Assembly: GCA_018303025.1 (NCBI GenBank)
Contig: JAGVYZ010000014.1
Span: 21,145 to 85,144 of the forward strand
Direction: 5' to 3'
Origin: Candidatus Woesearchaeota archaeon
GTDB taxonomy: Archaea > Nanobdellota > Nanobdellia > SCGC-AAA011-G17 > GW2011-AR20
Length of the DNA: 64,000 bases
Shown here: piece by piece, positions 1 to 64,000 of the stretch
How the letters are laid out: the number at the start of each line of letters is the position of its first letter
Numbering within the stretch: position 1 is the stretch's first letter
Notes under the pieces: model-generated
Told to the model about the DNA's origin: nothing
What the model saw: only the letters and a program-made list of their open reading frames with translations
Database searches by the model: none
Translations under genes and position numbers: made by a program

Positions 1-587
1 AAACCAGAAGTGCTTTCTCCTATTTCGTGATAAGCAGGAGTTACGTTTGTTTTTTGCTCCCCTGTTCTTAATTTTTCACTTCCAATTATTAATGAATGAA
101 ATAATTCATGAATTACTCTTAAATCGCTATTTCTTGGACTTGTTGCTAAAACAACAGGAATATCTCTGGAGCCTGTTGCATATAGTGATTTGTTAGTTTC
201 AACTCTTTCAGCAAACTCTGCTAATTGATTTAATGCATCTTGGGTGTTAATAGCATATTGGTCTAAATCAGCACTTATTACAAGACTAGAGTCTCCTGTA
301 ACTGGAGAAAAAGTTGGATTAAATAAAATCTGCCTATAGCTTGTTCCAGGACCTCTGTTTTTTGGGTCATATAAAAACCAAATATCTGGCAACTCGACTA
401 ATTTTACTTCAGCAATTAAATCCTTATCTAAATTTTCATCAACTGCTAATTTTAAGCCAAATTGAAAACCGAGGTTATGAGTATTAGAAATATCTATAGC
501 GCTGTTAATGTTAACAATGCCTTTTTGATATTCATCAAAAGTTTCTTTTCCATTAATATAATGCTTTAATATTAGGTATCTTACCAT
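1..587 (-). CDS. Partial CDS (C-terminal part is cut by the window edge); protein with an HExxH (HELFH) zinc-metallopeptidase-like motif, function unknown
   Basis: Minus-strand ORF from ATG at 587 to the window edge, with an in-frame stop just upstream at 642-644. It is not in the ORF track because it is truncated. My translation: MVRYLILKHYINGKETFDEYQKG...VIHELFHSLIIGSEKL. Confidence 0.35.
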   Translation of the reverse strand, partial: MVRYLILKHYINGKETFDEYQKGIVNINSAIDISNTHNLGFQFGLKLAVDENLDKDLIAEVKLVELPDIWFLYDPKNRGPGTSYRQILFNPTFSPVTGDSSLVISADLDQYAINTQDALNQLAEFAERVETNKSLYATGSRDIPVVLATSPRNSDLRVIHELFHSLIIGSEKLRTGEQKTNVTPAYHEIGESTSG

Positions 588-726
588 GTTTTTTAATGGA
601 AATAAAGTTTTATAAACCTTTTCTTTATTACTACTTACTAGTTATGATATTTTAGATATAAGAAAGATATATAAAATTGAGTAATGGATAATTATTAGGG
701 ATTATTGATTCAATAAATGTGGAAAA

Positions 727-2025
727 ATGAAAAAAATTTATGTTGGAATGAGTGCGGATTTGATTCATCCAGGGCATTTGAATATTATTAATGTTGCAAA
801 AAGTCTTGGAGAAGTAACTGTTGGGTTATTGACTGATAGGGCAATAGCAAGCTACAAAAGACTTCCTTTTTTATCTTATGAGCAAAGAAAAATCATTGTT
901 GAAAACCTAAAAGGGGTTGATAATGTTATTGCACAAGAAACATTAGATTATGTTCCTAATTTAAAAAAATTAAAACCAGATTATGTTGTTCATGGAGATG
1001 ATTGGAAAACAGGTGTACAAAAAGAAGTCAGGCAAAGAGTAATTGATGCTTTAAATGAGTGGGGTGGCAAATTAATTGAACCAGAATATACTCCTGGAAT
1101 ATCTTCTACACAATTAAATCAAGGATTAAAAGAAATTGGTACAACTCCTGAAATTAGAATGAAGAGATTAAGGAGATTGCTTGAAGCAAAAGATATTGTG
1201 AGAATAATGGAAGCTCATAGTGGTTTGACAGGATTAATTGTTGAACATACTAAAGTAAAACAAGAAGGCAAAAATAAAGAATTTGATGGAATCTGGATAA
1301 GCAGTTTAACTGATTCAACTGTAAAAGGAAAGCCTGATATTGAATTCGTTGATTTGACTTCAAGATTGAATACAATACACCAAATATTAGAAGTAACAAC
1401 AAAACCATTAATTGTTGATGGAGATACAGGAGGTATTGTAGAACATTTTCCTTATATTGTTAAAACATTAGAAAGATTAGGGGTATCGGCTATAATAATT
1501 GAAGATAAGATTGGATTGAAAAAAAATTCATTATTTGGAACAGATGTAGAGCAAAATCAAGATTCAATTGAAAATTTCTGCAAAAAAATTTCTGCTGGAA
1601 AGAAAAGTCAGGTTACAAATGATTTTATGATTATTGCGAGAATTGAAAGCTTAATTTTAGGAAAAGGCATGGAAGATGCAATTAATAGAGCTAAAGAATA
1701 CATAAAAGCAGGAGCAGATGCTATTATGATTCATAGCAAAGAAAAAGAACCTGATGAAATATTAGAATTCTGCAAGAGATATAAAACATTTGAACAAAAA
1801 GTTCCTTTAGTTGCTGTTCCAACAACTTACCATAAAATTACTGAAAAAGAATTAAGCGATAATGGGGTAAATATTGTTATTTATGCTAATCATTTATTGA
1901 GAAGTGCATATCCTGCAATGGTTAAAACAGCTGAATCTATATTATTAAATGAAAGAGCTACTGAAAGTGAAGAGTATTGCATGCCTATAAAAGATATTTT
2001 AAATTTAATTCCAGGAGGAAACTAA
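727..2025 (+). CDS. pepM: Bifunctional cytidylyltransferase / phosphoenolpyruvate phosphomutase (Fom1-like CyTase-PepM fusion)
   Basis: The N-terminal ~130 aa carry the nucleotidyltransferase HxGH motif ([10 protein letters not shown]) typical of the glycerol-3-phosphate / phosphocholine cytidylyltransferase fold. The C-terminal domain carries the PEP mutase signature [13 protein letters not shown] plus the DGDTGG and RIESL motifs of the ICL/PEPM superfamily. Confidence 0.85.
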
Positions 2026-3150
2026 ATGTTAAGTTGCCTGGATTTTTATAATGAACTTACTCATAGGGGGATTAATTTTTTTGCAGGAGTGCCTGATTCA
2101 TTATTAAAAGATTTTTGTGCTTATATTACGGATAATGTTGATTCTAAAAATAACATTATTACTGCTAATGAAGGTGGGGCAATATCTTTATCATCTGGAT
2201 ATCATTTGGCAACTGGAAAAATACCCTTAGTATATATGCAAAATTCAGGACAAGGAAATGCCGTAAATCCTTTAACATCACTAGCAGACCCTGAAGTTTA
2301 TAAAATTCCTATGATTTTGCTTATAGGATGGAGGGGAGAGCCAGGAGTACATGATGAACCTCAACATGTTAAGCAGGGAAAAATAACATTAGATTTACTA
2401 GTTACATTAGGAATTCCTTACAGTATTTTACCACAAAGTTTAGAAGAAGCTAAAGTTTGTCTTAATGAAATGTTTGCTTCTTTAAAAGAAAAAGGTTTAC
2501 CTTATGCTCTAGTTGTAAGAAAGGATACTTTTGAACATTATGAACTAAAAAATAAATTAATAACAAACTATGAACTAGGAAGAGAAGATGCTTTAGATTT
2601 AGTTTTAAGTGAATTAAATGAGAATGATATAATTGTATCAACAACAGGCATGCTTTCAAGAGAACTTTTTGAATATAGAGAAAAAAGAAAAGAAGGACAT
2701 GAACAAGATTTCTTAACAGTTGGTTCAATGGGGCATGCATCACAAATTGCATTAGGAATTGCATTGCAAAAACCTGAAAGACAGGTATATTGTTTTGATG
2801 GTGATGGTGCTTTGATAATGCATATGGGCGCTTTAGCTATAACTGGTTCACAACAGGTTCCTAACTTCAGGCATGTTGTTTTCAATAATGGTAGTCATGA
2901 TTCTGTTGGAGGACAACCCACTGTTGGATTTAATATTGATATTACTTCAATAGCTAAATCATGTGGTTATAAAATTGCAATTAAAGCTGAGAATTCTGAA
3001 GAGTTAGAAAGAGGTTTGAGATTTTTAAGAGAAAATGAAGGACCTTCTTTATTGGAAATAAGAGTAAATAAAGGAGCAAGAAAAGATTTGGGAAGACCGA
3101 GTACAACACCTTTACAAAATAAAGAAGCATTTATGAAACACCTAAGATGA
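2026..3150 (+). CDS. ppd: Phosphonopyruvate decarboxylase (TPP-dependent), Fom2/Ppd-like
   Basis: Starts immediately after the pepM stop. At 374 aa it matches Ppd length. Has a thiamine-diphosphate binding motif (GDGALIMHMGALAI...NNGSHDS). Ppd is the obligate partner of PepM. Confidence 0.8.
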   Translation: MLSCLDFYNELTHRGINFFAGVPDSLLKDFCAYITDNVDSKNNIITANEGGAISLSSGYHLATGKIPLVYMQNSGQGNAVNPLTSLADPEVYKIPMILLIGWRGEPGVHDEPQHVKQGKITLDLLVTLGIPYSILPQSLEEAKVCLNEMFASLKEKGLPYALVVRKDTFEHYELKNKLITNYELGREDALDLVLSELNENDIIVSTTGMLSRELFEYREKRKEGHEQDFLTVGSMGHASQIALGIALQKPERQVYCFDGDGALIMHMGALAITGSQQVPNFRHVVFNNGSHDSVGGQPTVGFNIDITSIAKSCGYKIAIKAENSEELERGLRFLRENEGPSLLEIRVNKGARKDLGRPSTTPLQNKEAFMKHLR

Positions 3151-4271
3151 ACCAGGAAGAACATATTGGCAAAGGAAGTTTAAAAAAATTGCCTGAAATC
3201 ATAAAAAGATTTGGTTCGAAAAAAATATTTCTTGTTACTGGGAAAAAATCTTTTGAATCTTTAAATGGTAAAGAAATTATAGATAGTTTGAAAGAAAATT
3301 ATGAAATTACTCATTTTAATGATTTTTCAGTAAATCCTAATATTTATGATGTAAAGAAAGGTATTGAAGTTTTAAAAGAAAATAAATGTGATTTGGTTGT
3401 TGCAATAGGCGGAGGAAGTGTCATTGATATGGCTAAATCAATAAATATACTTGCTAATCAGGATGATGAAATAGAGAAGTATATAACTGATGAAAAAGAA
3501 ATAACAAAAAAAGGAAACAATTTAATTGCAATACCCACTACTTCTGGTTCTGGAAGTGAAGCAACTCATTTTGCTGTGATTTACATTGATAAAAAAAAGT
3601 TTTCTTTGAGCCATGAATTTATATTACCTATCTGTTCAATTGTAGATTCTGAATTAACAAAAAATCTGCCTAAAGAAATAGCTGCTTCATCTGGAATGGA
3701 TGCACTATGTCAATCTATTGAATCTTATTGGGCTGTTAATTCAAGCGATATTTCAAAAGAATATGCCAGAGATGCAATAAAATTAATTATTGAAAATCTG
3801 GAAAATTATGTTAATGAAAATAATGAAGAAAATCGAGAAATAATGGCAAAAGCTAGTCATCTTGCTGGAAAAGCAATTAATATTTCAAAAACAACTGCTG
3901 CGCATGCAATTTCTTATGGCTTTACTTCTTATTTAGGAATTCAACATGGTCATGCTGTTAGTTTAACATTGCCTTATTTTATAAAATTTAATAATGAAAT
4001 TAGTGAAGAGAGTAATAATGACAAAAGAGGAGTAGAATATGTAAAAAATACAATGAAAGAACTCTTTGATTTATTAAGCGTTAAAACATCAATGGAAGCA
4101 CAAAAGAAGATTATTAATTTAATGCAAAGAATAGGGCTTAAAACTGAATTAAGCGAATCTGCTGATAAAATAAACCTGATTTTAAATTCTGTTAGTTTAG
4201 AAAGACTTGAGAATAATCCCAGAAAAGTGAAAAGGGAAGATTTAATGGAGATATTAAAAAATATTCTCTAA
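3147..4271 (+). CDS. Iron-containing (group III) alcohol dehydrogenase; phosphonoacetaldehyde reductase-like (FomC/PhpC-like, makes 2-hydroxyethylphosphonate)
   Basis: ATGA overlap with the ppd stop indicates translational coupling. Has the Fe-ADH motif GGGSVIDMAKS and conserved His residues (HGHAVS). The position after pepM-ppd mirrors fom1-fom2-fomC. Confidence 0.7.
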   Translation: MNQEEHIGKGSLKKLPEIIKRFGSKKIFLVTGKKSFESLNGKEIIDSLKENYEITHFNDFSVNPNIYDVKKGIEVLKENKCDLVVAIGGGSVIDMAKSINILANQDDEIEKYITDEKEITKKGNNLIAIPTTSGSGSEATHFAVIYIDKKKFSLSHEFILPICSIVDSELTKNLPKEIAASSGMDALCQSIESYWAVNSSDISKEYARDAIKLIIENLENYVNENNEENREIMAKASHLAGKAINISKTTAAHAISYGFTSYLGIQHGHAVSLTLPYFIKFNNEISEESNNDKRGVEYVKNTMKELFDLLSVKTSMEAQKKIINLMQRIGLKTELSESADKINLILNSVSLERLENNPRKVKREDLMEILKNIL

Positions 4272-4308
4272 TAAATAGATTTTTAAGAAGCAATAAATAA
4301 TTTTTAGA

Positions 4309-5814
4309 ATGGAACAGCCAAATGATTCATTGAAGGTTTTAGCCAAGGGTGCAATAATTATTTTAACATTAAGCGTCCTTACTAAAATCCTGAATTATGT
4401 ATACAAAATAATAGTTGCAAGAAGTTTGGGACCTGAAGGTTATGGCGTTATTATCTTAACTTCTGGAATTATAGGCTTTTGCGCTTCATTAGCTGTTTTT
4501 AATTTAAGTAGCGGTGTAGAAAGATATTTAAGTTATTATAGGGAAAAAGAAGGAAGAATAAAGAGTGTTACTATTTTTTCCATAAGATTTGTAATGATAA
4601 CAGGAGTTCTTATGTATATTTTGATTTTACTTTTTTACAAATATGTTAGTTTAGAAATTTTCAAAAATCCATTATTATTGAAAACACTGCCTATATTTGC
4701 CCTAGCTATTCCATTTTATGTTTTACTTGAAATAGTACTAGCTGCTTTCAGGGGTTTTGAAAAACAAGTATTTTATGGAATTTTTGGTGAATTTGGAAAG
4801 AGTTTTATTAAATTAGTAATAACTTCTGTATTTCTTTTATTGGGACTCGGAATTACAGGAATATCATGGGCTTATCCATTGACATTTTTTGTCCTTTTTT
4901 CATTTGGCTTTCTTGTTTTAACCAATAAGGTTTTCAATATTTTCAACAAAAAAATAAAAGAAGAAAATATGACTAAAGAGTTATTGAAATATTCTTACCC
5001 ATTATTTTTTGCAGGCACTCTTTGGATAGTTTCTAGCTGGATAGACAGTTTTATGATTGGCTACTTTAAACCAGAAGCAGACATTGGAATTTATAATGTG
5101 GCATTCTCTACTTCAAGTTTAATGACTATATTTTTCGTTGCATTAGGCAGTTTTTTCATCCCTGTAGTATCAAATCTTTTTTCAAAAGAAAAAATAGACG
5201 AAATTAAAGAGATTTACTCAAGAACTTGCAAATGGAATCTAATAATAGGGAGTATAATAATAGGATTTTTAATTATTTTTTCGCAATATATAATAAATAT
5301 TCTTTTTGGTATAGATTATAGCAATGGAAAAATACCTTTAATTATACTTTGTATTGGATTTTTTGTAATGATTGCTACTGGATATAGCGAGCAGTTGTTG
5401 ATGGCTGTTGGAAAAACAAAGCTTACTTTTTTTGCAAGATTGATTTCATTGATTTCCAATGTAACATTGAACATTATTTTAATACCAAAATATGGAATAA
5501 TAGGAGCTGCAGTTGCAACTTCTGCTTCTTTTATTGTATTACATGCATCTTTGCTGATCATGATAAACAAATTTTTAAGCATTAATCCATTTAATACTGG
5601 CTATTATAAAACACTTGTTTCTTTGGGAACTGCTTCATTAGCATCATTTGGAATATATCACTTCGTTAAACCTGGATTTTATACAATGTTGATATCCTTC
5701 TTTGTTTTTTCTGCTTTAATGATTAGTTTGATAATAATATTAAAAGTGCTTGACAAAGAAGATTTTTACATACTAAAAGCAATCCTAAGAAAAGTTGGAA
5801 TTAAAATTTTGTAA
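4309..5814 (+). CDS. MOP-superfamily polysaccharide/oligosaccharide flippase (Wzx/AglR-like)
   Basis: 501 aa, about 12-14 predicted TM helices, and the polysaccharide-biosynthesis-protein topology. Confidence 0.7.
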   Translation: MEQPNDSLKVLAKGAIIILTLSVLTKILNYVYKIIVARSLGPEGYGVIILTSGIIGFCASLAVFNLSSGVERYLSYYREKEGRIKSVTIFSIRFVMITGVLMYILILLFYKYVSLEIFKNPLLLKTLPIFALAIPFYVLLEIVLAAFRGFEKQVFYGIFGEFGKSFIKLVITSVFLLLGLGITGISWAYPLTFFVLFSFGFLVLTNKVFNIFNKKIKEENMTKELLKYSYPLFFAGTLWIVSSWIDSFMIGYFKPEADIGIYNVAFSTSSLMTIFFVALGSFFIPVVSNLFSKEKIDEIKEIYSRTCKWNLIIGSIIIGFLIIFSQYIINILFGIDYSNGKIPLIILCIGFFVMIATGYSEQLLMAVGKTKLTFFARLISLISNVTLNIILIPKYGIIGAAVATSASFIVLHASLLIMINKFLSINPFNTGYYKTLVSLGTASLASFGIYHFVKPGFYTMLISFFVFSALMISLIIILKVLDKEDFYILKAILRKVGIKIL

Positions 5815-6780
5815 AGAAAGAGAATCAGCTATAATTAAATTGCCCAATTTGTTTGGATGATATGGGTCATATTCATTTATTCTTAAATCTTGATATTTAT
5901 ATTTAGAGAATTCAGGCAATAAATCCAATGTTTTAAATCCAATTTCAGAAGCAATAAAAGTTACATTTTGATGAATGTAATTCCATTGATAATCATCAAG
6001 ATTGTATAACATAGGAACTATAACTAATAATGGCTTTTTACCTGTAATTTCTAAAGAGTTATTGTAAAAAATTTGCAAAGGCAGACTAACATCTTCACCC
6101 CATCTTTTTTTATCTAAAGAAATAGAATCAACTAAATTGTAGAAATCATCATTTTTTGACTGGATAGTGTAAATAGTATTTCTTAAAAGATAAAGAACTT
6201 TTATTTTATACAAGCTATTTTTTAATTTGCAATTTATTGGCAAATTGATAAGATTTATTTTACAATCTTCTTTTTTAACTATTGGTTCAAAATCATTTAA
6301 TGTGTATTCTAAAATTATAAAATCAGGGTTGTATTTTTTAACTTTATAAGTTAAATATTCAGCTTCCTGAAATGTGTTATATCCACCAAAACCAAAATTA
6401 ACAACTTCATAATTTTCCCCTAATTTTTTTTCTAATACTTTTGCAAAAGTATCTGATAGGTTAACACCTACACCATAAGAAACACTATCCCCTAAAACTG
6501 CTATTCTATAAATTTTGGGGGATTTTGTAATATTAATTTCATAATCTCTAAGACCATCACTATTAAGCTGATAAATCTCTTTTGAAAAACTGGGTGTTGG
6601 TTCAAAGGATAAAATTGAGTTATTTGACTCTTTGCCACCGAGGTCTCTTATATTTAATGCCAGTTGTTCATTTTTATCATAACTAATTAATCTTAAAGAA
6701 ATTTCAAACAAAAAAAGAACAATTAGGCAAAGAATTAAGTTAAATATAACAATTTTTATGGCCTTTTTCACTCTTTTCAT
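5785..6780 (-). CDS. SGNH/GDSL-family hydrolase (esterase/acyltransferase-like) with an N-terminal membrane anchor
   Basis: N-terminal TM helix followed by a GDS block (AVLGDSVSYGVG). Converges on the flippase with a 30-nt overlap. Confidence 0.55.
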   Translation of the reverse strand: MKRVKKAIKIVIFNLILCLIVLFLFEISLRLISYDKNEQLALNIRDLGGKESNNSILSFEPTPSFSKEIYQLNSDGLRDYEINITKSPKIYRIAVLGDSVSYGVGVNLSDTFAKVLEKKLGENYEVVNFGFGGYNTFQEAEYLTYKVKKYNPDFIILEYTLNDFEPIVKKEDCKINLINLPINCKLKNSLYKIKVLYLLRNTIYTIQSKNDDFYNLVDSISLDKKRWGEDVSLPLQIFYNNSLEITGKKPLLVIVPMLYNLDDYQWNYIHQNVTFIASEIGFKTLDLLPEFSKYKYQDLRINEYDPYHPNKLGNLIIADSLSLQNFNSNFS

Positions 6781-6831
6781 TTATTACTAAAGGACATAAA
6801 CCTTTAAAAATTTTAGCTATTCCTAATTCTT

Positions 6832-8412
6832 ATGCAAAAAAGAGAAAATAACAATTATGATGGGAAAATTGTACTTGTTTATATTCATGATACTGACTCA
6901 TACAAAGCTTTGCCTGTAGGATTACAATATCTTGGTTCGCATGTAAAAAGAGAAGGTTATGAAGTTAAAATATTAAATCTTTATTTGGACAAAGTTATAG
7001 ATAATTTACCTGAAAATTATAAAGAACTTTTAAAAAAAGAATGTGAGAATTCTATTATCTTAGGAATCTCTGCTATGACTAACCAGGCTTATAGAGGATT
7101 ACAAATTTCAGAATTTGTAAAAAAAATATATCCTAAAATTTGTGTGGTCTGGGGTGGAATTCATGGAACTCTTTTTCCAGAAGATACTTGTGAAAATCCA
7201 AATATTGATTTCATTGTTATGGGAGAAGGAGAAATTACATTTAGCGAGCTTTTGAATAATCTTGGAAAATCAAAAAATTATTCAAAAATTGATGGACTAG
7301 CCTATAAATCTGGAAAAAAAGTATATGTAACTAAGAAAAGAGCATTAATTGATATGTCTAAAATGGCTATTCCTGACTGGGATATTGTTGACGAGTTTGT
7401 AAAAGAAAATATTTATCAATATTTCTGGGGGGACAATTTAAAGTTTACAGAAGTGCATACTGGGAGGGGATGCCCCCACAGATGTAACTTTTGCATTGAT
7501 TCTATTCTTTATGGAAAAACATGGAGACCAAGAAAAGTAGACAGTATTTTAGATGAAATAGAGATGCTGATAAAAAGATATAATATAGACCTGATTGAAT
7601 TAAGAGATGAAAATTTCTTTGTTGATTTAAAAAGAGTAGAAGAGTTTTGCGATAAAAAAATTAAGAGGGGGATAAACATAAAATGGGGAGCTTCAATAAG
7701 GGCTGATTATTTTGAAAGAATAGATGATAATTTTATGAAAAAATTGAAAGACAGTAATTGCTATAGATTTTGGTTTGGGGCTGAATCAGGAAGCCAGAGA
7801 ATTTTAGATTTAATAAAAAAAGATGTTAAACTCTCTAGTTTGTATAAATCAGCACATATGAGCAAAAAATATGGAATAATGCCATTATATTCTTTTATGA
7901 TAGGACAGCCGGGAGAGACAAAAGAAGAGATGAAACAAACAGTTGTTTTAATTAAAAACCTAATAAACATAAACAAAAGAACTGGAATTTTAGGACCTCA
8001 AATATTAAGGCCATATCCTGGATGTGAAATGTTTGATATGTGCGTTAAAGAAGGTTTTGAATCACCTAAGAAGCTTGAAGAGTGGAGAGATTTGGATAGA
8101 ATTTCATTATATTATTTAAGCACTGATTCTTTACCTTGGATAAAAGACAAAGAATTTGTAGAAGTTGTTGCTTATTATACCCCAAAAGCATTTAACATGA
8201 GCTATTTAGTGGGAATAAACTTTTTTTGGAAATTGCTTTTTGGATTAAGGTCTAAATTGTTTCAATTTGGATTATTTGCTTTTATGGGAACTAGTGAAAA
8301 AAGCTTAATGAGAATATTATTAAAGGAATATTTGAAGATAATAGACCAATCAAGTGATATTGGAAAAGGCTTTGTAAAAAGATTTACAAAGATTTTGAAA
8401 TATAGTGCTTAA
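6832..8412 (+). CDS. Cobalamin-binding (class B) radical SAM enzyme, probable methyltransferase; candidate Fom3-like
   Basis: An N-terminal B12-binding-like domain followed by CxxxCxxC (GRGCPHRCNFCID). At 526 aa it is close to Fom3 in length. Confidence 0.8.
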   Translation: MQKRENNNYDGKIVLVYIHDTDSYKALPVGLQYLGSHVKREGYEVKILNLYLDKVIDNLPENYKELLKKECENSIILGISAMTNQAYRGLQISEFVKKIYPKICVVWGGIHGTLFPEDTCENPNIDFIVMGEGEITFSELLNNLGKSKNYSKIDGLAYKSGKKVYVTKKRALIDMSKMAIPDWDIVDEFVKENIYQYFWGDNLKFTEVHTGRGCPHRCNFCIDSILYGKTWRPRKVDSILDEIEMLIKRYNIDLIELRDENFFVDLKRVEEFCDKKIKRGINIKWGASIRADYFERIDDNFMKKLKDSNCYRFWFGAESGSQRILDLIKKDVKLSSLYKSAHMSKKYGIMPLYSFMIGQPGETKEEMKQTVVLIKNLININKRTGILGPQILRPYPGCEMFDMCVKEGFESPKKLEEWRDLDRISLYYLSTDSLPWIKDKEFVEVVAYYTPKAFNMSYLVGINFFWKLLFGLRSKLFQFGLFAFMGTSEKSLMRILLKEYLKIIDQSSDIGKGFVKRFTKILKYSA

Positions 8413-8449
8413 TCATTAAGATTATAAACTTAATTTTTTTTGTCTTTTT

Positions 8450-9634
8450 ATGAGAATTTTAATAATGGCTGCTGCAGCTGCAACTTATGATCATCAAGGA
8501 TATTTTACTGAACTTGCTAAACACAAAGATGTTGAACTAAAAGTATTAATTTCACCTTATTGGTCTAGTTTTGCTGCTGGCGGAATTTCATTAAAAAAAG
8601 AAAATAGGGTTTATGCCAATAGATTTGGATATAATAATGAATCAGGATATAACCTAATTGAAAAAGTACCATTATTTTGTGGAAAGTCATATCATATTTT
8701 TACAGGGCTTTGGAAATTATTAAATGAAATAAATCCGGATGTGATAGAGTATATATTTGAACCATGGAACATATCACTAACCCAGATAATACTTTGGAAA
8801 AAATTATTTAGGAAAAAAACAAAAATAGTATTTTTTTCTCATGAAAATATTTATCAGACATATCAAAATAGATTTTTTTATAATTTAATACAGTATAAGA
8901 TTATAGAAAAATATAATCTTAAAAGAGTTGATGGCTGTAATGGAGCGACTAATGAGATATTAGAAGTTATGAAGAAAAAAGGATTTAGTGGAAAGACTAT
9001 TGTTACAGGAGATGAATTAGATTCTAAAATATTTCATGAAAAAGATGCTTCAGTTTTAAAGAAAAAACTCAAAATAAAAAATTTTGTTATTGGCTATGCT
9101 GGAAGGTTAGAAGAAGCTAAAGGAGTAATGACTTTAATTGATGCTATTGGACAGATAAAAAATGAAAATTTTACATTATTGATTTGTGGCTGGAGTGATA
9201 GCGATTTTACAAAAAAAATACTTGAAAAAATAAAAATATTTGGCATTGAAAACAAAGTTATAATAATAAATGAAAGACTGGGAAGAAAGATTGTTGATTA
9301 TTACAATATCATGGATGTTATTGTTGTTCCATCTTTAACTACAAAATACTGGAAAGAACAGTTTGGAAGAGTTAATATTGAGGCAATGGCTTGTGGTACT
9401 CCTGTAATTGGAAGCAGTTCAGGAGGAATACCTGAAGTAATAGGTAATGCTGGATTAATTTTCAAAGAAGGAGAGGCTAATAGCCTAAAAGACAAAATTT
9501 TAACTATAATGAAAGATAAAAAATTATTAAAAGAATTGTCTATAAAAAGCATAGAGAGAGTAAAAGATAATTTTACAGGCAAAAAGAAAGCTGAAAAAAG
9601 CTACAAATTTTATAAAAAACTGCTAAATCAATAG
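8450..9634 (+). CDS. Glycosyltransferase family 4 (GT-B, retaining)
   Basis: Has the C-terminal EX7E-type motif region EQFGRVNIEAMACGTPVIGSSSGGIPEVI. Confidence 0.75.
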   Translation: MRILIMAAAAATYDHQGYFTELAKHKDVELKVLISPYWSSFAAGGISLKKENRVYANRFGYNNESGYNLIEKVPLFCGKSYHIFTGLWKLLNEINPDVIEYIFEPWNISLTQIILWKKLFRKKTKIVFFSHENIYQTYQNRFFYNLIQYKIIEKYNLKRVDGCNGATNEILEVMKKKGFSGKTIVTGDELDSKIFHEKDASVLKKKLKIKNFVIGYAGRLEEAKGVMTLIDAIGQIKNENFTLLICGWSDSDFTKKILEKIKIFGIENKVIIINERLGRKIVDYYNIMDVIVVPSLTTKYWKEQFGRVNIEAMACGTPVIGSSSGGIPEVIGNAGLIFKEGEANSLKDKILTIMKDKKLLKELSIKSIERVKDNFTGKKKAEKSYKFYKKLLNQ

Positions 9635-9665
9635 GCATCAATAATGTTATAAATTTAACCTGCTG

Positions 9666-10376
9666 ATGAATTTCATGAAAGTTGTAATATTGTGCGGTGG
9701 AAAAGGAACAAGAATGGGTGAATCCAGCCAGGAGACTCCAAAACCTCTTGTAAATATAGGAGATAAGCCAGTATTATGGCATATAATGAAATATTTTTCA
9801 ACTTTTGGTTTTAATGACTTTATTTTATGCTTGGGATACAAGGGGGAGAAAATAGAGGAATATTTTAAGGATAATAAGGAATTTAATATTCAATTTTTTT
9901 ATACTGGGGAAGATTCTACAAAAGCGCAAAGACTTAATCTTGTTAAGAATGCTATAGATAGTGAAAATTTCTTTGTAGCTTATGGTGATGATCTGTCAAA
10001 CGTAGATATAATTAAAATTTTAAAATTACATGAAGAATCAGGTGATGTTGTGACATTGACTGCTGTTCAGTTAGTTTCCCAGTTCGGCATACTTTCTTTG
10101 AATGAAAAAGACAAAGTAATAGAATTTAAGGAAAAGCCAAAGCTTGACCACTGGATTAATGGTGGTTTTTTTGTTTTCAATAAAAAAATATTTGATTATT
10201 TCAAAGATGACAAATGGGAGTTAGAAAATGAAATCTTTGAAAACATAGCAAAGGAAAAAAAGATTAAAGCTTACAAACATTATGGATTTTGGCAGGGAAT
10301 GAATACTTTAAAAGACTGCATAGAGCTTAATAAAAGATGGGAAGAAAATAAAGCTGACTGGAGGATATGGGAATGA
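9666..10376 (+). CDS. rfbF: Glucose-1-phosphate cytidylyltransferase (RfbF/DdhA-like)
   Basis: Has the MKVVILCGGKGTRMGE...KPLVNIGDKPVLWHIM...GYKGE...FFYTGEDS signature of CDP-glucose pyrophosphorylases. The true start is probably MKVV at 9675. Confidence 0.8.
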   Translation: MNFMKVVILCGGKGTRMGESSQETPKPLVNIGDKPVLWHIMKYFSTFGFNDFILCLGYKGEKIEEYFKDNKEFNIQFFYTGEDSTKAQRLNLVKNAIDSENFFVAYGDDLSNVDIIKILKLHEESGDVVTLTAVQLVSQFGILSLNEKDKVIEFKEKPKLDHWINGGFFVFNKKIFDYFKDDKWELENEIFENIAKEKKIKAYKHYGFWQGMNTLKDCIELNKRWEENKADWRIWE

Positions 10377-11350
10377 AATATTGGGAAGGAAAAAATGTTT
10401 TTGTAACAGGCGCAACTGGTTTTGTCGGAGGATGGCTGGTTAAACATCTTGTTGAAAATAAAGCTAGGGTAGTTGTTTTAACTAGAGATGAGGTTCCTAA
10501 TTCAAATTTCATGCTGGAAAATTTAAATAATAAAGTTATAATAGTAAAGGGCGATTTAACAAATCAATTGTTAATTCAGAGATTAGTAAATGAATATGAA
10601 ATTGACACTATTTTTCATCTTGCTGCTCAGGCATTAGTCACTATTGCAAACAGTAATCCTGTAAATACATTTGAGTCTAATATAAAAGGAACATGGAATA
10701 TTCTTGAAGCAGCTCGACTTAATAATCTGGTAAAAAGAGTTGTAATAGCTTCAAGCGACAAGGCTTATGGTAGTCCAAAAATATTACCTTATACAGAAGA
10801 TATGCCTTTGCAAGGAGAGCATCCTTATGATGTATCCAAATCCTGCGCTGATTTGCTTGCAAGAGCATATTATAAAACCTATGGATTGCCTGTTGCAATA
10901 ACAAGATGTTCTAATATTTATGGTGGAGGAGATATAAATTTTAACAGAATAATTCCCGGATTAATAAAAGCTGTTTTGAAAAATGAAGAATTTGTTATAA
11001 GAAGCGATGGGACTTTTGAAAGGGATTACATGTATGTTGAGGATGCTGTAAATGCTTACTTAACTTTAGCTGAAAACCTAGATAGAGACGAAATAAAGGG
11101 AGAATCATTTAATTTTGGAACAGAGACTCCAATAAATGTACTCGAGCTAATTGAAAAGATAAAGAAAATACTTAACATTCATATTGAAAAAAAAGTATTA
11201 GGACAAGCCAAAGGAGAGATAGACAAGCAATATCTTGGATGCGAGAAGGCTAGAAGAATGCTTAACTGGAAACCACATTATAATTTAAATGAGGGAATCT
11301 TGAAAACATTTGAGTGGTACAAAAAGTACGAGAACAAGGTTATCAATTAG
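10367..11350 (+). CDS. rfbG: CDP-glucose 4,6-dehydratase (RfbG/DdhB-like, SDR family)
   Basis: Has the SDR signatures GxTGFVG and YxxxK (YDVSK). Overlaps rfbF by 10 nt. Confidence 0.75.
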   Translation: MGMKYWEGKNVFVTGATGFVGGWLVKHLVENKARVVVLTRDEVPNSNFMLENLNNKVIIVKGDLTNQLLIQRLVNEYEIDTIFHLAAQALVTIANSNPVNTFESNIKGTWNILEAARLNNLVKRVVIASSDKAYGSPKILPYTEDMPLQGEHPYDVSKSCADLLARAYYKTYGLPVAITRCSNIYGGGDINFNRIIPGLIKAVLKNEEFVIRSDGTFERDYMYVEDAVNAYLTLAENLDRDEIKGESFNFGTETPINVLELIEKIKKILNIHIEKKVLGQAKGEIDKQYLGCEKARRMLNWKPHYNLNEGILKTFEWYKKYENKVIN

Positions 11351-12536
11351 AAATGGAATTATAAATTTCCATTAATTTTTTATAATGTTTTTTTGAATCA
11401 GCCTGCTTAACCAAATTCAAGCTGTTTTTTGAAAAATTTAACCATAACTTTTTATTATTTGCTATTTTTTCAATTGATTTATTTAATTCTTCAGGATTTG
11501 CTACTTCTACTAAAAAACCATTTTTATTATTTATGACGAAATCAGTTATTCCACCGCGATTTGTTCCAATAACAGGCAAACCATGACTTAATGCTTCTAT
11601 AATAACAAAAGGTGAATTTTCCATCCAAACACTGGGAACAACAAATATTTTTGCTTTTGAAAATTCTTTTAAAACTTCATTATGAGGAATTCTTCCTGTA
11701 AACTCCACTGAATCTTTTAATAATAAATTTCTTACAATATCTAGGAGATTATTCATTTCAGAACCATCTCCAATTATTTTTAATTTAAATTTCGGATTTT
11801 GTTTATGAAAAATATTAAATGCTTCTATTAAATATTTAACACCTTTATTTTCTGATAAAGAACCAACATAAAGGATGGTATTTTCTCTTTTATTAAAAGA
11901 ATTCGTTTTTGATTTAGAATCTATAAAACTAGGATTCCAAAAAATATTTAAAAATCCATGTTCTTCCAAATCTTTTTTAAGAGAATTACTTGGAGAAATA
12001 TAAGCCTTAAATATTCTTTTGTTAAAATAACTTCTTAGTTTATTTCTAAAAAAAGAAATTAACCAATGATTAAAACTAATACAACCATTGTACAAACAAA
12101 CAATCCCAATACCATTAACACAAGTACATTTTTTATAATAATTCTTTTTTAGAACTCCCCAGCCATTTGCACAAATAACACCCCAATCATGGACAGTAAA
12201 TATTGCCGGAATTTTTGAATTTTTTATGGCTAATAAAACCGATAATGAATATTGATTATTATTATGTAGATGAATTACATCAGGATTAAACTCTTTTATT
12301 TTTTTCTTAAATTTATTATAAATTTCAAAACTGAAAAAAAATCTTCTAAAATTTAGCATATATTTGTTTTTAGAATGAATTATTAATGTTAAGTCCGTAC
12401 TCTCTAATTGTTTATCAGAAAAGGCAATTATATGTACTTTATGTTTATTTTTTTCTAGAATTTTCTTAATTTCTAAGATATAAGTTTCAGTACCACCCCA
12501 TTCACGATACATATCATTAATTATTAATATTTTCAT
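11343..12536 (-). CDS. Glycosyltransferase family 4
   Basis: GT-B C-terminal motif ENSPFVIIEALSHGLPVIGTNRGGITDFV. Confidence 0.7.
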   Translation of the reverse strand: MKILIINDMYREWGGTETYILEIKKILEKNKHKVHIIAFSDKQLESTDLTLIIHSKNKYMLNFRRFFFSFEIYNKFKKKIKEFNPDVIHLHNNNQYSLSVLLAIKNSKIPAIFTVHDWGVICANGWGVLKKNYYKKCTCVNGIGIVCLYNGCISFNHWLISFFRNKLRSYFNKRIFKAYISPSNSLKKDLEEHGFLNIFWNPSFIDSKSKTNSFNKRENTILYVGSLSENKGVKYLIEAFNIFHKQNPKFKLKIIGDGSEMNNLLDIVRNLLLKDSVEFTGRIPHNEVLKEFSKAKIFVVPSVWMENSPFVIIEALSHGLPVIGTNRGGITDFVINNKNGFLVEVANPEELNKSIEKIANNKKLWLNFSKNSLNLVKQADSKKHYKKLMEIYNSISN

Positions 12537-14170
12537 TTTGTTTTATAAATTTTGATTGAATCTCCTTCTTTTATTTTTGATAAATTTAAGTTTTTAGTAC
12601 TGATAACATAATCATAATTTTGATAATTGCTTATGTTATCTTCTTTTACACTGCCCCTTATCCAATAAGCGATTATAGTAATTGGACGATCTTTTGGTTT
12701 AGAAGGATCTTCTGAGATTGTTGCAGTATAATTTTTTTTATCGTCAATATCAATTAGGTAATTTGCATCTTTTTTTAAGTTTTCATTTATCCAAAAACCT
12801 AATTGAACCTGTTCTAGATTAAGCCATCTGTATTGTGAATCATAAACTATAACTGCAGAACTTAACAAGCTTAATGAAAAAAAATAAATCAGGAAAAATG
12901 AGGTTAAATATTTGAAATTTAATTTTTTGATTAGAATTAAAGACAAACTTAAGATTATAATGACTAAAGTAATAATTATTGTCGAATGAACTGTAAATAT
13001 TTCAAGTATATATTTTAATATCCCTATACTAATCCATGAGCTATTATTAGCTGGGAAAAAGAGATTGTAGATAATAAAAGGTGTTGTTATTGCTAAAAAA
13101 GATGAAACAGCTAAAACCAATTTTTTAGGGAAAGATTGATATTTTTCCAAAGCAATAAATCCTAAAATAATAAAAAGTGGAAATAAAACAGAAATATACC
13201 TTCCTAAGATTCTATAATCATTATAATGTTCAAAAGCTCCACTATGATTTGCAGCAATTAATATTACAAAAATTGTTGATAAAAATGTAAGATCTAAAAA
13301 TAATCTTTCTTTTTGATTTAAATATTTATATTTAAAAAGAAGATAAACAGACAAAATAAAGAAGATTATTCCTAATGAGATTATTAAATAATCAATATAA
13401 AAGAATGTCCAGATGATTTTGTTTAGTAAAAAAAATGGACCTGATATTTTGTTAATTGAATTGGTATAGCCAAAAATTCCTATTAAGGAAAATCCGTTTA
13501 AAATTATTTTCGTGATTATCCAAGGCAATAAAGTGGCTAAAAGAGCTAATAATAAAAGCAATTTATTTCTTAAGAATAACATTTTTTTATTTTCTCTAAA
13601 TAAATAAATCAAAATCAAGAAAAATATTACTGGAAGGAGAAAAATTGAGATTATTCTTGTTAAAATACACAAACCTATGAAAATTCCAGAAAGAATTTCC
13701 CATTTAATCTTTTTTTCAGTAAATGATTTTAGCAAAAAATAAACTGTGAAAAGAAAGAGTGTAAAAATTATATTTTCACTAAAAGCATAAAAACTAAAAA
13801 TAAAAGCATCCGGAATAATAGAAATAATTAGAGAAATCATAATACTCTTTTTTTCATTAAAAAATTCTTTAGAGATTAAATATGCAGGTATGATTACTAA
13901 AGAAGATAAAATAATTCCTATTAATTTAATGAAAAAAAAGACTAGGTTCATATCACTAAAGATAAATGCAGGGGAAATTAACATTGGGTAAAATGGAGGG
14001 TAAGTTCCACTAGTTGCTATTGAAGCCAAACTGGGATTATCAAAAAATGACTTTGCTTCTTCAAAATAATAAAAGGAATCTGCAAAACCTAAAGGAACCT
14101 GTATAAAAAATGATATTCCTAATTTTAGTAAAATAAGAAATACAACTAAAAAAATTAGGTTTTTTTTCAT
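12533..14170 (-). CDS. GT-C fold membrane glycosyltransferase (ArnT/PMT/GT39-like, polyprenyl-phosphate-sugar dependent)
   Basis: 545 aa with more than 10 TM helices, an ArnT-like N-terminal loop and a C-terminal soluble domain. Overlaps the upstream GT4 by 4 nt. Confidence 0.6.
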   Translation of the reverse strand: MKKNLIFLVVFLILLKLGISFFIQVPLGFADSFYYFEEAKSFFDNPSLASIATSGTYPPFYPMLISPAFIFSDMNLVFFFIKLIGIILSSLVIIPAYLISKEFFNEKKSIMISLIISIIPDAFIFSFYAFSENIIFTLFLFTVYFLLKSFTEKKIKWEILSGIFIGLCILTRIISIFLLPVIFFLILIYLFRENKKMLFLRNKLLLLLALLATLLPWIITKIILNGFSLIGIFGYTNSINKISGPFFLLNKIIWTFFYIDYLIISLGIIFFILSVYLLFKYKYLNQKERLFLDLTFLSTIFVILIAANHSGAFEHYNDYRILGRYISVLFPLFIILGFIALEKYQSFPKKLVLAVSSFLAITTPFIIYNLFFPANNSSWISIGILKYILEIFTVHSTIIITLVIIILSLSLILIKKLNFKYLTSFFLIYFFSLSLLSSAVIVYDSQYRWLNLEQVQLGFWINENLKKDANYLIDIDDKKNYTATISEDPSKPKDRPITIIAYWIRGSVKEDNISNYQNYDYVISTKNLNLSKIKEGDSIKIYKTK

Positions 14171-14200
14171 AATAGCATTAATTTCAAAACAGTTTTAACC

Positions 14201-14938
14201 TTAGTATTCTCTTAAGATTCTGATCTTTAACTTTATCAATTTTACCAAATAGTCTATACTAGATTCAAAGACTTTTGCTTTTGATTTTCTTTCTTCAAAC
14301 TCTCTTTTGTAAAATATGCTTGGAATCTCTTTCATCTTTAATCCTTCTTTATATGAAATAATGCATATCTCAGTATCCCAAAACCAATGATTGTCTTTTA
14401 TCTTGTCTAAGATTGGAAGAATTTTGTCTTTTTTAAAAAACTTACAACCAGCAGCTGTATCATAAACAGGATTCCAAAAAAATAGTTTAGTTAAAAACAT
14501 GAAAGATATGCTAGGAATTACCCTGAAACAGTAACCTATACCTTTTTTAAAATAATATCTCCTTATGGTAACAAAATCATATCCTTTAAAAATTTCATCT
14601 ATTAATTTGGGTATATCTTCTGGTGATGTTTGCAAGTCTGCATCGATAAAACCAACAACCTGGCCTTTAGAAGCTTTTATTCCTTTTTCTACACCTTTTC
14701 CTCTTCCTAATCTTTTGTCAGAATGCAAATGAATTACATTTTTGTATTTTTTAGACAGTTTATCTGCTATCTTATCTGTACCATCTGTGCTTCCATCTTC
14801 TGAGATAATTATTTCATAAGAATATTTTGTTTTATCCATAACTTTTTTTATTTGGTTTACACTATCTTCAAGAATTTCAGCTTCATTTAAGCAAGGCAAG
14901 ATTATGCTTACTTCCGGATTATAGACTTCAGATTTCAT
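14201..14938 (-). CDS. GT2 polyprenyl-phosphate sugar synthase (DPM1/AglD-like)
   Basis: Has the DxD region (ISEDGSTDGT ... GFIDADLQ) and overall DPM1-like architecture. Confidence 0.75.
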   Translation of the reverse strand: MKSEVYNPEVSIILPCLNEAEILEDSVNQIKKVMDKTKYSYEIIISEDGSTDGTDKIADKLSKKYKNVIHLHSDKRLGRGKGVEKGIKASKGQVVGFIDADLQTSPEDIPKLIDEIFKGYDFVTIRRYYFKKGIGYCFRVIPSISFMFLTKLFFWNPVYDTAAGCKFFKKDKILPILDKIKDNHWFWDTEICIISYKEGLKMKEIPSIFYKREFEERKSKAKVFESSIDYLVKLIKLKIRILREY

Positions 14939-14941
14939 GAT

Positions 14942-15916
14942 TTAGACAAAACCTTTTTTCAAAAGATATTTAACCCTAATAAATTTTTCATCTCTGGGAT
15001 TAGAAAATTCCTTTGATTCAATTGCTTCTTTTATTTCTTTTACACCATGGATTATATCTTTTTTTTCTTCAATTTTGAAATAATTGCTAAATTTATCAAA
15101 ATTTACTGCATAAGACCTAGAATCTACATTGCCTGGAAATTCTTTGATATTTATAAGAGGAAACAAACTGTTTTTTATTTTTGAAGTTAAATCTCCGATA
15201 GTATGATTGTCTTCATTAAATCCGAGATTGAAAACCTCTCCATTAAAATTTTCTTTATTTTCAACTGCTAAAACCAATGCTTTTGCTGCATCATTTACAT
15301 GCAATAAGGGCCTTAACTGCATCCCTGTTCCAAACAATTTTATTTCTTTGTCAATCACTGCTTCAACTGGAATAACATTTGCCACTAAATCAAATCGCAT
15401 ATTCTTTGAGTAACCATACAATGTTGCTGAACGGAACAAGCAAACATCAAAATTTTCATCTGCTAATTTTTTTAGGAAAATTTCTGCTGCAACTTTGGTA
15501 TGAGCATAGATAGTTAATGGCTCTAGTTTTGCGTTTTCATTTAAACCATTAATTCCCTGCCCGCCATAAACAGAACAAGAAGACATGAAGATTAATCGTT
15601 TTACACCTGCTTCTTTAGATAAATTTGCTACATTTTTAGTTCCATTGTAATTTATTTCAATTGCCAAATCAGAAGTTAGATTGCAAATTGGGTCATTTGA
15701 CAAAGCAGCCAAGTGAATTATTGAATCCATTCCTAAAACTGCTTTTTTTACATCATCTAGGTTTCTTACGTCTCCTTTTATGAAATCTAAATCATCTCTT
15801 ATATGAAAATCATAAAGATTTAAGTCCAAAATTTTAACATTATGACCTTTTGATAAGAGTTCATTGACTACATGCCACCCTAAGTACCCATTTCCACCTG
15901 TTACTAAGACTTTCAT
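14942..15916 (-). CDS. NAD-dependent nucleotide-sugar epimerase/dehydratase (SDR)
   Basis: N-terminal MKVLVTGGNGYLGWHVV Rossmann motif and a YxxxK (YAHTK) catalytic dyad. Confidence 0.75.
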   Translation of the reverse strand: MKVLVTGGNGYLGWHVVNELLSKGHNVKILDLNLYDFHIRDDLDFIKGDVRNLDDVKKAVLGMDSIIHLAALSNDPICNLTSDLAIEINYNGTKNVANLSKEAGVKRLIFMSSCSVYGGQGINGLNENAKLEPLTIYAHTKVAAEIFLKKLADENFDVCLFRSATLYGYSKNMRFDLVANVIPVEAVIDKEIKLFGTGMQLRPLLHVNDAAKALVLAVENKENFNGEVFNLGFNEDNHTIGDLTSKIKNSLFPLINIKEFPGNVDSRSYAVNFDKFSNYFKIEEKKDIIHGVKEIKEAIESKEFSNPRDEKFIRVKYLLKKGFV

Positions 15917-16016
15917 TTGAATAAAAAGTTGAATAATTTTATAAAACTATTCAATTTTTGCTTATTTTAATTTACAAAAACATTTTTTAAAATTTATTCT
16001 TTTATTTTGCCAGTTA

Positions 16017-17051
16017 TTATCTGCTAACTGATAAGCCCAATTCATTCAAGACATAATCTGCCTGTTTAACCATTGCTTTTGCATGTTCTACTGGGCCAAA
16101 ATTTGTTCTTGTTTCAAAAGTTACAACTTTTAGTTCTGGAGTACTGTTAATAACTTTCTTGGCAATATCCAATAATCTTTCAGCTAATATATCTCCCTTA
16201 GCAAATAAGCGATGAGAATCTATATAACCAGATTTATCATCTCCAAAAGGTACAGCAAGATGCATCTGATATGTTCTTCCTTTACTTACATTCATTATAG
16301 CATCAATGTAATTCTCAATTTTATTATATCTTGCTTCAGTTGTTTTAGCATCTGCAGATATAAAAATATGAGCAACATCAAATAAAAATCCGGGGGGAAT
16401 ACTGGATTGCCCGGCGGCCAAATTTAAAACCCCATTAACAAAATCCGGCTCTGAAATAAACATATAACCAATATTTATGCCGTGATTTTTAATAACTTTT
16501 TCGATATATTCTCTTTGTTTAAGTGCTTCTTCTTTTTGAGAAGACCAGTCGATTGAGGTTTGCCTTGAATAATCAACTGATTCAAGAACTAATTGTTTTC
16601 TTTGAAATTCTGGACCTGAATTTATCCTCTGTTCTAAACCAGATAGATTTCCAGCTATTCTTTGTAGTAATAAATTTCTGTCTACAATTAGGGTTCCAGG
16701 AAAAGGAATACATGGGCAACCAGCCATATTTATTACTTTTTCAGCTGAAAAGCCACAATGGAAACCAACTGTTGGAGCGTCCGATTTTCTCGCAACTTCA
16801 ATAATTCTTTCACCCTGTTTTGTTGAAAAAATGTCTAAAAAATTAGGGTCACCTAAATTAAGAGTTGAGTCTAATCCGGGATTATGGGAAGAAACTTTTA
16901 ATCCTGCTTCCTGTATGCCTTCAATGTCCTGATTTATAACTGGAAGCTCTATACCTGAAATTATATTTGAACTTTTTAGGATAGCTAAGGCTTTTTTTAT
17001 TTCAAAATCTTTAGTTATATCATATTTGAATGAAACATATAATTGTACCAT
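16017..17051 (-). CDS. Hypothetical protein of unknown function, with amino-acid and nucleotide composition atypical for this genome
   Basis: 344-aa ORF. Rich in G/A/P/Q/R and locally GC-rich (e.g. cccggcggcc near 16420), unlike the K/N/I-rich neighbours. I do not recognise a confident family. Confidence 0.5.
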   Translation of the reverse strand: MVQLYVSFKYDITKDFEIKKALAILKSSNIISGIELPVINQDIEGIQEAGLKVSSHNPGLDSTLNLGDPNFLDIFSTKQGERIIEVARKSDAPTVGFHCGFSAEKVINMAGCPCIPFPGTLIVDRNLLLQRIAGNLSGLEQRINSGPEFQRKQLVLESVDYSRQTSIDWSSQKEEALKQREYIEKVIKNHGINIGYMFISEPDFVNGVLNLAAGQSSIPPGFLFDVAHIFISADAKTTEARYNKIENYIDAIMNVSKGRTYQMHLAVPFGDDKSGYIDSHRLFAKGDILAERLLDIAKKVINSTPELKVVTFETRTNFGPVEHAKAMVKQADYVLNELGLSVSR

Positions 17052-17165
17052 ATTGCTTAATAATTTTATCGTTTATAAATTTGTCTCTTTTATGTAACAA
17101 CTAATTATCAAACAATGCAGTCAAACATATTTTTATTTAAAATATAATCTAAAAGAAGATTTAAT

Positions 17166-17173
17166 GGGGGGGG
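17166..17173. repeat. G8 homopolymer tract in a divergent promoter region
   Basis: GGGGGGGG sits 45 nt upstream of the class B radical SAM gene at 17218. G runs are rare in this ~28% GC sequence. Confidence 0.6.
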
Positions 17174-17217
17174 AAGTAAAACAAAGAATTTAAAAATCAG
17201 CATTTGAGATTCTTTTT

Positions 17218-18513
17218 ATGAAAGTCTTGTTTGTTTACACTAATGTAGAAAAGTCGATTCAAGAACCTTTAGGCTTGGCTTATTTATCTGGGATGCTAAA
17301 ACATCATGGAATTGAAACTTTTTTATGGGACAATACTTTTGAGACAAAAGAGGACTTAAAGTTAAAATTAGAAGAGATAAATCCTGATTTTGTGGCTTTT
17401 TCATGCTTGTCTTCTGATTATGATTATATGTCTGAACTAGCACAATTTGTCAAAAGCATAAAAAATGTACCTATAATTGTTGGAGGACATCATGTTACAT
17501 TTAAACCAGAAGATGTTATAGCAAATCCATTTATTGATGTTATAATAAGAGGAGAAGGAGAGGAAACTCTTTTAGATTATGTTCAAAACCAAGATGTAAA
17601 AACATTAGGTACTTGGGTTAAAAGAGATAATGTTGTTTATATGAACCCAATGAGACAACTGCCTGATGTAAACAAGCTTCCTTGGCCAGACCATTCTATG
17701 TTTGAAAAACATTTTGAGAAAAAAGTAGTTTGGGTTAAAGATGCGCCTGTTGAAAAGTACGGAATATTCATAACTAGCAGAGGATGTCCTTTCAATTGTT
17801 TTTACTGCAGCAATAAAAGAATGCAGGATTTATATCATGGACAAAAGTTTACCAGATATAGAGATATACAAGATGTTATGAATGAACTTAAGTTTTTTAT
17901 TAAAAAATATAATTTTTCACATGTATATTTCCAAGATGAAACTTTAACAACAAATAAAGAAAGAATTTACGAATTTTGCGAGATTTACAAAAAAGAAATA
18001 GGGTTGCCATGGCATGCAGAAGCTAGAGTAGATACTGTTGATTATGATTTATTAAAAACAATGGCTGATGCTGGATGTGAGGTTTTAATGATGGGTATTG
18101 AAAGCGGAAGCGAAAGAATAAGAAAAGAACTTTTAGGAAGACATATGAGTGATGAAATGATAATAAATGCATTTCAGGATGCAAGAAAAGTAGGCATAAA
18201 AGCTTCTTCATTTAATATTTGCGGGATACCTACTGAAACTAAAGAAGATATTCTTAAGACTATTGAATTAAACAAAAAATGTAATCCGGCTATGGGAAAA
18301 ATGACTATCTTTAATGTTTTACCAGGAACTCCATTAGAAGATTATTGCAATAAAAATGGATATTATATTAGAAGGAAATTTCCAACAAATTATTATGTTG
18401 ATTCAAATATTAAGCATGAGACATTTACATTAAAAGAATTAATGGAATTTAGAAAAATGTTTGTTGAAGCAATGGGTGGTTATTCTGGCGCTACAAAAGA
18501 AGGAGAATTTTAG
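17218..18513 (+). CDS. Cobalamin-binding (class B) radical SAM enzyme
   Basis: An N-terminal B12-binding-like Rossmann domain followed by SRGCPFNCFYCSN. Confidence 0.8.
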   Translation: MKVLFVYTNVEKSIQEPLGLAYLSGMLKHHGIETFLWDNTFETKEDLKLKLEEINPDFVAFSCLSSDYDYMSELAQFVKSIKNVPIIVGGHHVTFKPEDVIANPFIDVIIRGEGEETLLDYVQNQDVKTLGTWVKRDNVVYMNPMRQLPDVNKLPWPDHSMFEKHFEKKVVWVKDAPVEKYGIFITSRGCPFNCFYCSNKRMQDLYHGQKFTRYRDIQDVMNELKFFIKKYNFSHVYFQDETLTTNKERIYEFCEIYKKEIGLPWHAEARVDTVDYDLLKTMADAGCEVLMMGIESGSERIRKELLGRHMSDEMIINAFQDARKVGIKASSFNICGIPTETKEDILKTIELNKKCNPAMGKMTIFNVLPGTPLEDYCNKNGYYIRRKFPTNYYVDSNIKHETFTLKELMEFRKMFVEAMGGYSGATKEGEF

Positions 18514-18514
18514 T

Positions 18515-19237
18515 TTACATAAACAAAACTCTTACTCTTAATCCAATTGTTTTAAAAAAATATTCAATAATTGTTTTTAACAAAATAAATCTTTTTTTCC
18601 TTTTTTGAAATATTTTACGAAAGAATTTTACTGGAATCTCCTTCATTTTTAATCCTTCTTTATTAGCTAAGACCAAAAGTTCAGTGTCCCAAAACCAATG
18701 ATGGTCATTTATTTTATCTAAAATAGGAAGAATTTTGGTTTTATTGAAAAATTTGCAGTTGGAAAGAACATCTGAAACATGCAGATTAAACAGGATTTTA
18801 ATAAAATACCTGTAAGAAATACTCAAAAAATAATTAATGTAATACCTGAAGTCTAAGTCATATTTTGAGGTTGTTCTTGATGCATTTACGATATCATATC
18901 CCTTGTTTATTTCTTCTATTAGTATTAATATTTGATAAAAAGGAATCTGCAAATCAGGGTCAATAAATCCAACAATACAGGCTTTTGCTTTTTTTATTCC
19001 ATTAGATAATGCCTTTCCTCTTCCTAATCTTTTATCAGAATGCAGATGGATTACATTTTCATATTTCTTTGATAACTTATCTGCTATCTTATCTGTACCA
19101 TCTGTGCTTCCATCTTCTGAAATAATTATTTCGTACTTGTAATTTGTTTTATTCATTACTAACTGTATTTGATGTATACCTCCTTCTAATAAATCTGATT
19201 TATTCATGCAGGGAAGAATAATGCTAACATCCATCAT
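18515..19237 (-). CDS. GT2 polyprenyl-phosphate sugar synthase (paralog of 14201..14938)
   Basis: Shares IISEDGSTDGTDKIADKLSKKY.NVIHLHSDKRLGRGK with the 14201 gene, including an identical 44-nt nucleotide core. Confidence 0.7.
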   Translation of the reverse strand: MMDVSIILPCMNKSDLLEGGIHQIQLVMNKTNYKYEIIISEDGSTDGTDKIADKLSKKYENVIHLHSDKRLGRGKALSNGIKKAKACIVGFIDPDLQIPFYQILILIEEINKGYDIVNASRTTSKYDLDFRYYINYFLSISYRYFIKILFNLHVSDVLSNCKFFNKTKILPILDKINDHHWFWDTELLVLANKEGLKMKEIPVKFFRKIFQKRKKRFILLKTIIEYFFKTIGLRVRVLFM

Positions 19238-19983
19238 CCTGATTTATATACCTCTTTTGCCATTCTAAGTGTTTCTGGTGTGCCAATATCAAACCAGATT
19301 CCATGAAAAATGAAACCCTTAACATTTACTTTTTTTTGTTTTAACAGCCATTCAATTAAATAACCGGGTCTGTCTGGATTATTGCCTTTTTCAACATAAT
19401 CTTTTATTAGATTCAAATGTTCTTTAGGAAATAAATAAAGTCCTGTTGATGCTAATGTTGTTTCTGGTTCCTTTGGTTTTTCTGTAAATTTTATAAGATT
19501 GTTATTCTTGTCTAAAGTTAATATACCAAAATTCTTTGCAAGATTTTTATTATTGAGATTAATAACACCTATTTGTATTGCTCTTTCATTTTCCAAGGTA
19601 TTAACATAATTTAACAAACTAAATTCAAAAATATTATCGCCCAATATTAAAAATAAATCATCTTTTATTTCTTTTAGTTTTATTGCATTGTATATTGCAC
19701 CGATACTTCCTAGTTTTTGCTTTTCATTTGAACTTTGTTCTATAATTAAAGTTACTTTTTTATGATAAAATGTCTCTATTTCTTTCAACCATTTTTCAAA
19801 ATGAGTTTTAAATTTAGAATTCGTTGCAACATAGATTTCATCAATGTCTTCTATATTTGAAATTCTGTCCAGAATATGGCCTAATATTGGTTTTCCGCCT
19901 ACTTTTAACAATGGCTTTGGAAAATTCTTTGTTATTGGCCACAATCTTGTTGCAAATCCTCCTGCTAAAATAAGTGCTTTCAT
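19234..19983 (-). CDS. Sugar-1-phosphate nucleotidyltransferase
   Basis: N-terminal MKALILAGGFATRLWPITKNFPKPLL nucleotidyltransferase G-loop. Overlaps 18515..19237 by 4 nt. Confidence 0.75.
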   Translation of the reverse strand: MKALILAGGFATRLWPITKNFPKPLLKVGGKPILGHILDRISNIEDIDEIYVATNSKFKTHFEKWLKEIETFYHKKVTLIIEQSSNEKQKLGSIGAIYNAIKLKEIKDDLFLILGDNIFEFSLLNYVNTLENERAIQIGVINLNNKNLAKNFGILTLDKNNNLIKFTEKPKEPETTLASTGLYLFPKEHLNLIKDYVEKGNNPDRPGYLIEWLLKQKKVNVKGFIFHGIWFDIGTPETLRMAKEVYKSG

Positions 19984-20035
19984 AATTAAAAAGCCAAATA
20001 AAAATCTATATAAAGATTGTTAATTTTCTAAAATT

Positions 20036-21199
20036 ATGGAAAAACTAGCTATAGATGGTGGAGAGCCTATAATTAAACAAAAAATTCCAATGGTTGTACC
20101 TTATTTTGATGAAAAAGAAATAGATTCTGTCGTTGAAACTATAAAGTCTACATGGATTTCTTCTAATGGCAAGAAAGGAAAAGAGCTTGAAGAAAAAATG
20201 TGTAAATATTTAGGAGTAAACCATACTATTTTAGTAAATAACTGCACATCTGCATTACATTTAGCTTTAATGATTTTGGGAATAAAATCAGGAAATGTTT
20301 TAGTACCTGATTACACATTTACCTCTACCGGGCTTGCACCAATACTAGTTAATGCTTCTCCTAAATTAGTTGATGTAGAGTATGACACTGCAAACATTGA
20401 AGTAAATCAAATTGAAAGAAGCATTGATTCTAATACTAAATGCATAATACCTGTGCATTATGCCGGACATCCATGCGAAATGGACTCTATAAACAGAATA
20501 GCTAATGAAAATGAAATTTTTGTTGTAGAAGATGCTGCTCAGGCATTAGGCTCTGAGTATAAAGGAAGGAAAGCTGGAACATTGTCCGATATTGGTTGTT
20601 TTAGTTTTCATGCTGTCAAAAATATAACTTGCGGAGAAGGCGGGGCTATTGTTACAAATGATGACAAATTAGCTGAAAAAGCTGTTATCATGCGAGACAA
20701 AGGAACAAACAAGGCTGCTTTTAATATACATCAGAACACTGGATTTTATGATTATGTTTCAGAAGGGCACAATTTCATGCTATCTGAAATTTTAGCTGCT
20801 GTTGCTTTAGAGCAATTTAAGAAAATAGACAAGATTACTGAATTGAGAAGAAAAAATGCAGATTATATGGTGAAAGAGTTAAAGAAATTAAATAATCCAA
20901 AGATAATATTGCCTACTGTAAAAAATTATGCAAATACAAACTGGCATTTGTTTCCAATAAAGTTCAAAGGAGATGTTAATTGGTTCAGCAAAGCAATGAA
21001 TGCAGAAGGAATAACTGCAAATATACATTATGTTCCATTGCATTTGACTACACTGTATAAAAAATATGGCTACAAGGAAGGGGATTTTCCAAATGCAGAA
21101 AGAGTTTTTAACAGCATGGTCAGACTGCCAATGCATCCTGGATTAACAAAAGAAGACATGGATAATATTGTGAAAGCAGTAGAGAAAGTGGCAAGATGA
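20036..21199 (+). CDS. DegT/DnrJ/EryC1-family PLP-dependent nucleotide-sugar aminotransferase
   Basis: Has the active-site block FSFHAVKNITCGEGGAI with the Schiff-base lysine retained. This argues for a transaminase and against an E1-type 3-dehydrase. Confidence 0.8.
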   Translation: MEKLAIDGGEPIIKQKIPMVVPYFDEKEIDSVVETIKSTWISSNGKKGKELEEKMCKYLGVNHTILVNNCTSALHLALMILGIKSGNVLVPDYTFTSTGLAPILVNASPKLVDVEYDTANIEVNQIERSIDSNTKCIIPVHYAGHPCEMDSINRIANENEIFVVEDAAQALGSEYKGRKAGTLSDIGCFSFHAVKNITCGEGGAIVTNDDKLAEKAVIMRDKGTNKAAFNIHQNTGFYDYVSEGHNFMLSEILAAVALEQFKKIDKITELRRKNADYMVKELKKLNNPKIILPTVKNYANTNWHLFPIKFKGDVNWFSKAMNAEGITANIHYVPLHLTTLYKKYGYKEGDFPNAERVFNSMVRLPMHPGLTKEDMDNIVKAVEKVAR

Positions 21200-22059
21200 A
21201 AGGAACAATAGGGGGGAAAGTCCAGAAATTTTACAATGAAACTCCTTTTCCAGATTATGAACTTGAAAGATTTGAAAATAAAGAACAATTGAGAATTTTA
21301 GCTTATCCTTTTGCAGAAACATTAGATAGAAGTATTCCTAAAGATGCAAGTATTATAGATGTTGGAACAGGAACAGGGCAGTTATCTGCTTTTTTATCTT
21401 TAAAGAGAAAAAATGTATGGGGTATAGACTTTTCAGATAGTTCATTAAAAAAAGCTAATGCATTAAAAGAAAAATTAAAACTAGATACATTAACATTAAA
21501 GAAAGTTAATATTCTTAATGATAATGAAATTGAAAAATTACCCAAGTTTGACTATGTCTTATGTATGGGAGTTTTGCATCATACTGGAAATCCAAAGAAA
21601 GCTTTTAGGAATATATTAAAATTATTGAAACCTAATGGAAAAATAGCAATTGGATTATACAATAAGTATGGAAGAATACCATTAAAAATAAGAATTTTTT
21701 TAGCTAAAACTATTTTTAGAAATAACCAAAAAGTAAAAGATTATTTCATTAGGTTACAGATTGGAGAAATTAAAGACAAAGAAAGAGCAAGAGGATGGTG
21801 GAATGACCAATATGAACATCCTCATGAAAGCACTCATACTATTGGAGAAGTTCTTGATTGGTTTAAGAAATATAATGTTAAATACTTGCAAACAGTCCCT
21901 AATACTAAATTCTCCAATGGTACTGATTTAGAGTGTTATGGGCTGTTTAATAAAGAGAGAAAACCAACTATAGTTCATAGAGCTTATAATCAATTAAAGT
22001 GGATTTATACTACCCATAAAGAAGGTGGATATTGGATAACTATGGGTGAGAGAAAATGA
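21196..22059 (+). CDS. Class I SAM-dependent methyltransferase
   Basis: Motif I IIDVGTGTGQL. ATGA overlap with the upstream gene. Confidence 0.65.
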   Translation: MKGTIGGKVQKFYNETPFPDYELERFENKEQLRILAYPFAETLDRSIPKDASIIDVGTGTGQLSAFLSLKRKNVWGIDFSDSSLKKANALKEKLKLDTLTLKKVNILNDNEIEKLPKFDYVLCMGVLHHTGNPKKAFRNILKLLKPNGKIAIGLYNKYGRIPLKIRIFLAKTIFRNNQKVKDYFIRLQIGEIKDKERARGWWNDQYEHPHESTHTIGEVLDWFKKYNVKYLQTVPNTKFSNGTDLECYGLFNKERKPTIVHRAYNQLKWIYTTHKEGGYWITMGERK

Positions 22060-22640
22060 AAGGAATACCTTACCTTCACCCTTTTTTATATAAACTAACT
22101 ATGAAAATTCTTAATTTGGGGCATTATAAAAAAAAATATAATTTTTTGAAAAAAGAAATAGGAGACTTAACTGTTTTAGATGTTGGTTGTGGTGATTGCG
22201 AACTTGCTAATTATATTAAGAAAGAAAATTATAGTGGATGGGATACTAATGAAATATTTGTAAAAAAGGCTATTAAAAAAGGATTAAAGGTTGAGAATAA
22301 AGATGTTAGAAATTCTAATTTTCCAAAAGTAGACTGCATTGTATTTTCAGAAGTTTTGCATCATCTTCAACCAGATTATAAAAAGATAATAAAAAAAGCT
22401 ATTGATAATTCAAAAAAAGTTATTATTATTGAACCAGTAAGTCATGTAGCATCTTCTAAAAATATAATACTTTCTTTTATGGGAAAAGCATTTAATTATA
22501 ATGGACAAAAAGATTCAGTAGTTATACCTATAGAAAAAGAAGAGCTTATTAAACTTGGGAAAGAATTTAATAGTAAGATTATAAAAACAGAGGGAAGATT
22601 ATTATTAATGGTTTTTGAAAATGGAAGAAAAAGAATTTAA
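22056..22640 (+). CDS. Small class I SAM-dependent methyltransferase
   Basis: Motif I VLDVGCGDCELA. 4-nt overlap with the upstream gene. Confidence 0.5.
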   Translation: MKGIPYLHPFLYKLTMKILNLGHYKKKYNFLKKEIGDLTVLDVGCGDCELANYIKKENYSGWDTNEIFVKKAIKKGLKVENKDVRNSNFPKVDCIVFSEVLHHLQPDYKKIIKKAIDNSKKVIIIEPVSHVASSKNIILSFMGKAFNYNGQKDSVVIPIEKEELIKLGKEFNSKIIKTEGRLLLMVFENGRKRI

Positions 22641-23292
22641 AATATATGGGCAGGAAAAAGAAGTACAGTATCTTTCACAGATTTACAGAAATATGGGAAT
22701 ATTTTTAGCTGAAAGACTTGTAAAGACTGAAATAACACCTAATTTTATTACATTTCTTGCAATATTTTTTGGTTTTGTTTCTATAGGAACATTATTATTT
22801 TTTAAAAATAATTTAGGAATAATTATTGGGGTTGCTATTTTCCAGCTGTCTTTGATTTTAGATGTTACTGATGGTTCTTTAGCAAGAAGGAAAAATATAA
22901 TTAATAAGTTTATAACATGGATGGATTATAATGCTGATGTTTTTTTAGACACTTGTGTTCTTTTTGCAGTAACTTTATCTCTTTATTTACAAACAAAAGA
23001 ACCATTAATCTTAATTTTTGGATTTTCAACAATAATTATGAAAGATTTAATTTATAATATTAGCATAGCTTTGGCAGCTACTGTAAAAGAACCTTCAAAA
23101 ATATTAGAAAAAGGACAAAAGAACTTTTTATCAAATTTTATTCCTACCAGACCTTTTATTTTTTTATCTTTGATGATATTTGCTATTTTTAATAAAGTTT
23201 ATCTTTATTTTGTCTTAATGACAATTTATCAAGTCTTTTTTTACTTTGGAACATTAGCTTACTTAAGCATAAAATTGAAGAAAAATGAATGA
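22615..23292 (+). CDS. CDP-alcohol phosphotransferase family membrane protein
   Basis: Has DVTDGSLARR...(multi-TM) consistent with the D-G-x2-A-R...D-x3-D signature. About 6 TM helices. Confidence 0.65.
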   Translation: MKMEEKEFKIYGQEKEVQYLSQIYRNMGIFLAERLVKTEITPNFITFLAIFFGFVSIGTLLFFKNNLGIIIGVAIFQLSLILDVTDGSLARRKNIINKFITWMDYNADVFLDTCVLFAVTLSLYLQTKEPLILIFGFSTIIMKDLIYNISIALAATVKEPSKILEKGQKNFLSNFIPTRPFIFLSLMIFAIFNKVYLYFVLMTIYQVFFYFGTLAYLSIKLKKNE

Positions 23293-23950
23293 AATAAGCA
23301 AAGTAGATTATTATGGAAAAAGGGAAGTTGTAGAAAATTATTTTGAAAGAAGATATGGCAATAATAGCGGGAAGCTTATCAATAAAAGAGAATTATATGC
23401 TGTTAAATCTTTACTTCCGGGAAAAGGAAAAATTTTGGATGTTGCCTGCGGAACAGGCAGATTGGGCATGATTCTAAATAGAAATTTTGAAGTTACTGGT
23501 GTAGACACTTCAAAAGAGATGCTAAAAATATGCCCTTATAAAAATAAAATAATTGGAAGCGCTGAAAAATTACCTGTAAAAGATAAATATGATATTGTTG
23601 TTGCCTTAAGGTTCTTTTTTCATTATGAAGATATTGAACCTTTTTTAAAAGAATTCAAGAGGGTTTCTAAAAAGAATGGGTTTATCATCTTTGAAACATA
23701 TTCCTGGAGTCCAAGAAGCATAATTAATATAAAAAGCCTCGGAGGAAAAATATATTCTCATAACCATAAGAAAATTTTAGAAATATTAAACAAACTTGAT
23801 TTAAAACTTATTGAGAAAAGAAGAATATTCCTTTTTTCACCTTTTGTGCAAAAAAAACTGCCATTTTTTATTCTTAAATTTATTACTAAAATAGAAGAAA
23901 AACTTCCTGATAAATTTAAAATGGACTGCTATTGGAAAGTTCAAGTTTGA
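23285..23950 (+). CDS. Class I SAM-dependent methyltransferase
   Basis: Motif I ILDVACGTGRLG. Overlaps the upstream gene. Confidence 0.65.
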   Translation: MNEISKVDYYGKREVVENYFERRYGNNSGKLINKRELYAVKSLLPGKGKILDVACGTGRLGMILNRNFEVTGVDTSKEMLKICPYKNKIIGSAEKLPVKDKYDIVVALRFFFHYEDIEPFLKEFKRVSKKNGFIIFETYSWSPRSIINIKSLGGKIYSHNHKKILEILNKLDLKLIEKRRIFLFSPFVQKKLPFFILKFITKIEEKLPDKFKMDCYWKVQV

Positions 23951-25431
23951 AACAAGCAAACATCATTTATTTGTTTTAGTTTCTTTAAATTGCAAAATTC
24001 TAATGTATTGCAATTGTCATTTTGAGTAATAATATGTGTTGTATTAACATAATTAAGATTTTCAGTTATTGCCTCACAATTTTTTTCATTTAATAACTGA
24101 TTTATTGCTTTAAATTTTTTAACATACTCTGCATCTTTTTCAGAATAAGACCAGCCACCAGAAGTTGAAAGATTTAAAAAAATTGGGGCATAAGAATAAT
24201 AAGCATTTGAATAAGAAGTTGTGCTGTTAATTCCAAAAATAACAAACTTGCTGTCTTTTGGAAGCTCTTCTAGTAAACTTAAAATATTATTTTCTAAAGG
24301 CGTATGGTCTACAAAATAAGGTGTATGAACTGCATTTGCTATGATGCTTAAGACAGCAAAGAAGATTATACCTAAAATAATTATTTTTTTAATCCAAGAT
24401 TTATACAAATTAAAATCTATTTTTAACAAATAGTAAACTATAAAGAAAATAAGCAGGGTTATAACTGAATCAGGATAAACTTTATCTAAGATAGGCAAGA
24501 AGGCAGTTATTCTGAATAAAAATAAAATAGTTAAAATTAATATTGGTAAAAAAAAGATGAATTCTTTCTTAATTCTATTTTTATAAAAATACAGGAAAGA
24601 AATGACTAGTAAGACAATAGGTATAATAATTCCTACAATGTTCGTTAAGAGCCATTGACCAGAAAATTCTAATGATCTTGTTCCCATTGAATAGTTTAAT
24701 ATTGAATTATTTTTTAATTGAAGTAAATAATTAAACCACCAGAATGAAGACAATATTAAGCCGAGAATCATTAAAAAAATCATTTTTATCTTATCTGCTT
24801 TGTTAATGACTAGAAATAATCCAAAAAGCATGATATGCGCCAGGATTATTGTCACTGGATGTGAAATCATTAAAATAGTGTAAAAAATTATAAAGATTAT
24901 ATAAAAAAACTTGTCTAGTTTTTTGTTTACATATTCTATGCTTAAGAAAAATAAGGGGATAAAGATTACCCAGCTAAACAGTTCTGACATTCTTCCAAGC
25001 CTTATGAAATCACCTATTGACATGGGGTTTGCGAAAACAAACAGGAAAAAGACAACAGAATAAAGAAAAGAAAATCCCTGCATTTTTCCAAATTTGTAAA
25101 TCATGTAAAAACCAATCACTAAAAGAATGATAAGAGAAAGATATGTTGCTAAAAGAATATTGTTTAGTAATAAATAAATTGGATATGTGAAAAAAGCCCA
25201 GCCAGGCGTATAAGAACTAAAAGTAGTATAGCCATGATACCAATAAGGGCAGATTTGATGAAAACCACAGTCTTTTAAGAAAAATAGCATAGCCATATGT
25301 CCACTATAATCATTGACTGTATCTAATGGAAAAACGGTTATTAATTTTGATTGATTAATTAACCGAAATAAAAGATTAATGAATAGAATTAAAGCTGACA
25401 ACCACAAATACTTTTTAGGAATAGTCTTCAT
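23941..25431 (-). CDS. Polytopic membrane protein, possibly a GT-C-like or glycan polymerase/ligase-like enzyme
   Basis: 496 aa with more than 10 TM helices plus a C-terminal extracytoplasmic domain. No confident family. Confidence 0.45.
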   Translation of the reverse strand: MKTIPKKYLWLSALILFINLLFRLINQSKLITVFPLDTVNDYSGHMAMLFFLKDCGFHQICPYWYHGYTTFSSYTPGWAFFTYPIYLLLNNILLATYLSLIILLVIGFYMIYKFGKMQGFSFLYSVVFFLFVFANPMSIGDFIRLGRMSELFSWVIFIPLFFLSIEYVNKKLDKFFYIIFIIFYTILMISHPVTIILAHIMLFGLFLVINKADKIKMIFLMILGLILSSFWWFNYLLQLKNNSILNYSMGTRSLEFSGQWLLTNIVGIIIPIVLLVISFLYFYKNRIKKEFIFFLPILILTILFLFRITAFLPILDKVYPDSVITLLIFFIVYYLLKIDFNLYKSWIKKIIILGIIFFAVLSIIANAVHTPYFVDHTPLENNILSLLEELPKDSKFVIFGINSTTSYSNAYYSYAPIFLNLSTSGGWSYSEKDAEYVKKFKAINQLLNEKNCEAITENLNYVNTTHIITQNDNCNTLEFCNLKKLKQINDVCLFQT

Positions 25432-25482
25432 AAAAAGGTTAAATAGGTTTATTTTAAATAACTTTAGTTTTTTATTATAAAT

Positions 25483-26583
25483 ATGAAAATAGCCTACTTA
25501 ATTGAATATTTTGAACCGTTCAGCAGAGGAGCTGAGAACAATTGCTATTATTTAGCTAAAGAACTTGCTAAAAAACATGATGTTCAGGTTTATACTTCTG
25601 ACAGGAAAGATGGGAAGATTGCTTCTTCTTATGAAGTTATTGATAATATTAAAGTACATAGATTCAAACCTTTTTTAAGATTTAGATATTATTTGAGTAT
25701 AACTCCAGGATTAATTAAAATTTTAAAAGAAGATTATGATATTGTGCATGTTCATTCATTTGGATTTATTTGGCATGATTTTATTGTTTTTTTATTAAAA
25801 TTAAGAGGAACTAAAGTTGTAAATACACCTCATGGACCATTCATGGCTTTACCTAGTTATAATATTTTTCAGAGAGTCTTTAGAGGGATTATTAGGTTTT
25901 TTGAGTTTTTTATAAATAAACTTTATGATATTGTTATTCAGGTTAATCCAGAACAGTATAAGTGGATGACTAAAGAAGGTGTAAATTTAGAGAAAATTAA
26001 ATTTATTCCCAATGGGATAAGTGAAGAGAATTTTAAAGAGATAAAACAAAATAAATACAAGTCAAATAAAAAAATAATTTCTTATGTTGGTGGTTTGCAA
26101 AAGTATAAAGGTATTGAGCAGATAATTAAAATATTGCCTGATTTTAAAGATGTTAAATTTATCTGCGTTGGGGAAGGAGAAGATAGAAAAAGACTTGAGA
26201 AAATTGCTAAAGACTTGAAGGTTGATGTTGTTTTTACAGGAAGGATTTCTGATAATGAAAAACTACAGGTTTTAGATGCTTCTGATGTTTTTATTTTACC
26301 TTCTGAATGGGAAGCTTTTGGAATTGTAATCTTAGAAGCAATGGTCAGAGGAAATGCAATTATTAGCACTAAAACAGAAGGCGGTTTATTTTTAATTTCA
26401 AAAGAAAATGGATTTTTATATGACTTTGGAAATTTAAAACAATTAAAAGAAAAATTGGAAGTTTTATTAAAAGACAAGAAATTACTAGAAAAAATAAAGA
26501 AAAATAATTTAAAGAAAGCAAAAGAATTTTTATGGAAAGATATTGCTAAAGATTTAGAAAAGGTGTATAAGGAACTAAGATGA
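25483..26583 (+). CDS. Glycosyltransferase family 4
   Basis: GT-B fold with C-terminal EWEAFGIVILEAM motif. Confidence 0.7.
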   Translation: MKIAYLIEYFEPFSRGAENNCYYLAKELAKKHDVQVYTSDRKDGKIASSYEVIDNIKVHRFKPFLRFRYYLSITPGLIKILKEDYDIVHVHSFGFIWHDFIVFLLKLRGTKVVNTPHGPFMALPSYNIFQRVFRGIIRFFEFFINKLYDIVIQVNPEQYKWMTKEGVNLEKIKFIPNGISEENFKEIKQNKYKSNKKIISYVGGLQKYKGIEQIIKILPDFKDVKFICVGEGEDRKRLEKIAKDLKVDVVFTGRISDNEKLQVLDASDVFILPSEWEAFGIVILEAMVRGNAIISTKTEGGLFLISKENGFLYDFGNLKQLKEKLEVLLKDKKLLEKIKKNNLKKAKEFLWKDIAKDLEKVYKELR

Positions 26584-26623
26584 AAGAAGCCTTTTTAAAA
26601 AAGCCTTCGGGGAAAATAAAAAA

Positions 26624-27760
26624 ATGAAGATAGCGTTTGTTTGCCCGTATTATGAACCTGTTGTAGACGGACCTAAACAGGTAATTATTGAAATTGCTAA
26701 GTATTTAATTAAAGAAGGAAATGAAGTTCATGTTTACACTTCTGACTGGGATAAATATAAGAGGATAAAAGTAAAAGAAGAGGTTATTGATGGTGTTTAT
26801 GTTCATAGATGTTTTCATATTTTAAGGGTAGCTAATTTTGCAACTGTCTGGCCTTCTGTTTTTTTTAGATTGCTTAAAAATGATTTTGATATTATCCATA
26901 CTCATGTTTCTGGGCATGCTCATGTATTCTTTGCTTCTCTTGCTGCTAAATTGAAAAATGTAAAATTAGTTCATACAACTCATTGTCCATGGACAAATGC
27001 TAATAGAGGATTTATTGGAAGTTTATTGGTAAAAATAAGCTATAACACTATTAACAAATTAAGCTTTAAGTGGAGTGATAAAATAATTGCTATAACTCCT
27101 TGGGAAATTCAGTTTATTGAAAAATATGGTGGCAAAGGAAAAATAGAAGTTATACCAAATGGTGTTTCTGAGCTTTTCTTTGAAAAAGTCAAAACAAATA
27201 ATTTCAAGAAAAATTTGGGATTAAAAGGGAAATTTGTTTTATTCTTTGGAAGATTGAATGTAACTAAAGGTGTTGATAATTTAATGAAAGTTGCTAATGA
27301 GATTGTGAAAGAAAGAAAAGAGGTTAATTTTCTTTTTATTGGACCTGATGAAGGAATGAAAGATACTTTGATTAAAATGAACCAAAATAAAGAAAGAATA
27401 AAAGTTTTAGATGCTATTAAAGATAGAAAAAAGGTTAGAGAAATGTATCAAAGTTCTGAGGTATATGTTTTACCTAGCTTTAGGGAAGGAAACCCTCTTA
27501 CTTTATTTGAGGCATTTGCATCTGGTTTGCCTGTTGTTGCTTCTCCTGTAAATGGGATTCCTTTTGAAATGAATAGTGAAAATGGATTTTTAGTCGAATA
27601 TGGTGATTTAAAGAATTTGAAATTGAAAATATTGAAGATACTGGATGATGAAAAGTTAGCTTTGAATTTTTCTAAAAATAACAGAAAAAAAGCTGAAAAG
27701 TACAAATGGAATGATATTGCTAAAAAGACTGAAAAGTTGTATAAATATTTGTTAAAATGA
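26624..27760 (+). CDS. Glycosyltransferase family 4
   Basis: C-terminal motif FREGNPLTLFEAFASGLPVVASPVNGIP. Confidence 0.75.
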   Translation: MKIAFVCPYYEPVVDGPKQVIIEIAKYLIKEGNEVHVYTSDWDKYKRIKVKEEVIDGVYVHRCFHILRVANFATVWPSVFFRLLKNDFDIIHTHVSGHAHVFFASLAAKLKNVKLVHTTHCPWTNANRGFIGSLLVKISYNTINKLSFKWSDKIIAITPWEIQFIEKYGGKGKIEVIPNGVSELFFEKVKTNNFKKNLGLKGKFVLFFGRLNVTKGVDNLMKVANEIVKERKEVNFLFIGPDEGMKDTLIKMNQNKERIKVLDAIKDRKKVREMYQSSEVYVLPSFREGNPLTLFEAFASGLPVVASPVNGIPFEMNSENGFLVEYGDLKNLKLKILKILDDEKLALNFSKNNRKKAEKYKWNDIAKKTEKLYKYLLK

Positions 27761-28510
27761 TTCTGGTAAATGAAGATATTCTCCAAATGTGAAAAATCCA
27801 ATTATTTCATGATTCTTTGCAAGAATTGGAAATAAATCTTTTTCTAGGCTTTTTATGTCTTGATTCAAATAACTGAAGATTTCTTCTCTAAATAAATATA
27901 CACCTGCGTTTATTATATATGAGTTAGTTTTCTTTTTTTCCTTGAAGTTTATCACTAAATTTCCATCCAAAACAACTGAACCATATTTACTTGGAGAAGA
28001 ACTATTAATTAATCCCATATACATAATTTTGTTATTTTTCAAAAATTCATTCAACATATTTTTAAGATTAAAATTATTTAATGTGTCTCCATTAAAAACA
28101 AGAAAATTTCCCTTAATTTTTTCCTTTAATTTTGATAAGGCTAATGCATTGCCTTTATGCTCTTTTTCATAAACAAGTTCTATTAAAATTTTGTGATTAA
28201 TTTTTGAGATAATTTCCTTAATTTTTGGATTTTCTTTAGTTATTAGGTATAGCTTTTTTACACCATTTTTTTCTAAAAAATTTAAATGATGCTGCATTAA
28301 AATTAAACCATTTAAGTTTTTATTTAACAAGTCTAATGAATTTTCATGAATAAGCATCACTGCATCCAACAAAGGCCTGTTTTTGATTGATTCGTTTAAT
28401 AAGGATTCAATTGCCTGTGATCTTGAACGTATGAAATCATTATCAACATAAGAATCTATAACCTGCAATAGATTAGAATCCAGGGAGATTGCTATTTTCT
28501 CTTTTTTCAT
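27752..28510 (-). CDS. Ribbon-helix-helix (CopG-like) domain fused to a sugar-nucleotidyltransferase-like domain that lacks the N-terminal G-loop; candidate ligand-sensing regulator
   Basis: The N-terminus IAISLDSNLLQVIDSYV...RSRSQAIESLL has an RHH pattern. The remainder resembles the NTP_transferase core (VFNGDTL...AGVYLF) but has no GGxGTRL loop. Confidence 0.45.
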   Translation of the reverse strand: MKKEKIAISLDSNLLQVIDSYVDNDFIRSRSQAIESLLNESIKNRPLLDAVMLIHENSLDLLNKNLNGLILMQHHLNFLEKNGVKKLYLITKENPKIKEIISKINHKILIELVYEKEHKGNALALSKLKEKIKGNFLVFNGDTLNNFNLKNMLNEFLKNNKIMYMGLINSSSPSKYGSVVLDGNLVINFKEKKKTNSYIINAGVYLFREEIFSYLNQDIKSLEKDLFPILAKNHEIIGFFTFGEYLHLPESF

Positions 28511-28545
28511 ATATTTTACAAGATAATAAGGTTTAAATAGCTAAT

Positions 28546-28564
28546 GGTATGAACAGTTCATACC
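28546..28564. promoter_or_regulatory. Perfect 19-bp palindrome GGTATGAAC-A-GTTCATACC, a candidate operator for the adjacent RHH-domain protein
   Basis: Read directly in the divergent intergenic region. It abuts the ATG of the GHMP kinase gene and lies 36 nt from the start of the RHH-fusion gene. Confidence 0.5.
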
Positions 28565-29569
28565 ATGATAATTAAGAGCAGGGCACCAGTAAGGATATAT
28601 TTTGGAGGAGGAGGAACAGACATTTCCCCTTATACTGAAGAATATGGCGGTGCTGTGTTAAATACAGCTATTTCAAAATATGCATATACTACCTTAAGAA
28701 CAAATGAAGAGAACAAAATAGAGATTACTTCTGCTGATTATAACAAGACTATTACTGTAGACCATATAAGCCATCTTGATGCTGGAAACAATTTGGACAA
28801 TCTTGACTTAATCAAGGCAATCATTAAAAAATTTTATCCAGAATATGGATTTGAAATTTTCTTAAGAGGAGATATAATGCCTAATTCAGGATTAGGAAAC
28901 TCAGCTTCTACTGCTGTTTCAATTATTAGTCTTTTTAATTATTTAAACAAAAATAAGCTAAACAATAAACAAATTGCTGAACTTGCTTTTCAAATTGAAA
29001 CTAATGATTTGAAAAATGTAGGTGGCAGGCAAGACCAATATGCTGCAAGCTTTGGCGGCTTTAATTTAATGGAGTTTAAAGGAAATGACAATGTAATAGT
29101 AAAACAAGTAAATATCAAAAAAGAAACAGTTATGGAACTTCAAAAAAGACTTGTTCTTGCTTTTATTGGAAAAAGAGAACCATCAGGAAATATTTTAAAA
29201 TCACAGCAGGATAGTTATTCAAAAAGAGATAAAATAGAGCTTCTTGATTATTTAAAGAAGAACACTTATTTAATGCATGATTATTTGAAAGAAGAAAAAT
29301 TTGAAGAATTTGGAAAATTACTTTCAAACTCATGGGAGAAAAAAGTTGAGCTTAATCCCAACATAACTACTCAGAAAATTGAGGCACTTAGAGATATTGC
29401 AAGCAAACATGGTGCAATAGGTTCAAGAAACATGGGTGCTGGAAGAGGAGGCCATATGATTTTCTTTTGCAGAGAAGGAAGAGAACACAATGTTAGAAAT
29501 GCAATAGAACAATCTGGTGCTAAGATAGTTGATTTTAACATGGACAATGAAGGAGTGCAAGTATGGTAA
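28565..29569 (+). CDS. hddA: GHMP-family sugar kinase (HddA-like D-glycero-D-manno-heptose-7-phosphate kinase type)
   Basis: N-terminal SRAPVRIYFGGGGTD and the GHMP motif PNSGLGNSASTAV. Confidence 0.7.
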   Translation: MIIKSRAPVRIYFGGGGTDISPYTEEYGGAVLNTAISKYAYTTLRTNEENKIEITSADYNKTITVDHISHLDAGNNLDNLDLIKAIIKKFYPEYGFEIFLRGDIMPNSGLGNSASTAVSIISLFNYLNKNKLNNKQIAELAFQIETNDLKNVGGRQDQYAASFGGFNLMEFKGNDNVIVKQVNIKKETVMELQKRLVLAFIGKREPSGNILKSQQDSYSKRDKIELLDYLKKNTYLMHDYLKEEKFEEFGKLLSNSWEKKVELNPNITTQKIEALRDIASKHGAIGSRNMGAGRGGHMIFFCREGREHNVRNAIEQSGAKIVDFNMDNEGVQVW

Positions 29570-30312
29570 AGGCTGTTATTTTAGCTGGAGGAAAAGGAGA
29601 AAGATTTGGAAATATTAGTGGAGAAATTCCAAAAGTTATGGCTTCTTTGAATGAAAAACCATTACTAGAACATACTATCAATTGGCTTAAACAAAATGGA
29701 GTTAATGAAGTTGTTTTATGCACTGGATATAAAAAAGAATTTATTGAAGATTATTTTGGAAATGGAGAAAAGTTTAATGTTTCCATTAAATATTCTCATG
29801 AAGATGAACCTAAAGGAACTGGGGGAGCATTAAAATTAGCTGAAAAATATTTAGATGAAACTTTTGTTTTAATTAATGGTGATTGTTTAATCGATTGTGA
29901 TTTGAAAAAAGCAATTGAAAAACATGAGAATGAGAAAAGCATTGCTACTATTAATTTAACTGAAGCTAAAAACCCAGAACATCAGGAATTGATTAAATTT
30001 GATGATAAATTTAATGTTTTAGAAATTTTACAAAGAAATAGTGAAAAACATAAGGAGCATATGAAAAATTCTAATGAGTTATATTGTAATTCTGGATTAT
30101 TTATATTTGAACCTGAAGTTTTAAAGGAATTACCTGAAGAAGGAAAATATGCTTTAGAACCAACTTTATTTCCAAAATTATTTGAAAATAATAAAAAAAT
30201 TAAAGCGTTTTATGAAAATGGAGTCTATATTGAAATAGGAAATCCTGAATTATATAAAAAAGCAAGTGAAAATATTAATGTTAAAAAATTCTTAGAGGCG
30301 ATAGGAGAATAA
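29563..30312 (+). CDS. hddC: Sugar-1-phosphate nucleotidyltransferase (HddC-like)
   Basis: MVKAVILAGGKGERFG G-loop. 7-nt overlap with the upstream kinase. Confidence 0.7.
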   Translation: MVKAVILAGGKGERFGNISGEIPKVMASLNEKPLLEHTINWLKQNGVNEVVLCTGYKKEFIEDYFGNGEKFNVSIKYSHEDEPKGTGGALKLAEKYLDETFVLINGDCLIDCDLKKAIEKHENEKSIATINLTEAKNPEHQELIKFDDKFNVLEILQRNSEKHKEHMKNSNELYCNSGLFIFEPEVLKELPEEGKYALEPTLFPKLFENNKKIKAFYENGVYIEIGNPELYKKASENINVKKFLEAIGE

Positions 30313-30313
30313 A

Positions 30314-31360
30314 ATGTCAGAGATATATTTAGGTTTTGGAGAGAAATTAACAATTGAACAAGGAAAAGAAGGAAGAACTTTTTCATTATATTTGCCTGGC
30401 AAACCAGAAGTTAGTACAAAAGAAATAAAACCAAATCCTCATGTTTGGCTTAAAAAAATAGAGGAATTGAGAAGAACAGGAAGTGTAGAAATCTCTGGAA
30501 ATGAAACACCTGTTGTAACACATTCTGCTGGTTCAATTTCTGTTTTTTATGAAAATGGAGAAAGAAAATATGTATCTTTTTCTCAAAAAGATGAAAGTGC
30601 ACCAAGAGATCCTGGATTTAGGGTTCCGAGAAATGGATTTCCCAGTAATTCTGGAGAGTGGTTTACAAATAGACATTTATATAGAGAAAGTTGGGAAGAA
30701 GGAATCTTTTTAACAGAAGATGGAAGATTAGTCTTGCCAAAGAGTCCTATATACGATTATATAATAAAAAATGTTGCAAAAAGAATAGTAGAACAAACTG
30801 GTTTAAAGATTCGAGGAAGTAAAAGAACAAAGATAAATTTTGAAAATGGAAAAGATACGCTCGAAATTTTTTATGGACCTGAAAAAAAATGCATGTTATT
30901 TGATTATGGGGCAATTAGTTGGACACCTGAAACTGGTTTTAATTTTATAAAAGAAATGGCCGTTTATGCTCCCATCTCTGATTTAAGATTAATTGATGGA
31001 GAAACATTTCCAGATGGAAAGGTAATTGGAAGAGACATATGTATTATTGATTTAGAACAGTTGCAGGGAAAAACATTTGGAGATGAAATAGAAGAAGAAG
31101 TTCATTCTTTTAGGGATGGAAAATTTGTAAGAACAAAACGAAATTCTAGATTTTTAACCGACAGAGTACCAAGATCATTCTTAAGCTCATTAATATATAA
31201 AGGAAAACCAGTTTATCCTGCTGATGCTATTGATGAAGCTTATGCATTTGTTTCAGATGAACAGGTATTAAGAACATTTGATGAACATGAAGCCAAAGGA
31301 GAAGATCCAAATAAGTTTAAATGGTCCACTTTAGAAAGAAAATTAAGATTAGGGGAATAA
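30314..31360 (+). CDS. Hypothetical soluble protein, unknown function, inside the sugar-activation operon
   Basis: 348 aa with no TM helices. R/G/E-rich composition unlike its neighbours. Separated by only 1 nt from the upstream gene and abuts the downstream GT2. Confidence 0.5.
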   Translation: MSEIYLGFGEKLTIEQGKEGRTFSLYLPGKPEVSTKEIKPNPHVWLKKIEELRRTGSVEISGNETPVVTHSAGSISVFYENGERKYVSFSQKDESAPRDPGFRVPRNGFPSNSGEWFTNRHLYRESWEEGIFLTEDGRLVLPKSPIYDYIIKNVAKRIVEQTGLKIRGSKRTKINFENGKDTLEIFYGPEKKCMLFDYGAISWTPETGFNFIKEMAVYAPISDLRLIDGETFPDGKVIGRDICIIDLEQLQGKTFGDEIEEEVHSFRDGKFVRTKRNSRFLTDRVPRSFLSSLIYKGKPVYPADAIDEAYAFVSDEQVLRTFDEHEAKGEDPNKFKWSTLERKLRLGE

Positions 31361-32236
31361 ATGATATCAATTGTAATAACCTCATTTAAAGAACCTAAAA
31401 CAATAGGAAAAGCAATAGAAGCAATTCTAAATCAGAAGATAAATGATGATTATGAATTAATTGTTGCTGCTCCTGATGATGAAACATTAGATGTTGCTAA
31501 AAAATATAAAAAAGTTACTATTTTTAAAGATCCTGGGAAAGGAAAAAGTTTTGCCTTGAACTTATTATTTAAAAAATTAAAAAGTGATATCTTAGTTTTT
31601 ACTGATGGAGATGTTTTCTTAGGTGAAAATTCAATTAATGGAATATTAAAAATATTTGAAGATGAAAAAATAGGAGTTGTTTCAGGAAGACCGGTTTCTG
31701 ATGATAATAAAAAAAATATGTTTGGATATTGGTCTCATTTATTGTTAGATGCTGGTGCACATAATATAAGAAAGAAACTATTTACAAAAGGAAAATTTTT
31801 AGAATGCACTGGTTATTTGTTTGCTTTTAGAAACAAAATTGTTGATAAAATTCCATTAGATGTTGCTGAAGATTCTTATATTCCTTATGTTTTCTGGAAA
31901 AAGGGATATAATATAGGTTATTGTGAGGATGCTAAAGTTTACATAAAAAATCCAACTAATTTAAAAGATTGGTTAAAACAAAAGGCAAGGACTTCTAAAG
32001 CTCATGAAACATTACAACATTATGCTCCTGATTTTCCAAGAGTTAAATCTTTTACAAATGAAGTGTTATATGGCGTATTTTGGGCTTTGAGTTATCCTAG
32101 AACTATAAAAGAGTTCTTTTGGACCTTAAATTTATTTTTTATTAGATTTTATATGTGGATGTTAGTTTTTGTTGATACTAAGTTTAAGAAGAAAACTTAT
32201 AGTGATGGCTGGGAAAGAGTTGAAAGTACTAAATAA
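31361..32236 (+). CDS. Glycosyltransferase family 2
   Basis: Starts MISIVITSFKEPKTIGKAIEAIL. Has a DxD at FTDGDVF. Confidence 0.65.
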   Translation: MISIVITSFKEPKTIGKAIEAILNQKINDDYELIVAAPDDETLDVAKKYKKVTIFKDPGKGKSFALNLLFKKLKSDILVFTDGDVFLGENSINGILKIFEDEKIGVVSGRPVSDDNKKNMFGYWSHLLLDAGAHNIRKKLFTKGKFLECTGYLFAFRNKIVDKIPLDVAEDSYIPYVFWKKGYNIGYCEDAKVYIKNPTNLKDWLKQKARTSKAHETLQHYAPDFPRVKSFTNEVLYGVFWALSYPRTIKEFFWTLNLFFIRFYMWMLVFVDTKFKKKTYSDGWERVESTK

Positions 32237-32270
32237 AAAGCATTTTAAATTAGAATATTTTTAGTTATTT

Positions 32271-33803
32271 ATGACATTTGAAGAAAAAACAAGAGAATTT
32301 TTCAAAGATAAAGAAAATAGATACTTGGCTTTAATTTTGATTTTTGCTTTTTTAATAAGATTATTTTATTTCATGAAAACTTTTCAACAGCCATTATGGT
32401 GGGATGAAGCAGAATATATGTCCATGGCTAAAAGCTTGTTCTTTAATATTCCTTATGAATTTAATAGCCAAAGACCAATATTATTCCCATTATTAGAAGG
32501 AATTGTAATGTGGATATTTGCTAAAAGTGAATTTATGGTAAGATTGTTGCTTGTATTTTTGCCATCACTTGCTTTGGTTTATGTTTCATATTTATTAGGA
32601 AAAGAAATGTTTGACAAGAAAATAGGATTATTTATTGCATTTTTAACTTCTTGTTCATGGATTATCTTGTTTAATACGACAAGGATACATACTGATATTT
32701 TAGCTATGCTACTTATTTATACTGCTATTTTAATTTTATGGAAATATGTTAAAAATGAAGAGAAAAAGTATTTATGGTTGATTGGAATTTTGATTGTATC
32801 TTCTTTTATGATAAGACTGGTTTCTGCTTTAATGGGATTTGTAATTTTAATATTCTTGCTATTGATTTACAAACTTGATTTTTTAAAAGAAAAAAAATTA
32901 TGGATAGCGGTTATTCTAGGAATTTTATTATTAATGCCTTACTTAGTTTGGAGCCATTATACTTTCAATAATGCAACTGCTTTTTTATCAGGTTCTCATA
33001 TAACCAGCGGAACAGAAGGCAAATATAGTGAAATTGGATGGCATGTACTAACAGATATTTTTCCATGGTTATTTGGAATATCTCCTGGAAATTGGAATAT
33101 TACAAGTCTTAACGGATTTTTTTCAGTTATGGCATTTTTGCTATTTTTTATAGGTTTTATTTTTACATTAAGCCTGATTTTTATTAAAATTGATACTTTG
33201 ATAAAGAAAGGCAAAGAGTTTAAAGATAAAGAAAACTTGTTTTTACTATTGTGGATTATATCCTATATGGCTTTTTTTGTATTTTTAATCAAAGATGTAG
33301 AAGACAGATGGCTAATGCCTCTTGCTTTTGCTTTGTTTGCTTTAATAGCGCAAGTTGTTTTTTATATTAGGGAAGAGATTAAAAATGTTAACTTGAAAAA
33401 AGCCCTTGTTATAATTGTTTTGTTTGGATTTTTCTTTGTAAACTTTGTTACTGCTGATAATGTAATTCAAAGTAAGGTAACGAGCTATGGGCCTGTAAAA
33501 GATTCTGCATTATGGGTTAAAGAAAGAACAAATCCAGGTGATATCGTGATTACACAATCATCTACACAGTATACTTATTATGCTGAAAGGCAAATTATAA
33601 AATTTAATTCCAATGCTTCTGCATTTGAAGAAGATTTAGTTAAATATAAGCCAAAATATGTTGTTGCATCTGCATTTGAAGGTCATCCTGCCTGGGTGTT
33701 TAATTATTTGCAAGAAAATCAAAATAGATTCATAACTGTGCAGGGTTACATGATGAATGAGAACCAGCCTGCTTTAATTGTTTATGAAGTTAAATATTCT
33801 TAA
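32271..33803 (+). CDS. GT-C fold membrane glycosyltransferase (ArnT/PMT-like)
   Basis: 510 aa with more than 10 TM helices and a C-terminal soluble domain. Confidence 0.55.
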   Translation: MTFEEKTREFFKDKENRYLALILIFAFLIRLFYFMKTFQQPLWWDEAEYMSMAKSLFFNIPYEFNSQRPILFPLLEGIVMWIFAKSEFMVRLLLVFLPSLALVYVSYLLGKEMFDKKIGLFIAFLTSCSWIILFNTTRIHTDILAMLLIYTAILILWKYVKNEEKKYLWLIGILIVSSFMIRLVSALMGFVILIFLLLIYKLDFLKEKKLWIAVILGILLLMPYLVWSHYTFNNATAFLSGSHITSGTEGKYSEIGWHVLTDIFPWLFGISPGNWNITSLNGFFSVMAFLLFFIGFIFTLSLIFIKIDTLIKKGKEFKDKENLFLLLWIISYMAFFVFLIKDVEDRWLMPLAFALFALIAQVVFYIREEIKNVNLKKALVIIVLFGFFFVNFVTADNVIQSKVTSYGPVKDSALWVKERTNPGDIVITQSSTQYTYYAERQIIKFNSNASAFEEDLVKYKPKYVVASAFEGHPAWVFNYLQENQNRFITVQGYMMNENQPALIVYEVKYS

Positions 33804-33871
33804 TTAAATTTCCAGAATATATAACTAAACAGACTAAAAGTTTATAAATACTATAAGGAATATTTTAAAAA

Positions 33872-34864
33872 ATGAAATTTTCTGTTATAATCCCTGTAAG
33901 AAAGATATGTGAATATACCTATGAGGCTATTCCTTATTTTAAAGAGCAATCATACAAAGATTTTGAAATAATTATTGTATCAGAAGCAGATGAAGAAAAG
34001 AAATTCTACAAAACCAAAATAATTAAAGTTGGAAGAATTCCGCCTGCTGAAAAAAGAAATTTGGGAGCAAAATATGCAAAAGGCGAAATTCTTGCTTTTA
34101 TTGATGATGATGCTTATCCTGAAAAAGATTGGCTGCAAATTGCTTTCAAAAATTTTCAGGATAAAGAAATTATTGCAATTGGTGGACCTGGACTTGTGCC
34201 AAAAAATGCAACTTTTTTTCAAAAAATCTCAAGCAAGGTATATGACTTAAGCTCTGAAAAAACAGGCATTAGGTACAAAAAAGGCAAGAAGCAAGAAATT
34301 GATGATTGGCCTACCTGTAATTTTTTTGTAAGAAAGAATGAATTTATGAAAATTGGGGGTTTTGATTCAAAATACTGGGGTGTAGAAGACACACTCTTAT
34401 GCCATTCCCTTTCAAAGATAGGGAAAAAAATGATATATAATCCTGAATTAATTGTTTATCATCATCCAAGAAAAACTTTAAAGCAACACCTTAAACAAAC
34501 TTTCTTTTGGGGGATGTGGAGGGGTTTTTTTATAAAAAAACATTTAAATCAGGCATTTAATCCATTATTTTTTATACCTTCTGCATTTGTAATCTGGCTT
34601 ACAGCCGGAGGATTAATTTCTTTGACAAATAGATATTTTGCTGGTGTTTATTGCATATCTATTTTATTATATTTTATTTATCTCATAATAGCTGGAATAA
34701 GAACAAAAAAAATAAGTTTTTTTATACCCGTAGTGTTCTTGATGCTTTTAACTCATCTCTCTTATGGAATCGGATTTTTAAGAGGCCTATTTTCTTTTAG
34801 AAATGGTCCGACAAAACAAACTTTAAATCCTTCTGAAAAGTTAAAAATAGGGGCAAAAATATGA
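33872..34864 (+). CDS. Glycosyltransferase family 2 with C-terminal TM helices
   Basis: Starts MKFSVIIPV and has a FIDDDAYP DxD. The C-terminal ~90 aa are hydrophobic. Confidence 0.7.
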   Translation: MKFSVIIPVRKICEYTYEAIPYFKEQSYKDFEIIIVSEADEEKKFYKTKIIKVGRIPPAEKRNLGAKYAKGEILAFIDDDAYPEKDWLQIAFKNFQDKEIIAIGGPGLVPKNATFFQKISSKVYDLSSEKTGIRYKKGKKQEIDDWPTCNFFVRKNEFMKIGGFDSKYWGVEDTLLCHSLSKIGKKMIYNPELIVYHHPRKTLKQHLKQTFFWGMWRGFFIKKHLNQAFNPLFFIPSAFVIWLTAGGLISLTNRYFAGVYCISILLYFIYLIIAGIRTKKISFFIPVVFLMLLTHLSYGIGFLRGLFSFRNGPTKQTLNPSEKLKIGAKI

Positions 34865-35838
34865 AAATTAGCATAATTCTTCCCACTTATAATAATGAAA
34901 AAACAATTGAAGAATGCCTTAAAAGTATATTTATGCAGGATTTTGAAGAGAAAGAATTTGAAGTGCTTTTCATTGACGGAGGCAGTTCTGATAAAACCAT
35001 AGAAATTTCTAAAAAATTTCCAGTAGTATTTTTAAAAAATCCAAAAAGAAACGAAGAAGCAGCAAGAATTCTTGGAATAAAAAAAGCAAAAGGAGAGATA
35101 ATTACCTTCATTGATGCAGATAATGTTCTTAAAGAAAAAGACTGGCTAACTAGAATGATAGAGCCTTTTGAAGATAAAGAAATCGCTTTTGCGGATACAT
35201 TATACTTTTTTTACAGAAAAAATGACAAGATTAGAGTCAAATATCAGGCATTAATAGGAGGAGATGACCCGCTAGTTATGTATCTTGGATTTTATTCTAG
35301 ATGGTGTTATCTGAAATCAGACTGGACAGATTATCCTTATTCTTTTGAAGATAAGGGTAATTTTTTAAAAATAAGATTAAAAAACAAAAACAAAGTTCCT
35401 GCAATGGGTTCAAATGGTTTTTTAGTGAGAAAATATTTAGCAAAAATGTTGATAAGAGAAAGCTTTATTCATCCTGACTTTGTTTTTGATCTTGTCAATA
35501 ATGGGCATAATTGCTTTGCAAAAGTCAGAATAGGCATTGTTCACAATCAACCAAAATTTTTCCCAAATAAAATAAGAAGAATTAAACGAAGATTAGACAA
35601 AGAAGTAACTATGAAGTACAATTATGGTCTGACAAAAAAGAATATTATTAAAAAAATGATTTATATTGGACTGATTTTACCTGTTTTTTATGATACGATT
35701 AAAGGTTTTATCAAAAAACCTTGCTTAGCGTGGTCTTTTCATCCTGTTGCTTGTTTTGGAGAGATTTTTTTGCATGTATTTTATAATTTAAAATATATTG
35801 TAATGCCTAAATTTAAAAGAAAGGAGAACATTAAATAG
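34861..35838 (+). CDS. Glycosyltransferase family 2
   Basis: Starts MKISIILPTYNNEKTI and has a FIDADNV DxD. ATGA overlap with the upstream gene. Confidence 0.65.
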   Translation: MKISIILPTYNNEKTIEECLKSIFMQDFEEKEFEVLFIDGGSSDKTIEISKKFPVVFLKNPKRNEEAARILGIKKAKGEIITFIDADNVLKEKDWLTRMIEPFEDKEIAFADTLYFFYRKNDKIRVKYQALIGGDDPLVMYLGFYSRWCYLKSDWTDYPYSFEDKGNFLKIRLKNKNKVPAMGSNGFLVRKYLAKMLIRESFIHPDFVFDLVNNGHNCFAKVRIGIVHNQPKFFPNKIRRIKRRLDKEVTMKYNYGLTKKNIIKKMIYIGLILPVFYDTIKGFIKKPCLAWSFHPVACFGEIFLHVFYNLKYIVMPKFKRKENIK

Positions 35839-35859
35839 AGATTTATACTAAGAATATTT

Positions 35860-36978
35860 TTATTTTTCAAACAATCGTTTTATACTTTCTTTATCATATC
35901 TTAATGAATTTAATAAATTACATTGATGAGTACAAACACATGATTTTGTTTTATTTCTTATTTCATTTGCTTTGTCGCTTGTCCATAATTTATGAAAATC
36001 CCATCCAAAATCATTTAAATTAGCAAAAGGTTTTGTAAACTCGCAAATGCTGACATCACCACTAGGGTAAACTATTGCATCAACATAACCTGCTGTGCAG
36101 TTCATGAATCTTTTTTTCTCATCTAAAACCCTGATAAAATAATCATTGACTAATTCTATTGATTTTGATAATAAATGAGAATCTCCTTTATCCATCTTCT
36201 TGACTAATTCTTGTAGTTTAAGCATTTCTTCTTTTGATAAAACATTATCAGAGCTATCAAAATCACTTAGAATATTCTTATCGATATTGAAAACATGCTG
36301 GCTTGCGCTTCGGACAAACTGGATTCCATGAAAAACGTTTAGTTTTTTTGTTTCTTCTATAAAAGATTCAATATATGGATAATTTTTCTTAGAAACAGTT
36401 GTGGAAATGCTTAAACTTAATTTTGGATTTTTTATTTGCTTCAATTTATTCAGTGTTTCTATAGCCTTTTTATACGTACCTTTTACACCTCTTATTTTAT
36501 CATGAACTTCTTCTGGGCCGTCCAAAGATATTTGAACAGCTACATCTAAATTTGTTTTATTTAGAATTTCCTTTACTTTTTGGAAAATTATATCGGGCAA
36601 TGTCCCATTTGTAGCTAAAATTATTTTTTTTGTTCTTGCCTTATCTAATAAAATGCAGATTTCAACTATGTCTTTTCTGAGAAATGTTTCTCCGCCTGTC
36701 AAAACAACTGAAATTAATGGATTTTTTAAACTTTGGACTAATTTTTTTATGTCTTCTAAAGAGGTTTTTTCTTCTTTGTTTAAATGACCTGCATAAAAGC
36801 AATGACTGCATTTTAAATTACAATTGTCTGTTAAAAACAAGTTAATAATAATGGGTGTTTTTGCGCTATTTTTTTCTTTTAGAACTGAATAATAAACTAA
36901 TTCTAAAGAAAGATTCTTCAGAGGACTAGGCAGATTCTTTATTATTTTATACGCCTTTTCTCTTAAGTTAGATTTCAT
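35860..36978 (-). CDS. Radical SAM enzyme with a C-terminal SPASM/twitch auxiliary-cluster domain (BtrN/anSME-like)
   Basis: CxxxCxxC at TDNCNLKCSHCFY. C-terminal Cys-rich CTAGY...CEF...CVCTHQC. Confidence 0.75.
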   Translation of the reverse strand: MKSNLREKAYKIIKNLPSPLKNLSLELVYYSVLKEKNSAKTPIIINLFLTDNCNLKCSHCFYAGHLNKEEKTSLEDIKKLVQSLKNPLISVVLTGGETFLRKDIVEICILLDKARTKKIILATNGTLPDIIFQKVKEILNKTNLDVAVQISLDGPEEVHDKIRGVKGTYKKAIETLNKLKQIKNPKLSLSISTTVSKKNYPYIESFIEETKKLNVFHGIQFVRSASQHVFNIDKNILSDFDSSDNVLSKEEMLKLQELVKKMDKGDSHLLSKSIELVNDYFIRVLDEKKRFMNCTAGYVDAIVYPSGDVSICEFTKPFANLNDFGWDFHKLWTSDKANEIRNKTKSCVCTHQCNLLNSLRYDKESIKRLFEK

Positions 36979-37948
36979 TTTTTATAAAATCTGGATTTTC
37001 TCTTCTTATTCTTAATGTTTCAGCCAGATGCATTAAATTCCACCAATAGGCTTTAAGTAAGTTTCTATAAGAATAAATTACCAAAATCAATATTTTTTTT
37101 ATTTTTCCACAATCTTTCTTTTTTTGACTTTTATCAAGCCAAGCGACTTTTTCCAATGGTTTTTGTGAAAATTCCTTTATTCTTGCTGGAAGCAATTTAA
37201 ATGCATAATAAATATCAATTAAGGGAAGGAAAATCAGGAAATAGAATTTTTCTTTTTTTATTAGAAATCTGATACGATTTTTGTGAAAGAGGAAAAAATT
37301 AGAAGTTCTGCCTGTGTTTGAAACATGATGATAAGCTGCAATTTTATCATCCATAATGCATTTTAAACCCTTTTTTCTTACTCTCCATCCAAGATCATTG
37401 TCTTCATATCCATAAATGTAATATGGGTCAAAACCACCCAGTTCTTTTAACAAAGATAAAGGCATAATACAATTAGAAGTAGGAACATAATCTGTTTCTT
37501 TCATTTTTAAACTGTCAAACCAGGAGAATAAACCATCTCCATTTCTTTCACTATTGCCCAGCCTGATTTTTCCATTAATTATTTCTCCACCTAGCTGTCC
37601 AATTTTTTTTCTTTCATTTGATTCCATTAGATTTAACATTAATTGCAATGTATTTTCTGATTTAAGTTCTGCATCTGAATCTAGAAATAAAACATATTTT
37701 GACGTTATAATCCTTAATGCTTGGTTTCTTGCTTCACTTGCACCAATATTGGAACTATTTAAAATAAGTTTTAGCCTTGAATTTAATTTTTGTTTTAAAT
37801 TTTTTAAAAATTCTCTTGTACCATCTTTGCTTCCATTATCTACTATGATTATTTCATAATCTTCATAATTTTGAGATAAAATGCTATTAATGCACCTCTC
37901 TAAATCATCTTTTCTGTTAAAAGAAGGTATTACTATGCTTAAATTCAT
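36968..37948 (-). CDS. Glycosyltransferase family 2
   Basis: Starts MNLSIVIPSFNR and has a DxD at FLDSDAE. Confidence 0.7.
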   Translation of the reverse strand: MNLSIVIPSFNRKDDLERCINSILSQNYEDYEIIIVDNGSKDGTREFLKNLKQKLNSRLKLILNSSNIGASEARNQALRIITSKYVLFLDSDAELKSENTLQLMLNLMESNERKKIGQLGGEIINGKIRLGNSERNGDGLFSWFDSLKMKETDYVPTSNCIMPLSLLKELGGFDPYYIYGYEDNDLGWRVRKKGLKCIMDDKIAAYHHVSNTGRTSNFFLFHKNRIRFLIKKEKFYFLIFLPLIDIYYAFKLLPARIKEFSQKPLEKVAWLDKSQKKKDCGKIKKILILVIYSYRNLLKAYWWNLMHLAETLRIRRENPDFIKNEI

Positions 37949-37949
37949 T

Positions 37950-38657
37950 TTAGTCTAAAAAACGATACTTTAACAAGTAATATAAAGCTTTCATTCCGTC
38001 TTTCCAAGTAATCTTTTTGCCTTCATCAAATTTTCTAGGGCTATAAGTTATTGGGACTTCTTTTATTTTCATGCCTTTTTTTAGAAATTTAGCAGTTATT
38101 TCCGGCTCAAAATCAAATCTTGTTGCTTTTAATTTAATATTGTTTAATGCTTCTTTCTTAAAAACTTTATAGCCTGTTTCCATATCTGTTATTTTTGAAA
38201 AAAACAGCAACTGAGTAATAAAACTTAAGAATTTATTTCCAATAAAGTGCAAAGGAAGGATTGTTGACTTTGTTTTAAATTTGCTAGTTAGATTAAAACC
38301 CATAAACCTAGAACCATAAACAACAGATGTTTCATTAGACAATATTGGTTTTAATAGAGAAGGATAATCTTCTGGTGAATATTCCAAATCTGCATCTTGT
38401 ATTAAAATAATATCTCCTGTTGCTTCTTTAAGACCTGTTTTAATTGCTGAACCCTTACCTTTATTTTTTGGATGAAATAGAACAATATATTTCTTAGTAT
38501 ACTTTTTTAATAATTCTCTTGTACCATCCTTAGAAAAATCATCTATGAGGATTATCTCTTTTTTTATATTCTTTAATTCAATTTTTTCTATTCTTGAGAT
38601 TATCTCTTCAATTGTTTCTTTCTCATTATAAATGGGTATTATGATTGATAGTTTCAT
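37950..38657 (-). CDS. GT2 polyprenyl-phosphate sugar synthase (DPM1-like)
   Basis: Starts MKLSIIIPIYNEKETIEEII and has the DxD LIQDADLEYSPED. Separated by 1 nt from the upstream gene. Confidence 0.75.
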   Translation of the reverse strand: MKLSIIIPIYNEKETIEEIISRIEKIELKNIKKEIILIDDFSKDGTRELLKKYTKKYIVLFHPKNKGKGSAIKTGLKEATGDIILIQDADLEYSPEDYPSLLKPILSNETSVVYGSRFMGFNLTSKFKTKSTILPLHFIGNKFLSFITQLLFFSKITDMETGYKVFKKEALNNIKLKATRFDFEPEITAKFLKKGMKIKEVPITYSPRKFDEGKKITWKDGMKALYYLLKYRFLD

Positions 38658-38667
38658 TTTAACATAA

Positions 38668-40056
38668 TTAGTTTAGTAACCACCTAAAAACTCTTTTAAA
38701 AACATATTTTGCATGATTAAATGAATTTATAGAACTTATAAAATCAATAACAATTTTAGGCCTAAAGTAAAATTTTATTAGTGCCTTTCTTCTGAGAAAT
38801 TTTAATTGCTTAAGTGTAATTCCTCTTGGAGAATAAGCAACGGTATTTAGGGCAAAATTTTCCCATTTTAGGTCTTTATTTTTTAATTCTTCCATGATTC
38901 TTGAACTAGCTTCTGTTCCTGGAAACGGCTTGAAGGTCATGAAGCTTGCCCTTTTTAGAGGAAGTGAGCAAGCAAAGCCTATTGTTTCATCAATATCTTT
39001 TATTGTTTCATCTGGATAACCTAAAATAAAAAAACCTACTGTATCCAAGCCTGCCTTATCCAGCATATTTAATTTTTCTCGGATAATTTCTTTGGACAGA
39101 CTCTTTTTCATGATTTTAAGGATTCTATCAGAACCAGACTCGATGCCTACGCTAACTGTATACAATCCTGTCTTTTTCATTAATTTTACAAGTTCTAAGT
39201 CTAACGAGTCTAAACGAATGCCATTTGGGCAAGCCCAGGTAATGTCTAATCTTCTTTTTATTAATTCATTACAAAAATCAATAACAAATTCTCTTTTTAA
39301 TGAAAAGTTATCATCTTCAATATGAATTTCATTTATACCATATTGCTTGTGCAATAATTCTATTTCATCTACAAAATTTTTAACAGACCTGTATCTTATT
39401 CTCCTTCCTGATATTAAAAATCCAGCACAGAAAGTACAGTGATAAGGACAACCGCGAGTTGCAAAAACAGGTGCTGTAGGCATTCTTTTAAAGAATGCGC
39501 CGTGCGGTGCTTGGGGATATGTATCTGGTTTAAGAAGATCCCAACTTGGATTCTTTAATTCATCTAAATTTTCTATGAACCTTTGTTGATTAACCTTTAT
39601 TTTGGATTTATCTTTCCAAATTAAAGAGGGAATTTGCTCTAATTTTATTTTCTTACCTGAAATATTGTCCATTAAGGCAGGAAATCCAATTTCTGCTTCT
39701 CCTTTGAATCCAAAATCTGCATGCAAATAATTAAAAATGTCTTTTATATTAGAAGAGGGTTCTGGACCTCCAACAATAATAATTATATCCTTATTAATAA
39801 TTCTTGAAAGATTTATCATCTCTTTTACAGTATGCTTATCAAAAGTATAGCATTGAATGCCTATAACATCATAATTTTCTTTTTCAAGCTCATCTTTAAA
39901 TTTCTGCAATGTTAATTTTTCTTTTATACCATCAATTATGGTTACATCGTGCTTATCTCTGACTGCTGTTGCCAAGTAACCCAAACCTAAAGGTGGCTGA
40001 ATTTCATCAGTAACTGAAAATGGCTTGATTAATAATATTTTTAATTTTTTATTCAT
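38668..40056 (-). CDS. Cobalamin-binding (class B) radical SAM enzyme
   Basis: A B12-binding-like N-terminal domain followed by TRGCPYHCTFCAG. Confidence 0.8.
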   Translation of the reverse strand: MNKKLKILLIKPFSVTDEIQPPLGLGYLATAVRDKHDVTIIDGIKEKLTLQKFKDELEKENYDVIGIQCYTFDKHTVKEMINLSRIINKDIIIIVGGPEPSSNIKDIFNYLHADFGFKGEAEIGFPALMDNISGKKIKLEQIPSLIWKDKSKIKVNQQRFIENLDELKNPSWDLLKPDTYPQAPHGAFFKRMPTAPVFATRGCPYHCTFCAGFLISGRRIRYRSVKNFVDEIELLHKQYGINEIHIEDDNFSLKREFVIDFCNELIKRRLDITWACPNGIRLDSLDLELVKLMKKTGLYTVSVGIESGSDRILKIMKKSLSKEIIREKLNMLDKAGLDTVGFFILGYPDETIKDIDETIGFACSLPLKRASFMTFKPFPGTEASSRIMEELKNKDLKWENFALNTVAYSPRGITLKQLKFLRRKALIKFYFRPKIVIDFISSINSFNHAKYVFKRVFRWLLN

Positions 40057-40074
40057 AATTTCTCCGTAGTAAAT

Positions 40075-40905
40075 TTATAGTTTTAGAATATTATTTAAAT
40101 CTTTCTTCAGATCAGAAGAGATTTTACAAGGATTATTTTTTAAAATGCTTATCCTATCAATATCTAAACCATCTACATCAAAGGGCAAGATTATCTTAAA
40201 GAATTTCAACAAAAACATAGGAATGTGTACTTTAATGCACCAAGAATTGCTTTTTTCAGCCAAATAATTGCTTATTTCATTTAATGAAATTGTTGTTTTA
40301 CCAGATAAATCAAATGTTGATTTTGCTTTGAAATGTTCAACAAGAAAAACAACTGTTTTAGCAATATCCTGTTTATTAACTGGTTGAATATTTGTATTTC
40401 CCCTGCCATATATTGGGCAAATATGCATATTTTTTATTATTATGCTTAATTTGTAAAAGTCATTTTCCTTATCAATACCATATACATAGTTAGGTCTTAA
40501 AATAATGTAATTTAAATTACTATTAACCAAAAGTTTTTCACATAATTTTTTTGAGTTACCATAAGGCCCTGTTTTTTTAAGATAAACATTCTGAGTTGAA
40601 AAATAAATTATATTTGTTATTTTATTTAATTTCATGGATTCTAAGGTATTACTTAGACCTATAATATTTTGATTATATTTTGATTTTTTTATTGTTCTTA
40701 TTACTGCAGCTAGATAGATAATTAAATCAAAGCCTTTGATTTTTTTTATTAACTCTTCTTTGTTTAAAATATTGCAAGAAATAACATCTTTTTTAACTGA
40801 TCTTGATAATATTGTTACATTATAGTTTTTACTAATTAATTCTTTAACAATTTCCTTTCCGATATAACCGGAACCACCTATAACCAAAATTCTCTTATTT
40901 GCCAT
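40075..40905 (-). CDS. NAD(P)-dependent epimerase/dehydratase (SDR)
   Basis: N-terminal ILVIGGSGYIGKEIV Rossmann motif and YGNSK catalytic dyad. Confidence 0.65.
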   Translation of the reverse strand: MANKRILVIGGSGYIGKEIVKELISKNYNVTILSRSVKKDVISCNILNKEELIKKIKGFDLIIYLAAVIRTIKKSKYNQNIIGLSNTLESMKLNKITNIIYFSTQNVYLKKTGPYGNSKKLCEKLLVNSNLNYIILRPNYVYGIDKENDFYKLSIIIKNMHICPIYGRGNTNIQPVNKQDIAKTVVFLVEHFKAKSTFDLSGKTTISLNEISNYLAEKSNSWCIKVHIPMFLLKFFKIILPFDVDGLDIDRISILKNNPCKISSDLKKDLNNILKL

Positions 40906-42215
40906 TTTAAAAATTTGAATAAGTATGAGATTCTAAAATAATAATTTCTATATGCTTTATCCAGTAATTTTTGCACTTGTTTTGGAGAGAAATTGTTATG
41001 TCTGTAAACTAAATTAAACTGTGTATATTTCTCAAAATCATAAGTTAATATTCTGTTTTCTTTTTCCAATTGATTAAAAAAACCAGTTCCAGGATATGGT
41101 GTTGAAACTGAAAATCTAGCTATTAAGGTGTTTAATTTTTTTGCATAATTTATAGTATTTTTTACTGTTTCCTCAGTATCGCCTTCATATCCTAAAATAT
41201 AAAATGCTGAAATTTTTACACCAATTTTTTCACAAAATTTTATGATATTCTCCTGATGATTTTTTTGTATTAAAAGTCGTTTATTTTTTTTTGCTATATT
41301 AATATCGTTGGTTTCAATGCCTACATTGATATTTCTTAAGCCAACTTCAAACATTTTTTTAATTTTTTCTTCGTTTAGCAAGTCTAATCTTGTTTCCATG
41401 CCCCATTTAATGTTTACATATGTTTCTTTTAATTCTTTACAAAAATCTTCAATAAAATTAGGAATTAATCCAAATGTTGGATCTCTAAATTGGATTCCTT
41501 TTATATTATACTTTTTTTGCAAATAAACTATGTCCTTTACAATCTTTTTAACAGATCTTAATCTTACTTTAGAACCTTGATATTCGCCATAAGTACAATA
41601 AAATCTACAACTATAAGGGCAGCCTCGACTTGCTTGTAAAACTAAGAATGGTTTTTGTTTTATTGCTGGAAAATAACTATAACTGTTTATTGGAAAATTA
41701 TCAAAAGAAGGTAAAGGAAGATCATCTAAATCTATTTTTTCAGAAACAGTTATATGACCCTGCAATTGATTTTCACTTTTAAATTTGTATATAAAAAAAT
41801 ACTCTGATTCCCCACAAATGTTGAAATCTCCTGATTTGAACAAATCAGGCTTTATTTTTACAAATGGGCCAAAAAATCCAATTTTTGATTTAGGAAATGT
41901 TTTTTTTAAGACCTGACAGACTTTATTTTCGTTTTTGTAATCAACAATAGTACCATAGATTAAAATCAAATCAAAATATGTTTCAGGCAATTTACCTTCA
42001 AAATAACTTACTTCATAGCCTTTTTCTTTAAAAATCTCCTGTAAATAAGCTATTTCTATAACTGGTAATTTAATTGAATTTTTTTTGATAAATCTTAAAA
42101 TTTTGGATGTAAATGAATAACCATAATCATCTGCAGTCCCAAAACCACCATTTAGGTCTTTATTCATTGCAAAATTTTTACTTTTATTCATTACATTAAT
42201 CAATGCTATTTTCAT
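40878..42215 (-). CDS. Cobalamin-binding (class B) radical SAM enzyme
   Basis: Radical SAM cysteine motif SRGCPYSCRFYC. The N-terminal half is consistent with a B12-binding domain. Confidence 0.75.
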   Translation of the reverse strand: MKIALINVMNKSKNFAMNKDLNGGFGTADDYGYSFTSKILRFIKKNSIKLPVIEIAYLQEIFKEKGYEVSYFEGKLPETYFDLILIYGTIVDYKNENKVCQVLKKTFPKSKIGFFGPFVKIKPDLFKSGDFNICGESEYFFIYKFKSENQLQGHITVSEKIDLDDLPLPSFDNFPINSYSYFPAIKQKPFLVLQASRGCPYSCRFYCTYGEYQGSKVRLRSVKKIVKDIVYLQKKYNIKGIQFRDPTFGLIPNFIEDFCKELKETYVNIKWGMETRLDLLNEEKIKKMFEVGLRNINVGIETNDINIAKKNKRLLIQKNHQENIIKFCEKIGVKISAFYILGYEGDTEETVKNTINYAKKLNTLIARFSVSTPYPGTGFFNQLEKENRILTYDFEKYTQFNLVYRHNNFSPKQVQKLLDKAYRNYYFRISYLFKFLKWQIREFWL

Positions 42216-42243
42216 TTTTTTATCCTTTTATTAATTAAATAGT

Positions 42244-44022
42244 CTAATTTAGCCTCTTTAAAAGAATTATGCTATAAATAATAAATAAAAATTCTAAAAT
42301 TAATGAAAATAATAGAATAAGTTTAGCAAGACTATATAAAAAAGTATCAAAATCACTTTTTAATGCAAATTTATCAAATCTTTCATAGTATGGATTTTCA
42401 TAACCTATGGGATATAGCCAATAAGCTTTGTTTGCTGTAATATAATTAAAAATACTTTTGGGTAAAACCAAGTTACCTTCATAAAGTTTAAAATATTCTT
42501 CTTTGTTGCCATAATAGTATCTTGAAGAATTTATTGTTTCTTTTAACTTGAAATCTGAGCTAATATCTGAGAAAAAACTTTGCATAGAAAGGTTTAATTG
42601 CTGATTATCTTTGATAGTACCCCAGCCACAATCAGTAGCAGCGCATTCTACAAAATAAATTTTTATTTTGATTACATCTTGTTCTGTCAGATTTTGCTGT
42701 TTATTAACAAGTTCCATGAAATCCAAGACAGATATGTAATTTTGATTATAAAAAATCCAATGCATTTGTCCAGTATATAATCTTGGATCAACTATTATAA
42801 CTGAATCTTTTTCAAATTGATTAGTATCTTCCATTATTTGATTTATTGGTGCTTTTGAAAGATAAAATGGATGTTGAATCAAAAGAAGAGCATGTAAAAC
42901 AATAATTAATATAATTAAACTGAAAATTATCTTTTTTTCTATTTGATTAAATTTAATAATTATTTTTTCAATCAAATAAGAAGCTGGAATAATCATAATT
43001 GTATTAAAAAACAAGAAATGTTTTGGTAGGAAAATAACAGAAGCGATATAGATCAAAGGAATAAATAAAAGAACAATTGGGTAAAATATTGTTTTTTTAT
43101 TATCTATATATAAAAAGATCATACCAATTAAGCCTAAAATAAAAATAAGAGGAGATATTTTTAATATTGCAATAACAGCATTAAAAAATGATTCTTGTCC
43201 AAAAAAAGAGCCTATTAATGAAAATTGCTTATCAAACTGAGTTGTCCATTCATAATAAGGTTTAGAAATATCACTTCCAATGCCAAAAACTCTTGTGAAT
43301 TGCAGGTCAACTATGCCTTTATCCTGGTATAATAAATAATTGTGAACAATCATAGGAAATAAAAAAACAAGCAGTGTTAAACCGAGAATAAAGAATAATT
43401 TTGTATTTTTCTTAGAAAATACTTCTTTTTCATAAATCCAATAATAGCTTAAAAGAATTATTGCATAAGGAATAATAAATAAAACAGTATAGATTTTTGA
43501 CATCATTGACATTCCAAGTAATGCAAAACTTAATATTAAATAATAAGATTTTTTTTCATGAAAAAACTCTATTAAAAAATAAAGACTAAATAATAAAAAA
43601 AATGTAATAAAAGCATCCATTTCAGCTACTGTTTCAGTTATGTGGAAAGGATCTGTTGCTAAAAGCAATGCTGCAAAAAGGGCTGCTTTATTTGAATTAA
43701 AAAGACGTTTAACAATAAGGAAAATTATGATTATTGAAAAAGAACCAAACAATAAAGCAGGCATTCTTGAACCTAACTGCCCAACACCAAATATTTTATA
43801 AAAAAAGTCAGTAGTATAATACCATAATCCTGTTGACTGGTGAAAAACTTCTAATAAACCAGAGGAAATAAAATTTATTGCTGGTAAGACCATAAGAAGA
43901 TTATCAGGAAGAACATCCAGATTAACTGCATTTATTATTCTTAATGTTAAACCAATAATAAATATTATAGTTAAGAGTACTAAATTCTTTCTTTTAGACA
44001 ATAATTCTTTTAATTTTTCCAT
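42244..44022 (-). CDS. GT-C fold membrane glycosyltransferase (ArnT/PMT-like)
   Basis: 592 aa. A 12-13 TM N-terminal region (ArnT-like) plus a C-terminal soluble domain. Confidence 0.55.
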   Translation of the reverse strand: MEKLKELLSKRKNLVLLTIIFIIGLTLRIINAVNLDVLPDNLLMVLPAINFISSGLLEVFHQSTGLWYYTTDFFYKIFGVGQLGSRMPALLFGSFSIIIIFLIVKRLFNSNKAALFAALLLATDPFHITETVAEMDAFITFFLLFSLYFLIEFFHEKKSYYLILSFALLGMSMMSKIYTVLFIIPYAIILLSYYWIYEKEVFSKKNTKLFFILGLTLLVFLFPMIVHNYLLYQDKGIVDLQFTRVFGIGSDISKPYYEWTTQFDKQFSLIGSFFGQESFFNAVIAILKISPLIFILGLIGMIFLYIDNKKTIFYPIVLLFIPLIYIASVIFLPKHFLFFNTIMIIPASYLIEKIIIKFNQIEKKIIFSLIILIIVLHALLLIQHPFYLSKAPINQIMEDTNQFEKDSVIIVDPRLYTGQMHWIFYNQNYISVLDFMELVNKQQNLTEQDVIKIKIYFVECAATDCGWGTIKDNQQLNLSMQSFFSDISSDFKLKETINSSRYYYGNKEEYFKLYEGNLVLPKSIFNYITANKAYWLYPIGYENPYYERFDKFALKSDFDTFLYSLAKLILLFSLILEFLFIIYSIILLKRLN

Positions 44023-44023
44023 T

Positions 44024-44764
44024 TTACTTTTTCATTATAAACTTAAGTGGTGAATATAAGATTCTCAATTTTATTAAAGCTATAAACATTTGCATTGGAG
44101 CTTTTGCTATATTTAAATGAGTTCTTGAATCATCTGCCCATTTTATAGGAATTTCTTTAATTTTAGCATTAATTCGCTTCATTTGGTATAACAACTCTAT
44201 ATCAAAGGACCATTTGGTATACTCTAAATTTGGCAAAATTGATTTTATTGCTTCTTTTTTGAATAATTTACAGCCACATTGAGTATCATGATAATGAAGA
44301 CCCATAATTATTCTAACCAGTAAATTAAATATTCTACTTAAAATTCTCCTTGCTAATGGCTGCTCTAATTCAATCTCAGCGCCTTTAATCCAACGTGAAC
44401 CTATTACGCCATCATTATTATTGATATTATTAAGTAACCTAAAAAAAGATTCTGGAGGAGCACTATTATCTGCATCTACAAATCCAATTAAATTGCCTTC
44501 TGCTAGTTTAAAACCTTCTATTAATGCTCCTGCTTTTCCTATTTTTTTCTTGAATTCTTTAAAGACTAAATTTTCATGTTTCTTTCCTAATTTTTTTAGA
44601 ATATTGACTGTAGAATCAGAGCAATTATTTGGAATTACTATAATTTCATATTCTTTTATAGAGAACTTTTTATTAAAAAAAGAGAAATAAGAATTTAATG
44701 TTTTTTCTATTCTTTCTTCTTCATTGTATGCTGGAATTATTATTGAGAGTTTCATTTTTTTCAA
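44024..44764 (-). CDS. GT2 polyprenyl-phosphate sugar synthase (DPM1/AglD/AglJ-like)
   Basis: Starts MKLSIIIPAYNEEERIEKTL and has the DxD GFVDADNS. Separated by 1 nt from the upstream gene. Confidence 0.7.
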   Translation of the reverse strand: MKKMKLSIIIPAYNEEERIEKTLNSYFSFFNKKFSIKEYEIIVIPNNCSDSTVNILKKLGKKHENLVFKEFKKKIGKAGALIEGFKLAEGNLIGFVDADNSAPPESFFRLLNNINNNDGVIGSRWIKGAEIELEQPLARRILSRIFNLLVRIIMGLHYHDTQCGCKLFKKEAIKSILPNLEYTKWSFDIELLYQMKRINAKIKEIPIKWADDSRTHLNIAKAPMQMFIALIKLRILYSPLKFIMKK

Positions 44765-46001
44765 AAATTGCCATTAGCAATAAAATTACAAAAACAATAA
44801 ATGTTATAATGCTTATTGTTAGGACTATTTGCAATAGGGAAGTATGAATAAAATAAATTAAAACTGATTCTATGAATAAAGCTGAGAATAAAACATAAAT
44901 AAAACCATGATTGTTAACTGATAAATGATATAGTGAAGTTAAGTAAATCAATGAAATTAATGCCATAAATAATCCAAAAGGAGCAATTAAATTAGAAGCC
45001 GGTAAGAATAGATTTCCAAACAGAACTTTTATGATTAATTTTGGAAGTAAGAAGTAAATAATTAAAGCAAAAAATAATATAGAACTAATTAAGGCTAAAG
45101 ATTTGTAGAATAATTGCTTTGGAACCTGATTTCTTGATTTTAATTCAACTAATTTTGGAAACATCACCTGGCTTATGGATAATGAACCAAAGAAAAGTAT
45201 TTTTCCTATTAATGAGACTGATGAATAATAACCTGCTTCCAGGTCTGAAAAGAAATGTTTTACTAATAAAGTATCGATTGAATATATTAAAGTTATTAAT
45301 AATAAAGTTATAAATACTGGAAGTGTTCCCTTGTAAATTTCCCGACTGTTTACTTTTTCTTTCTCTTTTTTGAAAAATGATCTTGATTGAAATAAACCAA
45401 AAGCATAAGGGATAATAAAAGAAAGAACAATTGCCAAAACAGCTCCACTAACCTGCCAACCAATTGCAACAAATAAAACACCTAATGAAAATTTTGAAAT
45501 TCCTTCTAAAATCAAGTTCATGCTTAAACCTTTAAACTTCTGCAATCCCTGCAGAAATGCTCTTATTATTGGCAATGTTAATGAAAAAGGAATAAGCAAT
45601 GCTAGTACAAAAACAGGTTTTGTACTAATTTTTAAGAAAGATGCTATTAATGGAGAGAGAGCAAGAAAGATTAATGTTATTAAAATTCCATAAATAAACA
45701 ATTTTTTGTTTGATTTTACAAGAAGATAATTTATTTTTTTAGGCTGATTTGTTGCATTCAAATGAGAGAAAAATTTTGTCAATGAAGTTTGAATTGTATT
45801 AAGAATTATTGAAATAACGTATAATAAAGACAAGATTGCGCCTAAAATACCATATGCTTCTGGACCTAATGTTCTACCTACATAAAAATGATACAAAAAT
45901 CCTAGAATATTAACTATTGCTGTTCCAATCAACAAAATAAAGTTGTCTTTTATGAACTTGCTTGAAAGTACCTTATTTTTTAATTTTTTTAAATTAGCCA
46001 T
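44721..46001 (-). CDS. MOP-superfamily oligosaccharide flippase (Wzx/AglR-like)
   Basis: 426 aa with about 12 TM helices. This is the second such transporter in the island. Confidence 0.65.
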   Translation of the reverse strand: MANLKKLKNKVLSSKFIKDNFILLIGTAIVNILGFLYHFYVGRTLGPEAYGILGAILSLLYVISIILNTIQTSLTKFFSHLNATNQPKKINYLLVKSNKKLFIYGILITLIFLALSPLIASFLKISTKPVFVLALLIPFSLTLPIIRAFLQGLQKFKGLSMNLILEGISKFSLGVLFVAIGWQVSGAVLAIVLSFIIPYAFGLFQSRSFFKKEKEKVNSREIYKGTLPVFITLLLITLIYSIDTLLVKHFFSDLEAGYYSSVSLIGKILFFGSLSISQVMFPKLVELKSRNQVPKQLFYKSLALISSILFFALIIYFLLPKLIIKVLFGNLFLPASNLIAPFGLFMALISLIYLTSLYHLSVNNHGFIYVLFSALFIESVLIYFIHTSLLQIVLTISIITFIVFVILLLMAIFEKNETLNNNSSIQ

Positions 46002-46981
46002 ATTAATAATGCGAAGAATATTTGTATTAAATAGGTGAAGTAGACGACTTGTCTCTCTGTAAATTTACCTGTTCTTGTAAAAAAATGAGTGATAGAATAA
46101 ATTTTATTTTCATGATAAGAACAAATTTTTCCATTTTTTTCATAACCATAGCTTTTTGCTCTGAATTTACTTCTTGCTTTTAATATAAATTCAATAAAGA
46201 AAGGTATTGAGATTATTATTGCTGCTTTTTCAATATTACCAAGAATAGCTATTATTGCTATTGAACCACCAATCAGGTAAGTTAAAGAATCTCCTGGAAA
46301 TATTTTTGCTGGATATTTATTATAAATATAAAATGCCAATAATGAAGAGAAAACAACTAATGCAAATAATGAACCCATTGTATTTGAATAAAAATAGGAG
46401 TATAATCCTAATGTTCCTGTGATTATTATTCCCAAACCAGTTTCTAAGCCATTTAAACCAGCTAACATATTAACCATGTTAGCTGCACCAACTATGCCTA
46501 TAGGAATTAGTAAAAGAGGATATAATAATCCAAAGTTTATTTCTCCAAAAAAAGGAAGAGCCATTATTGTGTCTCCTGCATTTATTACCATTAGAGGCAA
46601 AGCAGCTGCTAATGTCAATAAAGGTTTTTGCCACTGCTTTAAACCAGCTGTTTGTTCTTTTGATTTTTGAACCAATAAATCATCTATGAAACCAACTAAA
46701 GTTATCATAATCAAAGATGACATGCCTGCAAATAAATAAAGCAAATAGGATGTATCATTGTAAACAAAAGTTCTTATGAAGATATATAGATTTAAACCTA
46801 CAAAAACACCTGCCAGAACTGTTAAACCTCCTGATTGAGAAATAAGAGGTTTATCTTTTTTATTCTGGTCTTTTACAACTAAGTCTATTCTTCTTAAATA
46901 TCGAATAGTCCAGGGAGTTAGATATAGAACTACTAAAAAGCTTAGAATTGCACAGATTACAGGAATAAGGTATTGAACCAT
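45989..46981 (-). CDS. aglH: Polyprenyl-phosphate N-acetylhexosamine-1-phosphate transferase (MraY/WecA/AglH family), the initiating glycosyltransferase
   Basis: About 10 TM helices. Has the conserved cytoplasmic loop motif GAANMVNMLAGLNGLE, analogous to the NxxNxxDGxDGL of WecA/MraY. Confidence 0.7.
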   Translation of the reverse strand: MVQYLIPVICAILSFLVVLYLTPWTIRYLRRIDLVVKDQNKKDKPLISQSGGLTVLAGVFVGLNLYIFIRTFVYNDTSYLLYLFAGMSSLIMITLVGFIDDLLVQKSKEQTAGLKQWQKPLLTLAAALPLMVINAGDTIMALPFFGEINFGLLYPLLLIPIGIVGAANMVNMLAGLNGLETGLGIIITGTLGLYSYFYSNTMGSLFALVVFSSLLAFYIYNKYPAKIFPGDSLTYLIGGSIAIIAILGNIEKAAIIISIPFFIEFILKARSKFRAKSYGYEKNGKICSYHENKIYSITHFFTRTGKFTERQVVYFTYLIQIFFALLIWLI

Positions 46982-47000
46982 GTTTTAAAAATAAGAGATA

Positions 47001-47010
47001 TTTATAAAAA
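47001..47010 (+). promoter_or_regulatory. TATA-box-like element (TTTATAAAAA) about 22-31 nt upstream of the 47032 start codon, consistent with a leaderless archaeal transcript
   Basis: Read directly. The genome is AT-rich, so specificity is low. Confidence 0.3.
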
Positions 47011-47031
47011 GGTTTCTGAATAAGGAAATTT

Positions 47032-47268
47032 ATGAGAATTTTAAAGGCTTTAAAAAAATTGCACAAAGTTGTAACTGGGACAATAATTAATATAGTTAAT
47101 TTTATTTTATTACTTCCTGTTTATTTTATAGGGGTGGGAATAACTTCCATTATTGCTAAATTGTTTAAGAAAGGATTTTTGAATTTAAAAAAAGAAAACA
47201 AGAAAAGTTATTGGACAAATAATGAAGTAAAGAAAGGAGAGATAGAAGATTATTATAGGCAGTTTTAG
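47032..47268 (+). CDS. Small membrane protein, unknown function
   Basis: 78-aa ORF with one TM helix, directly upstream of the carbamoyltransferase. Confidence 0.35.
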   Translation: MRILKALKKLHKVVTGTIINIVNFILLLPVYFIGVGITSIIAKLFKKGFLNLKKENKKSYWTNNEVKKGEIEDYYRQF

Positions 47269-47276
47269 GAGAAAAA

Positions 47277-49007
47277 ATGTATATACTAGGGGTAAGTTGC
47301 TTTTACCATGATTCAAGTGCTGTATTATTAAAAGATGGAAAAATAATAGCTGGTGCTGAAGAAGAAAGATTTACTAGAAAGAAGCATGATGCTGGTTTTC
47401 CCATAAATGCAATAAAATACTGCTTGAAAGAAGCTGGAATTACTGTAAAAGAACTTGATTATGTTGGATTTTATGAAAAGCCATTTTTGAAATTTGAAAG
47501 ATTATTGAGCCAGCATCTGGAAATGTTTCCTTTCTCATACTGGTCTTTTTACAAATCAATTCCATCATGGATAAATGAAAAATTGAGAATACCTCATTTA
47601 ATGAAGAAGAAATTAGGATATAAAGGAGATATATTATTTATTCCTCATCATCTTGCTCATGCTGCTAGCTCTTATTTGGTATCTAATTTTAATGAAGCAA
47701 CTATAATGACAATTGATGGTGTAGGTGAGTGGGCAACTACTACTTATGGATATGGAAAAGGAAATGAGATTAAATTAGAAAAAGAAATTATTTTTCCTGA
47801 TTCTGTTGGTTTATTGTATAGTACTGTAACTGCATGGATTGGGATGAGTGTTAATAATTCAGAATATAAAGTAATGGGATTAGCACCATATGGAAAACCA
47901 ACTTATTATGATAAATTAAAGAAAGTTATTGATATAAAAGAGGATGGAAGTTATAAGATGGACATGAGTTATTTTGATTATCATTACAAATTAAAAATGC
48001 CTAGCAAGAAGTTCATTGAAGAATTTGGGTCTATTAGAACTCAAAAAGAAGAAGTAAATCAAAAGCACAAAGACATGGCTGCTTCTGTTCAGAAAATAAC
48101 AGAAGAGATTTATTTTAAAATTTTAAATAATGCTTATAAAAAATACAAATGCAAGAATTTATGCGTAGCTGGTGGTGTTGGTCTTAATAGTGTTGCAAAT
48201 GGAAAGATAACAAAAAATACACCTTTCAAAAATATTTACATTCAGCCTGCTTCAAGCGACTCAGGAACAAGCATTGGAGTAGCCTGCTACATTTATAATG
48301 TAATTTTAGGCAACAAAGAAAGATTTTACATGGATAATGCTTATTTAGGGCCTTCTTATTCTTATGAGGAAATAAAGAAATTTTTGGATGATAATGAAAT
48401 TAAGTATAAGATTTTGAAAGAAGAAGAAATTGCTAAAAAAACAGCTAAACTAATTAGAGATGAAAATGTTATTGGATGGTTCCAAGGAAGAATGGAGTGG
48501 GGACCCAGAGCTCTTGGAAACAGAAGCATATTATCTGATGCTACTAATCCTAAAATGAAAGATATTTTGAATTTGAAAGTAAAGCACAGGGAAAATTTTC
48601 GGCCCTTTGCTCCGGTTATTTCTAAAGAGGATGTTCATGAATGGTTTGACATTGATCAAGATGAAGAATTGTTCATGTTATTTGTTTATCCTGTAAAAAA
48701 AGATAAAAGAAAAATAATACCTTCTGTAACTCATGTTGATGGTTCTGGAAGATTGCAGACTATCTCTAAAGAGCAGAATGAAAGATATTATAGCGTTATA
48801 AAAGAATTTGAAAAGCTTTCTGGAGTACCAATACTTATTAATACTTCTTTTAATATTAGGGGAGAACCTATTGTATGCAATCCTTATAATGCTTATAAGT
48901 GCATGATGGGAACTGGAATTGATTATTTAGTTATGGACAGATTTTTGATTAAAAGAGAAGATAATTTGAAAGATGCCTGGGATAGTGAAAAAATAGCTAA
49001 AGATTAA
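47277..49007 (+). CDS. Carbamoyltransferase (NodU/CmcH/NovN family)
   Basis: Has the N-terminal YILGVSCFYHDSSAVLL...GAEEERFTRKKHDAGFP signature and a C-terminal carbamoyltransferase domain. 576 aa. Confidence 0.8.
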   Translation: MYILGVSCFYHDSSAVLLKDGKIIAGAEEERFTRKKHDAGFPINAIKYCLKEAGITVKELDYVGFYEKPFLKFERLLSQHLEMFPFSYWSFYKSIPSWINEKLRIPHLMKKKLGYKGDILFIPHHLAHAASSYLVSNFNEATIMTIDGVGEWATTTYGYGKGNEIKLEKEIIFPDSVGLLYSTVTAWIGMSVNNSEYKVMGLAPYGKPTYYDKLKKVIDIKEDGSYKMDMSYFDYHYKLKMPSKKFIEEFGSIRTQKEEVNQKHKDMAASVQKITEEIYFKILNNAYKKYKCKNLCVAGGVGLNSVANGKITKNTPFKNIYIQPASSDSGTSIGVACYIYNVILGNKERFYMDNAYLGPSYSYEEIKKFLDDNEIKYKILKEEEIAKKTAKLIRDENVIGWFQGRMEWGPRALGNRSILSDATNPKMKDILNLKVKHRENFRPFAPVISKEDVHEWFDIDQDEELFMLFVYPVKKDKRKIIPSVTHVDGSGRLQTISKEQNERYYSVIKEFEKLSGVPILINTSFNIRGEPIVCNPYNAYKCMMGTGIDYLVMDRFLIKREDNLKDAWDSEKIAKD

Positions 49008-49049
49008 ATTTATAAAAGAAGCTTTTCTTCTAGTAAAAGAAAAAATAAA

Positions 49050-49211
49050 ATGTCACACAATAAATCAATAATATTAGAATTTTGGGATTTTTTAAAAATA
49101 AGAAAAAAATGGTGGCTATTGCCAATAATTATAATGCTAATATTGGTAGGCGTATTAATAGTATTTGGGCAAAGTTCAGCTATTAGTCCATTTATTTATG
49201 CTTTAATTTAA
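49050..49211 (+). CDS. Small single-TM protein of the type commonly found next to NodU-family carbamoyltransferases (DUF5989-like)
   Basis: 53-aa ORF I translated by hand: MSHNKSIILEFWDFLKIRKKWWLLPIIIMLILVGVLIVFGQSSAISPFIYALI. It is below the ORF-track size cutoff. Confidence 0.4.
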   Translation: MSHNKSIILEFWDFLKIRKKWWLLPIIIMLILVGVLIVFGQSSAISPFIYALI

Positions 49212-51949
49212 ATGTCATATACTCTTTTGTCTAAAACTTCTCTACCATAGAAATATTCTGGAACTTCTAGATTATTAGGATATGAAATTGACCAAATTTT
49301 TAATGGACCCCTTAACCCTGCTCCTGGATAAATTGCTAGAGGCATTTGAGTTTCATCAGAATATGCTACTTTGAAATTTTCTGTTTCTTGCCCAAATAAA
49401 TATAATCTTGTGAATTGGGTATTGTAAACTACAGGCGATAGATAGATTAAAGAACCTAACATATTAACCTGGCCATTATTGCTTATTTGTGGAATAATTT
49501 GAATACATGCATCTATACCACCTGTAAACTTATATTCTTTAGGTTGTACACCTAATGCTTTGGAACCATAAAATATACAGTTTATTGGGATATTTGATTG
49601 CTGACCATTGTAAACAATAACCATTGTTGGCTGTTCGAATTCTACTTGCGAGTTATTAGCGTTATTTACTATTGGAACAAAGAAACCTGCTACACCTGCT
49701 GCATTTTTAGGATATAGCTTATCTTGATAAATTATATCGTGGTCTATTGCTGTTCCACCAGTGTACAAATAGACTGTTGAATTTCTTGTTTCTTTAACTT
49801 GAGAAGGATCTAAATTATAATTTGTAATCCAGGAATACCTGTCATAATTAACATCAGAACCTATTGACGAGAAAGCTGGATATTTACCTATTTCATCTGA
49901 AATTATTAATAAATGAGTTGCATTATGTGCTTTTAAAAATTCTAATGCTTCTGTATCATTGCTTCCCATTAAAACATGACGTCCTGTCCAATGATTCCAG
50001 GCACCAATTGTATTACCACCATCTGTTATTGTTGCTCTTTTGCCACCTGTTTGGACTAAGTAACCATAGTCCCACCAATGTGAAAAAACAGCATTTTCAT
50101 TTGTATTATCCCGAACCCATTTCATTGCTAATTGCCATTGTTGATTGTAAGTTGTTCCTGAACCTGCATTTTGAGCTTTGGAGGATTCATAATAATTCAA
50201 TAAATAACCATTTGAGTTTACTATAGGTATTTCTTTTATTACTGGAATCTGTGCCATTGCATTTCCGAAAGGCCAGAAAAAAATCATTAAAAATAAAGCT
50301 AAGACTGTTATGTAAAATATTTTATATGTTAATTCTTTTTCATTCTCTTTTACTTTTTGATATAAGTATATTGAACCAGTATAAATAAAATAAGCGGCTA
50401 AGACCATTGCTACTGAAGTGAAAATATAAACCAGCCTTATTGCACTTCTTGCAGCTATTGCCATTATAATAAACCAAGCGATTATAAAAATTTCTGATTT
50501 ATTTAAGGAAATTATTTTTTCATATTCCTCTTGATCATTTAAATAAGATTTAATGTAAATATAAATAAAATAACATGCAAAGAAAAGGAAAGAGCCTATA
50601 TATAAGAAATTAGAGATAAAATTATCTCCGTTGAAGGTTGAATCTGCCTTATATCTGCTGAATAAAAACAGGAAAATAAATATTGTGTAAGATACTGTAA
50701 GTTTTAATCTGTTTGATTTTGACAAATGCTTGACTAAATGATAAAATAGAATAACAGAGCCAATTATGATTGATAATAAGAAAAACATTCCACCGAAATG
50801 ACCAACCCAGTCAGATACATAAGGCTGATGATTTTCAGCTACTGTTAAAACCCATCTTCCTGTTGCAAAAGGTTTTGTAACATCTGTAAAAATATCTTTT
50901 AATTTGTCTATTAAATATAGAGGACCATTGAAAAGAATTAAAAATATTAGGCCTAAAAATCCAAAAATTATGAAGCTATTTACACTTTTTGGAAGTTTTG
51001 AATACTTTTCTACAAATTGATTAACTGTTCTATGTTCAATTATGAAGTGTCTGAAGAAACCTGCTAAAATGCTTAGTAAGCATAAGCTAGTTGTTACTGA
51101 ATTTAATAATGTTCCAAAGTTTATTCTTCCTGGGAAAAAAAGATTCATTGTTATTATTGAAAGAATAAACCATAATGTATAAGAATAAAGGTTTTCTTTT
51201 GAGAACTTATCCAGAATGAGTTCTATTAATGCAAACAATCCAAAAATTAAGAAGATAAAATTAACTCCACCCCAAACAGCTCCTGTTGCTCCTGTTAAGA
51301 TTCCTGCTAAAACTGCATTAATTAAGGAGAATAATAAATTCTTTGATTTCCATGATGAAACAAAAAAATAAAAAGAAGCGAAGAATAACAAGGTAGCTAA
51401 TGACTCTTTATCTGTAATACCAGACATTGTCCTAAATAAAAAAGCAGGCGAAAATGATAAAAAAGCTGTTGCTATCAATGCTATTTTTTTGTTATTGAAC
51501 AATTTGTCAACTAAGAGATAAAAAAACAATGCTGCAAATAAGAACATTATTGCCGGGAAAATCATGAAAGCATAATCGAAGGTTATTGAAGAATCAAATA
51601 AATGCATAAATTGGTAAGTAAATACAATTACATGTGTGAAAAAATTAAATTCGCCTACACCTGTAAAACCTAGAGGATATGAACGTAATTTATCTATTGC
51701 TGGTAAAGCATCATTTTCCAAAAGGTCCTGGGAATATCTAAATACAAGCATTGCATCTGGGTCAGCAGGCATATAAGTATTAGATGTTGTATCCATTAAT
51801 TGTGGAATATTCTGGATTCTTATGAAAAAACCCATTAAAATTATTATTAATAAAATCCCATAAAAAATCCAAGATTTCTTATTAATTAAAAAGTTTTTCA
51901 CGTCTTCTTTTCTTTGTTCTAATTCATCTGGCATTTTATTTTTAGACAA
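49208..51949 (-). CDS. aglB: Archaeal oligosaccharyltransferase AglB (STT3 family)
   Basis: 913 aa. A 13-TM N-terminal domain is followed by the hallmark WWDYGY motif (SHWWDYGYLVQTG) and a large C-terminal periplasmic domain. Confidence 0.85.
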   Translation of the reverse strand: MSKNKMPDELEQRKEDVKNFLINKKSWIFYGILLIIILMGFFIRIQNIPQLMDTTSNTYMPADPDAMLVFRYSQDLLENDALPAIDKLRSYPLGFTGVGEFNFFTHVIVFTYQFMHLFDSSITFDYAFMIFPAIMFLFAALFFYLLVDKLFNNKKIALIATAFLSFSPAFLFRTMSGITDKESLATLLFFASFYFFVSSWKSKNLLFSLINAVLAGILTGATGAVWGGVNFIFLIFGLFALIELILDKFSKENLYSYTLWFILSIITMNLFFPGRINFGTLLNSVTTSLCLLSILAGFFRHFIIEHRTVNQFVEKYSKLPKSVNSFIIFGFLGLIFLILFNGPLYLIDKLKDIFTDVTKPFATGRWVLTVAENHQPYVSDWVGHFGGMFFLLSIIIGSVILFYHLVKHLSKSNRLKLTVSYTIFIFLFLFSRYKADSTFNGDNFISNFLYIGSFLFFACYFIYIYIKSYLNDQEEYEKIISLNKSEIFIIAWFIIMAIAARSAIRLVYIFTSVAMVLAAYFIYTGSIYLYQKVKENEKELTYKIFYITVLALFLMIFFWPFGNAMAQIPVIKEIPIVNSNGYLLNYYESSKAQNAGSGTTYNQQWQLAMKWVRDNTNENAVFSHWWDYGYLVQTGGKRATITDGGNTIGAWNHWTGRHVLMGSNDTEALEFLKAHNATHLLIISDEIGKYPAFSSIGSDVNYDRYSWITNYNLDPSQVKETRNSTVYLYTGGTAIDHDIIYQDKLYPKNAAGVAGFFVPIVNNANNSQVEFEQPTMVIVYNGQQSNIPINCIFYGSKALGVQPKEYKFTGGIDACIQIIPQISNNGQVNMLGSLIYLSPVVYNTQFTRLYLFGQETENFKVAYSDETQMPLAIYPGAGLRGPLKIWSISYPNNLEVPEYFYGREVLDKRVYDI

Positions 51950-52041
51950 GATTTATTTATATTAATATCGGTTGTACTTTTTTTCTTTAAAAAAGAAAAA
52001 ACCTACACTAAAAGTAAGGGTTGCACCCTTCACGAACCTGC

Positions 52042-52878
52042 CTAAAGAAAAAAGCTCATTATTATTGGGGTGAAGTAAACTTCAACTAGAGCCCCTATTA
52101 ATAAAATAACTAAGGCAATTAATGTTAAATCTAATGTGTCTATTAAAACGTGCTTTATTTGTTTTGAATTCAAATGGGAGTTTATTACTGCAAATGAGAT
52201 TAAAGCACCAGCCATACCACCTATGAAATATGCTAATATTTCAAAAACACCATGAGTCATATAACGCATTAATGCCAAGGGAAATATATGGAAGTAAGAA
52301 AAAATAGTAGATAGCTTTTCTCTTACAAAAATTCCCATTGCAGCTGAAATTACAGAAGCATTCCAGACTAAAATGAATAATGCACCTGCACCGTAGAAGA
52401 ATGAAAAGAAAATGCAGAATAATAATACTTTGAAATTATTTATTAAAATTTTGAAGAAAACATCTTCTCCTATGAAATTTCCGAAAACTACTTTTCCGTT
52501 TATGCTTTGAATTGTTTCAATTTGTGAACTAAATAAGGTTGTTGAGATTGATTCTGGAAGAACTATAAACCAGAATGCATATGCTACTAAAATTCCAAAA
52601 AACAAGAAAAGTAAAAATTTTAATGCTCTCCAATGTTCCTTCATTATTAATTTTTCAGAATCTATTTTTAAATCATATTTTTCCTCTCTTTTGAATGTTC
52701 TATGCAATAAAGGAATACAAGCTAAGACTGTTAAAAAAACCATGATTATACTGGCCTGGCTTTTGAATATCCACAATGATAATAATAATGCTATTGAAGC
52801 ATAAAAGAAACCATATAGAAACATTAGTTTAGGATGTGCTTCTGCTCTTTTTGGTCCGATGAGTATTTCTAATACCAT
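52042..52878 (-). CDS. SpoIIM/DUF95-like polytopic membrane protein
   Basis: 278 aa with about 6 TM helices. Confidence 0.45.
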   Translation of the reverse strand: MVLEILIGPKRAEAHPKLMFLYGFFYASIALLLSLWIFKSQASIIMVFLTVLACIPLLHRTFKREEKYDLKIDSEKLIMKEHWRALKFLLFLFFGILVAYAFWFIVLPESISTTLFSSQIETIQSINGKVVFGNFIGEDVFFKILINNFKVLLFCIFFSFFYGAGALFILVWNASVISAAMGIFVREKLSTIFSYFHIFPLALMRYMTHGVFEILAYFIGGMAGALISFAVINSHLNSKQIKHVLIDTLDLTLIALVILLIGALVEVYFTPIIMSFFL

Positions 52879-52899
52879 TATGTTATTTTTTATATTATC

Positions 52900-53775
52900 T
52901 TGATTTATATAAGTTTTGTTGCTTTTTTTAGGGGAAATTTTTATATAGGTTCTAAATTATATAGATTCATGGATAGATTTTCTAAGATATGCAAGGATAT
53001 TAAAGAGATAAAAATCCAAGGTGCTGAAAATGTTGCTAAAGCTGCTTTAGTTGCTTATTCTTTGAAGCCTAATGCTTCTTCTATTAAAAAATTAATTTCT
53101 TTAAGGAAAACAGAACCAATGGTTGTAAATGCCTTGAATTATGCCAAAAAGCATTCTGTTGATGAAACTTTAAAGTTAATTAAAGAGAATGAAAGAAAGA
53201 TTATAGAGAATGGAGTTAAATTAATTAAAAATGGATTTGTTGTTTATACTCACTGTCATTCTTCTACTGTTACTTCAATTTTGATTAAAGCGCATAAATT
53301 TGGTAAAAAGTTTAGTGTTTTTAATACTGAAACAAGGCCTTTGTTTCAAGGAAGGAAAACAGCTATTGAGTTAGCTAAAGCTGGAATTAAAACAACTATG
53401 ATTGTTGATGATGCTGTTTATATTGCTTTGAAAAAAGCTGATATTATGTTGATAGGTGCTGACGCATTGATGCAAAAAACTGCCTTAAATAAAATTGGTT
53501 CTGGTTTATTTGCTGAAGAAGCTTTTAGGCATAAAGTTCCTGTTTATATTGCATCTAATTCATGGAAATTTTCTAAAAAATCAGTTAAAATTGAAGAGAG
53601 AAATGAGAAAGAAGTATTTGATGAAAGACTGAAAATATTAAAAGTAAGAAATCCTGCTTTTGAAGCAGTTCCCTATAAATTTGTTAAAGGAATTATATGT
53701 GAATTGGGGATTATTAAACCTAAAGATTTAGCTAAAAAGATAAAGAAAAATTATCTATGGTTGCTTAAGAGTTAA
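52900..53775 (+). CDS. Ribose-1,5-bisphosphate isomerase (eIF-2B alpha/beta/delta-like, e2b2) of the archaeal AMP/nucleoside salvage pathway
   Basis: IF-2B family fold. The true start is probably MDRF at 52969. Lies adjacent to form III RuBisCO. Confidence 0.65.
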   Translation: MIYISFVAFFRGNFYIGSKLYRFMDRFSKICKDIKEIKIQGAENVAKAALVAYSLKPNASSIKKLISLRKTEPMVVNALNYAKKHSVDETLKLIKENERKIIENGVKLIKNGFVVYTHCHSSTVTSILIKAHKFGKKFSVFNTETRPLFQGRKTAIELAKAGIKTTMIVDDAVYIALKKADIMLIGADALMQKTALNKIGSGLFAEEAFRHKVPVYIASNSWKFSKKSVKIEERNEKEVFDERLKILKVRNPAFEAVPYKFVKGIICELGIIKPKDLAKKIKKNYLWLLKS

Positions 53776-53780
53776 TTTAG

Positions 53781-55169
53781 CTAATCTAAATATTTCTTTA
53801 TTTCATTTAGGTCTATAAGTAGTGCTTCCTGGGTTTTTTCTGAAAATGATTTTGCAAATATTATTATTTTTTCTTTCCTGTTTTTGTTATTCCAATCTAT
53901 ATATTTTGTTTTTTCCTTTAGTTTAAATAATATTTCATTTGGATTTACTTCACTTTTCCATTTGCATTCTATTAAATAAATTTCTTTGTCTTTTTCATTT
54001 AAAGCAATTAAATCAATCTCTATATCTTTATGCCAAAATCTGCCAATTTTTGATAAGTTTTTTATTTTATCAAATACTATTTCTTTGCAGACTTGCTCAA
54101 AAACCTTGCCATAATAGGAATTTATTTCCTGCTTTAATGAATCAAGCAGATCTTTTTTTAATCCTTGCTCTATCTGGGCGCGATTTTTCATGACAAAATT
54201 CAACCAGAAATTGTAAAAATTATCCTTTATGTAATATCTTGTTATTTTTGATTTTAATTTATTTTCTGTTACTGGAACTTCTTTTTTTATTATATCTACT
54301 CTTTCCAAGATTGTTAGATATTTTGGAAGCTTATTTGAAGATATATGGGAATATTCTGAGATTTCGTTAAATTTTGTTTTTCCTTCTGAGATTGCCTGAA
54401 GTATTGAAAGATAAGAAGAGAAATCCCTAAACTCTTCTGTAAGCAAATTTAATGGCTCATTATAAAGGAAGCTTGTCTTTTCAAATAATTTTAGTTCTAA
54501 ATTTTTTTCTATGGTTTCTTTTGAATCAAATTCTTCCAGATATCTTGGAACTCCGCCTAAAATACAATATGCTTTTATTAATTCTTCAGTATTATAATCT
54601 GGAAAGAACTTCTGAAGATTCTTAAATTTTAAAGGAAGAACATCTATCTCAGCTGTTTTTCTGCCGTATAACGCAGAATTATAACCATGGGTTATTTTGT
54701 ATATTGTTGAAATTATTGAACCACAAAGAATTATTTTTTTATTTGTCTCTTTTATTTTCTCCCACCATCTTTGGAGAATTGAAGGCCATGCTTTGTTAAT
54801 CAAATAAAGATACTGGAATTCGTCTATAATAAAAATTTCATATTTGCTTTTTAAAATAAAATTAAAGAAATCCTCCCAATCTGAAAACTTTACAAATTCA
54901 TCTTTTACCTGGTTTGAGAAGATGTTTAAGATATTATCAGAGCTATCTGCCAGAAAATATATAGCATTTTTATTTTTTATTGATTCTATTAAAAGCCTGC
55001 TTTTTCCTATTCTTCTTCTACCATAAACTAAGACAAGTTCTGCTTTTTTTGATTTGTAAACTTTTTCCAAAGTTTCAAGTTCTTCTATTCTGTTGATAAA
55101 CATACTCATAATAATGATTATTACAATAATGTTTATAAAGGTTTCTATACTAAGATTTTTTGAATACAA
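53781..55169 (-). CDS. Archaeal ATPase (AAA+ P-loop with C-terminal DUF234 domain)
   Basis: Has MFINRIEELETLE...LVYGRRRIGKSRLL Walker A. The more likely start is the M of MFIN at 55103. Confidence 0.7.
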   Translation of the reverse strand: MYSKNLSIETFINIIVIIIIMSMFINRIEELETLEKVYKSKKAELVLVYGRRRIGKSRLLIESIKNKNAIYFLADSSDNILNIFSNQVKDEFVKFSDWEDFFNFILKSKYEIFIIDEFQYLYLINKAWPSILQRWWEKIKETNKKIILCGSIISTIYKITHGYNSALYGRKTAEIDVLPLKFKNLQKFFPDYNTEELIKAYCILGGVPRYLEEFDSKETIEKNLELKLFEKTSFLYNEPLNLLTEEFRDFSSYLSILQAISEGKTKFNEISEYSHISSNKLPKYLTILERVDIIKKEVPVTENKLKSKITRYYIKDNFYNFWLNFVMKNRAQIEQGLKKDLLDSLKQEINSYYGKVFEQVCKEIVFDKIKNLSKIGRFWHKDIEIDLIALNEKDKEIYLIECKWKSEVNPNEILFKLKEKTKYIDWNNKNRKEKIIIFAKSFSEKTQEALLIDLNEIKKYLD

Positions 55170-55284
55170 GGCAGAAGGTTAAAGGTAACTATTCCAGATT
55201 AAAATGGGAAAAGTTTAATTAGCTTTTTTTCTTTTTTATGTGTAACCTATTCATGATATGGGGACATATTTTTCTCTTTTTTTA

Positions 55285-55329
55285 CAATAATTATATAAAT
55301 AACAATTTATTTTAATTTAAAGAGGTGAA
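55285..55329 (+). promoter_or_regulatory. rbcL upstream region with an AT-rich TATA-like box (TTATATAAAT) and a strong Shine-Dalgarno-like GAGGTGA 6 nt before the ATG
   Basis: Read directly in the 160-bp divergent intergenic region. Confidence 0.35.
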
Positions 55330-56808
55330 ATGATGAAAAGTAAAAATAAATCTGTTAATAATAAAATTCCTAAATCACTTATTAAAAGTTTAAATCCTCA
55401 TCAAGAAGCCTATGTCAATCTTGGATTAAAAAATCCTAAGAATGGCGAGTATATGTTAGCTGTTTACCATTTGAAACCTGGTAAGGGATTAAATATATTA
55501 CAAGCTTCTTGTGAAGTTGCTGCTGAATCTTCTACTGGAACTAATTTTAAGGTTAATACTGAAACACCTTTTTCTCGCGAGATGAATGCACTTGTTTATC
55601 AATTAGATATTAAGAAAAATTTAGTCTGGATTGCTTTTCCATGGAGATTATTTGATAGAAAAGGAAATGTACAAAATATATTAACATATATTGTTGGAAA
55701 TGTTTTAGGCATGAAAGAAGTTAAAGCTTTGAAATTGCTTGATATTTGGTTTCCTTCTACAATGTTAGAACAATACGATGGACCTAGTTATACTTTAGAT
55801 GACATGAGAAAGTATTTGAATGTTTATGACAGGCCAATTCTTGGAACTATTATAAAACCCAAAATGGGATTGACTTCTTCTGAATATGCTGAAGTCTGCT
55901 ATGATTTCTGGACTGGCGGTGGAGATTTTGTAAAAAATGACGAGCCACAAGCTAACCAGGATTTTTGTCCATATGACAAAATGGTTGTTTATGTAAAAAA
56001 AGCAATGGATAAAGCTGTTAAAGAAACAGGCAAGAAAAAAATTCATTCATTTAATGTTTCTGCTGCTGATTATGACACTATGATTTCTAGATGTGAAATG
56101 ATTAGAAATGCTGGATTTGAATCTGGTAGTTATGCATTTTTAATTGATGGAATTACTGCTGGATGGATGGCTGTGCAAACATTAAGAAGAAAATATCCTG
56201 GGGTGTTTATTCATTATCATAGAGCAAGCCATGGCGCTTACACCAGGGAAGAAAATCCAATTGGTTTTTCTGTTTTAGTTTTGTCTAAATTTGCTAGATT
56301 AGCTGGTGCTTCTGGAATTCATACAGGAACTGCTGGTGTTGGTAAAATGGCTGGTAGTCCTAAGGAAGATGTTACTGCTGCACATAATATTTTGGGATTT
56401 GTTGCTAAAGGACATTTCTTTGAACAAGCTTGGGGAAGAATTCCTGAAAAAGATGATGATGCCATAAAACTAGTTCATGAAGATTTAGCTCATCATGTAA
56501 TATTAGATGATGATTCATGGAGAGGAATGAAAAAGTGCTGTCCAATAATTTCTGGAGGGTTAAATCCAACTTTATTGAAAAAATTCATTGATGTTATGCA
56601 GGGTATTGATTTTATTACTACAATGGGTGCTGGATGTCATGCTCATCCTAAAGGAACTAGGGCTGGTGCTACTGCATTAATTCAATCTTGTGAAGCATAT
56701 ATTAAAAAAATTGACATTCATGAATATGCCAAGACACATGTTGAATTAAAAGAAGCAATTGATTTTTTTGAGAAAAAGAAATTAAAACAGCCTAGTGAGA
56801 AAAGTTGA
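55330..56808 (+). CDS. rbcL: Ribulose-1,5-bisphosphate carboxylase/oxygenase large subunit, form III (archaeal-type)
   Basis: Has the RuBisCO active-site block GGGDFVKNDEPQ (the GGLDFTKDDE equivalent) and the downstream Gly-rich loops. A GAGGTGA RBS precedes the start. Confidence 0.85.
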   Translation: MMKSKNKSVNNKIPKSLIKSLNPHQEAYVNLGLKNPKNGEYMLAVYHLKPGKGLNILQASCEVAAESSTGTNFKVNTETPFSREMNALVYQLDIKKNLVWIAFPWRLFDRKGNVQNILTYIVGNVLGMKEVKALKLLDIWFPSTMLEQYDGPSYTLDDMRKYLNVYDRPILGTIIKPKMGLTSSEYAEVCYDFWTGGGDFVKNDEPQANQDFCPYDKMVVYVKKAMDKAVKETGKKKIHSFNVSAADYDTMISRCEMIRNAGFESGSYAFLIDGITAGWMAVQTLRRKYPGVFIHYHRASHGAYTREENPIGFSVLVLSKFARLAGASGIHTGTAGVGKMAGSPKEDVTAAHNILGFVAKGHFFEQAWGRIPEKDDDAIKLVHEDLAHHVILDDDSWRGMKKCCPIISGGLNPTLLKKFIDVMQGIDFITTMGAGCHAHPKGTRAGATALIQSCEAYIKKIDIHEYAKTHVELKEAIDFFEKKKLKQPSEKS

Positions 56809-56864
56809 TTTTGGGATAAACTTTCTAAATAAGGTTTTTAAAATAAAACATTTTAAGATAATTT

Positions 56865-57794
56865 ATGAGACTAACAAATTTTATTATTTTTTGTTTTTTA
56901 TTCTGCTTTATTGTTTTTGCTTTTTCTGTTAATGGGCAAGTAATTATTAATGAGATAATGTACAATCCTTTGGGAAATGATACTAATAGTGAATGGATTG
57001 AGATTTACAATAATGGAACAGAGATTGTAAACTTAACTGGCTGGAAGTTTTTTGAAGCTAACACTAATCATGGATTAAGTTTAGGACAAGGAGAAATGAC
57101 TATCTTGCCTAACGAATATGTGATAATAGTTCAGAATGTTCAAATATTTTTATCAGATTATTCTCAATATTCTGGAAAAATTATTGATAGCTCGTGGAGT
57201 GATATAACTAATAGTTTAGAAAAATATTTTGCAATTAAAAATAGTTCAGGTGAAATCGTTGATGAAATTGTTTATTATCCATTAGCAAAAGAAGGTAAAA
57301 GCATTGAATTAATTAATTTTAATCTTGATAATAATGTTTCTTTTAACTGGAATGCAAGTTTAGTTGTAAATGGAACTCCTGGAAAACAAAATAGTATTTT
57401 TAAAACGATTTTAATAAAAGAATGTCTGAAATTAAATTATAATGAATGCTCTTTAAGAAAAGATTGCGTGCTATGGAGAGATGGAGACTTATGCGTAAAT
57501 CTTTCTGTAATTGATAATAAAAACTGGAGATGCTCTGACTTGCTAGATACTAATGAATGCAGCAAGATTTCTTCTTGTGAATGGGTTCAATCATTGAATA
57601 GATGCATTGTAGAATCAGAAGGATATTGCGGAAACAATCGCATAGACAAATATGAAATTTGCGATGGAAATAATTTGAATGGGAAAAGCTGTACTGCTCT
57701 TGGTTTTAATTATGGAATATTAAGATGTGTTCCTCAATGCTCTTCTTATGATGCTTCTTCATGTGTTAAAAATCCTAAAATTTCAAGAAGATAA
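56865..57794 (+). CDS. Secreted protein with an N-terminal signal/TM, a lamin-tail domain (LTD) and a Cys-rich C-terminal region
   Basis: Has the LTD signature INEIMYNPLGNDTNSEWIEIYN...LTGWKF. The C-terminal half has more than 20 Cys in repeated CxxxC spacing. Confidence 0.55.
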   Translation: MRLTNFIIFCFLFCFIVFAFSVNGQVIINEIMYNPLGNDTNSEWIEIYNNGTEIVNLTGWKFFEANTNHGLSLGQGEMTILPNEYVIIVQNVQIFLSDYSQYSGKIIDSSWSDITNSLEKYFAIKNSSGEIVDEIVYYPLAKEGKSIELINFNLDNNVSFNWNASLVVNGTPGKQNSIFKTILIKECLKLNYNECSLRKDCVLWRDGDLCVNLSVIDNKNWRCSDLLDTNECSKISSCEWVQSLNRCIVESEGYCGNNRIDKYEICDGNNLNGKSCTALGFNYGILRCVPQCSSYDASSCVKNPKISRR

Positions 57795-58159
57795 TTTTGG
57801 TTGATAGTTGTAAACTAAAAGTTGATAAGTAATTATTTTGGAAGAATTAATTAGTTAAACTGATTGCTACCAAAACTGTTTCTAAAATTGCCAAAGCCAA
57901 TGCCCATTTACTTTGCCTAAAATAAATTAAAATTGTTATTGCTATTAAATTTAATAATGCTACTATGAAAATAATATTTGAAATGCATTTATTTCATTCA
58001 TCTTAGTGATAAAATATTATTTTATTTAAGATTTTTGGTTCTTATTCTTTAAAAAAGCACAAAATTAACCTTATTTTTAAAATACGAAATATATATATAT
58101 AGGTTTCTTTTATAAAAAGAAAGGCCTGAAAGAAAAAGACCTTAAAAAATAAAAGGAAG

Positions 58160-59086
58160 GTGGTATATACGAATAAAAAAATATTATTTTTTGGAATTTT
58201 ATTAGTTTCTGTTTTGTTTTTGAGTTCTTGTACACAAGAACCAAAAGCAGCAAATATAGTACAAAATGAATGTATAAGTTGTGTTTCTGACGGAAGAGAT
58301 TATTGTACAAAAGATGTAGACCTAGAAGGATATTCAATGGGGCAATGTGGTGTTGCTAAAGAAGATTCTTTTGGAATAGGAATTACATTTGGAGAAGGAT
58401 GTAGTCAAGCTGGTGGAAAATTAGCTTTAGTTAAAGAACAATGTCCTGGATATGTTGTTGAGGAACCAACACCTATAGATACACCACTTTCTGAAAATGA
58501 ACGTAATGGTCCATTTGACGTTGATAAAGCTAACATTATAGCTGGATTTGTAGATGTGGGAAAATCATTAGATGAAGTGTCTGTGGTATCAGTAAGTTCT
58601 GATGGGACAAAATGTACACTATCTTATAAAGGAAAAACATTTACTATTGATAAAGGAGCTGACAAAAGTCTTTTAGAAGTTGATGAACGTCACTTTTTAG
58701 CTGTATGGGTTAAAGATATAGTTGTATCCGGAATTGCAGGACAAGAAAGTGGATGTGATCTTGAAATAGCTGTTCCAAAAACAACAAGTAAATATGATTG
58801 TTCAATACAACAATTTTCTTCAACTAGTATGAGGGATGGTAATGCTGTATGCGCAAATTTTGGCGGTACTAAAACTTGTTTATTTGGAATGGTTTCAACA
58901 ATAGCTTACTTTAATCAGACTATAGATAACTTTGGCAGTGCACAATGGTTAACTATGACACCTGAAATGTTTGCTTGTGATGAAAATATTCAAACATTAA
59001 AAGCTGTAGAACTTCGTGGTAGAGATAACGCAGATCTTGGAATAAAAAGTATTGATACCCAGATACAAATTATGTGTTGTAATTAA
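58160..59086 (+). CDS. Secreted Cys-rich putative lipoprotein, unknown function
   Basis: Signal peptide with LFLSSC lipobox-like cysteine. Apparent GTG start, so the start is uncertain. Confidence 0.45.
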   Translation: MVYTNKKILFFGILLVSVLFLSSCTQEPKAANIVQNECISCVSDGRDYCTKDVDLEGYSMGQCGVAKEDSFGIGITFGEGCSQAGGKLALVKEQCPGYVVEEPTPIDTPLSENERNGPFDVDKANIIAGFVDVGKSLDEVSVVSVSSDGTKCTLSYKGKTFTIDKGADKSLLEVDERHFLAVWVKDIVVSGIAGQESGCDLEIAVPKTTSKYDCSIQQFSSTSMRDGNAVCANFGGTKTCLFGMVSTIAYFNQTIDNFGSAQWLTMTPEMFACDENIQTLKAVELRGRDNADLGIKSIDTQIQIMCCN

Positions 59087-59120
59087 TTTTTTCTTTTTTT
59101 TCTTTTAATTTTTTTATTTT

Positions 59121-59200
59121 CTTTCCGAAAGGTTTTCTAAATGTTCTTTTTTGCTGAAGGTTTTTCCTAATGTCTTTCTTTCCTGAAGGTTTTCTTTCCA
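59121..59200. repeat. Tandem ~30-bp direct repeat (2.7 copies) with core CTGAAGGTTTT, in a convergent intergenic region
   Basis: The copies are ctttccgaaaggttttctaaatgttctttt / ttgctgaaggtttttcctaatgtctttctt / tcctgaaggttttctttcca. An oligo-T tract precedes them. Confidence 0.55.
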
Positions 59201-59334
59201 AAAAGAAAAGCTACTTTATTAAAAAATAATATAGAATAACTAATAATATTCCTAAAATAACTGCTTTGAAAACAAACTTTGTTAATTTTAAGAATAAATA
59301 AATTAAAACAATTGCTGATAGAATTAAAAGAATA

Positions 59335-60405
59335 CTAATTGTCTCCATGCTTTTTAATGATTATGTTGCCTCTTTCAACTTTTATTGTTACTTCATCTTC
59401 TGAAGTGAATCCTGATAATTTTGTTATTAATGAGTCTAATCTTATTCTTCCTAATTTTACATCTAGATTAGCTATAACTTCTTTTGGACCTGGCTGATTT
59501 ATGTCGTGAATAATTCTTGAATAGTTATTTTCTTTTTTAGATGCTGCAAACTTAGAAGATTGTTCAAACAGGTATTTACAGATTTCACCTGCAACATCTT
59601 TTTTTGTTGCTTCTGTTATTCCTTTTAATCCAGGACTAGCGTTTACTTCTATTACTAATGGTTTTAATCCCTGCAAAATATCAACTGCGCAAACATCTGC
59701 ATGAATTGCTCTAGCACTTTTAATTGCAAGTTCTTTTGCTTCTTCTGTTAAGGTAATTGCTTTTCCTTTTCCACCTGCATGAATATTTGCTCTTAATTCT
59801 CCTCTAGCTGAACTTCTTTCCATTGAAGCTATTACTTCATCGCCTGTTACAATTGCTCTTATGTCTTTACCATCTGTATCTATGAAATCCTGAATAATAT
59901 AGGCTTGCCTGAATATTTCTAATGTATCTAAGATTGAAGATGCTGAACTTCTTGAATCAGCAAACATAACTCCTTTTCCATGAGTTCCTGAGGGCAATTT
60001 TATTATAGCTGGATAATGAATTCTTTTAATTAATTCTTTTGCTCTTTTTGTTGTTGCTGCCAAATATGTTCTTGGCATGTCTACTTTTAATTTTTGCAAA
60101 TATAATTGTGTTAAGAATTTATCATGAGCAATTGTAAAAGATTCAGGAGCTAAAGGCATATATGCTTTTTTGTTTAATATTTCAGTTATACTCCTTAAGA
60201 TTAAAGCATATTTGGATGAACCTCTGCAATAAATACAATCATAATCCTTTAATGGCTCGTCTTCATAAAAAATTTCAGCTTTTTCCCTGACAACTATTTC
60301 AATATGCCTTAAATCTAATGCATCAACTTCTGAGAAATATTTTTTAGAAGCTTCTATCAACATATTGCTACTATTACTCTTTAAACTGATTATTGCTAGT
60401 TTCAT
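59335..60405 (-). CDS. rimK: RimK-family ATP-grasp ligase (alpha-L-glutamate ligase-like)
   Basis: ATP-grasp fold of about 356 aa, including a C-terminal extension. Confidence 0.65.
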   Translation of the reverse strand: MKLAIISLKSNSSNMLIEASKKYFSEVDALDLRHIEIVVREKAEIFYEDEPLKDYDCIYCRGSSKYALILRSITEILNKKAYMPLAPESFTIAHDKFLTQLYLQKLKVDMPRTYLAATTKRAKELIKRIHYPAIIKLPSGTHGKGVMFADSRSSASSILDTLEIFRQAYIIQDFIDTDGKDIRAIVTGDEVIASMERSSARGELRANIHAGGKGKAITLTEEAKELAIKSARAIHADVCAVDILQGLKPLVIEVNASPGLKGITEATKKDVAGEICKYLFEQSSKFAASKKENNYSRIIHDINQPGPKEVIANLDVKLGRIRLDSLITKLSGFTSEDEVTIKVERGNIIIKKHGDN

Positions 60406-60722
60406 TTTCTAGGATCTATAAGAAAGCCAAGTTTTTTAAGTGTTCTTTTTCCTAACAAAACCTTGTATTTTAATTTTGATCTAGAAACTACAGATAATTC
60501 AGCCCTTATAGCTCTTCCTTTTAGTCTTATTAATGCTTTTACTGTTGGTCTGATTGATTTGCCATGAGCACTTTTTATTCTTCTAAAACCAATTATTGGG
60601 CCTAAGTTTAATCTAGAAGCTGATTTTAAATCAATACAGCTTGAATCTGCACCTGTATCAATCTTAGCTAAAAATTCCTTTCCACCTATGTTTATTTTTT
60701 CAATTAATCCGAGGGTTACCAT
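60402..60722 (-). CDS. DUF785-type putative ATP-dependent zinc protease / retropepsin-like domain, frequently paired with RimK
   Basis: Has KIDTGADSSCI aspartic-protease-like motif. 4-nt overlap with rimK. Confidence 0.5.
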   Translation of the reverse strand: MVTLGLIEKINIGGKEFLAKIDTGADSSCIDLKSASRLNLGPIIGFRRIKSAHGKSIRPTVKALIRLKGRAIRAELSVVSRSKLKYKVLLGKRTLKKLGFLIDPRK

Positions 60723-60802
60723 GATATTTAAAATATATGTTCTTAAGGTTATAAACGTTTCCTATAACATAGTTTTATTAATTTTTTTATTATTGTTTTT
60801 TA

Positions 60803-61321
60803 ATGGGATTTAGTTTTAATTTTAGAGAGGTTGGAAGTGAACGAGATGTTAGAGAAGTAATAGACTTTTTAGCTTCGCAACCTTTAGGATATCCAAATTA
60901 TCCTGATTGGGTACAAAGAACAGAAGCTGAGTTATTCTCTGGATATAAACAAGCTGTTCTTGCTTATAATGAAGGAACATTAGTTGGTGATATTGTTCAT
61001 CAGCCTCATAAATATATTCCAAGAGTTAGAGAAATAAAAAATATTAGGGTTCATCCTGATTTACGAGAAAGAGGTTTTGCAAGGTTTATGCTAAGACAAG
61101 TAGAGGTTGATGCTAGAGATGGAAATGAAGCTGTTGTTGTTGACACAAGAAAATCTAATGATGAAATGATTGAATTTTTAAAAAGATGTGGATATTTTCA
61201 TTTGATTACTGTTTCTTTATATGATTCAACTGAAGAAGATATTACATTCATAAGACCTTTAACCAGAAGAGAAGGATTAATTGAAAGAGTAAGTGCTGAT
61301 TTTGTTAATAATTTAAGATAA
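60803..61321 (+). CDS. GNAT-like acetyltransferase (tentative)
   Basis: Block VHPDLRERGFARFML fits the GNAT motif A pattern. 172 aa. Confidence 0.4.
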   Translation: MGFSFNFREVGSERDVREVIDFLASQPLGYPNYPDWVQRTEAELFSGYKQAVLAYNEGTLVGDIVHQPHKYIPRVREIKNIRVHPDLRERGFARFMLRQVEVDARDGNEAVVVDTRKSNDEMIEFLKRCGYFHLITVSLYDSTEEDITFIRPLTRREGLIERVSADFVNNLR

Positions 61322-61361
61322 AAAAAGCTAGGTTTAAAAATTTATTTAATTTATTCTTTAA

Positions 61362-61631
61362 ATGAGAAATATGCCTAAAGATGAATTTTTAAGGAAATTG
61401 GGAGAACAAGATTTTGAATTTGTAGTTAATGATATTAGATATCAGTTATATCAGTATAAATCAGGGGAAATAAATCATAAGAGAAATAATGTACTAAGTG
61501 TATTAAATCTTATAAGTGATAGAAGATATGCAAAATTTGGAGATTATATGAAGGAAGATGTAAGGGAAGATTCTAAATTTCAAAATGATTTATATGCTTT
61601 ATTCATAAATGGAGCTTTTTTAATGACTTAA
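61362..61631 (+). CDS. Hypothetical small protein
   Basis: 89-aa ORF. Its placement is conserved-looking but I recognise no family. Confidence 0.35.
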   Translation: MRNMPKDEFLRKLGEQDFEFVVNDIRYQLYQYKSGEINHKRNNVLSVLNLISDRRYAKFGDYMKEDVREDSKFQNDLYALFINGAFLMT

Positions 61632-61673
61632 TCAAATCAAAAAAAATATAAACAATATTTCAAAGTAAATAAT

Positions 61674-62075
61674 GTGAAAACAATAATATTAGATACTAAT
61701 TTCCTGTTAATGTATGAAAAGTATAAGATAGATATCTTTTCTGAAATAGATAGAATATGTGATTTTCCTTATGAACTGGCTATTATTGATAAAACAATAG
61801 ATGAACTAAAGGGCAAGAAAGGAGAGAGAATTGCTTTAAAATTACTTGAAATCAAGAAGGTAAAGGTTATAAAGACAAATAAAGAGGGTTCTGTAGATAA
61901 GATTTTAAAAGAGCTTTTCTTTACGAAAGAAAACTTCGGAAAAGAAACACCAAAAGAGTTAAATTTAAAAAACATTATAATTGCAACTAATGATAGGTTA
62001 TTAATGAAAGAGTTGAAAATGCCTGTAATTAGATTAAAACAAAAAAAATATTTAATGATAGAAAATGTTTTATGA
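61674..62075 (+). CDS. PIN-domain protein of the type conserved upstream of archaeal rpoE'
   Basis: Has the N-terminal IILDTNFLL PIN signature. Overlaps the rpoE' start. Confidence 0.55.
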   Translation: MKTIILDTNFLLMYEKYKIDIFSEIDRICDFPYELAIIDKTIDELKGKKGERIALKLLEIKKVKVIKTNKEGSVDKILKELFFTKENFGKETPKELNLKNIIIATNDRLLMKELKMPVIRLKQKKYLMIENVL

Positions 62076-62673
62076 AACCACTGTAAAAGCACATATTAGA
62101 GTACCTCCAACTGACTTTGATAAAGACAAAGAAGAGGCTGTTCTTAATCAGATAAATGAAAATTATCATGATTTTGTTTCTAAAGACATAGGAATAGTTA
62201 TTGGTGTTAAAGATATTGTAAAAATAGGAGAGGGTGTTATTATTCATGGAGATGGCGCTGCTTATTATGATACTGTATTTACCTTAATCATATTCAAACC
62301 AGAATTACAAGAGATTGTTTTAGGAAACATAACTGAAATTACTGATTTTGGTGCTTTTGTCAATATTGGACCAATTGATGGTATGGTTCATATAAGCCAG
62401 ACAATGGATGATTTTGTTAGTTTTTCAAAAAGCAATGTTTTAAGTGGAAAAGAAAGCAAAAGAGTCTTAAAACAAGGCGATATATGTAGAGCTAGGATAA
62501 TTGCTGTTAGCTTTAAAGAAGCTGAACCTAAAATAGGTTTAACAATGAGACAGACTACTTTAGGCAATATTAAATGGCTGGAAGAAGACATTAAAAAACA
62601 GCAAAAATCAGCTGAGAAAGAAGAGAAACCTGTTCAGAAAAAAGAGAAGAAAAAGGAAAAGAAGCTTTCTTAG
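62065..62673 (+). CDS. rpoE: DNA-directed RNA polymerase subunit E' (Rpo7/RpoE)
   Basis: N-terminal Rpb7-like domain (MFYETTVKAHIRVPP) plus a C-terminal S1 domain, with a Lys/Glu-rich tail. Confidence 0.8.
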   Translation: MFYETTVKAHIRVPPTDFDKDKEEAVLNQINENYHDFVSKDIGIVIGVKDIVKIGEGVIIHGDGAAYYDTVFTLIIFKPELQEIVLGNITEITDFGAFVNIGPIDGMVHISQTMDDFVSFSKSNVLSGKESKRVLKQGDICRARIIAVSFKEAEPKIGLTMRQTTLGNIKWLEEDIKKQQKSAEKEEKPVQKKEKKKEKKLS

Positions 62674-62702
62674 AAAGAAACCTTCAGGAAAGAAAAAAGA
62701 AA

Positions 62703-62888
62703 ATGGCAAAGAAAGCATGTAGGAAGTGTAAGATGATAACTGACCAACCAAAATGCCCTAATTGTCAATCAGAATTATTTAATGATAGTTTCAAGGGAAA
62801 GATATTTATTGTAAACCCTGAGAAATCAATAATAGCTGCTAAGATTAAAGCAAAAGTTGAAGGAGAGTATGCTATAAAATCACGATGA
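62703..62888 (+). CDS. spt4: Transcription elongation factor Spt4 / RNAP subunit E''
   Basis: 61 aa with a zinc ribbon (CRKCKMITDQPKCPNC). Its position after rpoE' follows the conserved archaeal synteny. Confidence 0.7.
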   Translation: MAKKACRKCKMITDQPKCPNCQSELFNDSFKGKIFIVNPEKSIIAAKIKAKVEGEYAIKSR

Positions 62889-62949
62889 AGCTTTTTTCTT
62901 GCAAAGAAAAAATCTTCGATAAAAAAGAAGCATAATCCAAAGGAAGAAA

Positions 62950-63243
62950 ATGAAAGCAATAGAAAAGAAAGAAAACAGTTTATTGGGAAGAAGTGAATAT
63001 ACTTTAGAGTTTGAGAGCAAGGGAAAGACAATGAGCAAGGAAGAAGCTTTGAAGAAATTAGTTGAGAATTTTAAAGCTAATCCTGAAACAAGCATTATTA
63101 AGTTCATAAGAAATGATTATGGAAAAGAGTCAGGTATAATAAAAGCTTATGTTTATCATGATAAAGAGAGATTTGATGCAATTGAAAAATTCAGAAAAAA
63201 AGCAAAGAAGGTAAAAGATGCCAAAAAAGAAAGTAAAGAATAA
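62950..63243 (+). CDS. rps24e: 30S ribosomal protein S24e
   Basis: Recognised from the S24e fold sequence (SLLGRSEYTLEFESKG...) and from synteny. Confidence 0.75.
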   Translation: MKAIEKKENSLLGRSEYTLEFESKGKTMSKEEALKKLVENFKANPETSIIKFIRNDYGKESGIIKAYVYHDKERFDAIEKFRKKAKKVKDAKKESKE

Positions 63244-63403
63244 GAAGCCATCTCAAAGATGGAAGAAGTACAAAATAGAAGGAAGTTCTGTAAAGAGAGC
63301 TAAAACATGCCCTAAATGCGGTGCTGGTTATTTCTTAGCAGAGCATAAAGACAGACTCTATTGTGGAAACTGCCATTATTTAGAAACCAAAACCAAGCAG
63401 TGA
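63218..63403 (+). CDS. rps27ae: 30S ribosomal protein S27ae
   Basis: Zinc ribbon CPKCGAGYFLAEHKDRLYCGNCHY. Confidence 0.75.
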   Translation: MPKKKVKNKKPSQRWKKYKIEGSSVKRAKTCPKCGAGYFLAEHKDRLYCGNCHYLETKTKQ

Positions 63404-63433
63404 GATTTTCTAAAGAAAATTAAGCAAAGAAGA

Positions 63434-63463
63434 AGAAATACATTATTTCTACTTTTTTATTTT
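63434..63463 (+). terminator. Hairpin (AGAAATA-CAT-TATTTCT) followed by an 11-nt T-tract downstream of rps27ae
   Basis: Read directly. The stem, loop and oligo-T follow the stop of the last + strand gene. Confidence 0.45.
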
Positions 63464-63510
63464 AATTACCTAAAAGGATTTTTAATTTTCCTGCTTAATT
63501 CTTGAGAATA

Positions 63511-63876
63511 TTATCTATATGCTAAATAAGCTGCATCTAATGCTTCTAAAGAAGATTTATCATTTTTTTCTAATTCTTCTCTTGTATAAGCTCTTTCACC
63601 AGTTTTATCACTAATTATCACTTTATCAAAAACACTATCATACATACTTTTTCCTGTAAATACATCTATTCCACCAGGGTTATTCATTATTGTATAATTA
63701 TTGCCTGTTTTAGAATCTATTAAATGTACACTTCTGTATGAACTTGGAAGTTGATTACTTTGTACAAGATTTTCTCTTTCTATGCTTAATTTTAATCCAT
63801 TAGAACAACCAGTTAAACTGCCTAAGACTAATGCTGTTATTGTTACTATTGACTTTAATGTTGTTTTTGCTCTCAT
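63511..63876 (-). CDS. Small secreted putative lipoprotein
   Basis: Signal peptide with LTGCSNG lipobox-like motif. Confidence 0.4.
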   Translation of the reverse strand: MRAKTTLKSIVTITALVLGSLTGCSNGLKLSIERENLVQSNQLPSSYRSVHLIDSKTGNNYTIMNNPGGIDVFTGKSMYDSVFDKVIISDKTGERAYTREELEKNDKSSLEALDAAYLAYR

Positions 63877-64000
63877 TTTTTAGCTTCTTTTTGAATATAA
63901 ACCCAAAAAGATAAGCCACAAGGACTTATCCTTCTGGGAAAAAGAGGTGATATAATAGGTACAAACTTAGAGTATTTAAATCTTTCGGTTGTATTAATTT

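Follow-up and report, generated by a model that had tools for sequence, protein, structure and literature searches.

Three genes at the left edge of a 64,000 bp stretch of a Woesearchaeota contig (the whole stretch analysed, referred to as the window) raise the question of which phosphonate this archaeon makes, and whether it is destined for the cell surface or for an antibiotic. The genes are tightly coupled, as first proposed in the initial annotation. The TAA stop codon of the pepM ORF (2023-2025) abuts the ppd ATG at 2026, which is preceded by GGAGGA, and ppd and the alcohol dehydrogenase (ADH) gene overlap by ATGA at 3147-3150. The domain matches of the three ORFs have E-values of about 1e-46 to 1e-151, beyond chance. 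The cassette and the genes discussed with it are as follows:

727..2025, + strand: bifunctional Fom1-type CyTase-PepM fusion, 432 aa
2026..3150, + strand: TPP-dependent phosphonopyruvate decarboxylase (Ppd; Fom2/AepY type), 374 aa
3147..4271, + strand: group III iron alcohol dehydrogenase (Pfam Fe-ADH and ADH_Fe_C), 374 aa
4309..5814, + strand: Wzx/MurJ-type polysaccharide flippase (Pfam Polysacc_synt, MatE, MurJ), 501 aa, ~12 TM
19234-19983: NTP transferase, transcribed divergently from a DegT-MT-CDP-OH-PT-MT block
22615..23292, + strand: CDP-alcohol phosphotransferase-family (CDP-OH-PT) membrane protein (PF01066, E 8.6e-12), 225 aa, ~5 TM
45989..46981, - strand: AglH/MraY-family polyprenyl-phosphate sugar-1-phosphate transferase (PF00953 Glycos_transf_4, E 2.5e-33), ~8 TM
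49208..51949, - strand: AglB/STT3 oligosaccharyltransferase (Pfam STT3), 913 aa

The first ORF encodes an N-terminal cytidylyltransferase (CyTase) domain (PF01467, aa 9-130, nt ~751-1116), with the motifs HPGH at residue 14 and GISS at 124, followed by a C-terminal PEP phosphomutase (PepM) domain (aa 148-430, nt ~1168-2016; PF13714 match at 148-406). On the TIGR02320 PEP mutase equivalog model, the protein reaches 416.6 bits (cutoff 319.55). The PepM domain matches the PepM structures 5unc and 1m1b (E 1e-43 to 1e-47), and its DxD, ARxE and HSK segments align with those of the Mytilus and Streptomyces structures. The EDKxxxxxNS motif, which has been used as specific for Ppm (PMC6697681) and which the initial annotation proposed to look for, is present at residue 259. 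Phosphonopyruvate hydrolase, methylisocitrate lyase and CPEP mutase were considered for this ORF and rejected, with the models for all three far under their cutoffs.

The CyTase domain is 66% identical (89 of 134 residues, 204 bits) to the CyTase domain of Fom1 (PDB 5x3d), which bears out the Fom1/Fom2/FomC logic suggested for the cassette. The Fom1 domain has published activity as a HEP (2-hydroxyethylphosphonate) cytidylyltransferase (Cho et al., 2017, cited in PMC6697681). Based on this identity, the domain is predicted to convert CTP and HEP to CMP-HEP. Identity to the CyTase domains of loci with an AEP transaminase is 60-77%, so identity cannot separate HEP-type from AEP-type cassettes.

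The second ORF scores 503.5 bits on the Ppd model TIGR03297 (cutoff 312.5), has the TPP motif GDG...NN at residue 259, and has the split phosphonopyruvate decarboxylase 9iz3 as its top PDB match. Sulfopyruvate decarboxylase, the other assignment to be checked, was rejected (ComDE models at 116.3 and 82.3 bits, under cutoffs of 221.5 and 147.95). The third ORF is an iron ADH (Pfam Fe-ADH E 7e-46; GGGS at residue 88), so that all three enzyme identities in the initial annotation stand at the family level. The ADH scores 198.4 bits on the PhpC/FomC-like Phn_Fe-ADH model TIGR03405, below the cutoff of 423.7; this ties with unrelated Fe-ADH models (e.g., ErcA, 200.2), and no NCBIfam equivalog cutoff was exceeded. 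Because the ADH misses the PhpC-type equivalog cutoff, HEP as the product rests on operon context. From the conserved place of the gene after ppd, and with no AEP transaminase (Aminotran_5) found among the scanned window ORFs, we infer that the ADH is a phosphonoacetaldehyde reductase giving HEP.

The initial annotation considered such a cassette unexpected in a DPANN archaeon, which the distribution of its relatives contradicts. Relatives turn up in no fewer than 577 species genomes, with 67-79% identity across the top 80; NCBI and JGI records, public MAGs included, already label such proteins as PEP mutase or HEP cytidylyltransferase. Of the 84 loci examined, 13 of them DPANN and 4 CPR, 81 contain pepM, 77 contain ppd and 70 contain ADH. 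The order pepM-ppd-ADH is found in ~70 of 81 loci, and ppd follows pepM in 77 of 81. Compared with the window proteins, median identity is 71% for PepM, 55% for Ppd and 41% for ADH, and the window PepM was placed in a DPANN clade of ten sequences. The cassette is widespread and horizontally mobile, with hundreds of genomes, bacterial as well as archaeal, carrying it, and is neither rare nor unexpected. The concept had also been published already (PMC6697681; PMC8942020; bioRxiv 10.1101/2024.11.05.622173). Fusions of PF01467 to Ppm account for 23.6% of known Ppm proteins (PMC6697681), and HEP-type (PhpC-type) clusters for 8.5% of 434 ppm neighbourhoods (PMC8942020).

The cassette lies in an archaeal glycosylation island of ~51 kb whose far end is marked by AglB. 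The AglB protein has WWDYG at residue 625 and scores 95.4 bits on TIGR04154 (archaeo_STT3), under the cutoff of 450. The AglH-like protein, by its family, is a candidate initiator of the lipid-linked glycan, and two Wzx-type flippases are encoded; thus, the AglB, initiator and flippases named in the initial annotation were all located, and an AglB-dependent N-glycosylation set (STT3/AglB with WWDYG, initiating glycosyltransferase, flippase) is present in the window. The island is indeed rich in glycosyltransferases, though "more than 17" was slightly generous: there are 8 GT2, 4 GT4 and 3 PMT_2/GT-C proteins, and the total reaches 17 with AglB and AglH included. The flippase at 4309..5814 starts 37 nt 3′ of the ADH gene on the same strand and is probably co-transcribed with the cassette. 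Identical metagenome contigs show the same order, and in 14 other loci (7 DPANN, 2 CPR) a Wzx-like flippase is encoded no more than 5 kb from the cassette. As an aside, the initial annotation mentioned neither the CDP-OH-PT gene at 22615-23292, nor four B12-type radical SAM genes, nor the window-edge position of the cassette.

As the initial annotation stated, no HppE/Fom4 or FomD is visible in the window. The Pfam scan of window ORFs of at least 120 aa, from which two ORFs overlapping longer genes were omitted, detected no FomD-, HppE-, MpnS- or HepD-like protein. Lipid-synthesis genes were likewise absent from the window. The sole aminotransferase is of the DegT type and scores 331.4 bits on a dTDP-4-amino-4,6-dideoxygalactose transaminase model (sugar 4-aminotransferase).

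In combination, we consider it reasonably likely that the three genes make CMP-HEP and that the HEP-phosphonyl group is then put on a surface glycan or conjugate, rather than feeding a fosfomycin-like antibiotic route. The setting supports surface decoration: the cassette is within an island of 17 glycosyltransferases, flippases and AglB. By homology, the PepM domain would convert PEP to phosphonopyruvate, and Ppd would decarboxylate this to phosphonoacetaldehyde, pulling the unfavourable mutase equilibrium forward. The Fe-ADH would reduce the aldehyde to HEP, from which the Fom1-type CyTase domain would form CMP-HEP with CTP. CMP-HEP may then serve as donor of the hydroxyethylphosphonyl group to an acceptor at the membrane, of which the likeliest is a lipid-linked glycan built by the island, with the CDP-OH-PT protein at 22615-23292 the most likely transferase in the window. 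The Wzx-like flippase just 3′ of the cassette would flip the glycan, so that the C-P group ends on the cell surface, carried by an S-layer glycoprotein, another glycoconjugate or possibly a lipid. Attachment to an AglB N-glycan is plausible.

Within the window, the cassette has no linked gene for a recognised phosphonyl transferase, and a dedicated one could lie upstream, given the position of the cassette at the window's left edge. LicD and TagF-like phosphotransferases decorate glycans. In related loci, a Glyphos_transf (TagF-like) gene adjoins the cassette in 21 cases, all bacterial, and LicD occurs in 19 (17 bacterial); neither type was detected among the scanned window ORFs. A CDP-OH_P_transf neighbour is found in 11 of 17 DPANN/CPR loci as opposed to 4 of 66 elsewhere (Fisher p = 8e-7). 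In DPANN/CPR relatives it is often directly beside pepM, and members of the family are within ~100 bp of pepM in L001, L008, L025, L030, L063 and L066. The protein at 22615-23292 is the best transferase candidate in the window for moving HEP-phosphonyl from CMP-HEP onto the hydroxyl of an acceptor. Such a role makes mechanistic sense, since CMP-HEP resembles a CDP-alcohol without the bridging oxygen. Compared with the family motif D-x2-D-G-x2-A-R-x8-G-x3-D-x3-D, its sequence (DVTDGSLAR-x8-I-x3-D-x3-D) keeps all four Asp and replaces Gly with Ile. Its nearest solved structure is AF2299 (4o6m, E 8e-11), and it reached no NCBIfam equivalog. The gene sits 20.6 kb from pepM in its own conserved DegT-MT-CDP-OH-PT-MT block, and the NTP transferase beside this block (19234-19983) could provide another CDP-alcohol. 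L091 has the block as well and L092 a CDP-OH-PT homologue, both without pepM in view, so the enrichment in DPANN/CPR loci could be taxon background.

The B12-type radical SAM genes of the island, at 6832, 17218, 38668 and 40878, bear on whether HEP is modified before transfer. The protein at 40878 matches only the Pfam Radical_SAM domain, and none of the four exceeded any equivalog cutoff. Among the loci examined, DPANN and Saccharibacteria are the only groups in which such genes occur with the cassette: in L026 the gene lies between pepM and ppd, and in L033 the gene beside pepM scores 362 bits on the Sden_1168 P-methyltransferase model. It is conceivable from these associations that an island enzyme acts like Fom3 and methylates CMP-HEP, so that cytidylylation is a handle and the final substituent is CMP-2-hydroxypropylphosphonate-derived or a P-methyl product instead of HEP. 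We regard this as very unlikely, as the window proteins score just 74-145 bits on the PhpK and Sden_1168 models (cutoffs 575-600) and are only 28-30% identical to the pepM-adjacent proteins of relatives. The gene nearest to the cassette (6832-8412) belongs to a family spread across CPR and DPANN under generic names, with relatives in contexts lacking pepM (L086, L087).

The nature of the acceptor allows another reading, in which the CDP-OH-PT moves HEP from CMP-HEP to a core lipid in a Kennedy-like reaction, giving a HEP head group; the lipid would be of the archaeol or diacylglycerol type and might be taken up from a host. Enzymes of this family classically produce lipid head groups, they are the phosphotransferases that accompany the cassette in DPANN and CPR loci, and phosphonolipids are the predicted products of the large Burkholderiales "CDP-OH" ppm family (PMC8942020). 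The Wzx-type flippase 3′ of the cassette, the surrounding glycosyltransferases and AglB, and the lack of lipid-synthesis genes in the window all argue for a glycan instead, and AF2299, the closest solved relative, is not a choline/ethanolamine phosphotransferase; a phosphonolipid is thus unlikely, although it deserves some weight. A soluble phosphonate unattached to any polymer (HEP or a derivative acting as antimetabolite, signal or P store) would accord with the role of HEP as an intermediate of fosfomycin, phosphinothricin and dehydrophos (PMC8942020), and with the transferase in the window being a candidate only. This is most improbable, given that the fused CyTase implies activation for transfer, that, among the relatives examined, more than half have glycan phosphotransferases beside the cassette, and that HppE, FomD, HepD, MpnS and PhpD-type antibiotic tailoring enzymes are all missing from the window. 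We give just as little credence to the ADH having a different role, with the aldehyde converted by an unrecognised aminotransferase to, e.g., AEP, and CMP-AEP or another phosphonate as the donor. The sub-cutoff Phn_Fe-ADH score and the closely related CyTase-PepM proteins in AEP-type clusters (L004, L045, L064) fit such a route, but ADH is conserved at the same position in ~70 of 81 loci, no Aminotran_5 gene is present in the window, and the score of the DegT protein points to a sugar 4-aminotransferase.

Within the preferred reading of HEP transfer to a surface glycan, a more specific version is that DPANN/CPR organisms use CDP-OH-PT to attach HEP to a lipid-linked oligosaccharide, which is flipped and then moved by AglB. 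This chain of steps is unlikely. If true, CDP-OH-PT proteins would join LicD and TagF-like enzymes as a third phosphonyl transferase class, and no archaeal N-glycan before this one would have been known to carry a phosphonate. DPANN/CPR would then be retaining a costly C-P pathway despite minimal genomes, and ultra-small groundwater organisms would be an overlooked source of HEP in the environment.

The cassette shares the domain order of the fusion, the same three steps and HEP cytidylylation with Fom1/Fom2/FomC of Streptomyces wedmorensis. It differs from the fosfomycin pathway in lacking FomD and Fom4/HppE in the window, in having no demonstrable Fom3 among the four radical SAM proteins, in an ADH outside the curated phosphonate Fe-ADH equivalog, and in its setting, an archaeal glycosylation island instead of an actinomycete antibiotic cluster. 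The methylphosphonate of the archaeon Nitrosopumilus maritimus is reportedly attached to exopolysaccharide. The MpnS/HepD dioxygenases are soluble bicupins of ~450 aa, which none of the unannotated window proteins resembles: one is a membrane protein with 11 TM, one is TIM-barrel-like, and two more have 308-348 aa. An archaeal pepM-ppd-ADH route via HEP is common to N. maritimus and the window; N. maritimus has MpnS, which converts HEP to methylphosphonate (Metcalf et al., 2012, as cited in PMC8942020), whereas the scanned window ORFs include no MpnS/HepD-like protein.

In Pnt pathways (Rice et al., 2019; PMC6697681), as here, a nucleotidyltransferase is fused to Ppm in a glycan-gene context and a CMP-phosphonate is the donor for surface decoration, which for the window is predicted. 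The characterised PntC is of the LicC/PF12804 type and activates AEP, with LicD-like transferases; unlike this, the window CyTase is PF01467 with HEP as its predicted substrate, and LicD is absent. HEP-bearing exopolysaccharides are known from Stackebrandtia nassauensis and Glycomyces (Yu et al., 2014, as cited in PMC8942020). With these and with PhpC-type neighbourhoods the window shares pepM-ppd-Fe-ADH alongside glycan genes, and HEP esterified to polysaccharide as the predicted product. Those systems are actinobacterial and their products were isolated chemically, whereas the window is archaeal, is known from its genes and apparently has a different transferase class. The Burkholderiales "CDP-OH" family (PMC8942020) and an archaeal Borg surface-glycoconjugate region (bioRxiv 10.1101/2024.11.05.622173) are AEP-type, because they encode AEP transaminases. 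In the Borg fusion the domain order is opposite, with PEP mutase N-terminal, and in the window ~20 kb separate CDP-OH-PT from the cassette. Nevertheless, both combine a Ppm-CyTase fusion with a CDP-OH-PT gene, as the window does, and the Borg genes likewise lie in an archaeal region amid N-glycan genes and flippases.

Three genes at 727-4271 form a predicted Fom1-type cassette for 2-hydroxyethylphosphonate (HEP) and its cytidylyl-activated form (CMP-HEP), with a predicted role in surface decoration. ORF calling placed all three where the initial annotation had them:

727-2025, forward strand: ORF1, cytidylyltransferase (CyTase)-PepM fusion, 432 aa
2026-3150, forward strand: ORF2, phosphonopyruvate decarboxylase (Ppd), 374 aa
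3147-4271, forward strand: ORF3, group III iron alcohol dehydrogenase (Fe-ADH), 374 aa

The TAA of ORF1 (2023-2025) abuts the ATG at 2026, with GGAGGA ahead of the stop, and ORF2 and ORF3 share an ATGA overlap (3147-3150). The ORF3 stop is followed after 37 nt by a Wzx-type flippase gene. Upstream, a divergent gene (3-587, reverse strand; 195 aa visible) continues beyond the window, which puts the cassette at the extreme edge of the visible sequence. For this gene Pfam gave no match, and none of the fetched loci contained a homologue.

ORF1 combines Pfam domains PF01467 (CyTase-like, aa 9-130) and PF13714 (PEP_mutase, aa 148-406). It scored 416.6 bits against the NCBIfam PEP mutase equivalog (cutoff 319.55) and far under the cutoffs of the NCBIfam models for phosphonopyruvate hydrolase, methylisocitrate lyase and CPEP mutase. 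The Ppm-specific motif EDKxxxxxNS is present as a 10-residue stretch, as are the CyTase motifs HPGH and GISS. Residues 4-137 match the Fom1 CyTase crystal domain (PDB 5x3d; 204 bits, 89/134 identical), and the PDB matches of the C-terminal part are the PepM structures 5unc and 1m1b. ORF2 exceeded the phosphonopyruvate decarboxylase equivalog (503.5 bits, cutoff 312.5) and did not satisfy the NCBIfam sulfopyruvate decarboxylase models; it carries the thiamine-diphosphate motif GDG...NN, and among solved structures it is closest to a split phosphonopyruvate decarboxylase. The enzyme-level interpretation in the initial annotation was right. The two contrary outcomes that it had raised, a C-terminal domain of isocitrate lyase/CPEP mutase type without the PepM motif and an ORF2 product of sulfopyruvate decarboxylase type, were both checked, and neither overturns the assignments. 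Pfam places ORF3 among the group III iron alcohol dehydrogenases. It is above no curated equivalog (198.4 bits on the phosphonate-pathway Fe-ADH model, cutoff 423.7), so its probable role as phosphonoacetaldehyde reductase is read from genomic context.

A large protein database search with ORF1 returned at least 8000 scored candidates, all with E <= 1e-30. The best 120 share the same two-domain architecture, and 118 of these have 72-79% identity (the others are the self-match and one without a reported value). Source names among the matches listed include Nanoarchaeota, Woesearchaeota, Ignavibacteria, Patescibacteria, WOR-3 and Aminicenantes, and several relatives carry the JGI label [quoted passage not shown] On GTDB contigs (one genome per species), at least 577 stretches encode a PepM relative, the best 80 at 67-79% identity; among the matches listed are cultured Clostridium, Lysobacter, Alteromonas and Xanthomonas species and 16 archaeal MAGs. 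We called and clustered ORFs in 84 loci (L001-L084); 81 of them carry PepM, 77 Ppd and 70 the Fe-ADH, with gene order preserved. In a neighbor-joining tree without support values, the window PepM clusters within a group of ten sequences from DPANN, the small-genome archaea. The cassette is thus conserved and widely exchanged as a unit, and it recurs in DPANN rather than being a one-off acquisition. The view that finding it in a DPANN archaeon was unexpected was therefore wrong.

The CyTase-PepM protein stands out for its conservation between domains of life: the copy in this archaeon is 67-79% identical to those of Clostridium, Xanthomonas, Bacteroidales and CPR (small-genome) bacteria. Median identity to the window proteins across the 84 loci is 71% for PepM and much lower for Ppd (55%) and Fe-ADH (41%). 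Identity of the CyTase domain was rejected as a marker of HEP versus AEP specificity, as it gave no separation.

The window (GC ~28%) is that of a DPANN-type archaeon. Among its genes are those for an Rpb7/RpoE' subunit, for a form-III-like RuBisCO and an accompanying IF-2B-family protein, and for AglB/STT3 with the WWDYG motif. Several genes have their closest relatives in Nanoarchaeota and Woesearchaeota MAGs, and an identical PepM occurs on contigs of groundwater metagenomes. From 4.3 to 52 kb, a glycosylation island encodes eight GT2, four GT4 and three PMT_2-type GT-C glycosyltransferases, an AglH-like PF00953 enzyme, AglB, two Wzx-type flippases, four nucleotidyltransferases, sugar dehydratases/epimerases, one sugar aminotransferase, three SAM methyltransferases, one carbamoyltransferase and one CDP-alcohol phosphotransferase-family protein (CDP-OH_P_transf, PF01066). 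No look-alike of FomD, HppE, MpnS/HepD, LicD, TagF-like proteins or AEP transaminase was found among the window proteins, bearing out the reported absence of FomD and HppE, and no sulfatase-type transferases were found there. Positions 1-64000 contain zero tRNA genes (ARAGORN) and zero Rfam families at the gathering threshold.

A NodU/CmcH-type carbamoyltransferase (PF02543 + PF16861; 47277-49007, forward strand) between the AglH-like gene and AglB suggests that a glycan sugar is O-carbamoylated. At 27752-30312, an HddA-like GHMP sugar kinase (230.7 bits against a cutoff of 600 on the heptose-7-phosphate kinase model) is grouped with two NTP transferases in a predicted sugar-1-phosphate activation module. 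Adjoining AglB, 52042-56808 encodes a SpoIIM-like membrane protein, the IF-2B-family protein (ribose-1,5-bisphosphate isomerase type) and the RuBisCO; it is syntenic with L087:6971-12474 in a relative (RuBisCO 84% identical). It represents the AMP/nucleoside salvage module typical of DPANN.

Cassette neighbors in the related loci partition by lineage. LicD occurs in 19 loci and Glyphos_transf (TagF-like) in 21, almost all bacterial, and a YidC-sulfatase-like membrane protein lies near the cassette in 10. CDP-OH_P_transf is found in 8/13 DPANN, 3/4 CPR and 4/66 other loci (Fisher p = 8e-7), and its gene is ~100 bp or less from pepM in six (L001, L008, L025, L030, L063 and L066), from Nanoarchaeota, Woesearchaeota, Patescibacteria, Planctomycetaceae and Deferrimicrobium. 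CMP-HEP is an analogue of a CDP-alcohol, and this family is therefore a chemically sensible source of a phosphonyl transferase. One member of the family is encoded in the window:

22615-23292: CDP-alcohol phosphotransferase-family protein, ~5 TM, all four catalytic Asp, closest solved relative AF2299

It belongs to a block at 19234-25431 that comprises a divergent NTP transferase, a DegT aminotransferase, two SAM methyltransferases, the phosphotransferase, a third SAM methyltransferase and an 11-TM protein. The block is kept at 48-66% identity in the related groundwater archaeon L091 (Ga0209541_10031273), without the methyltransferase at 21196-22059, and a homologue of the 11-TM protein directly adjoins AglB in L087. 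DegT was rejected as a cassette partner, its homologues being ordinary sugar aminotransferases.

As the transferase of the cassette product, the 22615-23292 protein is a tentative candidate, to which we give somewhat less than an even chance. It lies 20.6 kb from pepM, in the block that is kept in L091; its L092 homologue adjoins B12 radical SAM genes and AglB, and pepM is absent from the surrounding 6-10 kb; and the neighboring NTP transferase (19234-19983) may provide another CDP-alcohol. A word-based homologue search with the protein gave a single match. A six-sequence alignment was too divergent to seed a scan; a scan of metagenome contigs with three sequences recovered only 3 loci, none with pepM in view, which makes this co-occurrence test uninformative and mildly negative. 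The window methyltransferases at 21196, 22056 and 23285 do not recur beside the cassette in relatives. Regarding the acceptor, a Wzx-like flippase directly follows the cassette and one occurs within 5 kb of it in 14 other loci (7 DPANN), which favors a lipid-linked glycan over a simple lipid. The phosphonate decoration of an AglB-dependent N-glycan proposed initially is a plausible hypothesis.

Fom3 methylates CMP-HEP in fosfomycin synthesis. The island contains five radical SAM genes:

6832-8412, forward strand: B12-type
17218-18513, forward strand: B12-type
35860-36978, reverse strand: SPASM-type
38668-40056, reverse strand: B12-type
40878-42215, reverse strand: B12-type

The last matched only the Pfam Radical_SAM domain, yet aligns with the other three B12-type copies. 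None of the five reached a curated NCBIfam family cutoff, and the B12-type copies came near none, those of the PhpK and Sden_1168 P-methyltransferase models included. A Fom3-like reading, though possible, is unsupported here. For the 6832-8412 protein, which is about as long as Fom3, this reading was set aside as unsupported, with only generic sub-cutoff NCBIfam matches and only generic B12 radical SAM folds in the PDB. Its family is CPR/DPANN-wide in the large-database search, with names that are generic or BchE/YgiQ. Homologues at 62% and 43% identity have surroundings without pepM, one at 66% adjoins a CDP-OH_P_transf gene and a methyltransferase, and family members lie beside AglB (L087) or sulfur-metabolism genes without pepM. 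These contexts suggest that archaeal surface glycans undergo C-methylation or other reactions by radical chemistry.

Some DPANN relatives do have cassette-linked radical SAM genes, to which the window copies are only 28-30% identical (L026 and L033). In L026 (Woesearchaeota MAG CAYHEY010000012.1), one (8010-9509) lies between pepM and ppd with few-base gaps. It forms a subgroup (34-61% mutual identity) with L004:14835-16322, L033:13605-15197 and L005:14030-15496, all DPANN and near the cassette; the window 17218-18513 protein is only ~30% identical to this subgroup. In L033 (Nanoarchaeota MAG JAHIVP010000018.1), a B12 radical SAM gene (8566-9972) directly upstream of CyTase-pepM scored 362 bits on the Sden_1168 model (cutoff 575), far above its other matches, a hint that some DPANN archaea make P-methylated (phosphinate-type) products. 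L004 (GCA_053533695.1, JAIYMO010000012.1) is a more elaborate, AEP-type version of the system: around pepM-ppd, 7679-20686 encodes three CDP-OH_P_transf proteins, three B12 radical SAM proteins, an AEP-transaminase-like Aminotran_5 and a truncated Fe-ADH, with ATP sulfurylase and APS kinase genes next door.

Phosphonate-decorated surfaces withstand phosphatases and may change recognition by hosts, grazers or viruses. The commonness of the cassette in DPANN and CPR, with CDP-OH_P_transf rather than LicD or TagF-like genes, suggests that these ultra-small episymbionts devote resources to C-P surface chemistry, perhaps to attach to hosts or for protection.

Nucleotidyltransferase fusions account for about 60% of Ppm proteins and Fom1-type PF01467 fusions for 23.6%, and CMP-phosphonates have been proposed as surface-tailoring donors (Rice et al., PMC6697681). 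HEP/PhpC-type clusters were 8.5% of 434 ppm neighborhoods, and a large ppm family with CDP-OH_P_transf genes has been described (Li and Horsman, PMC8942020); isolated products are only methylphosphonate from N. maritimus and HEP on exopolysaccharide from Stackebrandtia (PMC8942020). Phosphonylated surface glycoproteins were proposed for marine bacteria (Acker et al., PMC8931226), and HEP and methylphosphonate are major parts of environmental high-molecular-weight organic phosphorus (PMC8931226). In our searchable library, no paper connected Woese-, Nano- or Pacearchaeota or Patescibacteria with phosphonate synthesis, and the distribution therefore represents a modest but real gap. A Borg preprint describes an archaeal surface-glycoconjugate region that encodes a CDP-alcohol phosphotransferase together with two fusions, PEP mutase-CyTase and PntC-AEPT (10.1101/2024.11.05.622173). 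The module brings no new enzymology, each step having a characterized precedent; what is modestly new is how prevalent it is in DPANN and CPR genomes, and that CDP-alcohol phosphotransferase-family genes accompany it there in place of LicD or TagF-like genes.

Follow-up and report, generated by a model that had tools for sequence, protein, structure and literature searches.

Fom1, Fom2 and FomC together produce CMP-activated 2-hydroxyethylphosphonate (2-HEP-CMP), which Fom3 methylates (PMC8158854; PMC6697681), and phosphonates have been proposed to be present on cell-surface glycoproteins of marine microbes (PMC8931226). The function of the AprD4/AprD3 pair has also been described (PMC5461906). 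Here we analysed a 64,000-nt stretch of DNA (the window) from a 113-kb contig of a Rifle-aquifer Woesearchaeota (DPANN, groundwater). Its locus combines known kinds of gene sets, an agl cluster and a phosphonoglycan cassette, and its most distinctive content is the phosphonate pathway together with radical-SAM chemistry. Taken as a whole, the sequence is probably best explained as a multi-module cell-envelope glycosylation locus with phosphonate decoration.

Positions 727-51949 carry 45 large and 2 small genes (ORF listing; Pfam and NCBIfam scans of all ORFs of at least 100 aa), with a coding fraction of 97.4% and a median intergenic gap of 1 nt. The sequence-only reading regarded nearly every gene as glycan-related; glycan or phosphonate-pathway domains are indeed present in 42 of the 45 large ORFs, but 727-4271 encodes a phosphonate pathway rather than sugar genes. 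The ten gene overlaps that it listed are all real and same-strand, and there are four more (21196/21199, 22056/22059, 22615/22640 and 23285/23292). The locus extends ~15 kb past the left end of the window, so that ~51 kb of a total of ~67 kb lie inside it. Because Woesearchaeota genomes are estimated at ~0.9-1.4 Mb (PMC8421398), 51-67 kb corresponds to roughly 4-7% of the genome, and to about 5-7% for a genome size near 1 Mb. The domains, the NCBI label "Candidatus Woesearchaeota archaeon" on identical proteins (MBS3140744-MBS3140802), and flanks encoding archaeal Rpo7, Spt4, S24e and S27e besides RuBisCO/IF-2B genes agree with a contiguous surface-glycosylation locus in a small-genome DPANN archaeon. 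A chimeric contig, which would undermine this view, is contradicted by a uniform tetranucleotide correlation (0.983-0.993 for each 8-kb block against the rest; 0.990 for island against flank) and by independent assemblies from several samples that reproduce the locus at 99.7-100%, one of them a 72.9-kb contig covering the island, AglB and SpoIIM. In one metagenome contig (L096), by contrast, unrelated genes take the place of AglB next to the carbamoyltransferase gene.

Absent from the earlier reading was a predicted complete phosphonate (C-P bond) pathway at the left end of the island, which we list with a nearby candidate transferase gene.

727..2025 (+): Fom1-like cytidylyltransferase-PEP mutase fusion (PF01467, PF13714; TIGR02320 416.6 bits, cut-off 319.6); a ten-residue motif at residue 259 and HPGH at residue 14
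2026..3150 (+): phosphonopyruvate decarboxylase, Ppd/Fom2-like (TIGR03297 503.5 bits, cut-off 312.5)
3147..4271 (+): Fe-dependent alcohol dehydrogenase, PhpC/FomC-like (Pfam Fe-ADH 156 bits; TIGR03405 Phn_Fe-ADH 198 bits, under the cut-off of 424)
22615..23292 (+): CDP-alcohol phosphotransferase family membrane enzyme (PF01066 46 bits)

By its domains and motifs, the fusion is expected to form the C-P bond and to CMP-activate the phosphonate. Of 80 genomes with the fusion, 73 have a Ppd homologue beside it, and synteny with Ppm-Ppd extends to the Fe-ADH gene in 65 of the 80 loci; the dehydrogenase is likely a phosphonoacetaldehyde reductase yielding 2-hydroxyethylphosphonate. Together the trio should convert PEP via 2-hydroxyethylphosphonate into its CMP-activated form (CMP-HEP). 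B12 radical SAM homologues lie near the cassette in 8 of 10 DPANN loci versus 1 of 70 others (Fisher p = 1.4e-8), often directly adjacent to it, with genes for CDP-OH_P_transf, LPG_synthase_TM and Wzx proteins nearby. A B12 radical SAM enzyme of the present locus may, by analogy to Fom3, C-methylate the phosphonate. Domain scans found no LicD-like transferase at the locus. The protein encoded at 22615..23292 retains all four Asp of the signature DvtDGslARx8IxxxDxxxD and is a candidate for the transfer of the CMP-phosphonate or of a CDP-alcohol; a second family member is encoded just upstream of the window. An enzyme of this family may transfer the phosphonyl group to the glycan or to an intermediate carried on a lipid. 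Alternatively, such enzymes could serve in lipid synthesis or in the addition of CDP-activated alcohols.

Seven radical-SAM enzymes, likewise overlooked earlier, are encoded at the locus; the window holds four of B12-radical-SAM type, one AprD4-like and one SPASM enzyme. All radical-SAM assignments and most of those to sugar pathways are best matches that lie under NCBIfam cut-offs.

6832..8412 (+): B12-binding radical SAM, class B methyltransferase type (Pfam B12-binding and Radical_SAM; CPHRCNFC); no NCBIfam equivalog reached
17218..18513 (+): B12-binding radical SAM (Pfam; CPFNCFYC)
35860..36978 (-): radical SAM/SPASM (Radical_SAM 84 bits and SPASM; CNLKCSHC; best PDB match SkfB)
38668..40056 (-): B12-binding radical SAM (Pfam; CPYHCTFC)
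40075..40905 (-): short SDR reductase (Epimerase 73 bits), overlapping the next gene by 28 nt
40878..42215 (-): AprD4-like radical SAM, 1,2-diol dehydratase type (CPYSCRFYC, residues 199-207; NF033070 126 bits, under the cut-off of 500)

The best PDB match of the last protein is AprD4 (6FD2, E 7e-28), with GCPYxCRFYC aligned, and the next match scores just 33 bits. Its non-canonical cluster motif, CX3CX3C, is common to both proteins. We propose that the overlapping SDR is its AprD3-like reductase partner.

The locus also encodes the precursor supply for unusual sugars and enzymes for their tailoring.

9666..10376 (+): sugar-1-phosphate nucleotidyltransferase, nearest glucose-1-P cytidylyltransferase (best match TIGR02623, 238 bits, cut-off 300)
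10367..11350 (+): NDP-hexose 4,6-dehydratase, nearest CDP-glucose 4,6-dehydratase (TIGR02622 226.5 bits, cut-off 278)
14942..15916 (-): SDR epimerase/dehydratase (Epimerase 160 bits; 72% identity to a conserved-block gene of a related contig, L102)
19234..19983 (-): sugar-1-phosphate nucleotidyltransferase (NTP_transferase 143 bits; 66% identity to the L102 counterpart)
20036..21199 (+): DegT/ArnB-type PLP aminotransferase (DegT 366 bits; NF008687 331 bits, under the cut-off of 375; SFHAVK motif, Lys195)
27752..28510 (-): nucleotidyltransferase-like protein (NTP_transferase 65 bits, partial match)
28565..29569 (+): GHMP sugar kinase, anomeric sugar-1-kinase type (GHMP N and C domains)
29563..30312 (+): sugar-1-phosphate nucleotidyltransferase (NTP_transferase 116 bits; best NCBIfam match a mannose-1-P guanylyltransferase model, 147 bits, cut-off 440)
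5785..6780 (-): membrane-anchored SGNH/GDSL esterase or acyltransferase (Lipase_GDSL_2 45 bits; one N-terminal TM helix)
21196..22059 (+): SAM methyltransferase (Methyltransf_31/12/23)
22056..22640 (+): SAM methyltransferase (Methyltransf_23/25)
23285..23950 (+): SAM methyltransferase (Methyltransf_11 64 bits)
47277..49007 (+): NodU/CmcH/TobZ-type O-carbamoyltransferase (Carbam_trans_N 292 bits, Carbam_trans_C 244 bits)
49050..49211 (+): DUF5989 small protein, 3' of the carbamoyltransferase gene (PF19451 79.5 bits)
47032..47268 (+): small ORF of 78 aa, called in every assembly (L093-L096); no significant Pfam match

In the cytoplasm, the four or five nucleotidyltransferases, the GHMP kinase, the 4,6-dehydratase, the SDRs and DegT would supply unusual activated sugars, and the SAM methyltransferases, B12-radical-SAM enzymes, AprD4-like dehydratase with its overlapping SDR, and carbamoyltransferase would tailor them. 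The SGNH protein and the carbamoyltransferase are as previously described. Two specific routes fared less well. The pair at 9666/10367 and the DegT lysine (K195) exist, but a pathway to CDP-4-amino-4,6-dideoxyhexose is weakly supported at best, with matches under cut-off and genes in separate operons. Similarly, the GHMP kinase and nucleotidyltransferase described as an HddA/HddC-like pair are present at 28565/29563, but a heptose route lacks support: with 231 bits, the kinase falls far under the HddA cut-off of 600 and is not an HddA equivalog, and the NCBIfam scan found neither GmhA nor GmhB at the locus.

The machinery for initiation, export and transfer, as claimed earlier, includes two flippases, an AglH-like initiator and AglB.

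4309..5814 (+): Wzx/MurJ-type flippase (Pfam Polysacc_synt, MatE, MurJ; ~12-14 TM helices in a hydropathy scan)
44721..46001 (-): second Wzx-type flippase (Polysacc_synt 69.5 bits; ~12-14 TM helices)
45989..46981 (-): initiating polyprenyl-phosphate HexNAc-1-phosphate transferase, AglH/WecA/MraY family (PF00953 116 bits; 9 TM helices)
49208..51934 (-): AglB/STT3 oligosaccharyltransferase, 908 aa from ATG (STT3 45.6 bits; WWDYG and DPD motifs)

In the PDB, AglB matches STT3 and the C-terminal domains of archaeal AglB proteins, and it shares 48% identity and synteny with the AglB of another Woesearchaeota contig (L103). Acceptor candidates lie at the left end of the locus, where a 663-aa surface protein with 36 sequons (5.4 per 100 aa, or 6.3 over the first-seen 567 residues, vs a mean of 0.77) stands beside an 803-aa S-layer-like protein (S_layer_C).

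The Pfam count of glycosyltransferases is 8 GT2 and 4 GT4, a total of 12 that falls short of the at least 14 reported from the sequence. The three GT-C enzymes of that reading are found as PMT_2 proteins at 12533, 32271 and 42244, but the total of GT-C-fold enzymes is five, including AglB and a member of a new DPANN-only family at 23941-25431.

8450..9634 (+): GT4 (Glycos_transf_1 116 bits)
11343..12536 (-): GT4 (Glycos_transf_1 146 bits, Glyco_transf_4)
25483..26583 (+): GT4 (Glycos_transf_1 122 bits)
26624..27760 (+): GT4 (Glycos_transf_1 108 bits)
12533..14170 (-): GT-C, PMT_2/ArnT-like (PMT_2 39.9 bits; ~12-16 TM helices), paired with the next gene
14201..14938 (-): small soluble GT2, polyprenyl-phosphate sugar synthase-like (ArnC/PgfS/AglJ-like; PF00535 117 bits; best NCBIfam matches ArnC and PgfS, under cut-off; 55.5% identity to the 18515 gene)
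18515..19237 (-): small GT2, polyprenyl-phosphate sugar synthase-like (PF00535 93 bits; best NCBIfam PgfS, ArnC)
23941..25431 (-): fifth GT-C-fold glycosyltransferase, PTPS_related-like family (structure model, homologues)
31361..32236 (+): GT2 adjoining the next gene (Glyco_tranf_2_3 75 bits)
32271..33803 (+): GT-C, PMT_2/Alg9-like (PMT_2 54 bits, Glyco_transf_22)
33872..34864 (+): GT2 (PF00535), three C-terminal TM helices (hydropathy scan)
34861..35838 (+): GT2 (PF00535 102 bits)
36968..37948 (-): GT2 (PF00535 116 bits)
37950..38657 (-): small GT2, AglJ/dolichyl-phosphate hexose transferase-like (TIGR04182 AglJ 122 bits, cut-off 325)
42244..44022 (-): GT-C, PMT/PMT_2 (PMT_2 75 bits, PMT 41 bits), paired with the next gene
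44024..44755 (-): small GT2, polyprenyl-phosphate sugar synthase-like (PF00535 97 bits; best NCBIfam PgfS, ArnC, AglJ), 243 aa from the start called by gene callers

The protein encoded at 23941..25431 has no Pfam match of its own; some of its 63 homologues carry PF10131, and every source name given for them is archaeal or DPANN. Its AF2 model (pLDDT 94.9) has STT3, AglB, AftD, AftA, DPY19, ALG12 and ArnT as top Foldseek matches (TM 0.55-0.62). These are GT-C enzymes, and on the strength of the model the protein is a GT-C-fold glycosyltransferase, DPANN-specific among named homologues, and not a Wzy polymerase.

Three genes were assigned no function by the domain, PDB and fold searches as run for each.

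1..587 (-): N-terminal 195 of 320 aa of a conserved protein running off the window (complete gene in L001; no Pfam match)
16017..17051 (-): soluble 344-aa protein; sole match a xylose-isomerase-like TIM barrel (20.7 bits, under the threshold of 31.1), no PDB match
30314..31360 (+): DPANN-type archaeal orphan family with a weak Nudix-like fold (homologues, structure model)

A homologue of the first (46% identity, L103) lies between cytidylyltransferase-like and 4,6-dehydratase-like genes. For the third, each source name given among 24 homologues is an archaeal hypothetical protein, the best fold match of the AF2 model (pLDDT 94.9) is NUDT7 (E 1e-3, TM 0.32), and the family has no glycan context in other genomes.

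The earlier view of an exceptional island devoted to one surface glycan finds at most weak support in either respect, and the role in host attachment suggested for the glycan is speculative. Related Woese/Nanoarchaeota also have gene-dense glycan regions beside AglB or the same GT-C family, across the 18-21 kb compared. Conserved among them are the DegT/MT/CDP-OH/GT-C block and the AglB/SpoIIM/IF-2B/RuBisCO position. Variable islands occupy the corresponding AglB position in relatives, where the phosphonate cassette often recurs along with B12 radical SAM genes, so the island seems to be a trait of the lineage and not a unique feature. As to a single glycan, the ~14 strand runs, two flippases, two CDP-alcohol phosphotransferases and four lipid-P-sugar/GT-C units point to several assembly lines with late outer-face additions.

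Read from domains, motifs and gene order, the working of these assembly lines would be as follows. Glycan assembly on dolichyl phosphate would begin with the AglH-like enzyme and continue with elongation by GT4 and GT2 enzymes, and a Wzx-type flippase would export the glycan for transfer by AglB onto Asn in the sequons of the 663-aa and 803-aa surface proteins. Each of the three PMT_2 GT-Cs adjoins a same-strand GT2, and these pairs may use lipid-phosphate-monosaccharide donors to add sugars at the outer face. The same task may fall to an Arn-like module (NTP-transferase, SDR, DegT, methyltransferases, small GT2 and the DPANN-specific GT-C). The predicted product for this archaeon is a surface coat that would be methylated, deoxygenated, carbamoylated and phosphonylated.

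The first three genes of the island (the run of glycan and phosphonate genes at 727-51949 of the window; genes are named here by their start coordinates) make up a phosphonate pathway, which the sequence-only reading had overlooked. The gene at 727-2025 encodes in one ORF a PF01467 cytidylyltransferase with an HPGH motif fused to a PEP mutase (Ppm; PF13714), in which the EDKXXXXXNS-type motif is present as [10 protein letters not shown], and its product passes the TIGR02320 model (416.6 bits; cut-off, 319.6). The gene at 2026-3150 encodes a phosphonopyruvate decarboxylase (Ppd) that passes TIGR03297 (503.5 bits; cut-off, 312.5), and 3147-4271 encodes a member of the Pfam Fe-ADH family scoring 198 bits against the 424-bit cut-off of TIGR03405. 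As judged from domain order, this architecture is that of Fom1, Fom2, and FomC, which turn PEP into CMP-2-hydroxyethylphosphonate (CMP-HEP) in Streptomyces (PMC6697681; PMC8158854).

In a scan of 185,579 species genomes, the Ppm fusion was recovered at 67-79% identity from Nanoarchaeota, Woesearchaeota, Pacearchaeota, and Thermoplasmata, and among bacteria from Ignavibacteria, Bacteroidales, Clostridium, Xanthomonas, Treponema, Patescibacteria, and others; the best match among GTDB representatives, a Nanoarchaeota MAG, is 79% identical. Across the best 80 Ppm loci, the only conserved neighbors were Ppd (73/80) and the Fe-ADH gene, which adjoins Ppm-Ppd in 65/80. The trio is thus a mobile three-gene cassette, and the remaining island genes are not a fixed "system." The fusion is unusually well conserved between archaea and very diverse bacterial phyla, unlike its neighbors in these loci (L013-L092), which implies frequent horizontal transfer of the cassette. 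Many DPANN loci have a further stand-alone cytidylyltransferase gene immediately upstream of the fusion. Overall, Ppm has been found in just 1.6% of RefSeq archaeal genomes (PMC8942020); a fused cytidylyltransferase occurs on ~24% of bacterial Ppm, and the HEP branch accounts for 8.5% of phosphonate neighborhoods (PMC6697681, PMC8942020).

An ORF map of the island gave 45 large and 2 small genes, 97.4% coding sequence, and a median gap of 1 nt. Pfam and NCBIfam scans of all 57 large ORFs of the window identified glycan or phosphonate biosynthesis domains in 42 of the 45 large island genes and, together with the map, bore out the outline of island content proposed earlier: AglB at 49208-51934 on the minus strand (PF02516, with WWDYG present), an AglH-like initiator (PF00953, AglH/WecA-type; 45989-46981, minus strand), two Wzx-type flippases (Polysacc_synt; 4309 and 44721), three GT-C enzymes (PMT_2; 12533, 32271, and 42244), a carbamoyltransferase (47277), an SGNH protein (5785), and a Lys-containing DegT protein (20036), the lysine being K195. 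The ten gene overlaps reported in the sequence-only reading are all real and same-strand, and four further ones join DegT-MT-MT-CDP-OH_P_transf-MT (20036-23950) into a single coupled unit, so that the island has 14 in total. Its count of at least 14 GT2/GT4 genes was too high, as Pfam gives 8 GT2 and 4 GT4 genes, or 12. tRNA and Rfam scans of the window returned no matches and thus no tRNA or integrase-type island boundary. The small GT2s at 14201-14938 and 18515-19237 are paralogs (55.5% identical), which points to a probable duplication within the island. For 16017, Pfam gave only a sub-threshold TIM-barrel match and a PDB search gave none. Gene 30314 belongs to an orphan family of 24 proteins, for which all source names given are archaeal (Woese-, Aenigm-, and Nanoarchaeota). 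A homolog search, a confident AF2 model, and a fold search revealed weak Nudix-like similarity and a RESWEEGIF stretch resembling a Nudix box. Elsewhere, members of this family are not adjacent to glycan genes, and in another genome one adjoins a canonical NUDIX gene.

The window was recovered on metagenome contigs of the Rifle (Colorado) aquifer from several samples and with several assemblers, the longest being 113,456 bp, and its proteins correspond to NCBI MBS3140744 to MBS3140802, labeled "Candidatus Woesearchaeota archaeon." A chimeric assembly had been named earlier as the finding that would undo the interpretation of the island, and the test for it was negative, both by composition and by independent assemblies. 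The alternative that the island is a chimera, or recent foreign (bacterial) DNA non-native to the archaeon, could draw on the 67-79% identity of the Ppm fusion to proteins of many bacterial phyla and on an alternative junction with a transposase in L096, another assembly of the region. It is contradicted by a GC content of 26-29% in every 8-kb block and a tetranucleotide correlation of 0.983-0.993 between each 8-kb block and the rest (0.990 for the island versus the right flank), by independent contigs that reproduce both edges and the interior of the window at 99.7-100% identity, by the synteny of the AglB flank in another Woesearchaeote, and by the named homologs of the 23941 and 30314 families, all of which are archaeal and mostly from DPANN. 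In addition, a 72.9-kb contig spans the island through AglB into SpoIIM. Chimerism is essentially excluded, and the alternative as a whole is hardly credible.

Two assemblies differ locally from the window. L096, a JGI contig from sample 3300009285, is 100% identical to window 45778-49032, to 25 nt beyond the carbamoyltransferase stop; past the junction at 49032, it carries unrelated genes (a DDE_3 transposase, HTH, and NDK) where the window has DUF5989 and AglB. The difference reflects either a strain rearrangement affecting the right end of the island or an assembly artifact. In positions 1-2429 of L100 (scaffold ANAN16, SAMN03842448), compared with window 1-2313, an 87-bp stretch of Ppm (window 1734-1820) is duplicated, with 17 mismatches and 4 gaps near the duplication, and gene calling splits it into 384 + 35 aa. 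L100 either carries a disrupted variant of Ppm or reflects an error in scaffolding.

The island extends past the left end of the window, giving an envelope locus of ~67 kb that is bounded, in window coordinates, at about -15.5 kb and +51.9 kb. On L001, a contig reaching left of the window, the upstream genes are as follows, in order moving left:

320-aa protein, no assigned function
HD-domain protein
B12 radical SAM enzyme
second CDP-OH_P_transf protein
another B12 radical SAM enzyme
LPG_synthase_TM protein, methyltransferase, and GT2
663-aa protein carrying 36 N-x-S/T sequons; it has a signal peptide, a linker rich in Thr and Pro, and a membrane anchor at the C terminus
stand-alone cytidylyltransferase, methyltransferase, and GT2
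803-aa signal-peptide protein with a Pfam S_layer_C match (25.9 bits; threshold, 23.9)

Over its full length, the 663-aa protein has 5.4 sequons per 100 aa versus a mean of 0.77 for the proteins of the window; the adjacent secreted proteins carry 36 (the 663-aa protein) and 13 N-x-S/T sequons. The HD-domain protein (202 aa; PF01966 just above threshold; L001 8266-8874, at a distance of ~0.4-1.0 kb to the left of the window) is flanked by a B12 radical SAM gene and Ppm, and a 45% identical homolog is similarly placed in a Nanoarchaeota phosphonate locus (L104 18847-19563). It could be a CMP-phosphonate hydrolase, analogous to FomD, or a PhnZ-like enzyme.

To the right, the island is flanked by archaeal housekeeping genes (IF-2B-like, RuBisCO, Rpo7, Spt4, S24e, and S27e). 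Positions 52042-56808 encode SpoIIM, an IF-2B-like protein (putative ribose-1,5-bisphosphate isomerase), and the RuBisCO large subunit. A nucleotide-salvage RuBisCO pathway has been described in DPANN, and the IF-2B-like and RuBisCO pair fits it. The order AglB/SpoIIM/IF-2B/RuBisCO is mirrored in L103, from another Woesearchaeote (identity, 48-52% for the first three genes, with AglB at 48%, and 35% for RuBisCO), and there AglB is followed by a glycan gene set differing from that of the window. The position of AglB is conserved and the gene content variable, as expected for surface-glycan loci; haloarchaeal agl clusters are likewise variable (PMC11407970). Just right of the island, 56865-57794 and 58160-59086 encode two secreted or anchored proteins that are possible additional AglB substrates: one has 8 sequons (2.6 per 100 aa) and a lamin-tail domain, and the second belongs to no family. 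Further right, at 59335-60722, a RimK-type ATP-grasp ligase gene overlaps a small aspartyl-protease-like (RimB-like) gene, a pair found in every assembly, and at 61674-62673, the first 11 nt of Rpo7 (RNA polymerase subunit E') are shared with a PIN_9-domain gene. Rpo7 is followed by Spt4, S24e, and S27e (L007).

Seven radical SAM genes are present, five in the window and two more in the 10 kb to its left. Those at 6832, 17218, and 38668 and both upstream genes encode B12-binding class B enzymes with CX3CX2C motifs. None of these five reaches an NCBIfam equivalog: with the BchE, HpnJ, PhpK, and Sden_1168 P-methyltransferase models, their scores lie at 110-176 bits and the cut-offs at 480-600. 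In the set of 80 Ppm loci, homologs of these enzymes are present in 8/10 DPANN loci versus 1/70 others (Fisher p = 1.4e-8). In DPANN they often directly adjoin Ppm, together with CDP-OH_P_transf, LPG_synthase_TM, and Wzx genes, and L104, a further Nanoarchaeota contig, has the same pattern of Ppm and B12 radical SAM genes. Mainly because of this association, we suspect that an island B12 radical SAM enzyme carries out a Fom3-like C-methylation of CMP-HEP. The gene at 35860-36978 encodes a SPASM radical SAM enzyme with no substrate assigned.

The remaining radical SAM enzyme, encoded at 40878-42215, has no B12 Pfam match and shares with AprD4 the sequence GCPYxCRFYC, including a CX3CX3C motif in which its CPYSCRFYC aligns with CPYPCRFYC. 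AprD4 is the radical SAM 1,2-diol dehydratase of apramycin biosynthesis, with AprD3 as reductase (PMC5461906; PMC12931638). AprD4 is by far the best PDB match of 40878 (6FD2; E 7e-28; next match, 33 bits). Identity is ~35% over 242 residues, and the NF033070 (AprD4) model is not passed (126.3 bits; cut-off, 500), the HpnJ score being slightly higher at 149.5. The gene overlaps by 28 nt that of a 276-aa SDR (40075), so that it is translationally coupled to a nucleotide-binding reductase-type protein, and by analogy this would parallel AprD4 with AprD3. Unlike AprD4, it lies in an archaeal surface-glycan context rather than an aminoglycoside cluster. In a representative library of 1.84 billion proteins, CX3CX3C is found in the ten closest relatives of 40878 and in 50 of the top 150, and the wider family mixes CX3CX3C and CX3CX2C members. 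This family is sizable and largely unexplored.

Each PMT_2 GT-C gene is located directly beside a same-strand GT2 gene (14201/12533, 31361/32271, and 44024/42244). The small GT2s 14201, 18515, 37950, and 44024 have ArnC, PgfS, AglJ, PpgS, and Dol-P-hexose transferases as their best NCBIfam matches, all below cut-off. The gene at 23941-25431 encodes a polytopic protein of 496 aa with no Pfam match and 63 homologs; the source names given are all archaeal/DPANN, and some homologs match PF10131 (PTPS_related). Its AF2 model (pLDDT 94.9) matches STT3, AglB, PglB, AftD, AftA, DPY19, ALG12, and ArnT in Foldseek with probability 1.0, and the Asp of the first extracytoplasmic loop, D41, does not vary among 54 sequences. 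On the strength of the model, 23941 is assigned as a fifth GT-C-fold enzyme. Its match to GT-C enzymes ruled it out as a Wzy polymerase; 23941 is the sole unassigned polytopic protein, and Pfam scans of the window found no Wzy polymerase or Wzz/chain-length regulator domains. In the Nanoarchaeota contig L104, a 23941-type gene lies directly beside the Ppm cassette. In L102, from another Rifle population, the block NTP-transferase/small GT2/SDR/DegT/MT/CDP-OH_P_transf/MT is kept together with the 23941 GT-C gene at 48-72% identity. This conserved block reads like an Arn-type pathway, with a putative ArnB-like aminotransferase, ArnC-like GT2, and GT-C transferase.

Two nucleotide-sugar routes proposed earlier from sequence were not borne out by the NCBIfam scores. 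The supposed HddA/HddC heptose pair (28565/29563) scores 231 and 119 bits against cut-offs of 600 and 300, and there is no GmhA (SIS) or GmhB in the island; a generic sugar-1-kinase and nucleotidyltransferase salvage pair is more likely than a heptose route. A CDP-4-amino-4,6-dideoxyhexose route is not supported either, because the 9666/10367 pair and DegT fall below their best-matching NCBIfam cut-offs (238 versus 300, 226.5 versus 278, and 331 versus 375, respectively) and lie in different operons. In L103, on the other hand, genes of these kinds stand side by side.

By comparison to known systems, the island resembles archaeal agl clusters, such as that of Haloferax volcanii, in its WWDYG-type AglB, initiating lipid-phosphate transferase, Wzx-like flippase, GT2/GT4 enzymes, and sugar-nucleotide enzymes beside genes of target glycoproteins. 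In AglB (49208), WWDYG falls at residue 625 when the ORF is read from its TTG start, and a DPD motif lies in the first loop, and its PDB matches are STT3 and archaeal AglB. The agl cluster of Hfx. volcanii has roughly 15 genes, and the island, with at least 45, is several times larger. Its phosphonate pathway, carbamoyltransferase, CDP-alcohol phosphotransferases, and seven radical SAM enzymes are additions to the agl repertoire. In Hfx. volcanii, the final sugar is added after transfer from its own dolichyl-phosphate carrier, the "sole example" according to a review (PMC11407970); the same logic is proposed here for the GT2/GT-C pairs, and the island has four such lipid-phosphate-sugar/GT-C units. 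Gene content of agl clusters varies among strains (PMC11407970), as it apparently does in the island. The bacterial Arn (ArnB/ArnC/ArnT) and Gtr (GtrB/GtrC) systems, which use lipid-linked monosaccharides for decoration, share with these units a DegT/ArnB-type aminotransferase and a small GT2, nearest to ArnC/PgfS/PpgS/Dol-P-hexose transferases, adjacent to a GT-C enzyme, an arrangement that occurs four times. The scores are all below equivalog cut-offs, and unlike in Arn and Gtr, the acceptor is presumably a protein- or lipid-bound glycan and not lipid A or O-antigen, and one GT-C enzyme comes from an uncharacterized family seen in DPANN-labeled archaea only.

The phosphonate genes resemble the early fosfomycin pathway of Streptomyces in combining a Ppm fusion whose N-terminal domain is PF01467, Ppd, Fe-ADH, and B12 radical SAM enzymes in one locus. 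Unlike in fosfomycin clusters, FomD (DUF402) and Fom4/HppE epoxidase domains are absent from all ORFs of the window and the upstream 15 kb, and because a glycosylation island surrounds the genes, the CMP-phosphonate would presumably serve as a transfer donor and not a transient intermediate. HEP phosphonoglycan clusters (Nitrosopumilus maritimus methylphosphonate, Stackebrandtia nassauensis HEP-exopolysaccharide, and bacterial Pnt) are similar in their Ppm-Ppd-Fe-ADH branch, nucleotidyl activation fused to Ppm, glycan neighbors, and cell-surface target (PMC8942020; PMC6697681; PMC8931226). Unlike in those clusters, no LicD-like phosphotransferase is present at the locus, and Pfam, NCBIfam, and PDB searches, which included no dedicated MpnS model, gave no candidate for an MpnS/HEPD-like enzyme, including among 16017, 30314, and the 320-aa ORF. 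Further differences are the DPANN host and a cassette accompanied by B12 radical SAM enzymes, CDP-alcohol phosphotransferases, and an HD-domain protein. The CDP-OH_P_transf protein 22615 keeps all four Asp of the DxxDGxxAR...GxxxDxxxD signature, with Ile replacing Gly; in the upstream protein (L001 6058-6747), Asn replaces the fourth Asp. From its sequence, 22615 is the best candidate to transfer the phosphonyl group onto a hydroxyl of a glycan or lipid-linked intermediate.

We propose that this is an AglB-centered envelope glycosylation locus with a phosphonate supply, a reading that we consider somewhat probable given the predicted functions of its genes. Nucleotidyltransferases, a kinase, a dehydratase, SDRs, and DegT would make activated sugars, which SAM and B12 radical SAM methyltransferases, the AprD4-like/SDR pair (deoxygenation), and the carbamoyltransferase would tailor. 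A dolichol-linked glycan would be begun by the PF00953 enzyme, lengthened by GT4 and GT2 enzymes, and flipped by a Wzx-type protein, and sequon-rich surface proteins would receive it via AglB. Outside, the GT2/GT-C units would attach more sugars from lipid-phosphate-monosaccharide donors. The cassette would yield CMP-HEP, perhaps methylated, and a CDP-alcohol phosphotransferase would move the phosphonyl group to the glycan or a lipid-linked intermediate.

The destination of the phosphonate could instead be a phosphonolipid head group, in which case a CDP-alcohol phosphotransferase would couple CMP-HEP to a lipid alcohol, or CDP-archaeol to the HEP hydroxyl, the LPG_synthase_TM (MprF-flippase-like) protein would flip the lipid outward, and the rest of the island would perform ordinary N-glycosylation. 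In eukaryotes, CMP-AEP-dependent phosphonolipid synthesis is carried out by the CDP-alcohol phosphotransferase family; the locus has two such PF01066 enzymes, 22615 and the one upstream in L001, and LPG_synthase_TM adjoins the upstream gene and, in L029 (one of the 80 Ppm loci), Ppm. The best NCBIfam matches of 22615 are lipid enzymes, the archaetidylinositol-phosphate synthases, but at 50 bits it is far below their cut-off of 180, and the upstream paralog lacks the fourth Asp. To our knowledge, moreover, DPANN archaea generally lack lipid synthesis, and the cassette sits among flippase, GT, and sugar-nucleotide genes both here and in relatives. We regard a phosphonolipid product as rather unlikely.

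The sequence-only reading had assigned the whole 50 kb to a single elaborate surface glycan central to host attachment. The contiguity and dense packing of the genes with their 14 same-strand overlaps, the single AglB and single PF00953 initiator, and the homogeneous composition along the island would agree with one product, whereas two flippases, two CDP-alcohol transferases, four lipid-phosphate-sugar/GT-C units, and ~14 strand runs would not. Modules also recur separately: the DegT/MT/CDP-OH/GT-C block is found alone in L102, and the Ppm cassette alone in ~70 bacterial genomes. A single glycan serving host attachment is thus an unlikely product of the island. Far less plausible is a secondary-metabolite role for some of the genes, in which the Fom1/2/C, B12 radical SAM, AprD4-like, TobZ-like carbamoyltransferase, and DegT enzymes would make a diffusible phosphonate or aminoglycoside-like compound instead of surface decoration. 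The Fom1/2/C and B12 radical SAM set does mirror early fosfomycin steps, and the AprD4-like enzyme and NodU/TobZ-type carbamoyltransferase mirror apramycin and tobramycin tailoring. Besides the lack of Fom4/HppE and FomD, however, Pfam scans identified neither a 2-deoxy-scyllo-inosose synthase nor the resistance genes and exporters usually seen in clusters of this kind, and the genes are ringed by twelve GTs, five GT-C enzymes, flippases, and AglB. Moreover, Ppm fusions of this type are tied mostly to cell-surface tailoring (PMC6697681).

The component classes of the proposed envelope locus are all known: agl clusters, HEP phosphonoglycan cassettes with a Ppm-fused cytidylyltransferase, AprD4-type dehydratases, and Arn-type units. 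New are the combination and the host, a DPANN archaeon with a phosphonate cassette inside an AglB island. The companions of the DPANN cassette are B12 radical SAM enzymes and often CDP-alcohol phosphotransferases, with the uncharacterized GT-C family in three genomes examined. Our literature search found no description of phosphonate or glycosylation genes for Woesearchaeota, and a comparative genomics paper on this group makes no mention of glycosylation, S-layers, phosphonates, or radical SAM enzymes (PMC8421398). The island had been called exceptionally large. Its size is notable, ~5-7% of a ~1-Mb genome, taking Woesearchaeota genome estimates of ~0.9-1.4 Mb from the literature (PMC8421398) and not from the source MAG. 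It is probably not exceptional for the lineage, because every related locus fetched was glycan-dense over its full 18-21 kb.

DPANN archaea depend on other cells or live attached to them, and their surface chemistry is almost unknown. The locus predicts testable chemistry, namely N-glycans with phosphonate esters and C-methyl, deoxy, amino, and carbamoyl groups. An explanation put forward for the marine phosphonate pool is phosphonate on glycoproteins (PMC8931226), and an archaeal counterpart in an anoxic aquifer would broaden this picture. A Fom1-type cassette with B12 radical SAM enzymes in DPANN also provides a natural setting for asking about the origin of the fosfomycin pathway. As a tentative proposal, Woese-, Nano-, and Pacearchaeota might coat their glycoproteins of the S-layer or surface, or else a lipid-linked intermediate, with a hydroxyalkyl-phosphonate that is C-methylated and made by a Fom1-Fom2-FomC-Fom3-like route, in which the CMP product is not hydrolyzed but transferred by the CDP-alcohol-phosphotransferase family and the DPANN-labeled GT-C family. 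If true, the early fosfomycin pathway would be a branch recruited from a surface-phosphonylation cassette that is widespread and moves horizontally, and symbionts with reduced genomes would need to scavenge cobalamin to run up to five or six B12 radical SAM steps of coat synthesis.

Follow-up and report, generated by a model that had tools for sequence, protein, structure and literature searches.

The genes at positions 37950–44022 of the 64,000-nucleotide stretch of DNA analyzed here (the window) are best read as a modular cassette whose enzymes remove oxygen from one carrier-linked sugar and probably also C-methylate it. One of its enzymes resembles AprD4 of an antibiotic pathway, and this likeness suggests that cell-surface sugars are deoxygenated, and probably also methylated, by radical chemistry. 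The host is a small, uncultured, low-GC DPANN-type archaeon, and we propose that the window contains a surface-glycan biosynthesis island with sugar tailoring by oxygen-sensitive radical SAM (rSAM) enzymes. All five rSAM genes listed in an earlier note (6832, 17218, 35860, 38668, and 40878) are present, match Pfam Radical_SAM (54 to 91 bits), and lie in a glycosylation island of ~47 kb; the span given there, 17218–42215, omits gene 6832, which the same text counts. Five rSAM genes among 54 open reading frames of at least 150 amino acids is more than chance would give, far above a rough expectation of 1 to 2% for the rSAM share of archaeal genes. Multi-rSAM glycosylation loci are also found in relatives, with five rSAM genes in L014, L021, and L070 and four in L017, and locus L009 holds four within 15 kb. 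The full explanation, in which rSAM enzymes tailor sugars in this cassette and in separate modules, has in our judgment about an even chance of being right.

The protein encoded at 40878–42215 (minus strand, 445 aa) is a putative sugar 1,2-diol dehydratase; Radical_SAM is its one Pfam match, and no B12-binding domain is matched at E ≤ 0.01. The cysteines of its cluster site form the motif CX3CX3C (GCPYSCRFYC; C199, C203, and C207), kept in all 120 of its closest homologs, and a precomputed match to the B12-binding model PF02310 occurs in 2 of its 120 best homologs, compared to 120 of 120 homologs of 6832. A phmmer comparison with AprD4 (6FD2) gives an E value of 7e-28 and aligns the motif with GCPYPCRFYC of AprD4. 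For the AF2 model (pLDDT 92.9), Foldseek places 6FD2 first over the full length (TM 0.81/0.80) and QCMT second (0.60). The NCBIfam AprD4 score is 126 bits (cut-off 500), and planctomycete proteins with CX3CX3C, which reach 245 to 250 bits, bridge the 40878 group and AprD4. AprD4, an rSAM 1,2-diol dehydratase, does not bind cobalamin (PMC12931638) and, with the NADPH reductase AprD3, carries out C3' deoxygenation of paromamine (PMC5461906). The identity of 40878 to AprD4 over the structural alignment is only ~20%. Judged by sequence and model, 40878 is probably an AprD4-type, cobalamin-free enzyme.

The partner gene, at 40075–40905 (minus strand), encodes an extended-type SDR of 276 aa (Pfam Epimerase, 72.8 bits), a putative NAD(P)H-dependent keto-reductase. 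It overlaps 40878 by 28 nt, and the two are probably translationally coupled. Such an SDR is next to the 40878-type rSAM in 13 of 23 orthologous loci, overlapping the end of the rSAM gene in 11, and a different SDR occurs in three more. No SDR lies within 10 kb in the other seven, which are bacterial (Latescibacterota excluded; for example, Chitinophagaceae, Bacteriovoracaceae, and Omnitrophota) plus locus L017. At least 90% of 12 orthologs keep GGxGxxG, R35, S103/T104, Y115, and K119, a set that includes the catalytic S/T-Y-K. The earlier note correctly described an SDR flanked by 38668 and 40878 in a minus-strand operon with GT2 and GT-C genes, but by analogy this protein looks like the reductase partner of 40878 and less like a stand-alone epimerase. 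The pair mirrors the AprD4/AprD3 deoxygenation pair, although AprD3 may belong to another SDR subclass. As 40878 is AprD4-type and the SDR reductase-like, deoxygenation is indicated rather than a fourth methylation.

Adjoining the pair is a class B (B12-domain) rSAM of 462 aa (38668–40056, minus strand; B12-binding 61.5 bits, Radical_SAM 89.2 bits, CX3CX2C at 203), a putative C-methyltransferase probably acting on the same sugar as 40878; under single linkage at ≥36% identity, B12 rSAMs that adjoin AprD4-like genes elsewhere group with it. A small soluble GT2 of 235 aa, similar to polyprenyl-phosphate-sugar synthases (37950–38657, minus strand; Pfam GT2 129.6 bits; NCBIfam AglJ 122, ArnC 65, and PpgS 59 bits, all under cut-off), is proposed to load the sugar onto a lipid carrier. 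A PMT_2/ArnT-like GT-C glycosyltransferase with ~10 TM helices (42244–44022, minus strand; PMT_2 74.7 bits) is the proposed transferase for the tailored sugar on the outside of the membrane.

What is observed directly is which domains and motifs the proteins carry, the fold match, the order of the genes, and how well the neighborhoods are conserved. A 37950-type GT2 adjoins the AprD4-like rSAM in most loci with a glycosylation context, archaeal and bacterial; these orthologs (44 to 63% identity) are found beside AprD4-like genes across phyla, Prochlorococcus included. The GT2 and a 38668-type B12 rSAM accompany the rSAM/SDR pair not only in DPANN archaea but also in CPR bacteria and proteobacteria. 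Locus L008 has a 38668 ortholog (52% identity) beside an ortholog of 37950, and Falkowbacteria L006/L024 carries GT2, rSAM, SDR, B12 rSAM, PMT_2, and carbamoyltransferase genes consecutively. The related archaeal operon L069 has the gene order seen here but is missing the rSAM/SDR/B12-rSAM trio, its ortholog of GT-C 42244 directly adjoining a 37950-type GT2. Because L069 keeps the order without it, the trio is seen to occupy precisely the place that separates the GT-C gene from the small GT2 gene.

In the pathway that we propose, GT2 37950 would put a hexose or HexNAc onto dolichyl or polyprenyl phosphate. Through a 5'-deoxyadenosyl radical, 40878 would abstract a hydrogen from the sugar and eliminate the neighboring hydroxyl by 1,2-diol dehydration, giving a keto-deoxy sugar whose ketone the SDR would reduce with NAD(P)H, for a net deoxygenation. 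The class B enzyme 38668 would then probably attach a C-methyl group via methylcobalamin, and GT-C 42244 would move the finished sugar to an acceptor outside the membrane. We infer all of the catalytic steps, as well as the substrate, the acceptor, and the lipid-linked timing, for which gene adjacency is the one pointer; a nucleotide-sugar substrate is equally possible. All five rSAM proteins have zero TM helices and are thus expected at the cytoplasmic side.

Comparison of the rSAM proteins revises the count of cobalamin enzymes, given earlier as four. PF02310 (cut-off 32.1 bits) is matched over almost the whole model in 6832, 17218, and 38668, each with CX3CX2C. Pairwise identity among these proteins is only 26 to 28%, so they are three subfamilies and not recent paralogs; with 40878 added the range is 26 to 32%, and the supposed four B12-rSAM paralogs are distinct subfamilies. 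The window probably encodes three such enzymes rather than four, since 40878 has neither the B12 match nor, with rare exceptions, homologs that have one, and carries CX3CX3C. The chemistry most often seen in class B is methylation, and GenK, GenD1, MoeK5, and Fms7 are members that act on sugars (reviews, including PMC12931638); nonmethylating members such as BchE, OxsB, and HpnJ also exist (review). By analogy, C-methylation, earlier ascribed to four rSAMs, would be a reasonable default for the three B12-domain proteins and gives way to deoxygenation for 40878. No rSAM enzyme of the window attains a curated NCBIfam family cut-off, and so we infer every rSAM function. A suggested check for DxHxxG proved uninformative: the motif is in none of the proteins, and in solved B12-rSAM structures cobalamin is base-off with no protein His ligand (PMC12931638). 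The window contains no cobalamin uptake or salvage genes.

Gene 6832 (6832–8412, plus strand, 526 aa; B12-binding 57.5 bits, Radical_SAM 54.7 bits, CX3CX2C at 214) heads a plus-strand run with a GT4 (8450–9634), a Glc-1-P cytidylyltransferase-like gene (9666–10376; 238 bits), and a CDP-Glc 4,6-dehydratase-like gene (10367–11350; 226 bits). We propose that it belongs with a CDP-sugar and/or CMP-phosphonate module. Its substrate could come from the phosphonate genes at 727–4271 (plus strand), namely, a cytidylyltransferase-PEP mutase fusion (PEP mutase 416.6 bits, above the cut-off of 319.55), a phosphonopyruvate decarboxylase (Ppd; 503.5 bits, above 312.5), and an Fe-alcohol dehydrogenase of the PsrA type (198 bits, under cut-off). 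A tentative alternative, which concerns 6832 alone and does not conflict with the main explanation, is that 6832 is Fom3-like and C-methylates CMP-2-hydroxyethylphosphonate, the CDP-alcohol phosphotransferase 22615 then attaching (hydroxypropyl)phosphonate to a glycan or lipid. Fom3 is described, in a reference cited in a review, as methylating cytidylyl-2-HEP. The Fom1-like fusion, the decarboxylase, and the Fe-alcohol dehydrogenase favor this possibility, as does locus L073, where a 6832 ortholog (66%) adjoins orthologs of 22615 (45%) and the MTase 23285 (54%) and a small ferredoxin. However, PEP mutase is absent from all five homolog contexts examined, and the operon of 6832 holds GT4 and CDP-glucose genes without phosphonate genes; the latter are set apart from it by a flippase gene and, on the opposite strand, a GDSL gene. 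Nor are the NCBIfam P-methyltransferase scores of 6832 above those of the other rSAMs.

Gene 17218 (17218–18513, plus strand, 431 aa; B12-binding 81.5 bits, Radical_SAM 90.6 bits, CX3CX2C at 190) represents a rare subfamily, with only 5 clusters at ≥41% identity among 1.8 billion representatives. We propose that it belongs with an Arn-like amino-deoxy-sugar module (12533–21199) that comprises a GT-C (12533–14170), small GT2s (14201–14938 and 18515–19237), an SDR (14942–15916), an unknown gene (16017–17051), and a sugar-1-P nucleotidyltransferase (19234–19983), all on the minus strand, and a DegT aminotransferase (20036–21199, plus strand). By NCBIfam the aminotransferase scores 331 bits as a dTDP-4-amino-4,6-dideoxygalactose transaminase (cut-off 375) and 263 as ArnB. 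In locus L065, a 17218 ortholog (67%) is flanked by orthologs of GT2 14201 (54%) and aminotransferase 20036 (62%) and by a fusion of the SDR 14942 and nucleotidyltransferase 19234 types.

Gene 35860 (35860–36978, minus strand, 372 aa; Radical_SAM 83.6 bits), previously called a SPASM/twitch rSAM, is twitch-like, but its SPASM score of 20.7 bits falls just under the Pfam cut-off of 21.5. Its C terminus has only five conserved cysteines (CX12GX4C plus CXCX3C), of which C294, C312, C347, and C349 are invariant in homologs and C353 is found in at least 90% of sequences, a pattern that identifies a predicted truncated, twitch-like auxiliary-cluster domain. Fold neighbors of the AF2 model (pLDDT 92.1) are SkfB, BlsE, SuiB, MoaA, anSME, and viperin (TM ~0.55 to 0.6); BtrN is outside the top 50, contrary to the suggestion of a BtrN-like dehydrogenase. 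We propose that 35860 acts in a separate module with its paired GT2 (36968–37948, minus strand, 326 aa; GT2 115.9 bits), which overlaps its start by 11 nt. A GT2 of ~320 aa adjoins the 35860-type rSAM in L069 and L071 and is fused to it in P0292; in L069, the 36968 ortholog (47% identity) is directly upstream of the 35860 ortholog (52%).

Returning to 40878, its top NCBIfam match is HpnJ (149.5 bits, residues 81–437), raising the doubtful possibility of an HpnJ-like enzyme that rearranges or contracts a lipid-linked amino sugar to a cyclitol- or furanose-like unit, with the SDR serving separately in redox or epimerization. The proposed substrate of HpnJ is a lipid-attached sugar placed by a GT2, bacteriohopanetetrol glucosamine (review), which parallels the conserved adjacency of 40878 and the small GT2. 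Yet the score is far under the HpnJ cut-off (577.6 bits), and HpnJ is classed as B12 dependent (reviews, including PMC12931638), whereas 40878 has no B12 domain. The three B12-domain proteins likewise have HpnJ among their best matches (139 bits), so the match is not specific; the Foldseek matches of 40878 include no HpnJ structure for comparison.

The original proposal, four cobalamin C-methyltransferases with an epimerase SDR and a BtrN-like 35860 building a heavily C-methylated or branched glycan, is distinctly unlikely. Three clear B12-binding domains and the prevalence of methylation among class B enzymes, sugar-acting ones included, speak for it, but the AprD4-like sequence and fold of 40878, its conserved overlapping SDR, and the fold neighbors of 35860 do not fit. 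Its placement of the rSAMs in glycan biosynthesis is borne out: every one sits among glycosylation genes, and such neighbors are conserved for each in other genomes. That the rSAMs act on lipid carrier, membrane lipids, or proteins (compare QCMT and Mmp10) rather than sugars is very improbable, despite NCBIfam matches to lipid-acting families (ladderane enzyme, HpnR, and HpnJ) and QCMT, a protein methylase, being the best PDB match of 6832 and second best of 38668, as those lipid-family scores are all far under cut-off, the conserved neighbors of each rSAM are sugar enzymes (SDR, DegT aminotransferase, nucleotidyltransferase, and GT2), and a 35860 relative is fused to a GT2.

The sugar-tailoring genes of the cassette and 35860 lie in a tightly packed minus-strand run spanning 46981 to 35860, in which neighboring genes overlap or stand at most 28 nt apart. 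By Pfam, the run also encodes an AglH-like transferase and a flippase, along with GT2s and the PMT_2 GT-C. Upstream in this operon are an AglH/WecA/MraY-family polyprenyl-phosphate sugar-1-phosphate transferase (45989–46981), a Wzx-type flippase (44721–46001), and a small GT2 (44024–44764), all on the minus strand and repeated in this order in L069. The product may be an N-glycan, as the note supposed: the operon is flanked by the oligosaccharyltransferase AglB/STT3 (49208–51949, minus strand; STT3 45.6 bits), but three ArnT/PMT-like GT-C enzymes could serve acceptors other than those of AglB. Also flanking it is a NodU/TobZ-type O-carbamoyltransferase (47277–49007, plus strand; Carbam_trans_N 291 bits, Carbam_trans_C 243 bits), and a carbamoyltransferase recurs near AprD4-like genes in eight loci.

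The earlier note had described four cobalamin-dependent radical SAM (rSAM) paralogs and one SPASM/twitch rSAM in a glycosylation cluster. All five open reading frames are present at the coordinates given there, 6832 and 17218 on the plus strand and 35860, 38668 and 40878 on the minus strand (genes are named by their lower coordinate), and each encodes a Radical_SAM domain. By predicted domain and motif, 6832, 17218 and 38668 are class B enzymes, with near-full-length matches to the Pfam B12-binding family PF02310 (57.5, 81.5 and 61.5 bits, respectively; cut-off, 32.1) and the canonical CX3CX2C motif (CPHRCNFC at 214, CPFNCFYC at 190 and CPYHCTFC at 203). The cobalamin-dependent label is probably right for these three and probably wrong for 40878, which has no PF02310 match at an E value of ≤0.01. 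Mutual identity among the four proteins is only 26 to 32%, so they represent separate subfamilies rather than paralogs. None of the rSAMs reaches a curated NCBIfam cut-off, and none can therefore be named by equivalog; the best scores of the B12-domain proteins, to BchE, HpnJ, ApyD and BzaD, are 135 to 176 bits, far under the cut-offs. The domain layout, a B12-binding domain with an rSAM core carrying CX3CX2C, and the placement of the genes in a sugar-modification cluster recall GenK, GenD1, Fms7, MoeK5 and Fom3. Unlike those enzymes, the proteins described here match no curated family, and their genes lie in a primary cell-envelope glycan context rather than an antibiotic one. The DxHxxG motif, put forward as a check on cobalamin binding, is absent from all five proteins, yet a scan for it cannot decide cobalamin dependence, because solved B12-rSAM structures hold cobalamin base-off, with no His ligand and without DxHxxG (2026 review, PMC12931638). 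No genes for cobalamin uptake or salvage were found within the 64-kb window.

Of the five, 40878 is very probably an AprD4-type enzyme. Its cluster motif is CX3CX3C rather than CX3CX2C, and its best solved sequence relative is AprD4 (PDB entry 6FD2; E = 7e-28), with GCPYSCRFYC of 40878 aligned residue for residue with GCPYPCRFYC, the AprD4 motif as taken from the 6FD2 alignment. CX3CX3C is kept in all 120 of the closest database homologs (50 to 100% identity), and only 2 of 120 homologs have a precomputed PF02310 match, versus 120 of 120 for 6832. An AlphaFold model of 40878 (pLDDT, 92.9) aligns with 6FD2 in Foldseek over its whole length (TM scores, 0.81/0.80; E = 7.5e-27; 456 aligned columns), and the next fold match, the B12 enzyme QCMT/MgmA (9CCB), has a TM score of 0.60. 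The score to NF033070, the NCBIfam AprD4 family, is 126.3 bits against an equivalog cut-off of 500, and planctomycete proteins with CX3CX3C, at 245 to 250 bits, bridge the two groups, which makes 40878 a member of a sister family and not an AprD4 equivalog.

A 2026 review (PMC12931638) describes AprD4 as not binding cobalamin. The enzyme dehydrates a 1,2-diol, and the NADPH-dependent AprD3 then reduces the ketone so formed, which leaves C3' deoxygenated (PMC5461906). With AprD4 and its partner, 40878 shares an N-terminal Rossmann-like domain without a B12-domain signature, an adjoining gene for a putative NAD(P)-type reductase and a sugar context. There are differences too. Identity over the structural alignment is about 20%, and the substrate of AprD4 is a free pseudodisaccharide on the way to an actinomycete antibiotic, whereas 40878 sits between a polyprenyl-phosphate-sugar-synthase-like GT2 and a GT-C, in surface-glycan clusters found in archaea and in many bacteria. 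Its candidate reductase, the SDR 40075, is of the extended epimerase type.

To follow 40878 across genomes, we scanned one genome per GTDB species; the window's own genome is absent from these representative contigs. The scan returned 54 species-level loci (database hits numbered 670 at an E value of ≤1e-10), led by a Woesearchaeota MAG at 67% identity and spanning DPANN archaea, Falkowbacteria, Saccharibacteria, Latescibacterota, Bacteroidota, Omnitrophota, proteobacteria, Prochlorococcus and Planctomycetota. No neighbor is more constant than a small, soluble 37950-type GT2 (44 to 63% identity), which resembles the polyprenyl-phosphate sugar synthases AglJ, ArnC and PpgS. An SDR of the 40075 type directly adjoins the rSAM gene in 13 of 23 orthologous loci (at least 50% identity), with a different SDR nearby in 3 more; in 11 of the 13 it overlaps the end of the rSAM gene, by about 25 nt compared with 28 nt in the window. 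Orthologs of 40075 keep GGxGxxG, R35 after the second strand, S103/T104, Y115 and K119, a pattern that suggests an active, NAD(P)-dependent oxidoreductase. A B12 rSAM adjoins the rSAM/SDR pair in about a dozen loci, and these B12 rSAMs group with 38668 (single linkage, at least 36% identity). On a Falkowbacteria contig, GT2, rSAM, SDR, B12 rSAM, PMT_2 and carbamoyltransferase genes follow one another consecutively.

In the window, the GT2, rSAM, SDR, B12 rSAM and PMT_2 genes belong to a minus-strand operon, correctly described in the earlier note, that runs from 46981 down to 35860 with gaps of ≤28 nt or overlaps. Locus L069, on a TARA archaeal contig (488-8128), has five operon genes in the order of window 35860-46981, with orthologs of AglH (64%), the flippase (43%), GT2 44024 (50%), GT-C 42244 (32%), GT2 37950 (57%), GT2 36968 (47%), rSAM 35860 (52%) and the carbamoyltransferase (67%). 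L069 lacks the trio of AprD4-like rSAM, SDR and B12 rSAM, which in the window is bordered directly by GT-C 42244 on one side and by GT2 37950 on the other. The two loci are a natural with/without-trio operon pair, and a prediction about the glycan can thus be tested directly by comparative glycomics.

Several minor observations concern these loci. The NodU/TobZ-type O-carbamoyltransferase of the window (47277-49007) recurs near AprD4-like genes in eight loci (L017, L020, L024, L033, L040, L042, L045 and L060). L069 has one too, as a fusion with a GDSL domain that resembles window ORF 5785-6780. Carbamoylation may be a further modification of the tailored glycan. In L002 (5160-6549), from a metagenome assembly bearing an identical 40878 protein, gene calling splits the 38668 ortholog into stretches of 87 and 352 amino acids, owing either to a frameshift in this variant or to a mistake in the assembly. 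Prochlorococcus single-cell genomes (L039 to L042) carry AprD4-like rSAMs at 41 to 42% identity; three of these four loci have the 37950-type small GT2 next to the rSAM gene, and two have a carbamoyltransferase. Because Prochlorococcus is an oxygenic phototroph, an oxygen-sensitive AprD4-like enzyme is unexpected there.

How might such a cassette work? GT2 37950 would put a sugar on dolichyl or polyprenyl phosphate, and the soluble 40878, which has no transmembrane helices, would carry out radical 1,2-diol dehydration. The SDR 40075 would then reduce the ketone, for a net deoxygenation, and class B 38668 would probably C-methylate. After the flip, GT-C 42244 would hand the tailored sugar to its acceptor. 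We give deoxygenation followed by methylation an even chance, and hold the lipid-linked nature of the substrate more doubtful than that. A nucleotide-sugar substrate, modified ahead of the GT2 step, is equally compatible with the data. The logic of GT2, flippase and GT-C recalls the Arn (ArnB/ArnC/ArnT) and Gtr pathways, where polyprenyl phosphate receives a sugar that is then flipped and passed on by a GT-C. Arn-like components of the window include four small GT2s (14201, 18515, 37950 and 44024), three PMT_2 GT-Cs and a DegT aminotransferase matching ArnB at 263 bits, while Arn and Gtr family matches overall are weak. Enzymes of rSAM tailoring are not known as components of either system.

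HpnJ offers another model of an enzyme working on lipid-linked sugar; its proposed substrate, in hopanoid cyclitol-ether formation, is a sugar put on lipid by a GT2. HpnJ is among the top NCBIfam matches of all four B12-like proteins and, for 40878, scores slightly above AprD4 (149 versus 126 bits); however, its scores of 139 to 149 bits compare with a cut-off of 577.6, there are no hopanoid genes in the window, and 40878 lacks a B12 domain. Against 40878 as a cobalamin methylase stand the missing B12 domain, the CX3CX3C motif and the match to AprD4 in sequence and fold.

An AprD4-type reading of 40878 has wider meaning, as this sister family occurs in surface-glycan clusters of both prokaryotic domains. 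The sugar tailoring by rSAM enzymes established in antibiotic pathways appears here to have been taken up, in the form of a mobile cassette, for the making of envelope glycans. In its fullest form, which we advance tentatively, the proposal is that a mobile, oxygen-sensitive cassette of small GT2, AprD4-type rSAM, SDR and class B rSAM, common to DPANN archaea, CPR bacteria and several further phyla (with Prochlorococcus and marine proteobacteria among the carriers), deoxygenates and C-methylates a polyprenyl-phosphate-linked sugar before surface transfer by a GT-C. Among the papers searched, we found no account that places AprD4-like enzymes in surface-glycan gene clusters or in any DPANN or CPR organism, and nothing joining DPANN, rSAM, B12-binding and glycosyltransferase, or AprD4 with CX3CX3C. 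If the proposal is true, radical sugar tailoring, known only from aminoglycoside pathways, would be a widespread route to deoxy and branched envelope sugars, a cofactor-light and strictly anaerobic one, and AprD4 would no longer stand isolated among rSAM dehydratases. Genome-reduced organisms would then need cobalamin for their surface glycans, a testable metabolic dependency, and unusual surface sugars would be predicted on DPANN and CPR cells, whose surfaces mediate host attachment. The cassette would also furnish both rSAM enzymology and glyco-engineering with new, tractable enzymes. Overall, what the earlier note observed is confirmed in part, and its interpretation is likewise supported in part.

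The remaining rSAMs point in other directions. The 17218 subfamily is rare, with five clusters at ≥41% identity among 1.8 billion representatives, and a metagenome scan gave four loci, of which L065 alone is informative; in another, L066, BLAST against the window proteins found no recognizable glycosylation neighbors. In L065, a 67% ortholog of 17218 is flanked by orthologs of the small GT2 14201 and the DegT aminotransferase 20036, with a fusion of SDR 14942 and nucleotidyltransferase 19234 beside it. These neighbors form an Arn-like amino-deoxy-sugar module, which makes it plausible that 17218 methylates an amino sugar, as GenK or GenD1 do.

For 6832, the first gene of a plus-strand run with GT4 and CDP-glucose genes, the setting differs. 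It lies 2.5 kb from a phosphonate module, and a Fom3-like enzyme acting on a CMP-activated head group is a minority possibility that draws on these nearby genes and on locus L073 (187-1522). There, a 66% ortholog of 6832 adjoins orthologs of the CDP-alcohol phosphotransferase 22615 (45%) and the methyltransferase 23285 (54%), along with an 82-amino-acid ferredoxin. Against it, neither PEP mutase, phosphonopyruvate decarboxylase nor Fe-alcohol dehydrogenase occurs in the five 6832-homolog contexts examined. The phosphonate module itself (727-4271) comprises a Fom1-like cytidylyltransferase-PEP mutase fusion (416 bits) and a phosphonopyruvate decarboxylase (503 bits), both above cut-off, and an Fe-alcohol dehydrogenase, and suggests decoration of a glycan or lipid with CMP-activated 2-hydroxyethylphosphonate. 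Farther along (21196-23950), a five-transmembrane CDP-alcohol phosphotransferase (22615-23292) lies amid three class I methyltransferases.

As to 35860, the SPASM assignment is marginal, the Pfam SPASM score (20.7 bits) being just under the cut-off of 21.5. In 23 aligned homologs, the C-terminal Cys residues C294, C312, C347, C349 and C353 are conserved, five in all, arranged as CX12GX4C and then CXCX3C, and the seven-Cys SPASM motif (CX9-15GX4C ... CX2CX5CX3C ... C) is not found; the C-terminal part is, as predicted from sequence, a truncated, twitch-like auxiliary-cluster domain. Its fold neighbors are SkfB, BlsE, SuiB, MoaA, anSME and viperin (TM scores of about 0.55 to 0.6). The rSAM core and C-terminal CX12GX4C are shared with the twitch/SPASM enzymes SkfB, BlsE, anSME, BtrN and MoaA; unlike SPASM rSAMs, 35860 carries CXCX3C where CX2CX5CX3C would stand, has TM scores of only 0.55 to 0.6 to any solved structure and comes with a GT2, as a neighbor or as a fusion partner. 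A GT2 of about 320 amino acids always adjoins rSAMs of this type or is fused to them. The suggested likeness to the sugar dehydrogenase BtrN is not borne out, BtrN being absent from the phmmer PDB matches and from the top 50 Foldseek matches.

These genes lie in a single long glycan-biosynthesis island, from 727 to about 52000, in a window of 54 ORFs of at least 150 amino acids with a G+C content of about 28% throughout. The island encodes GT2, GT4 and three PMT_2-type GT-C transferases (12533, 32271 and 42244), two Wzx-type flippases, five sugar-1-phosphate nucleotidyltransferases, SDR dehydratase/epimerases, the DegT aminotransferase, a GHMP kinase and the methyltransferases, CDP-alcohol phosphotransferase, carbamoyltransferase and phosphonate module. 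Archaeal markers in the window are AglB/STT3 (49208-51949), an AglH/MraY-family transferase (45989-46981), a form III RuBisCO beside an aIF2B-like protein and an Rpb7-like RpoE. The nearest relatives of the window proteins are in Woesearchaeota, Nanoarchaeota and Pacearchaeota MAGs and CPR bacteria, and an identical gene was seen on contigs from several metagenomes.

For four ORFs (16017-17051, 23941-25431, 30314-31360 and 58160-59086), neither Pfam nor NCBIfam gave a significant family. The second of these is an 11-transmembrane protein with a 36% homolog adjoining AglB in locus L008, and on that ground it may be an unrecognized GT-C or polymerase. A lamin-tail-domain protein with an N-terminal hydrophobic segment (56865-57794) and an archaeal ATPase/DUF234 protein (53781-55169) are unrelated to the rSAM finding. 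At 52042-56808, a SpoIIM-like membrane protein, the aIF2B-like protein, likely a ribose-1,5-bisphosphate isomerase, and the RuBisCO adjoin AglB. The same synteny occurs at L008 (6971-15061), which links the AMP-salvage RuBisCO pathway to the glycosylation island.
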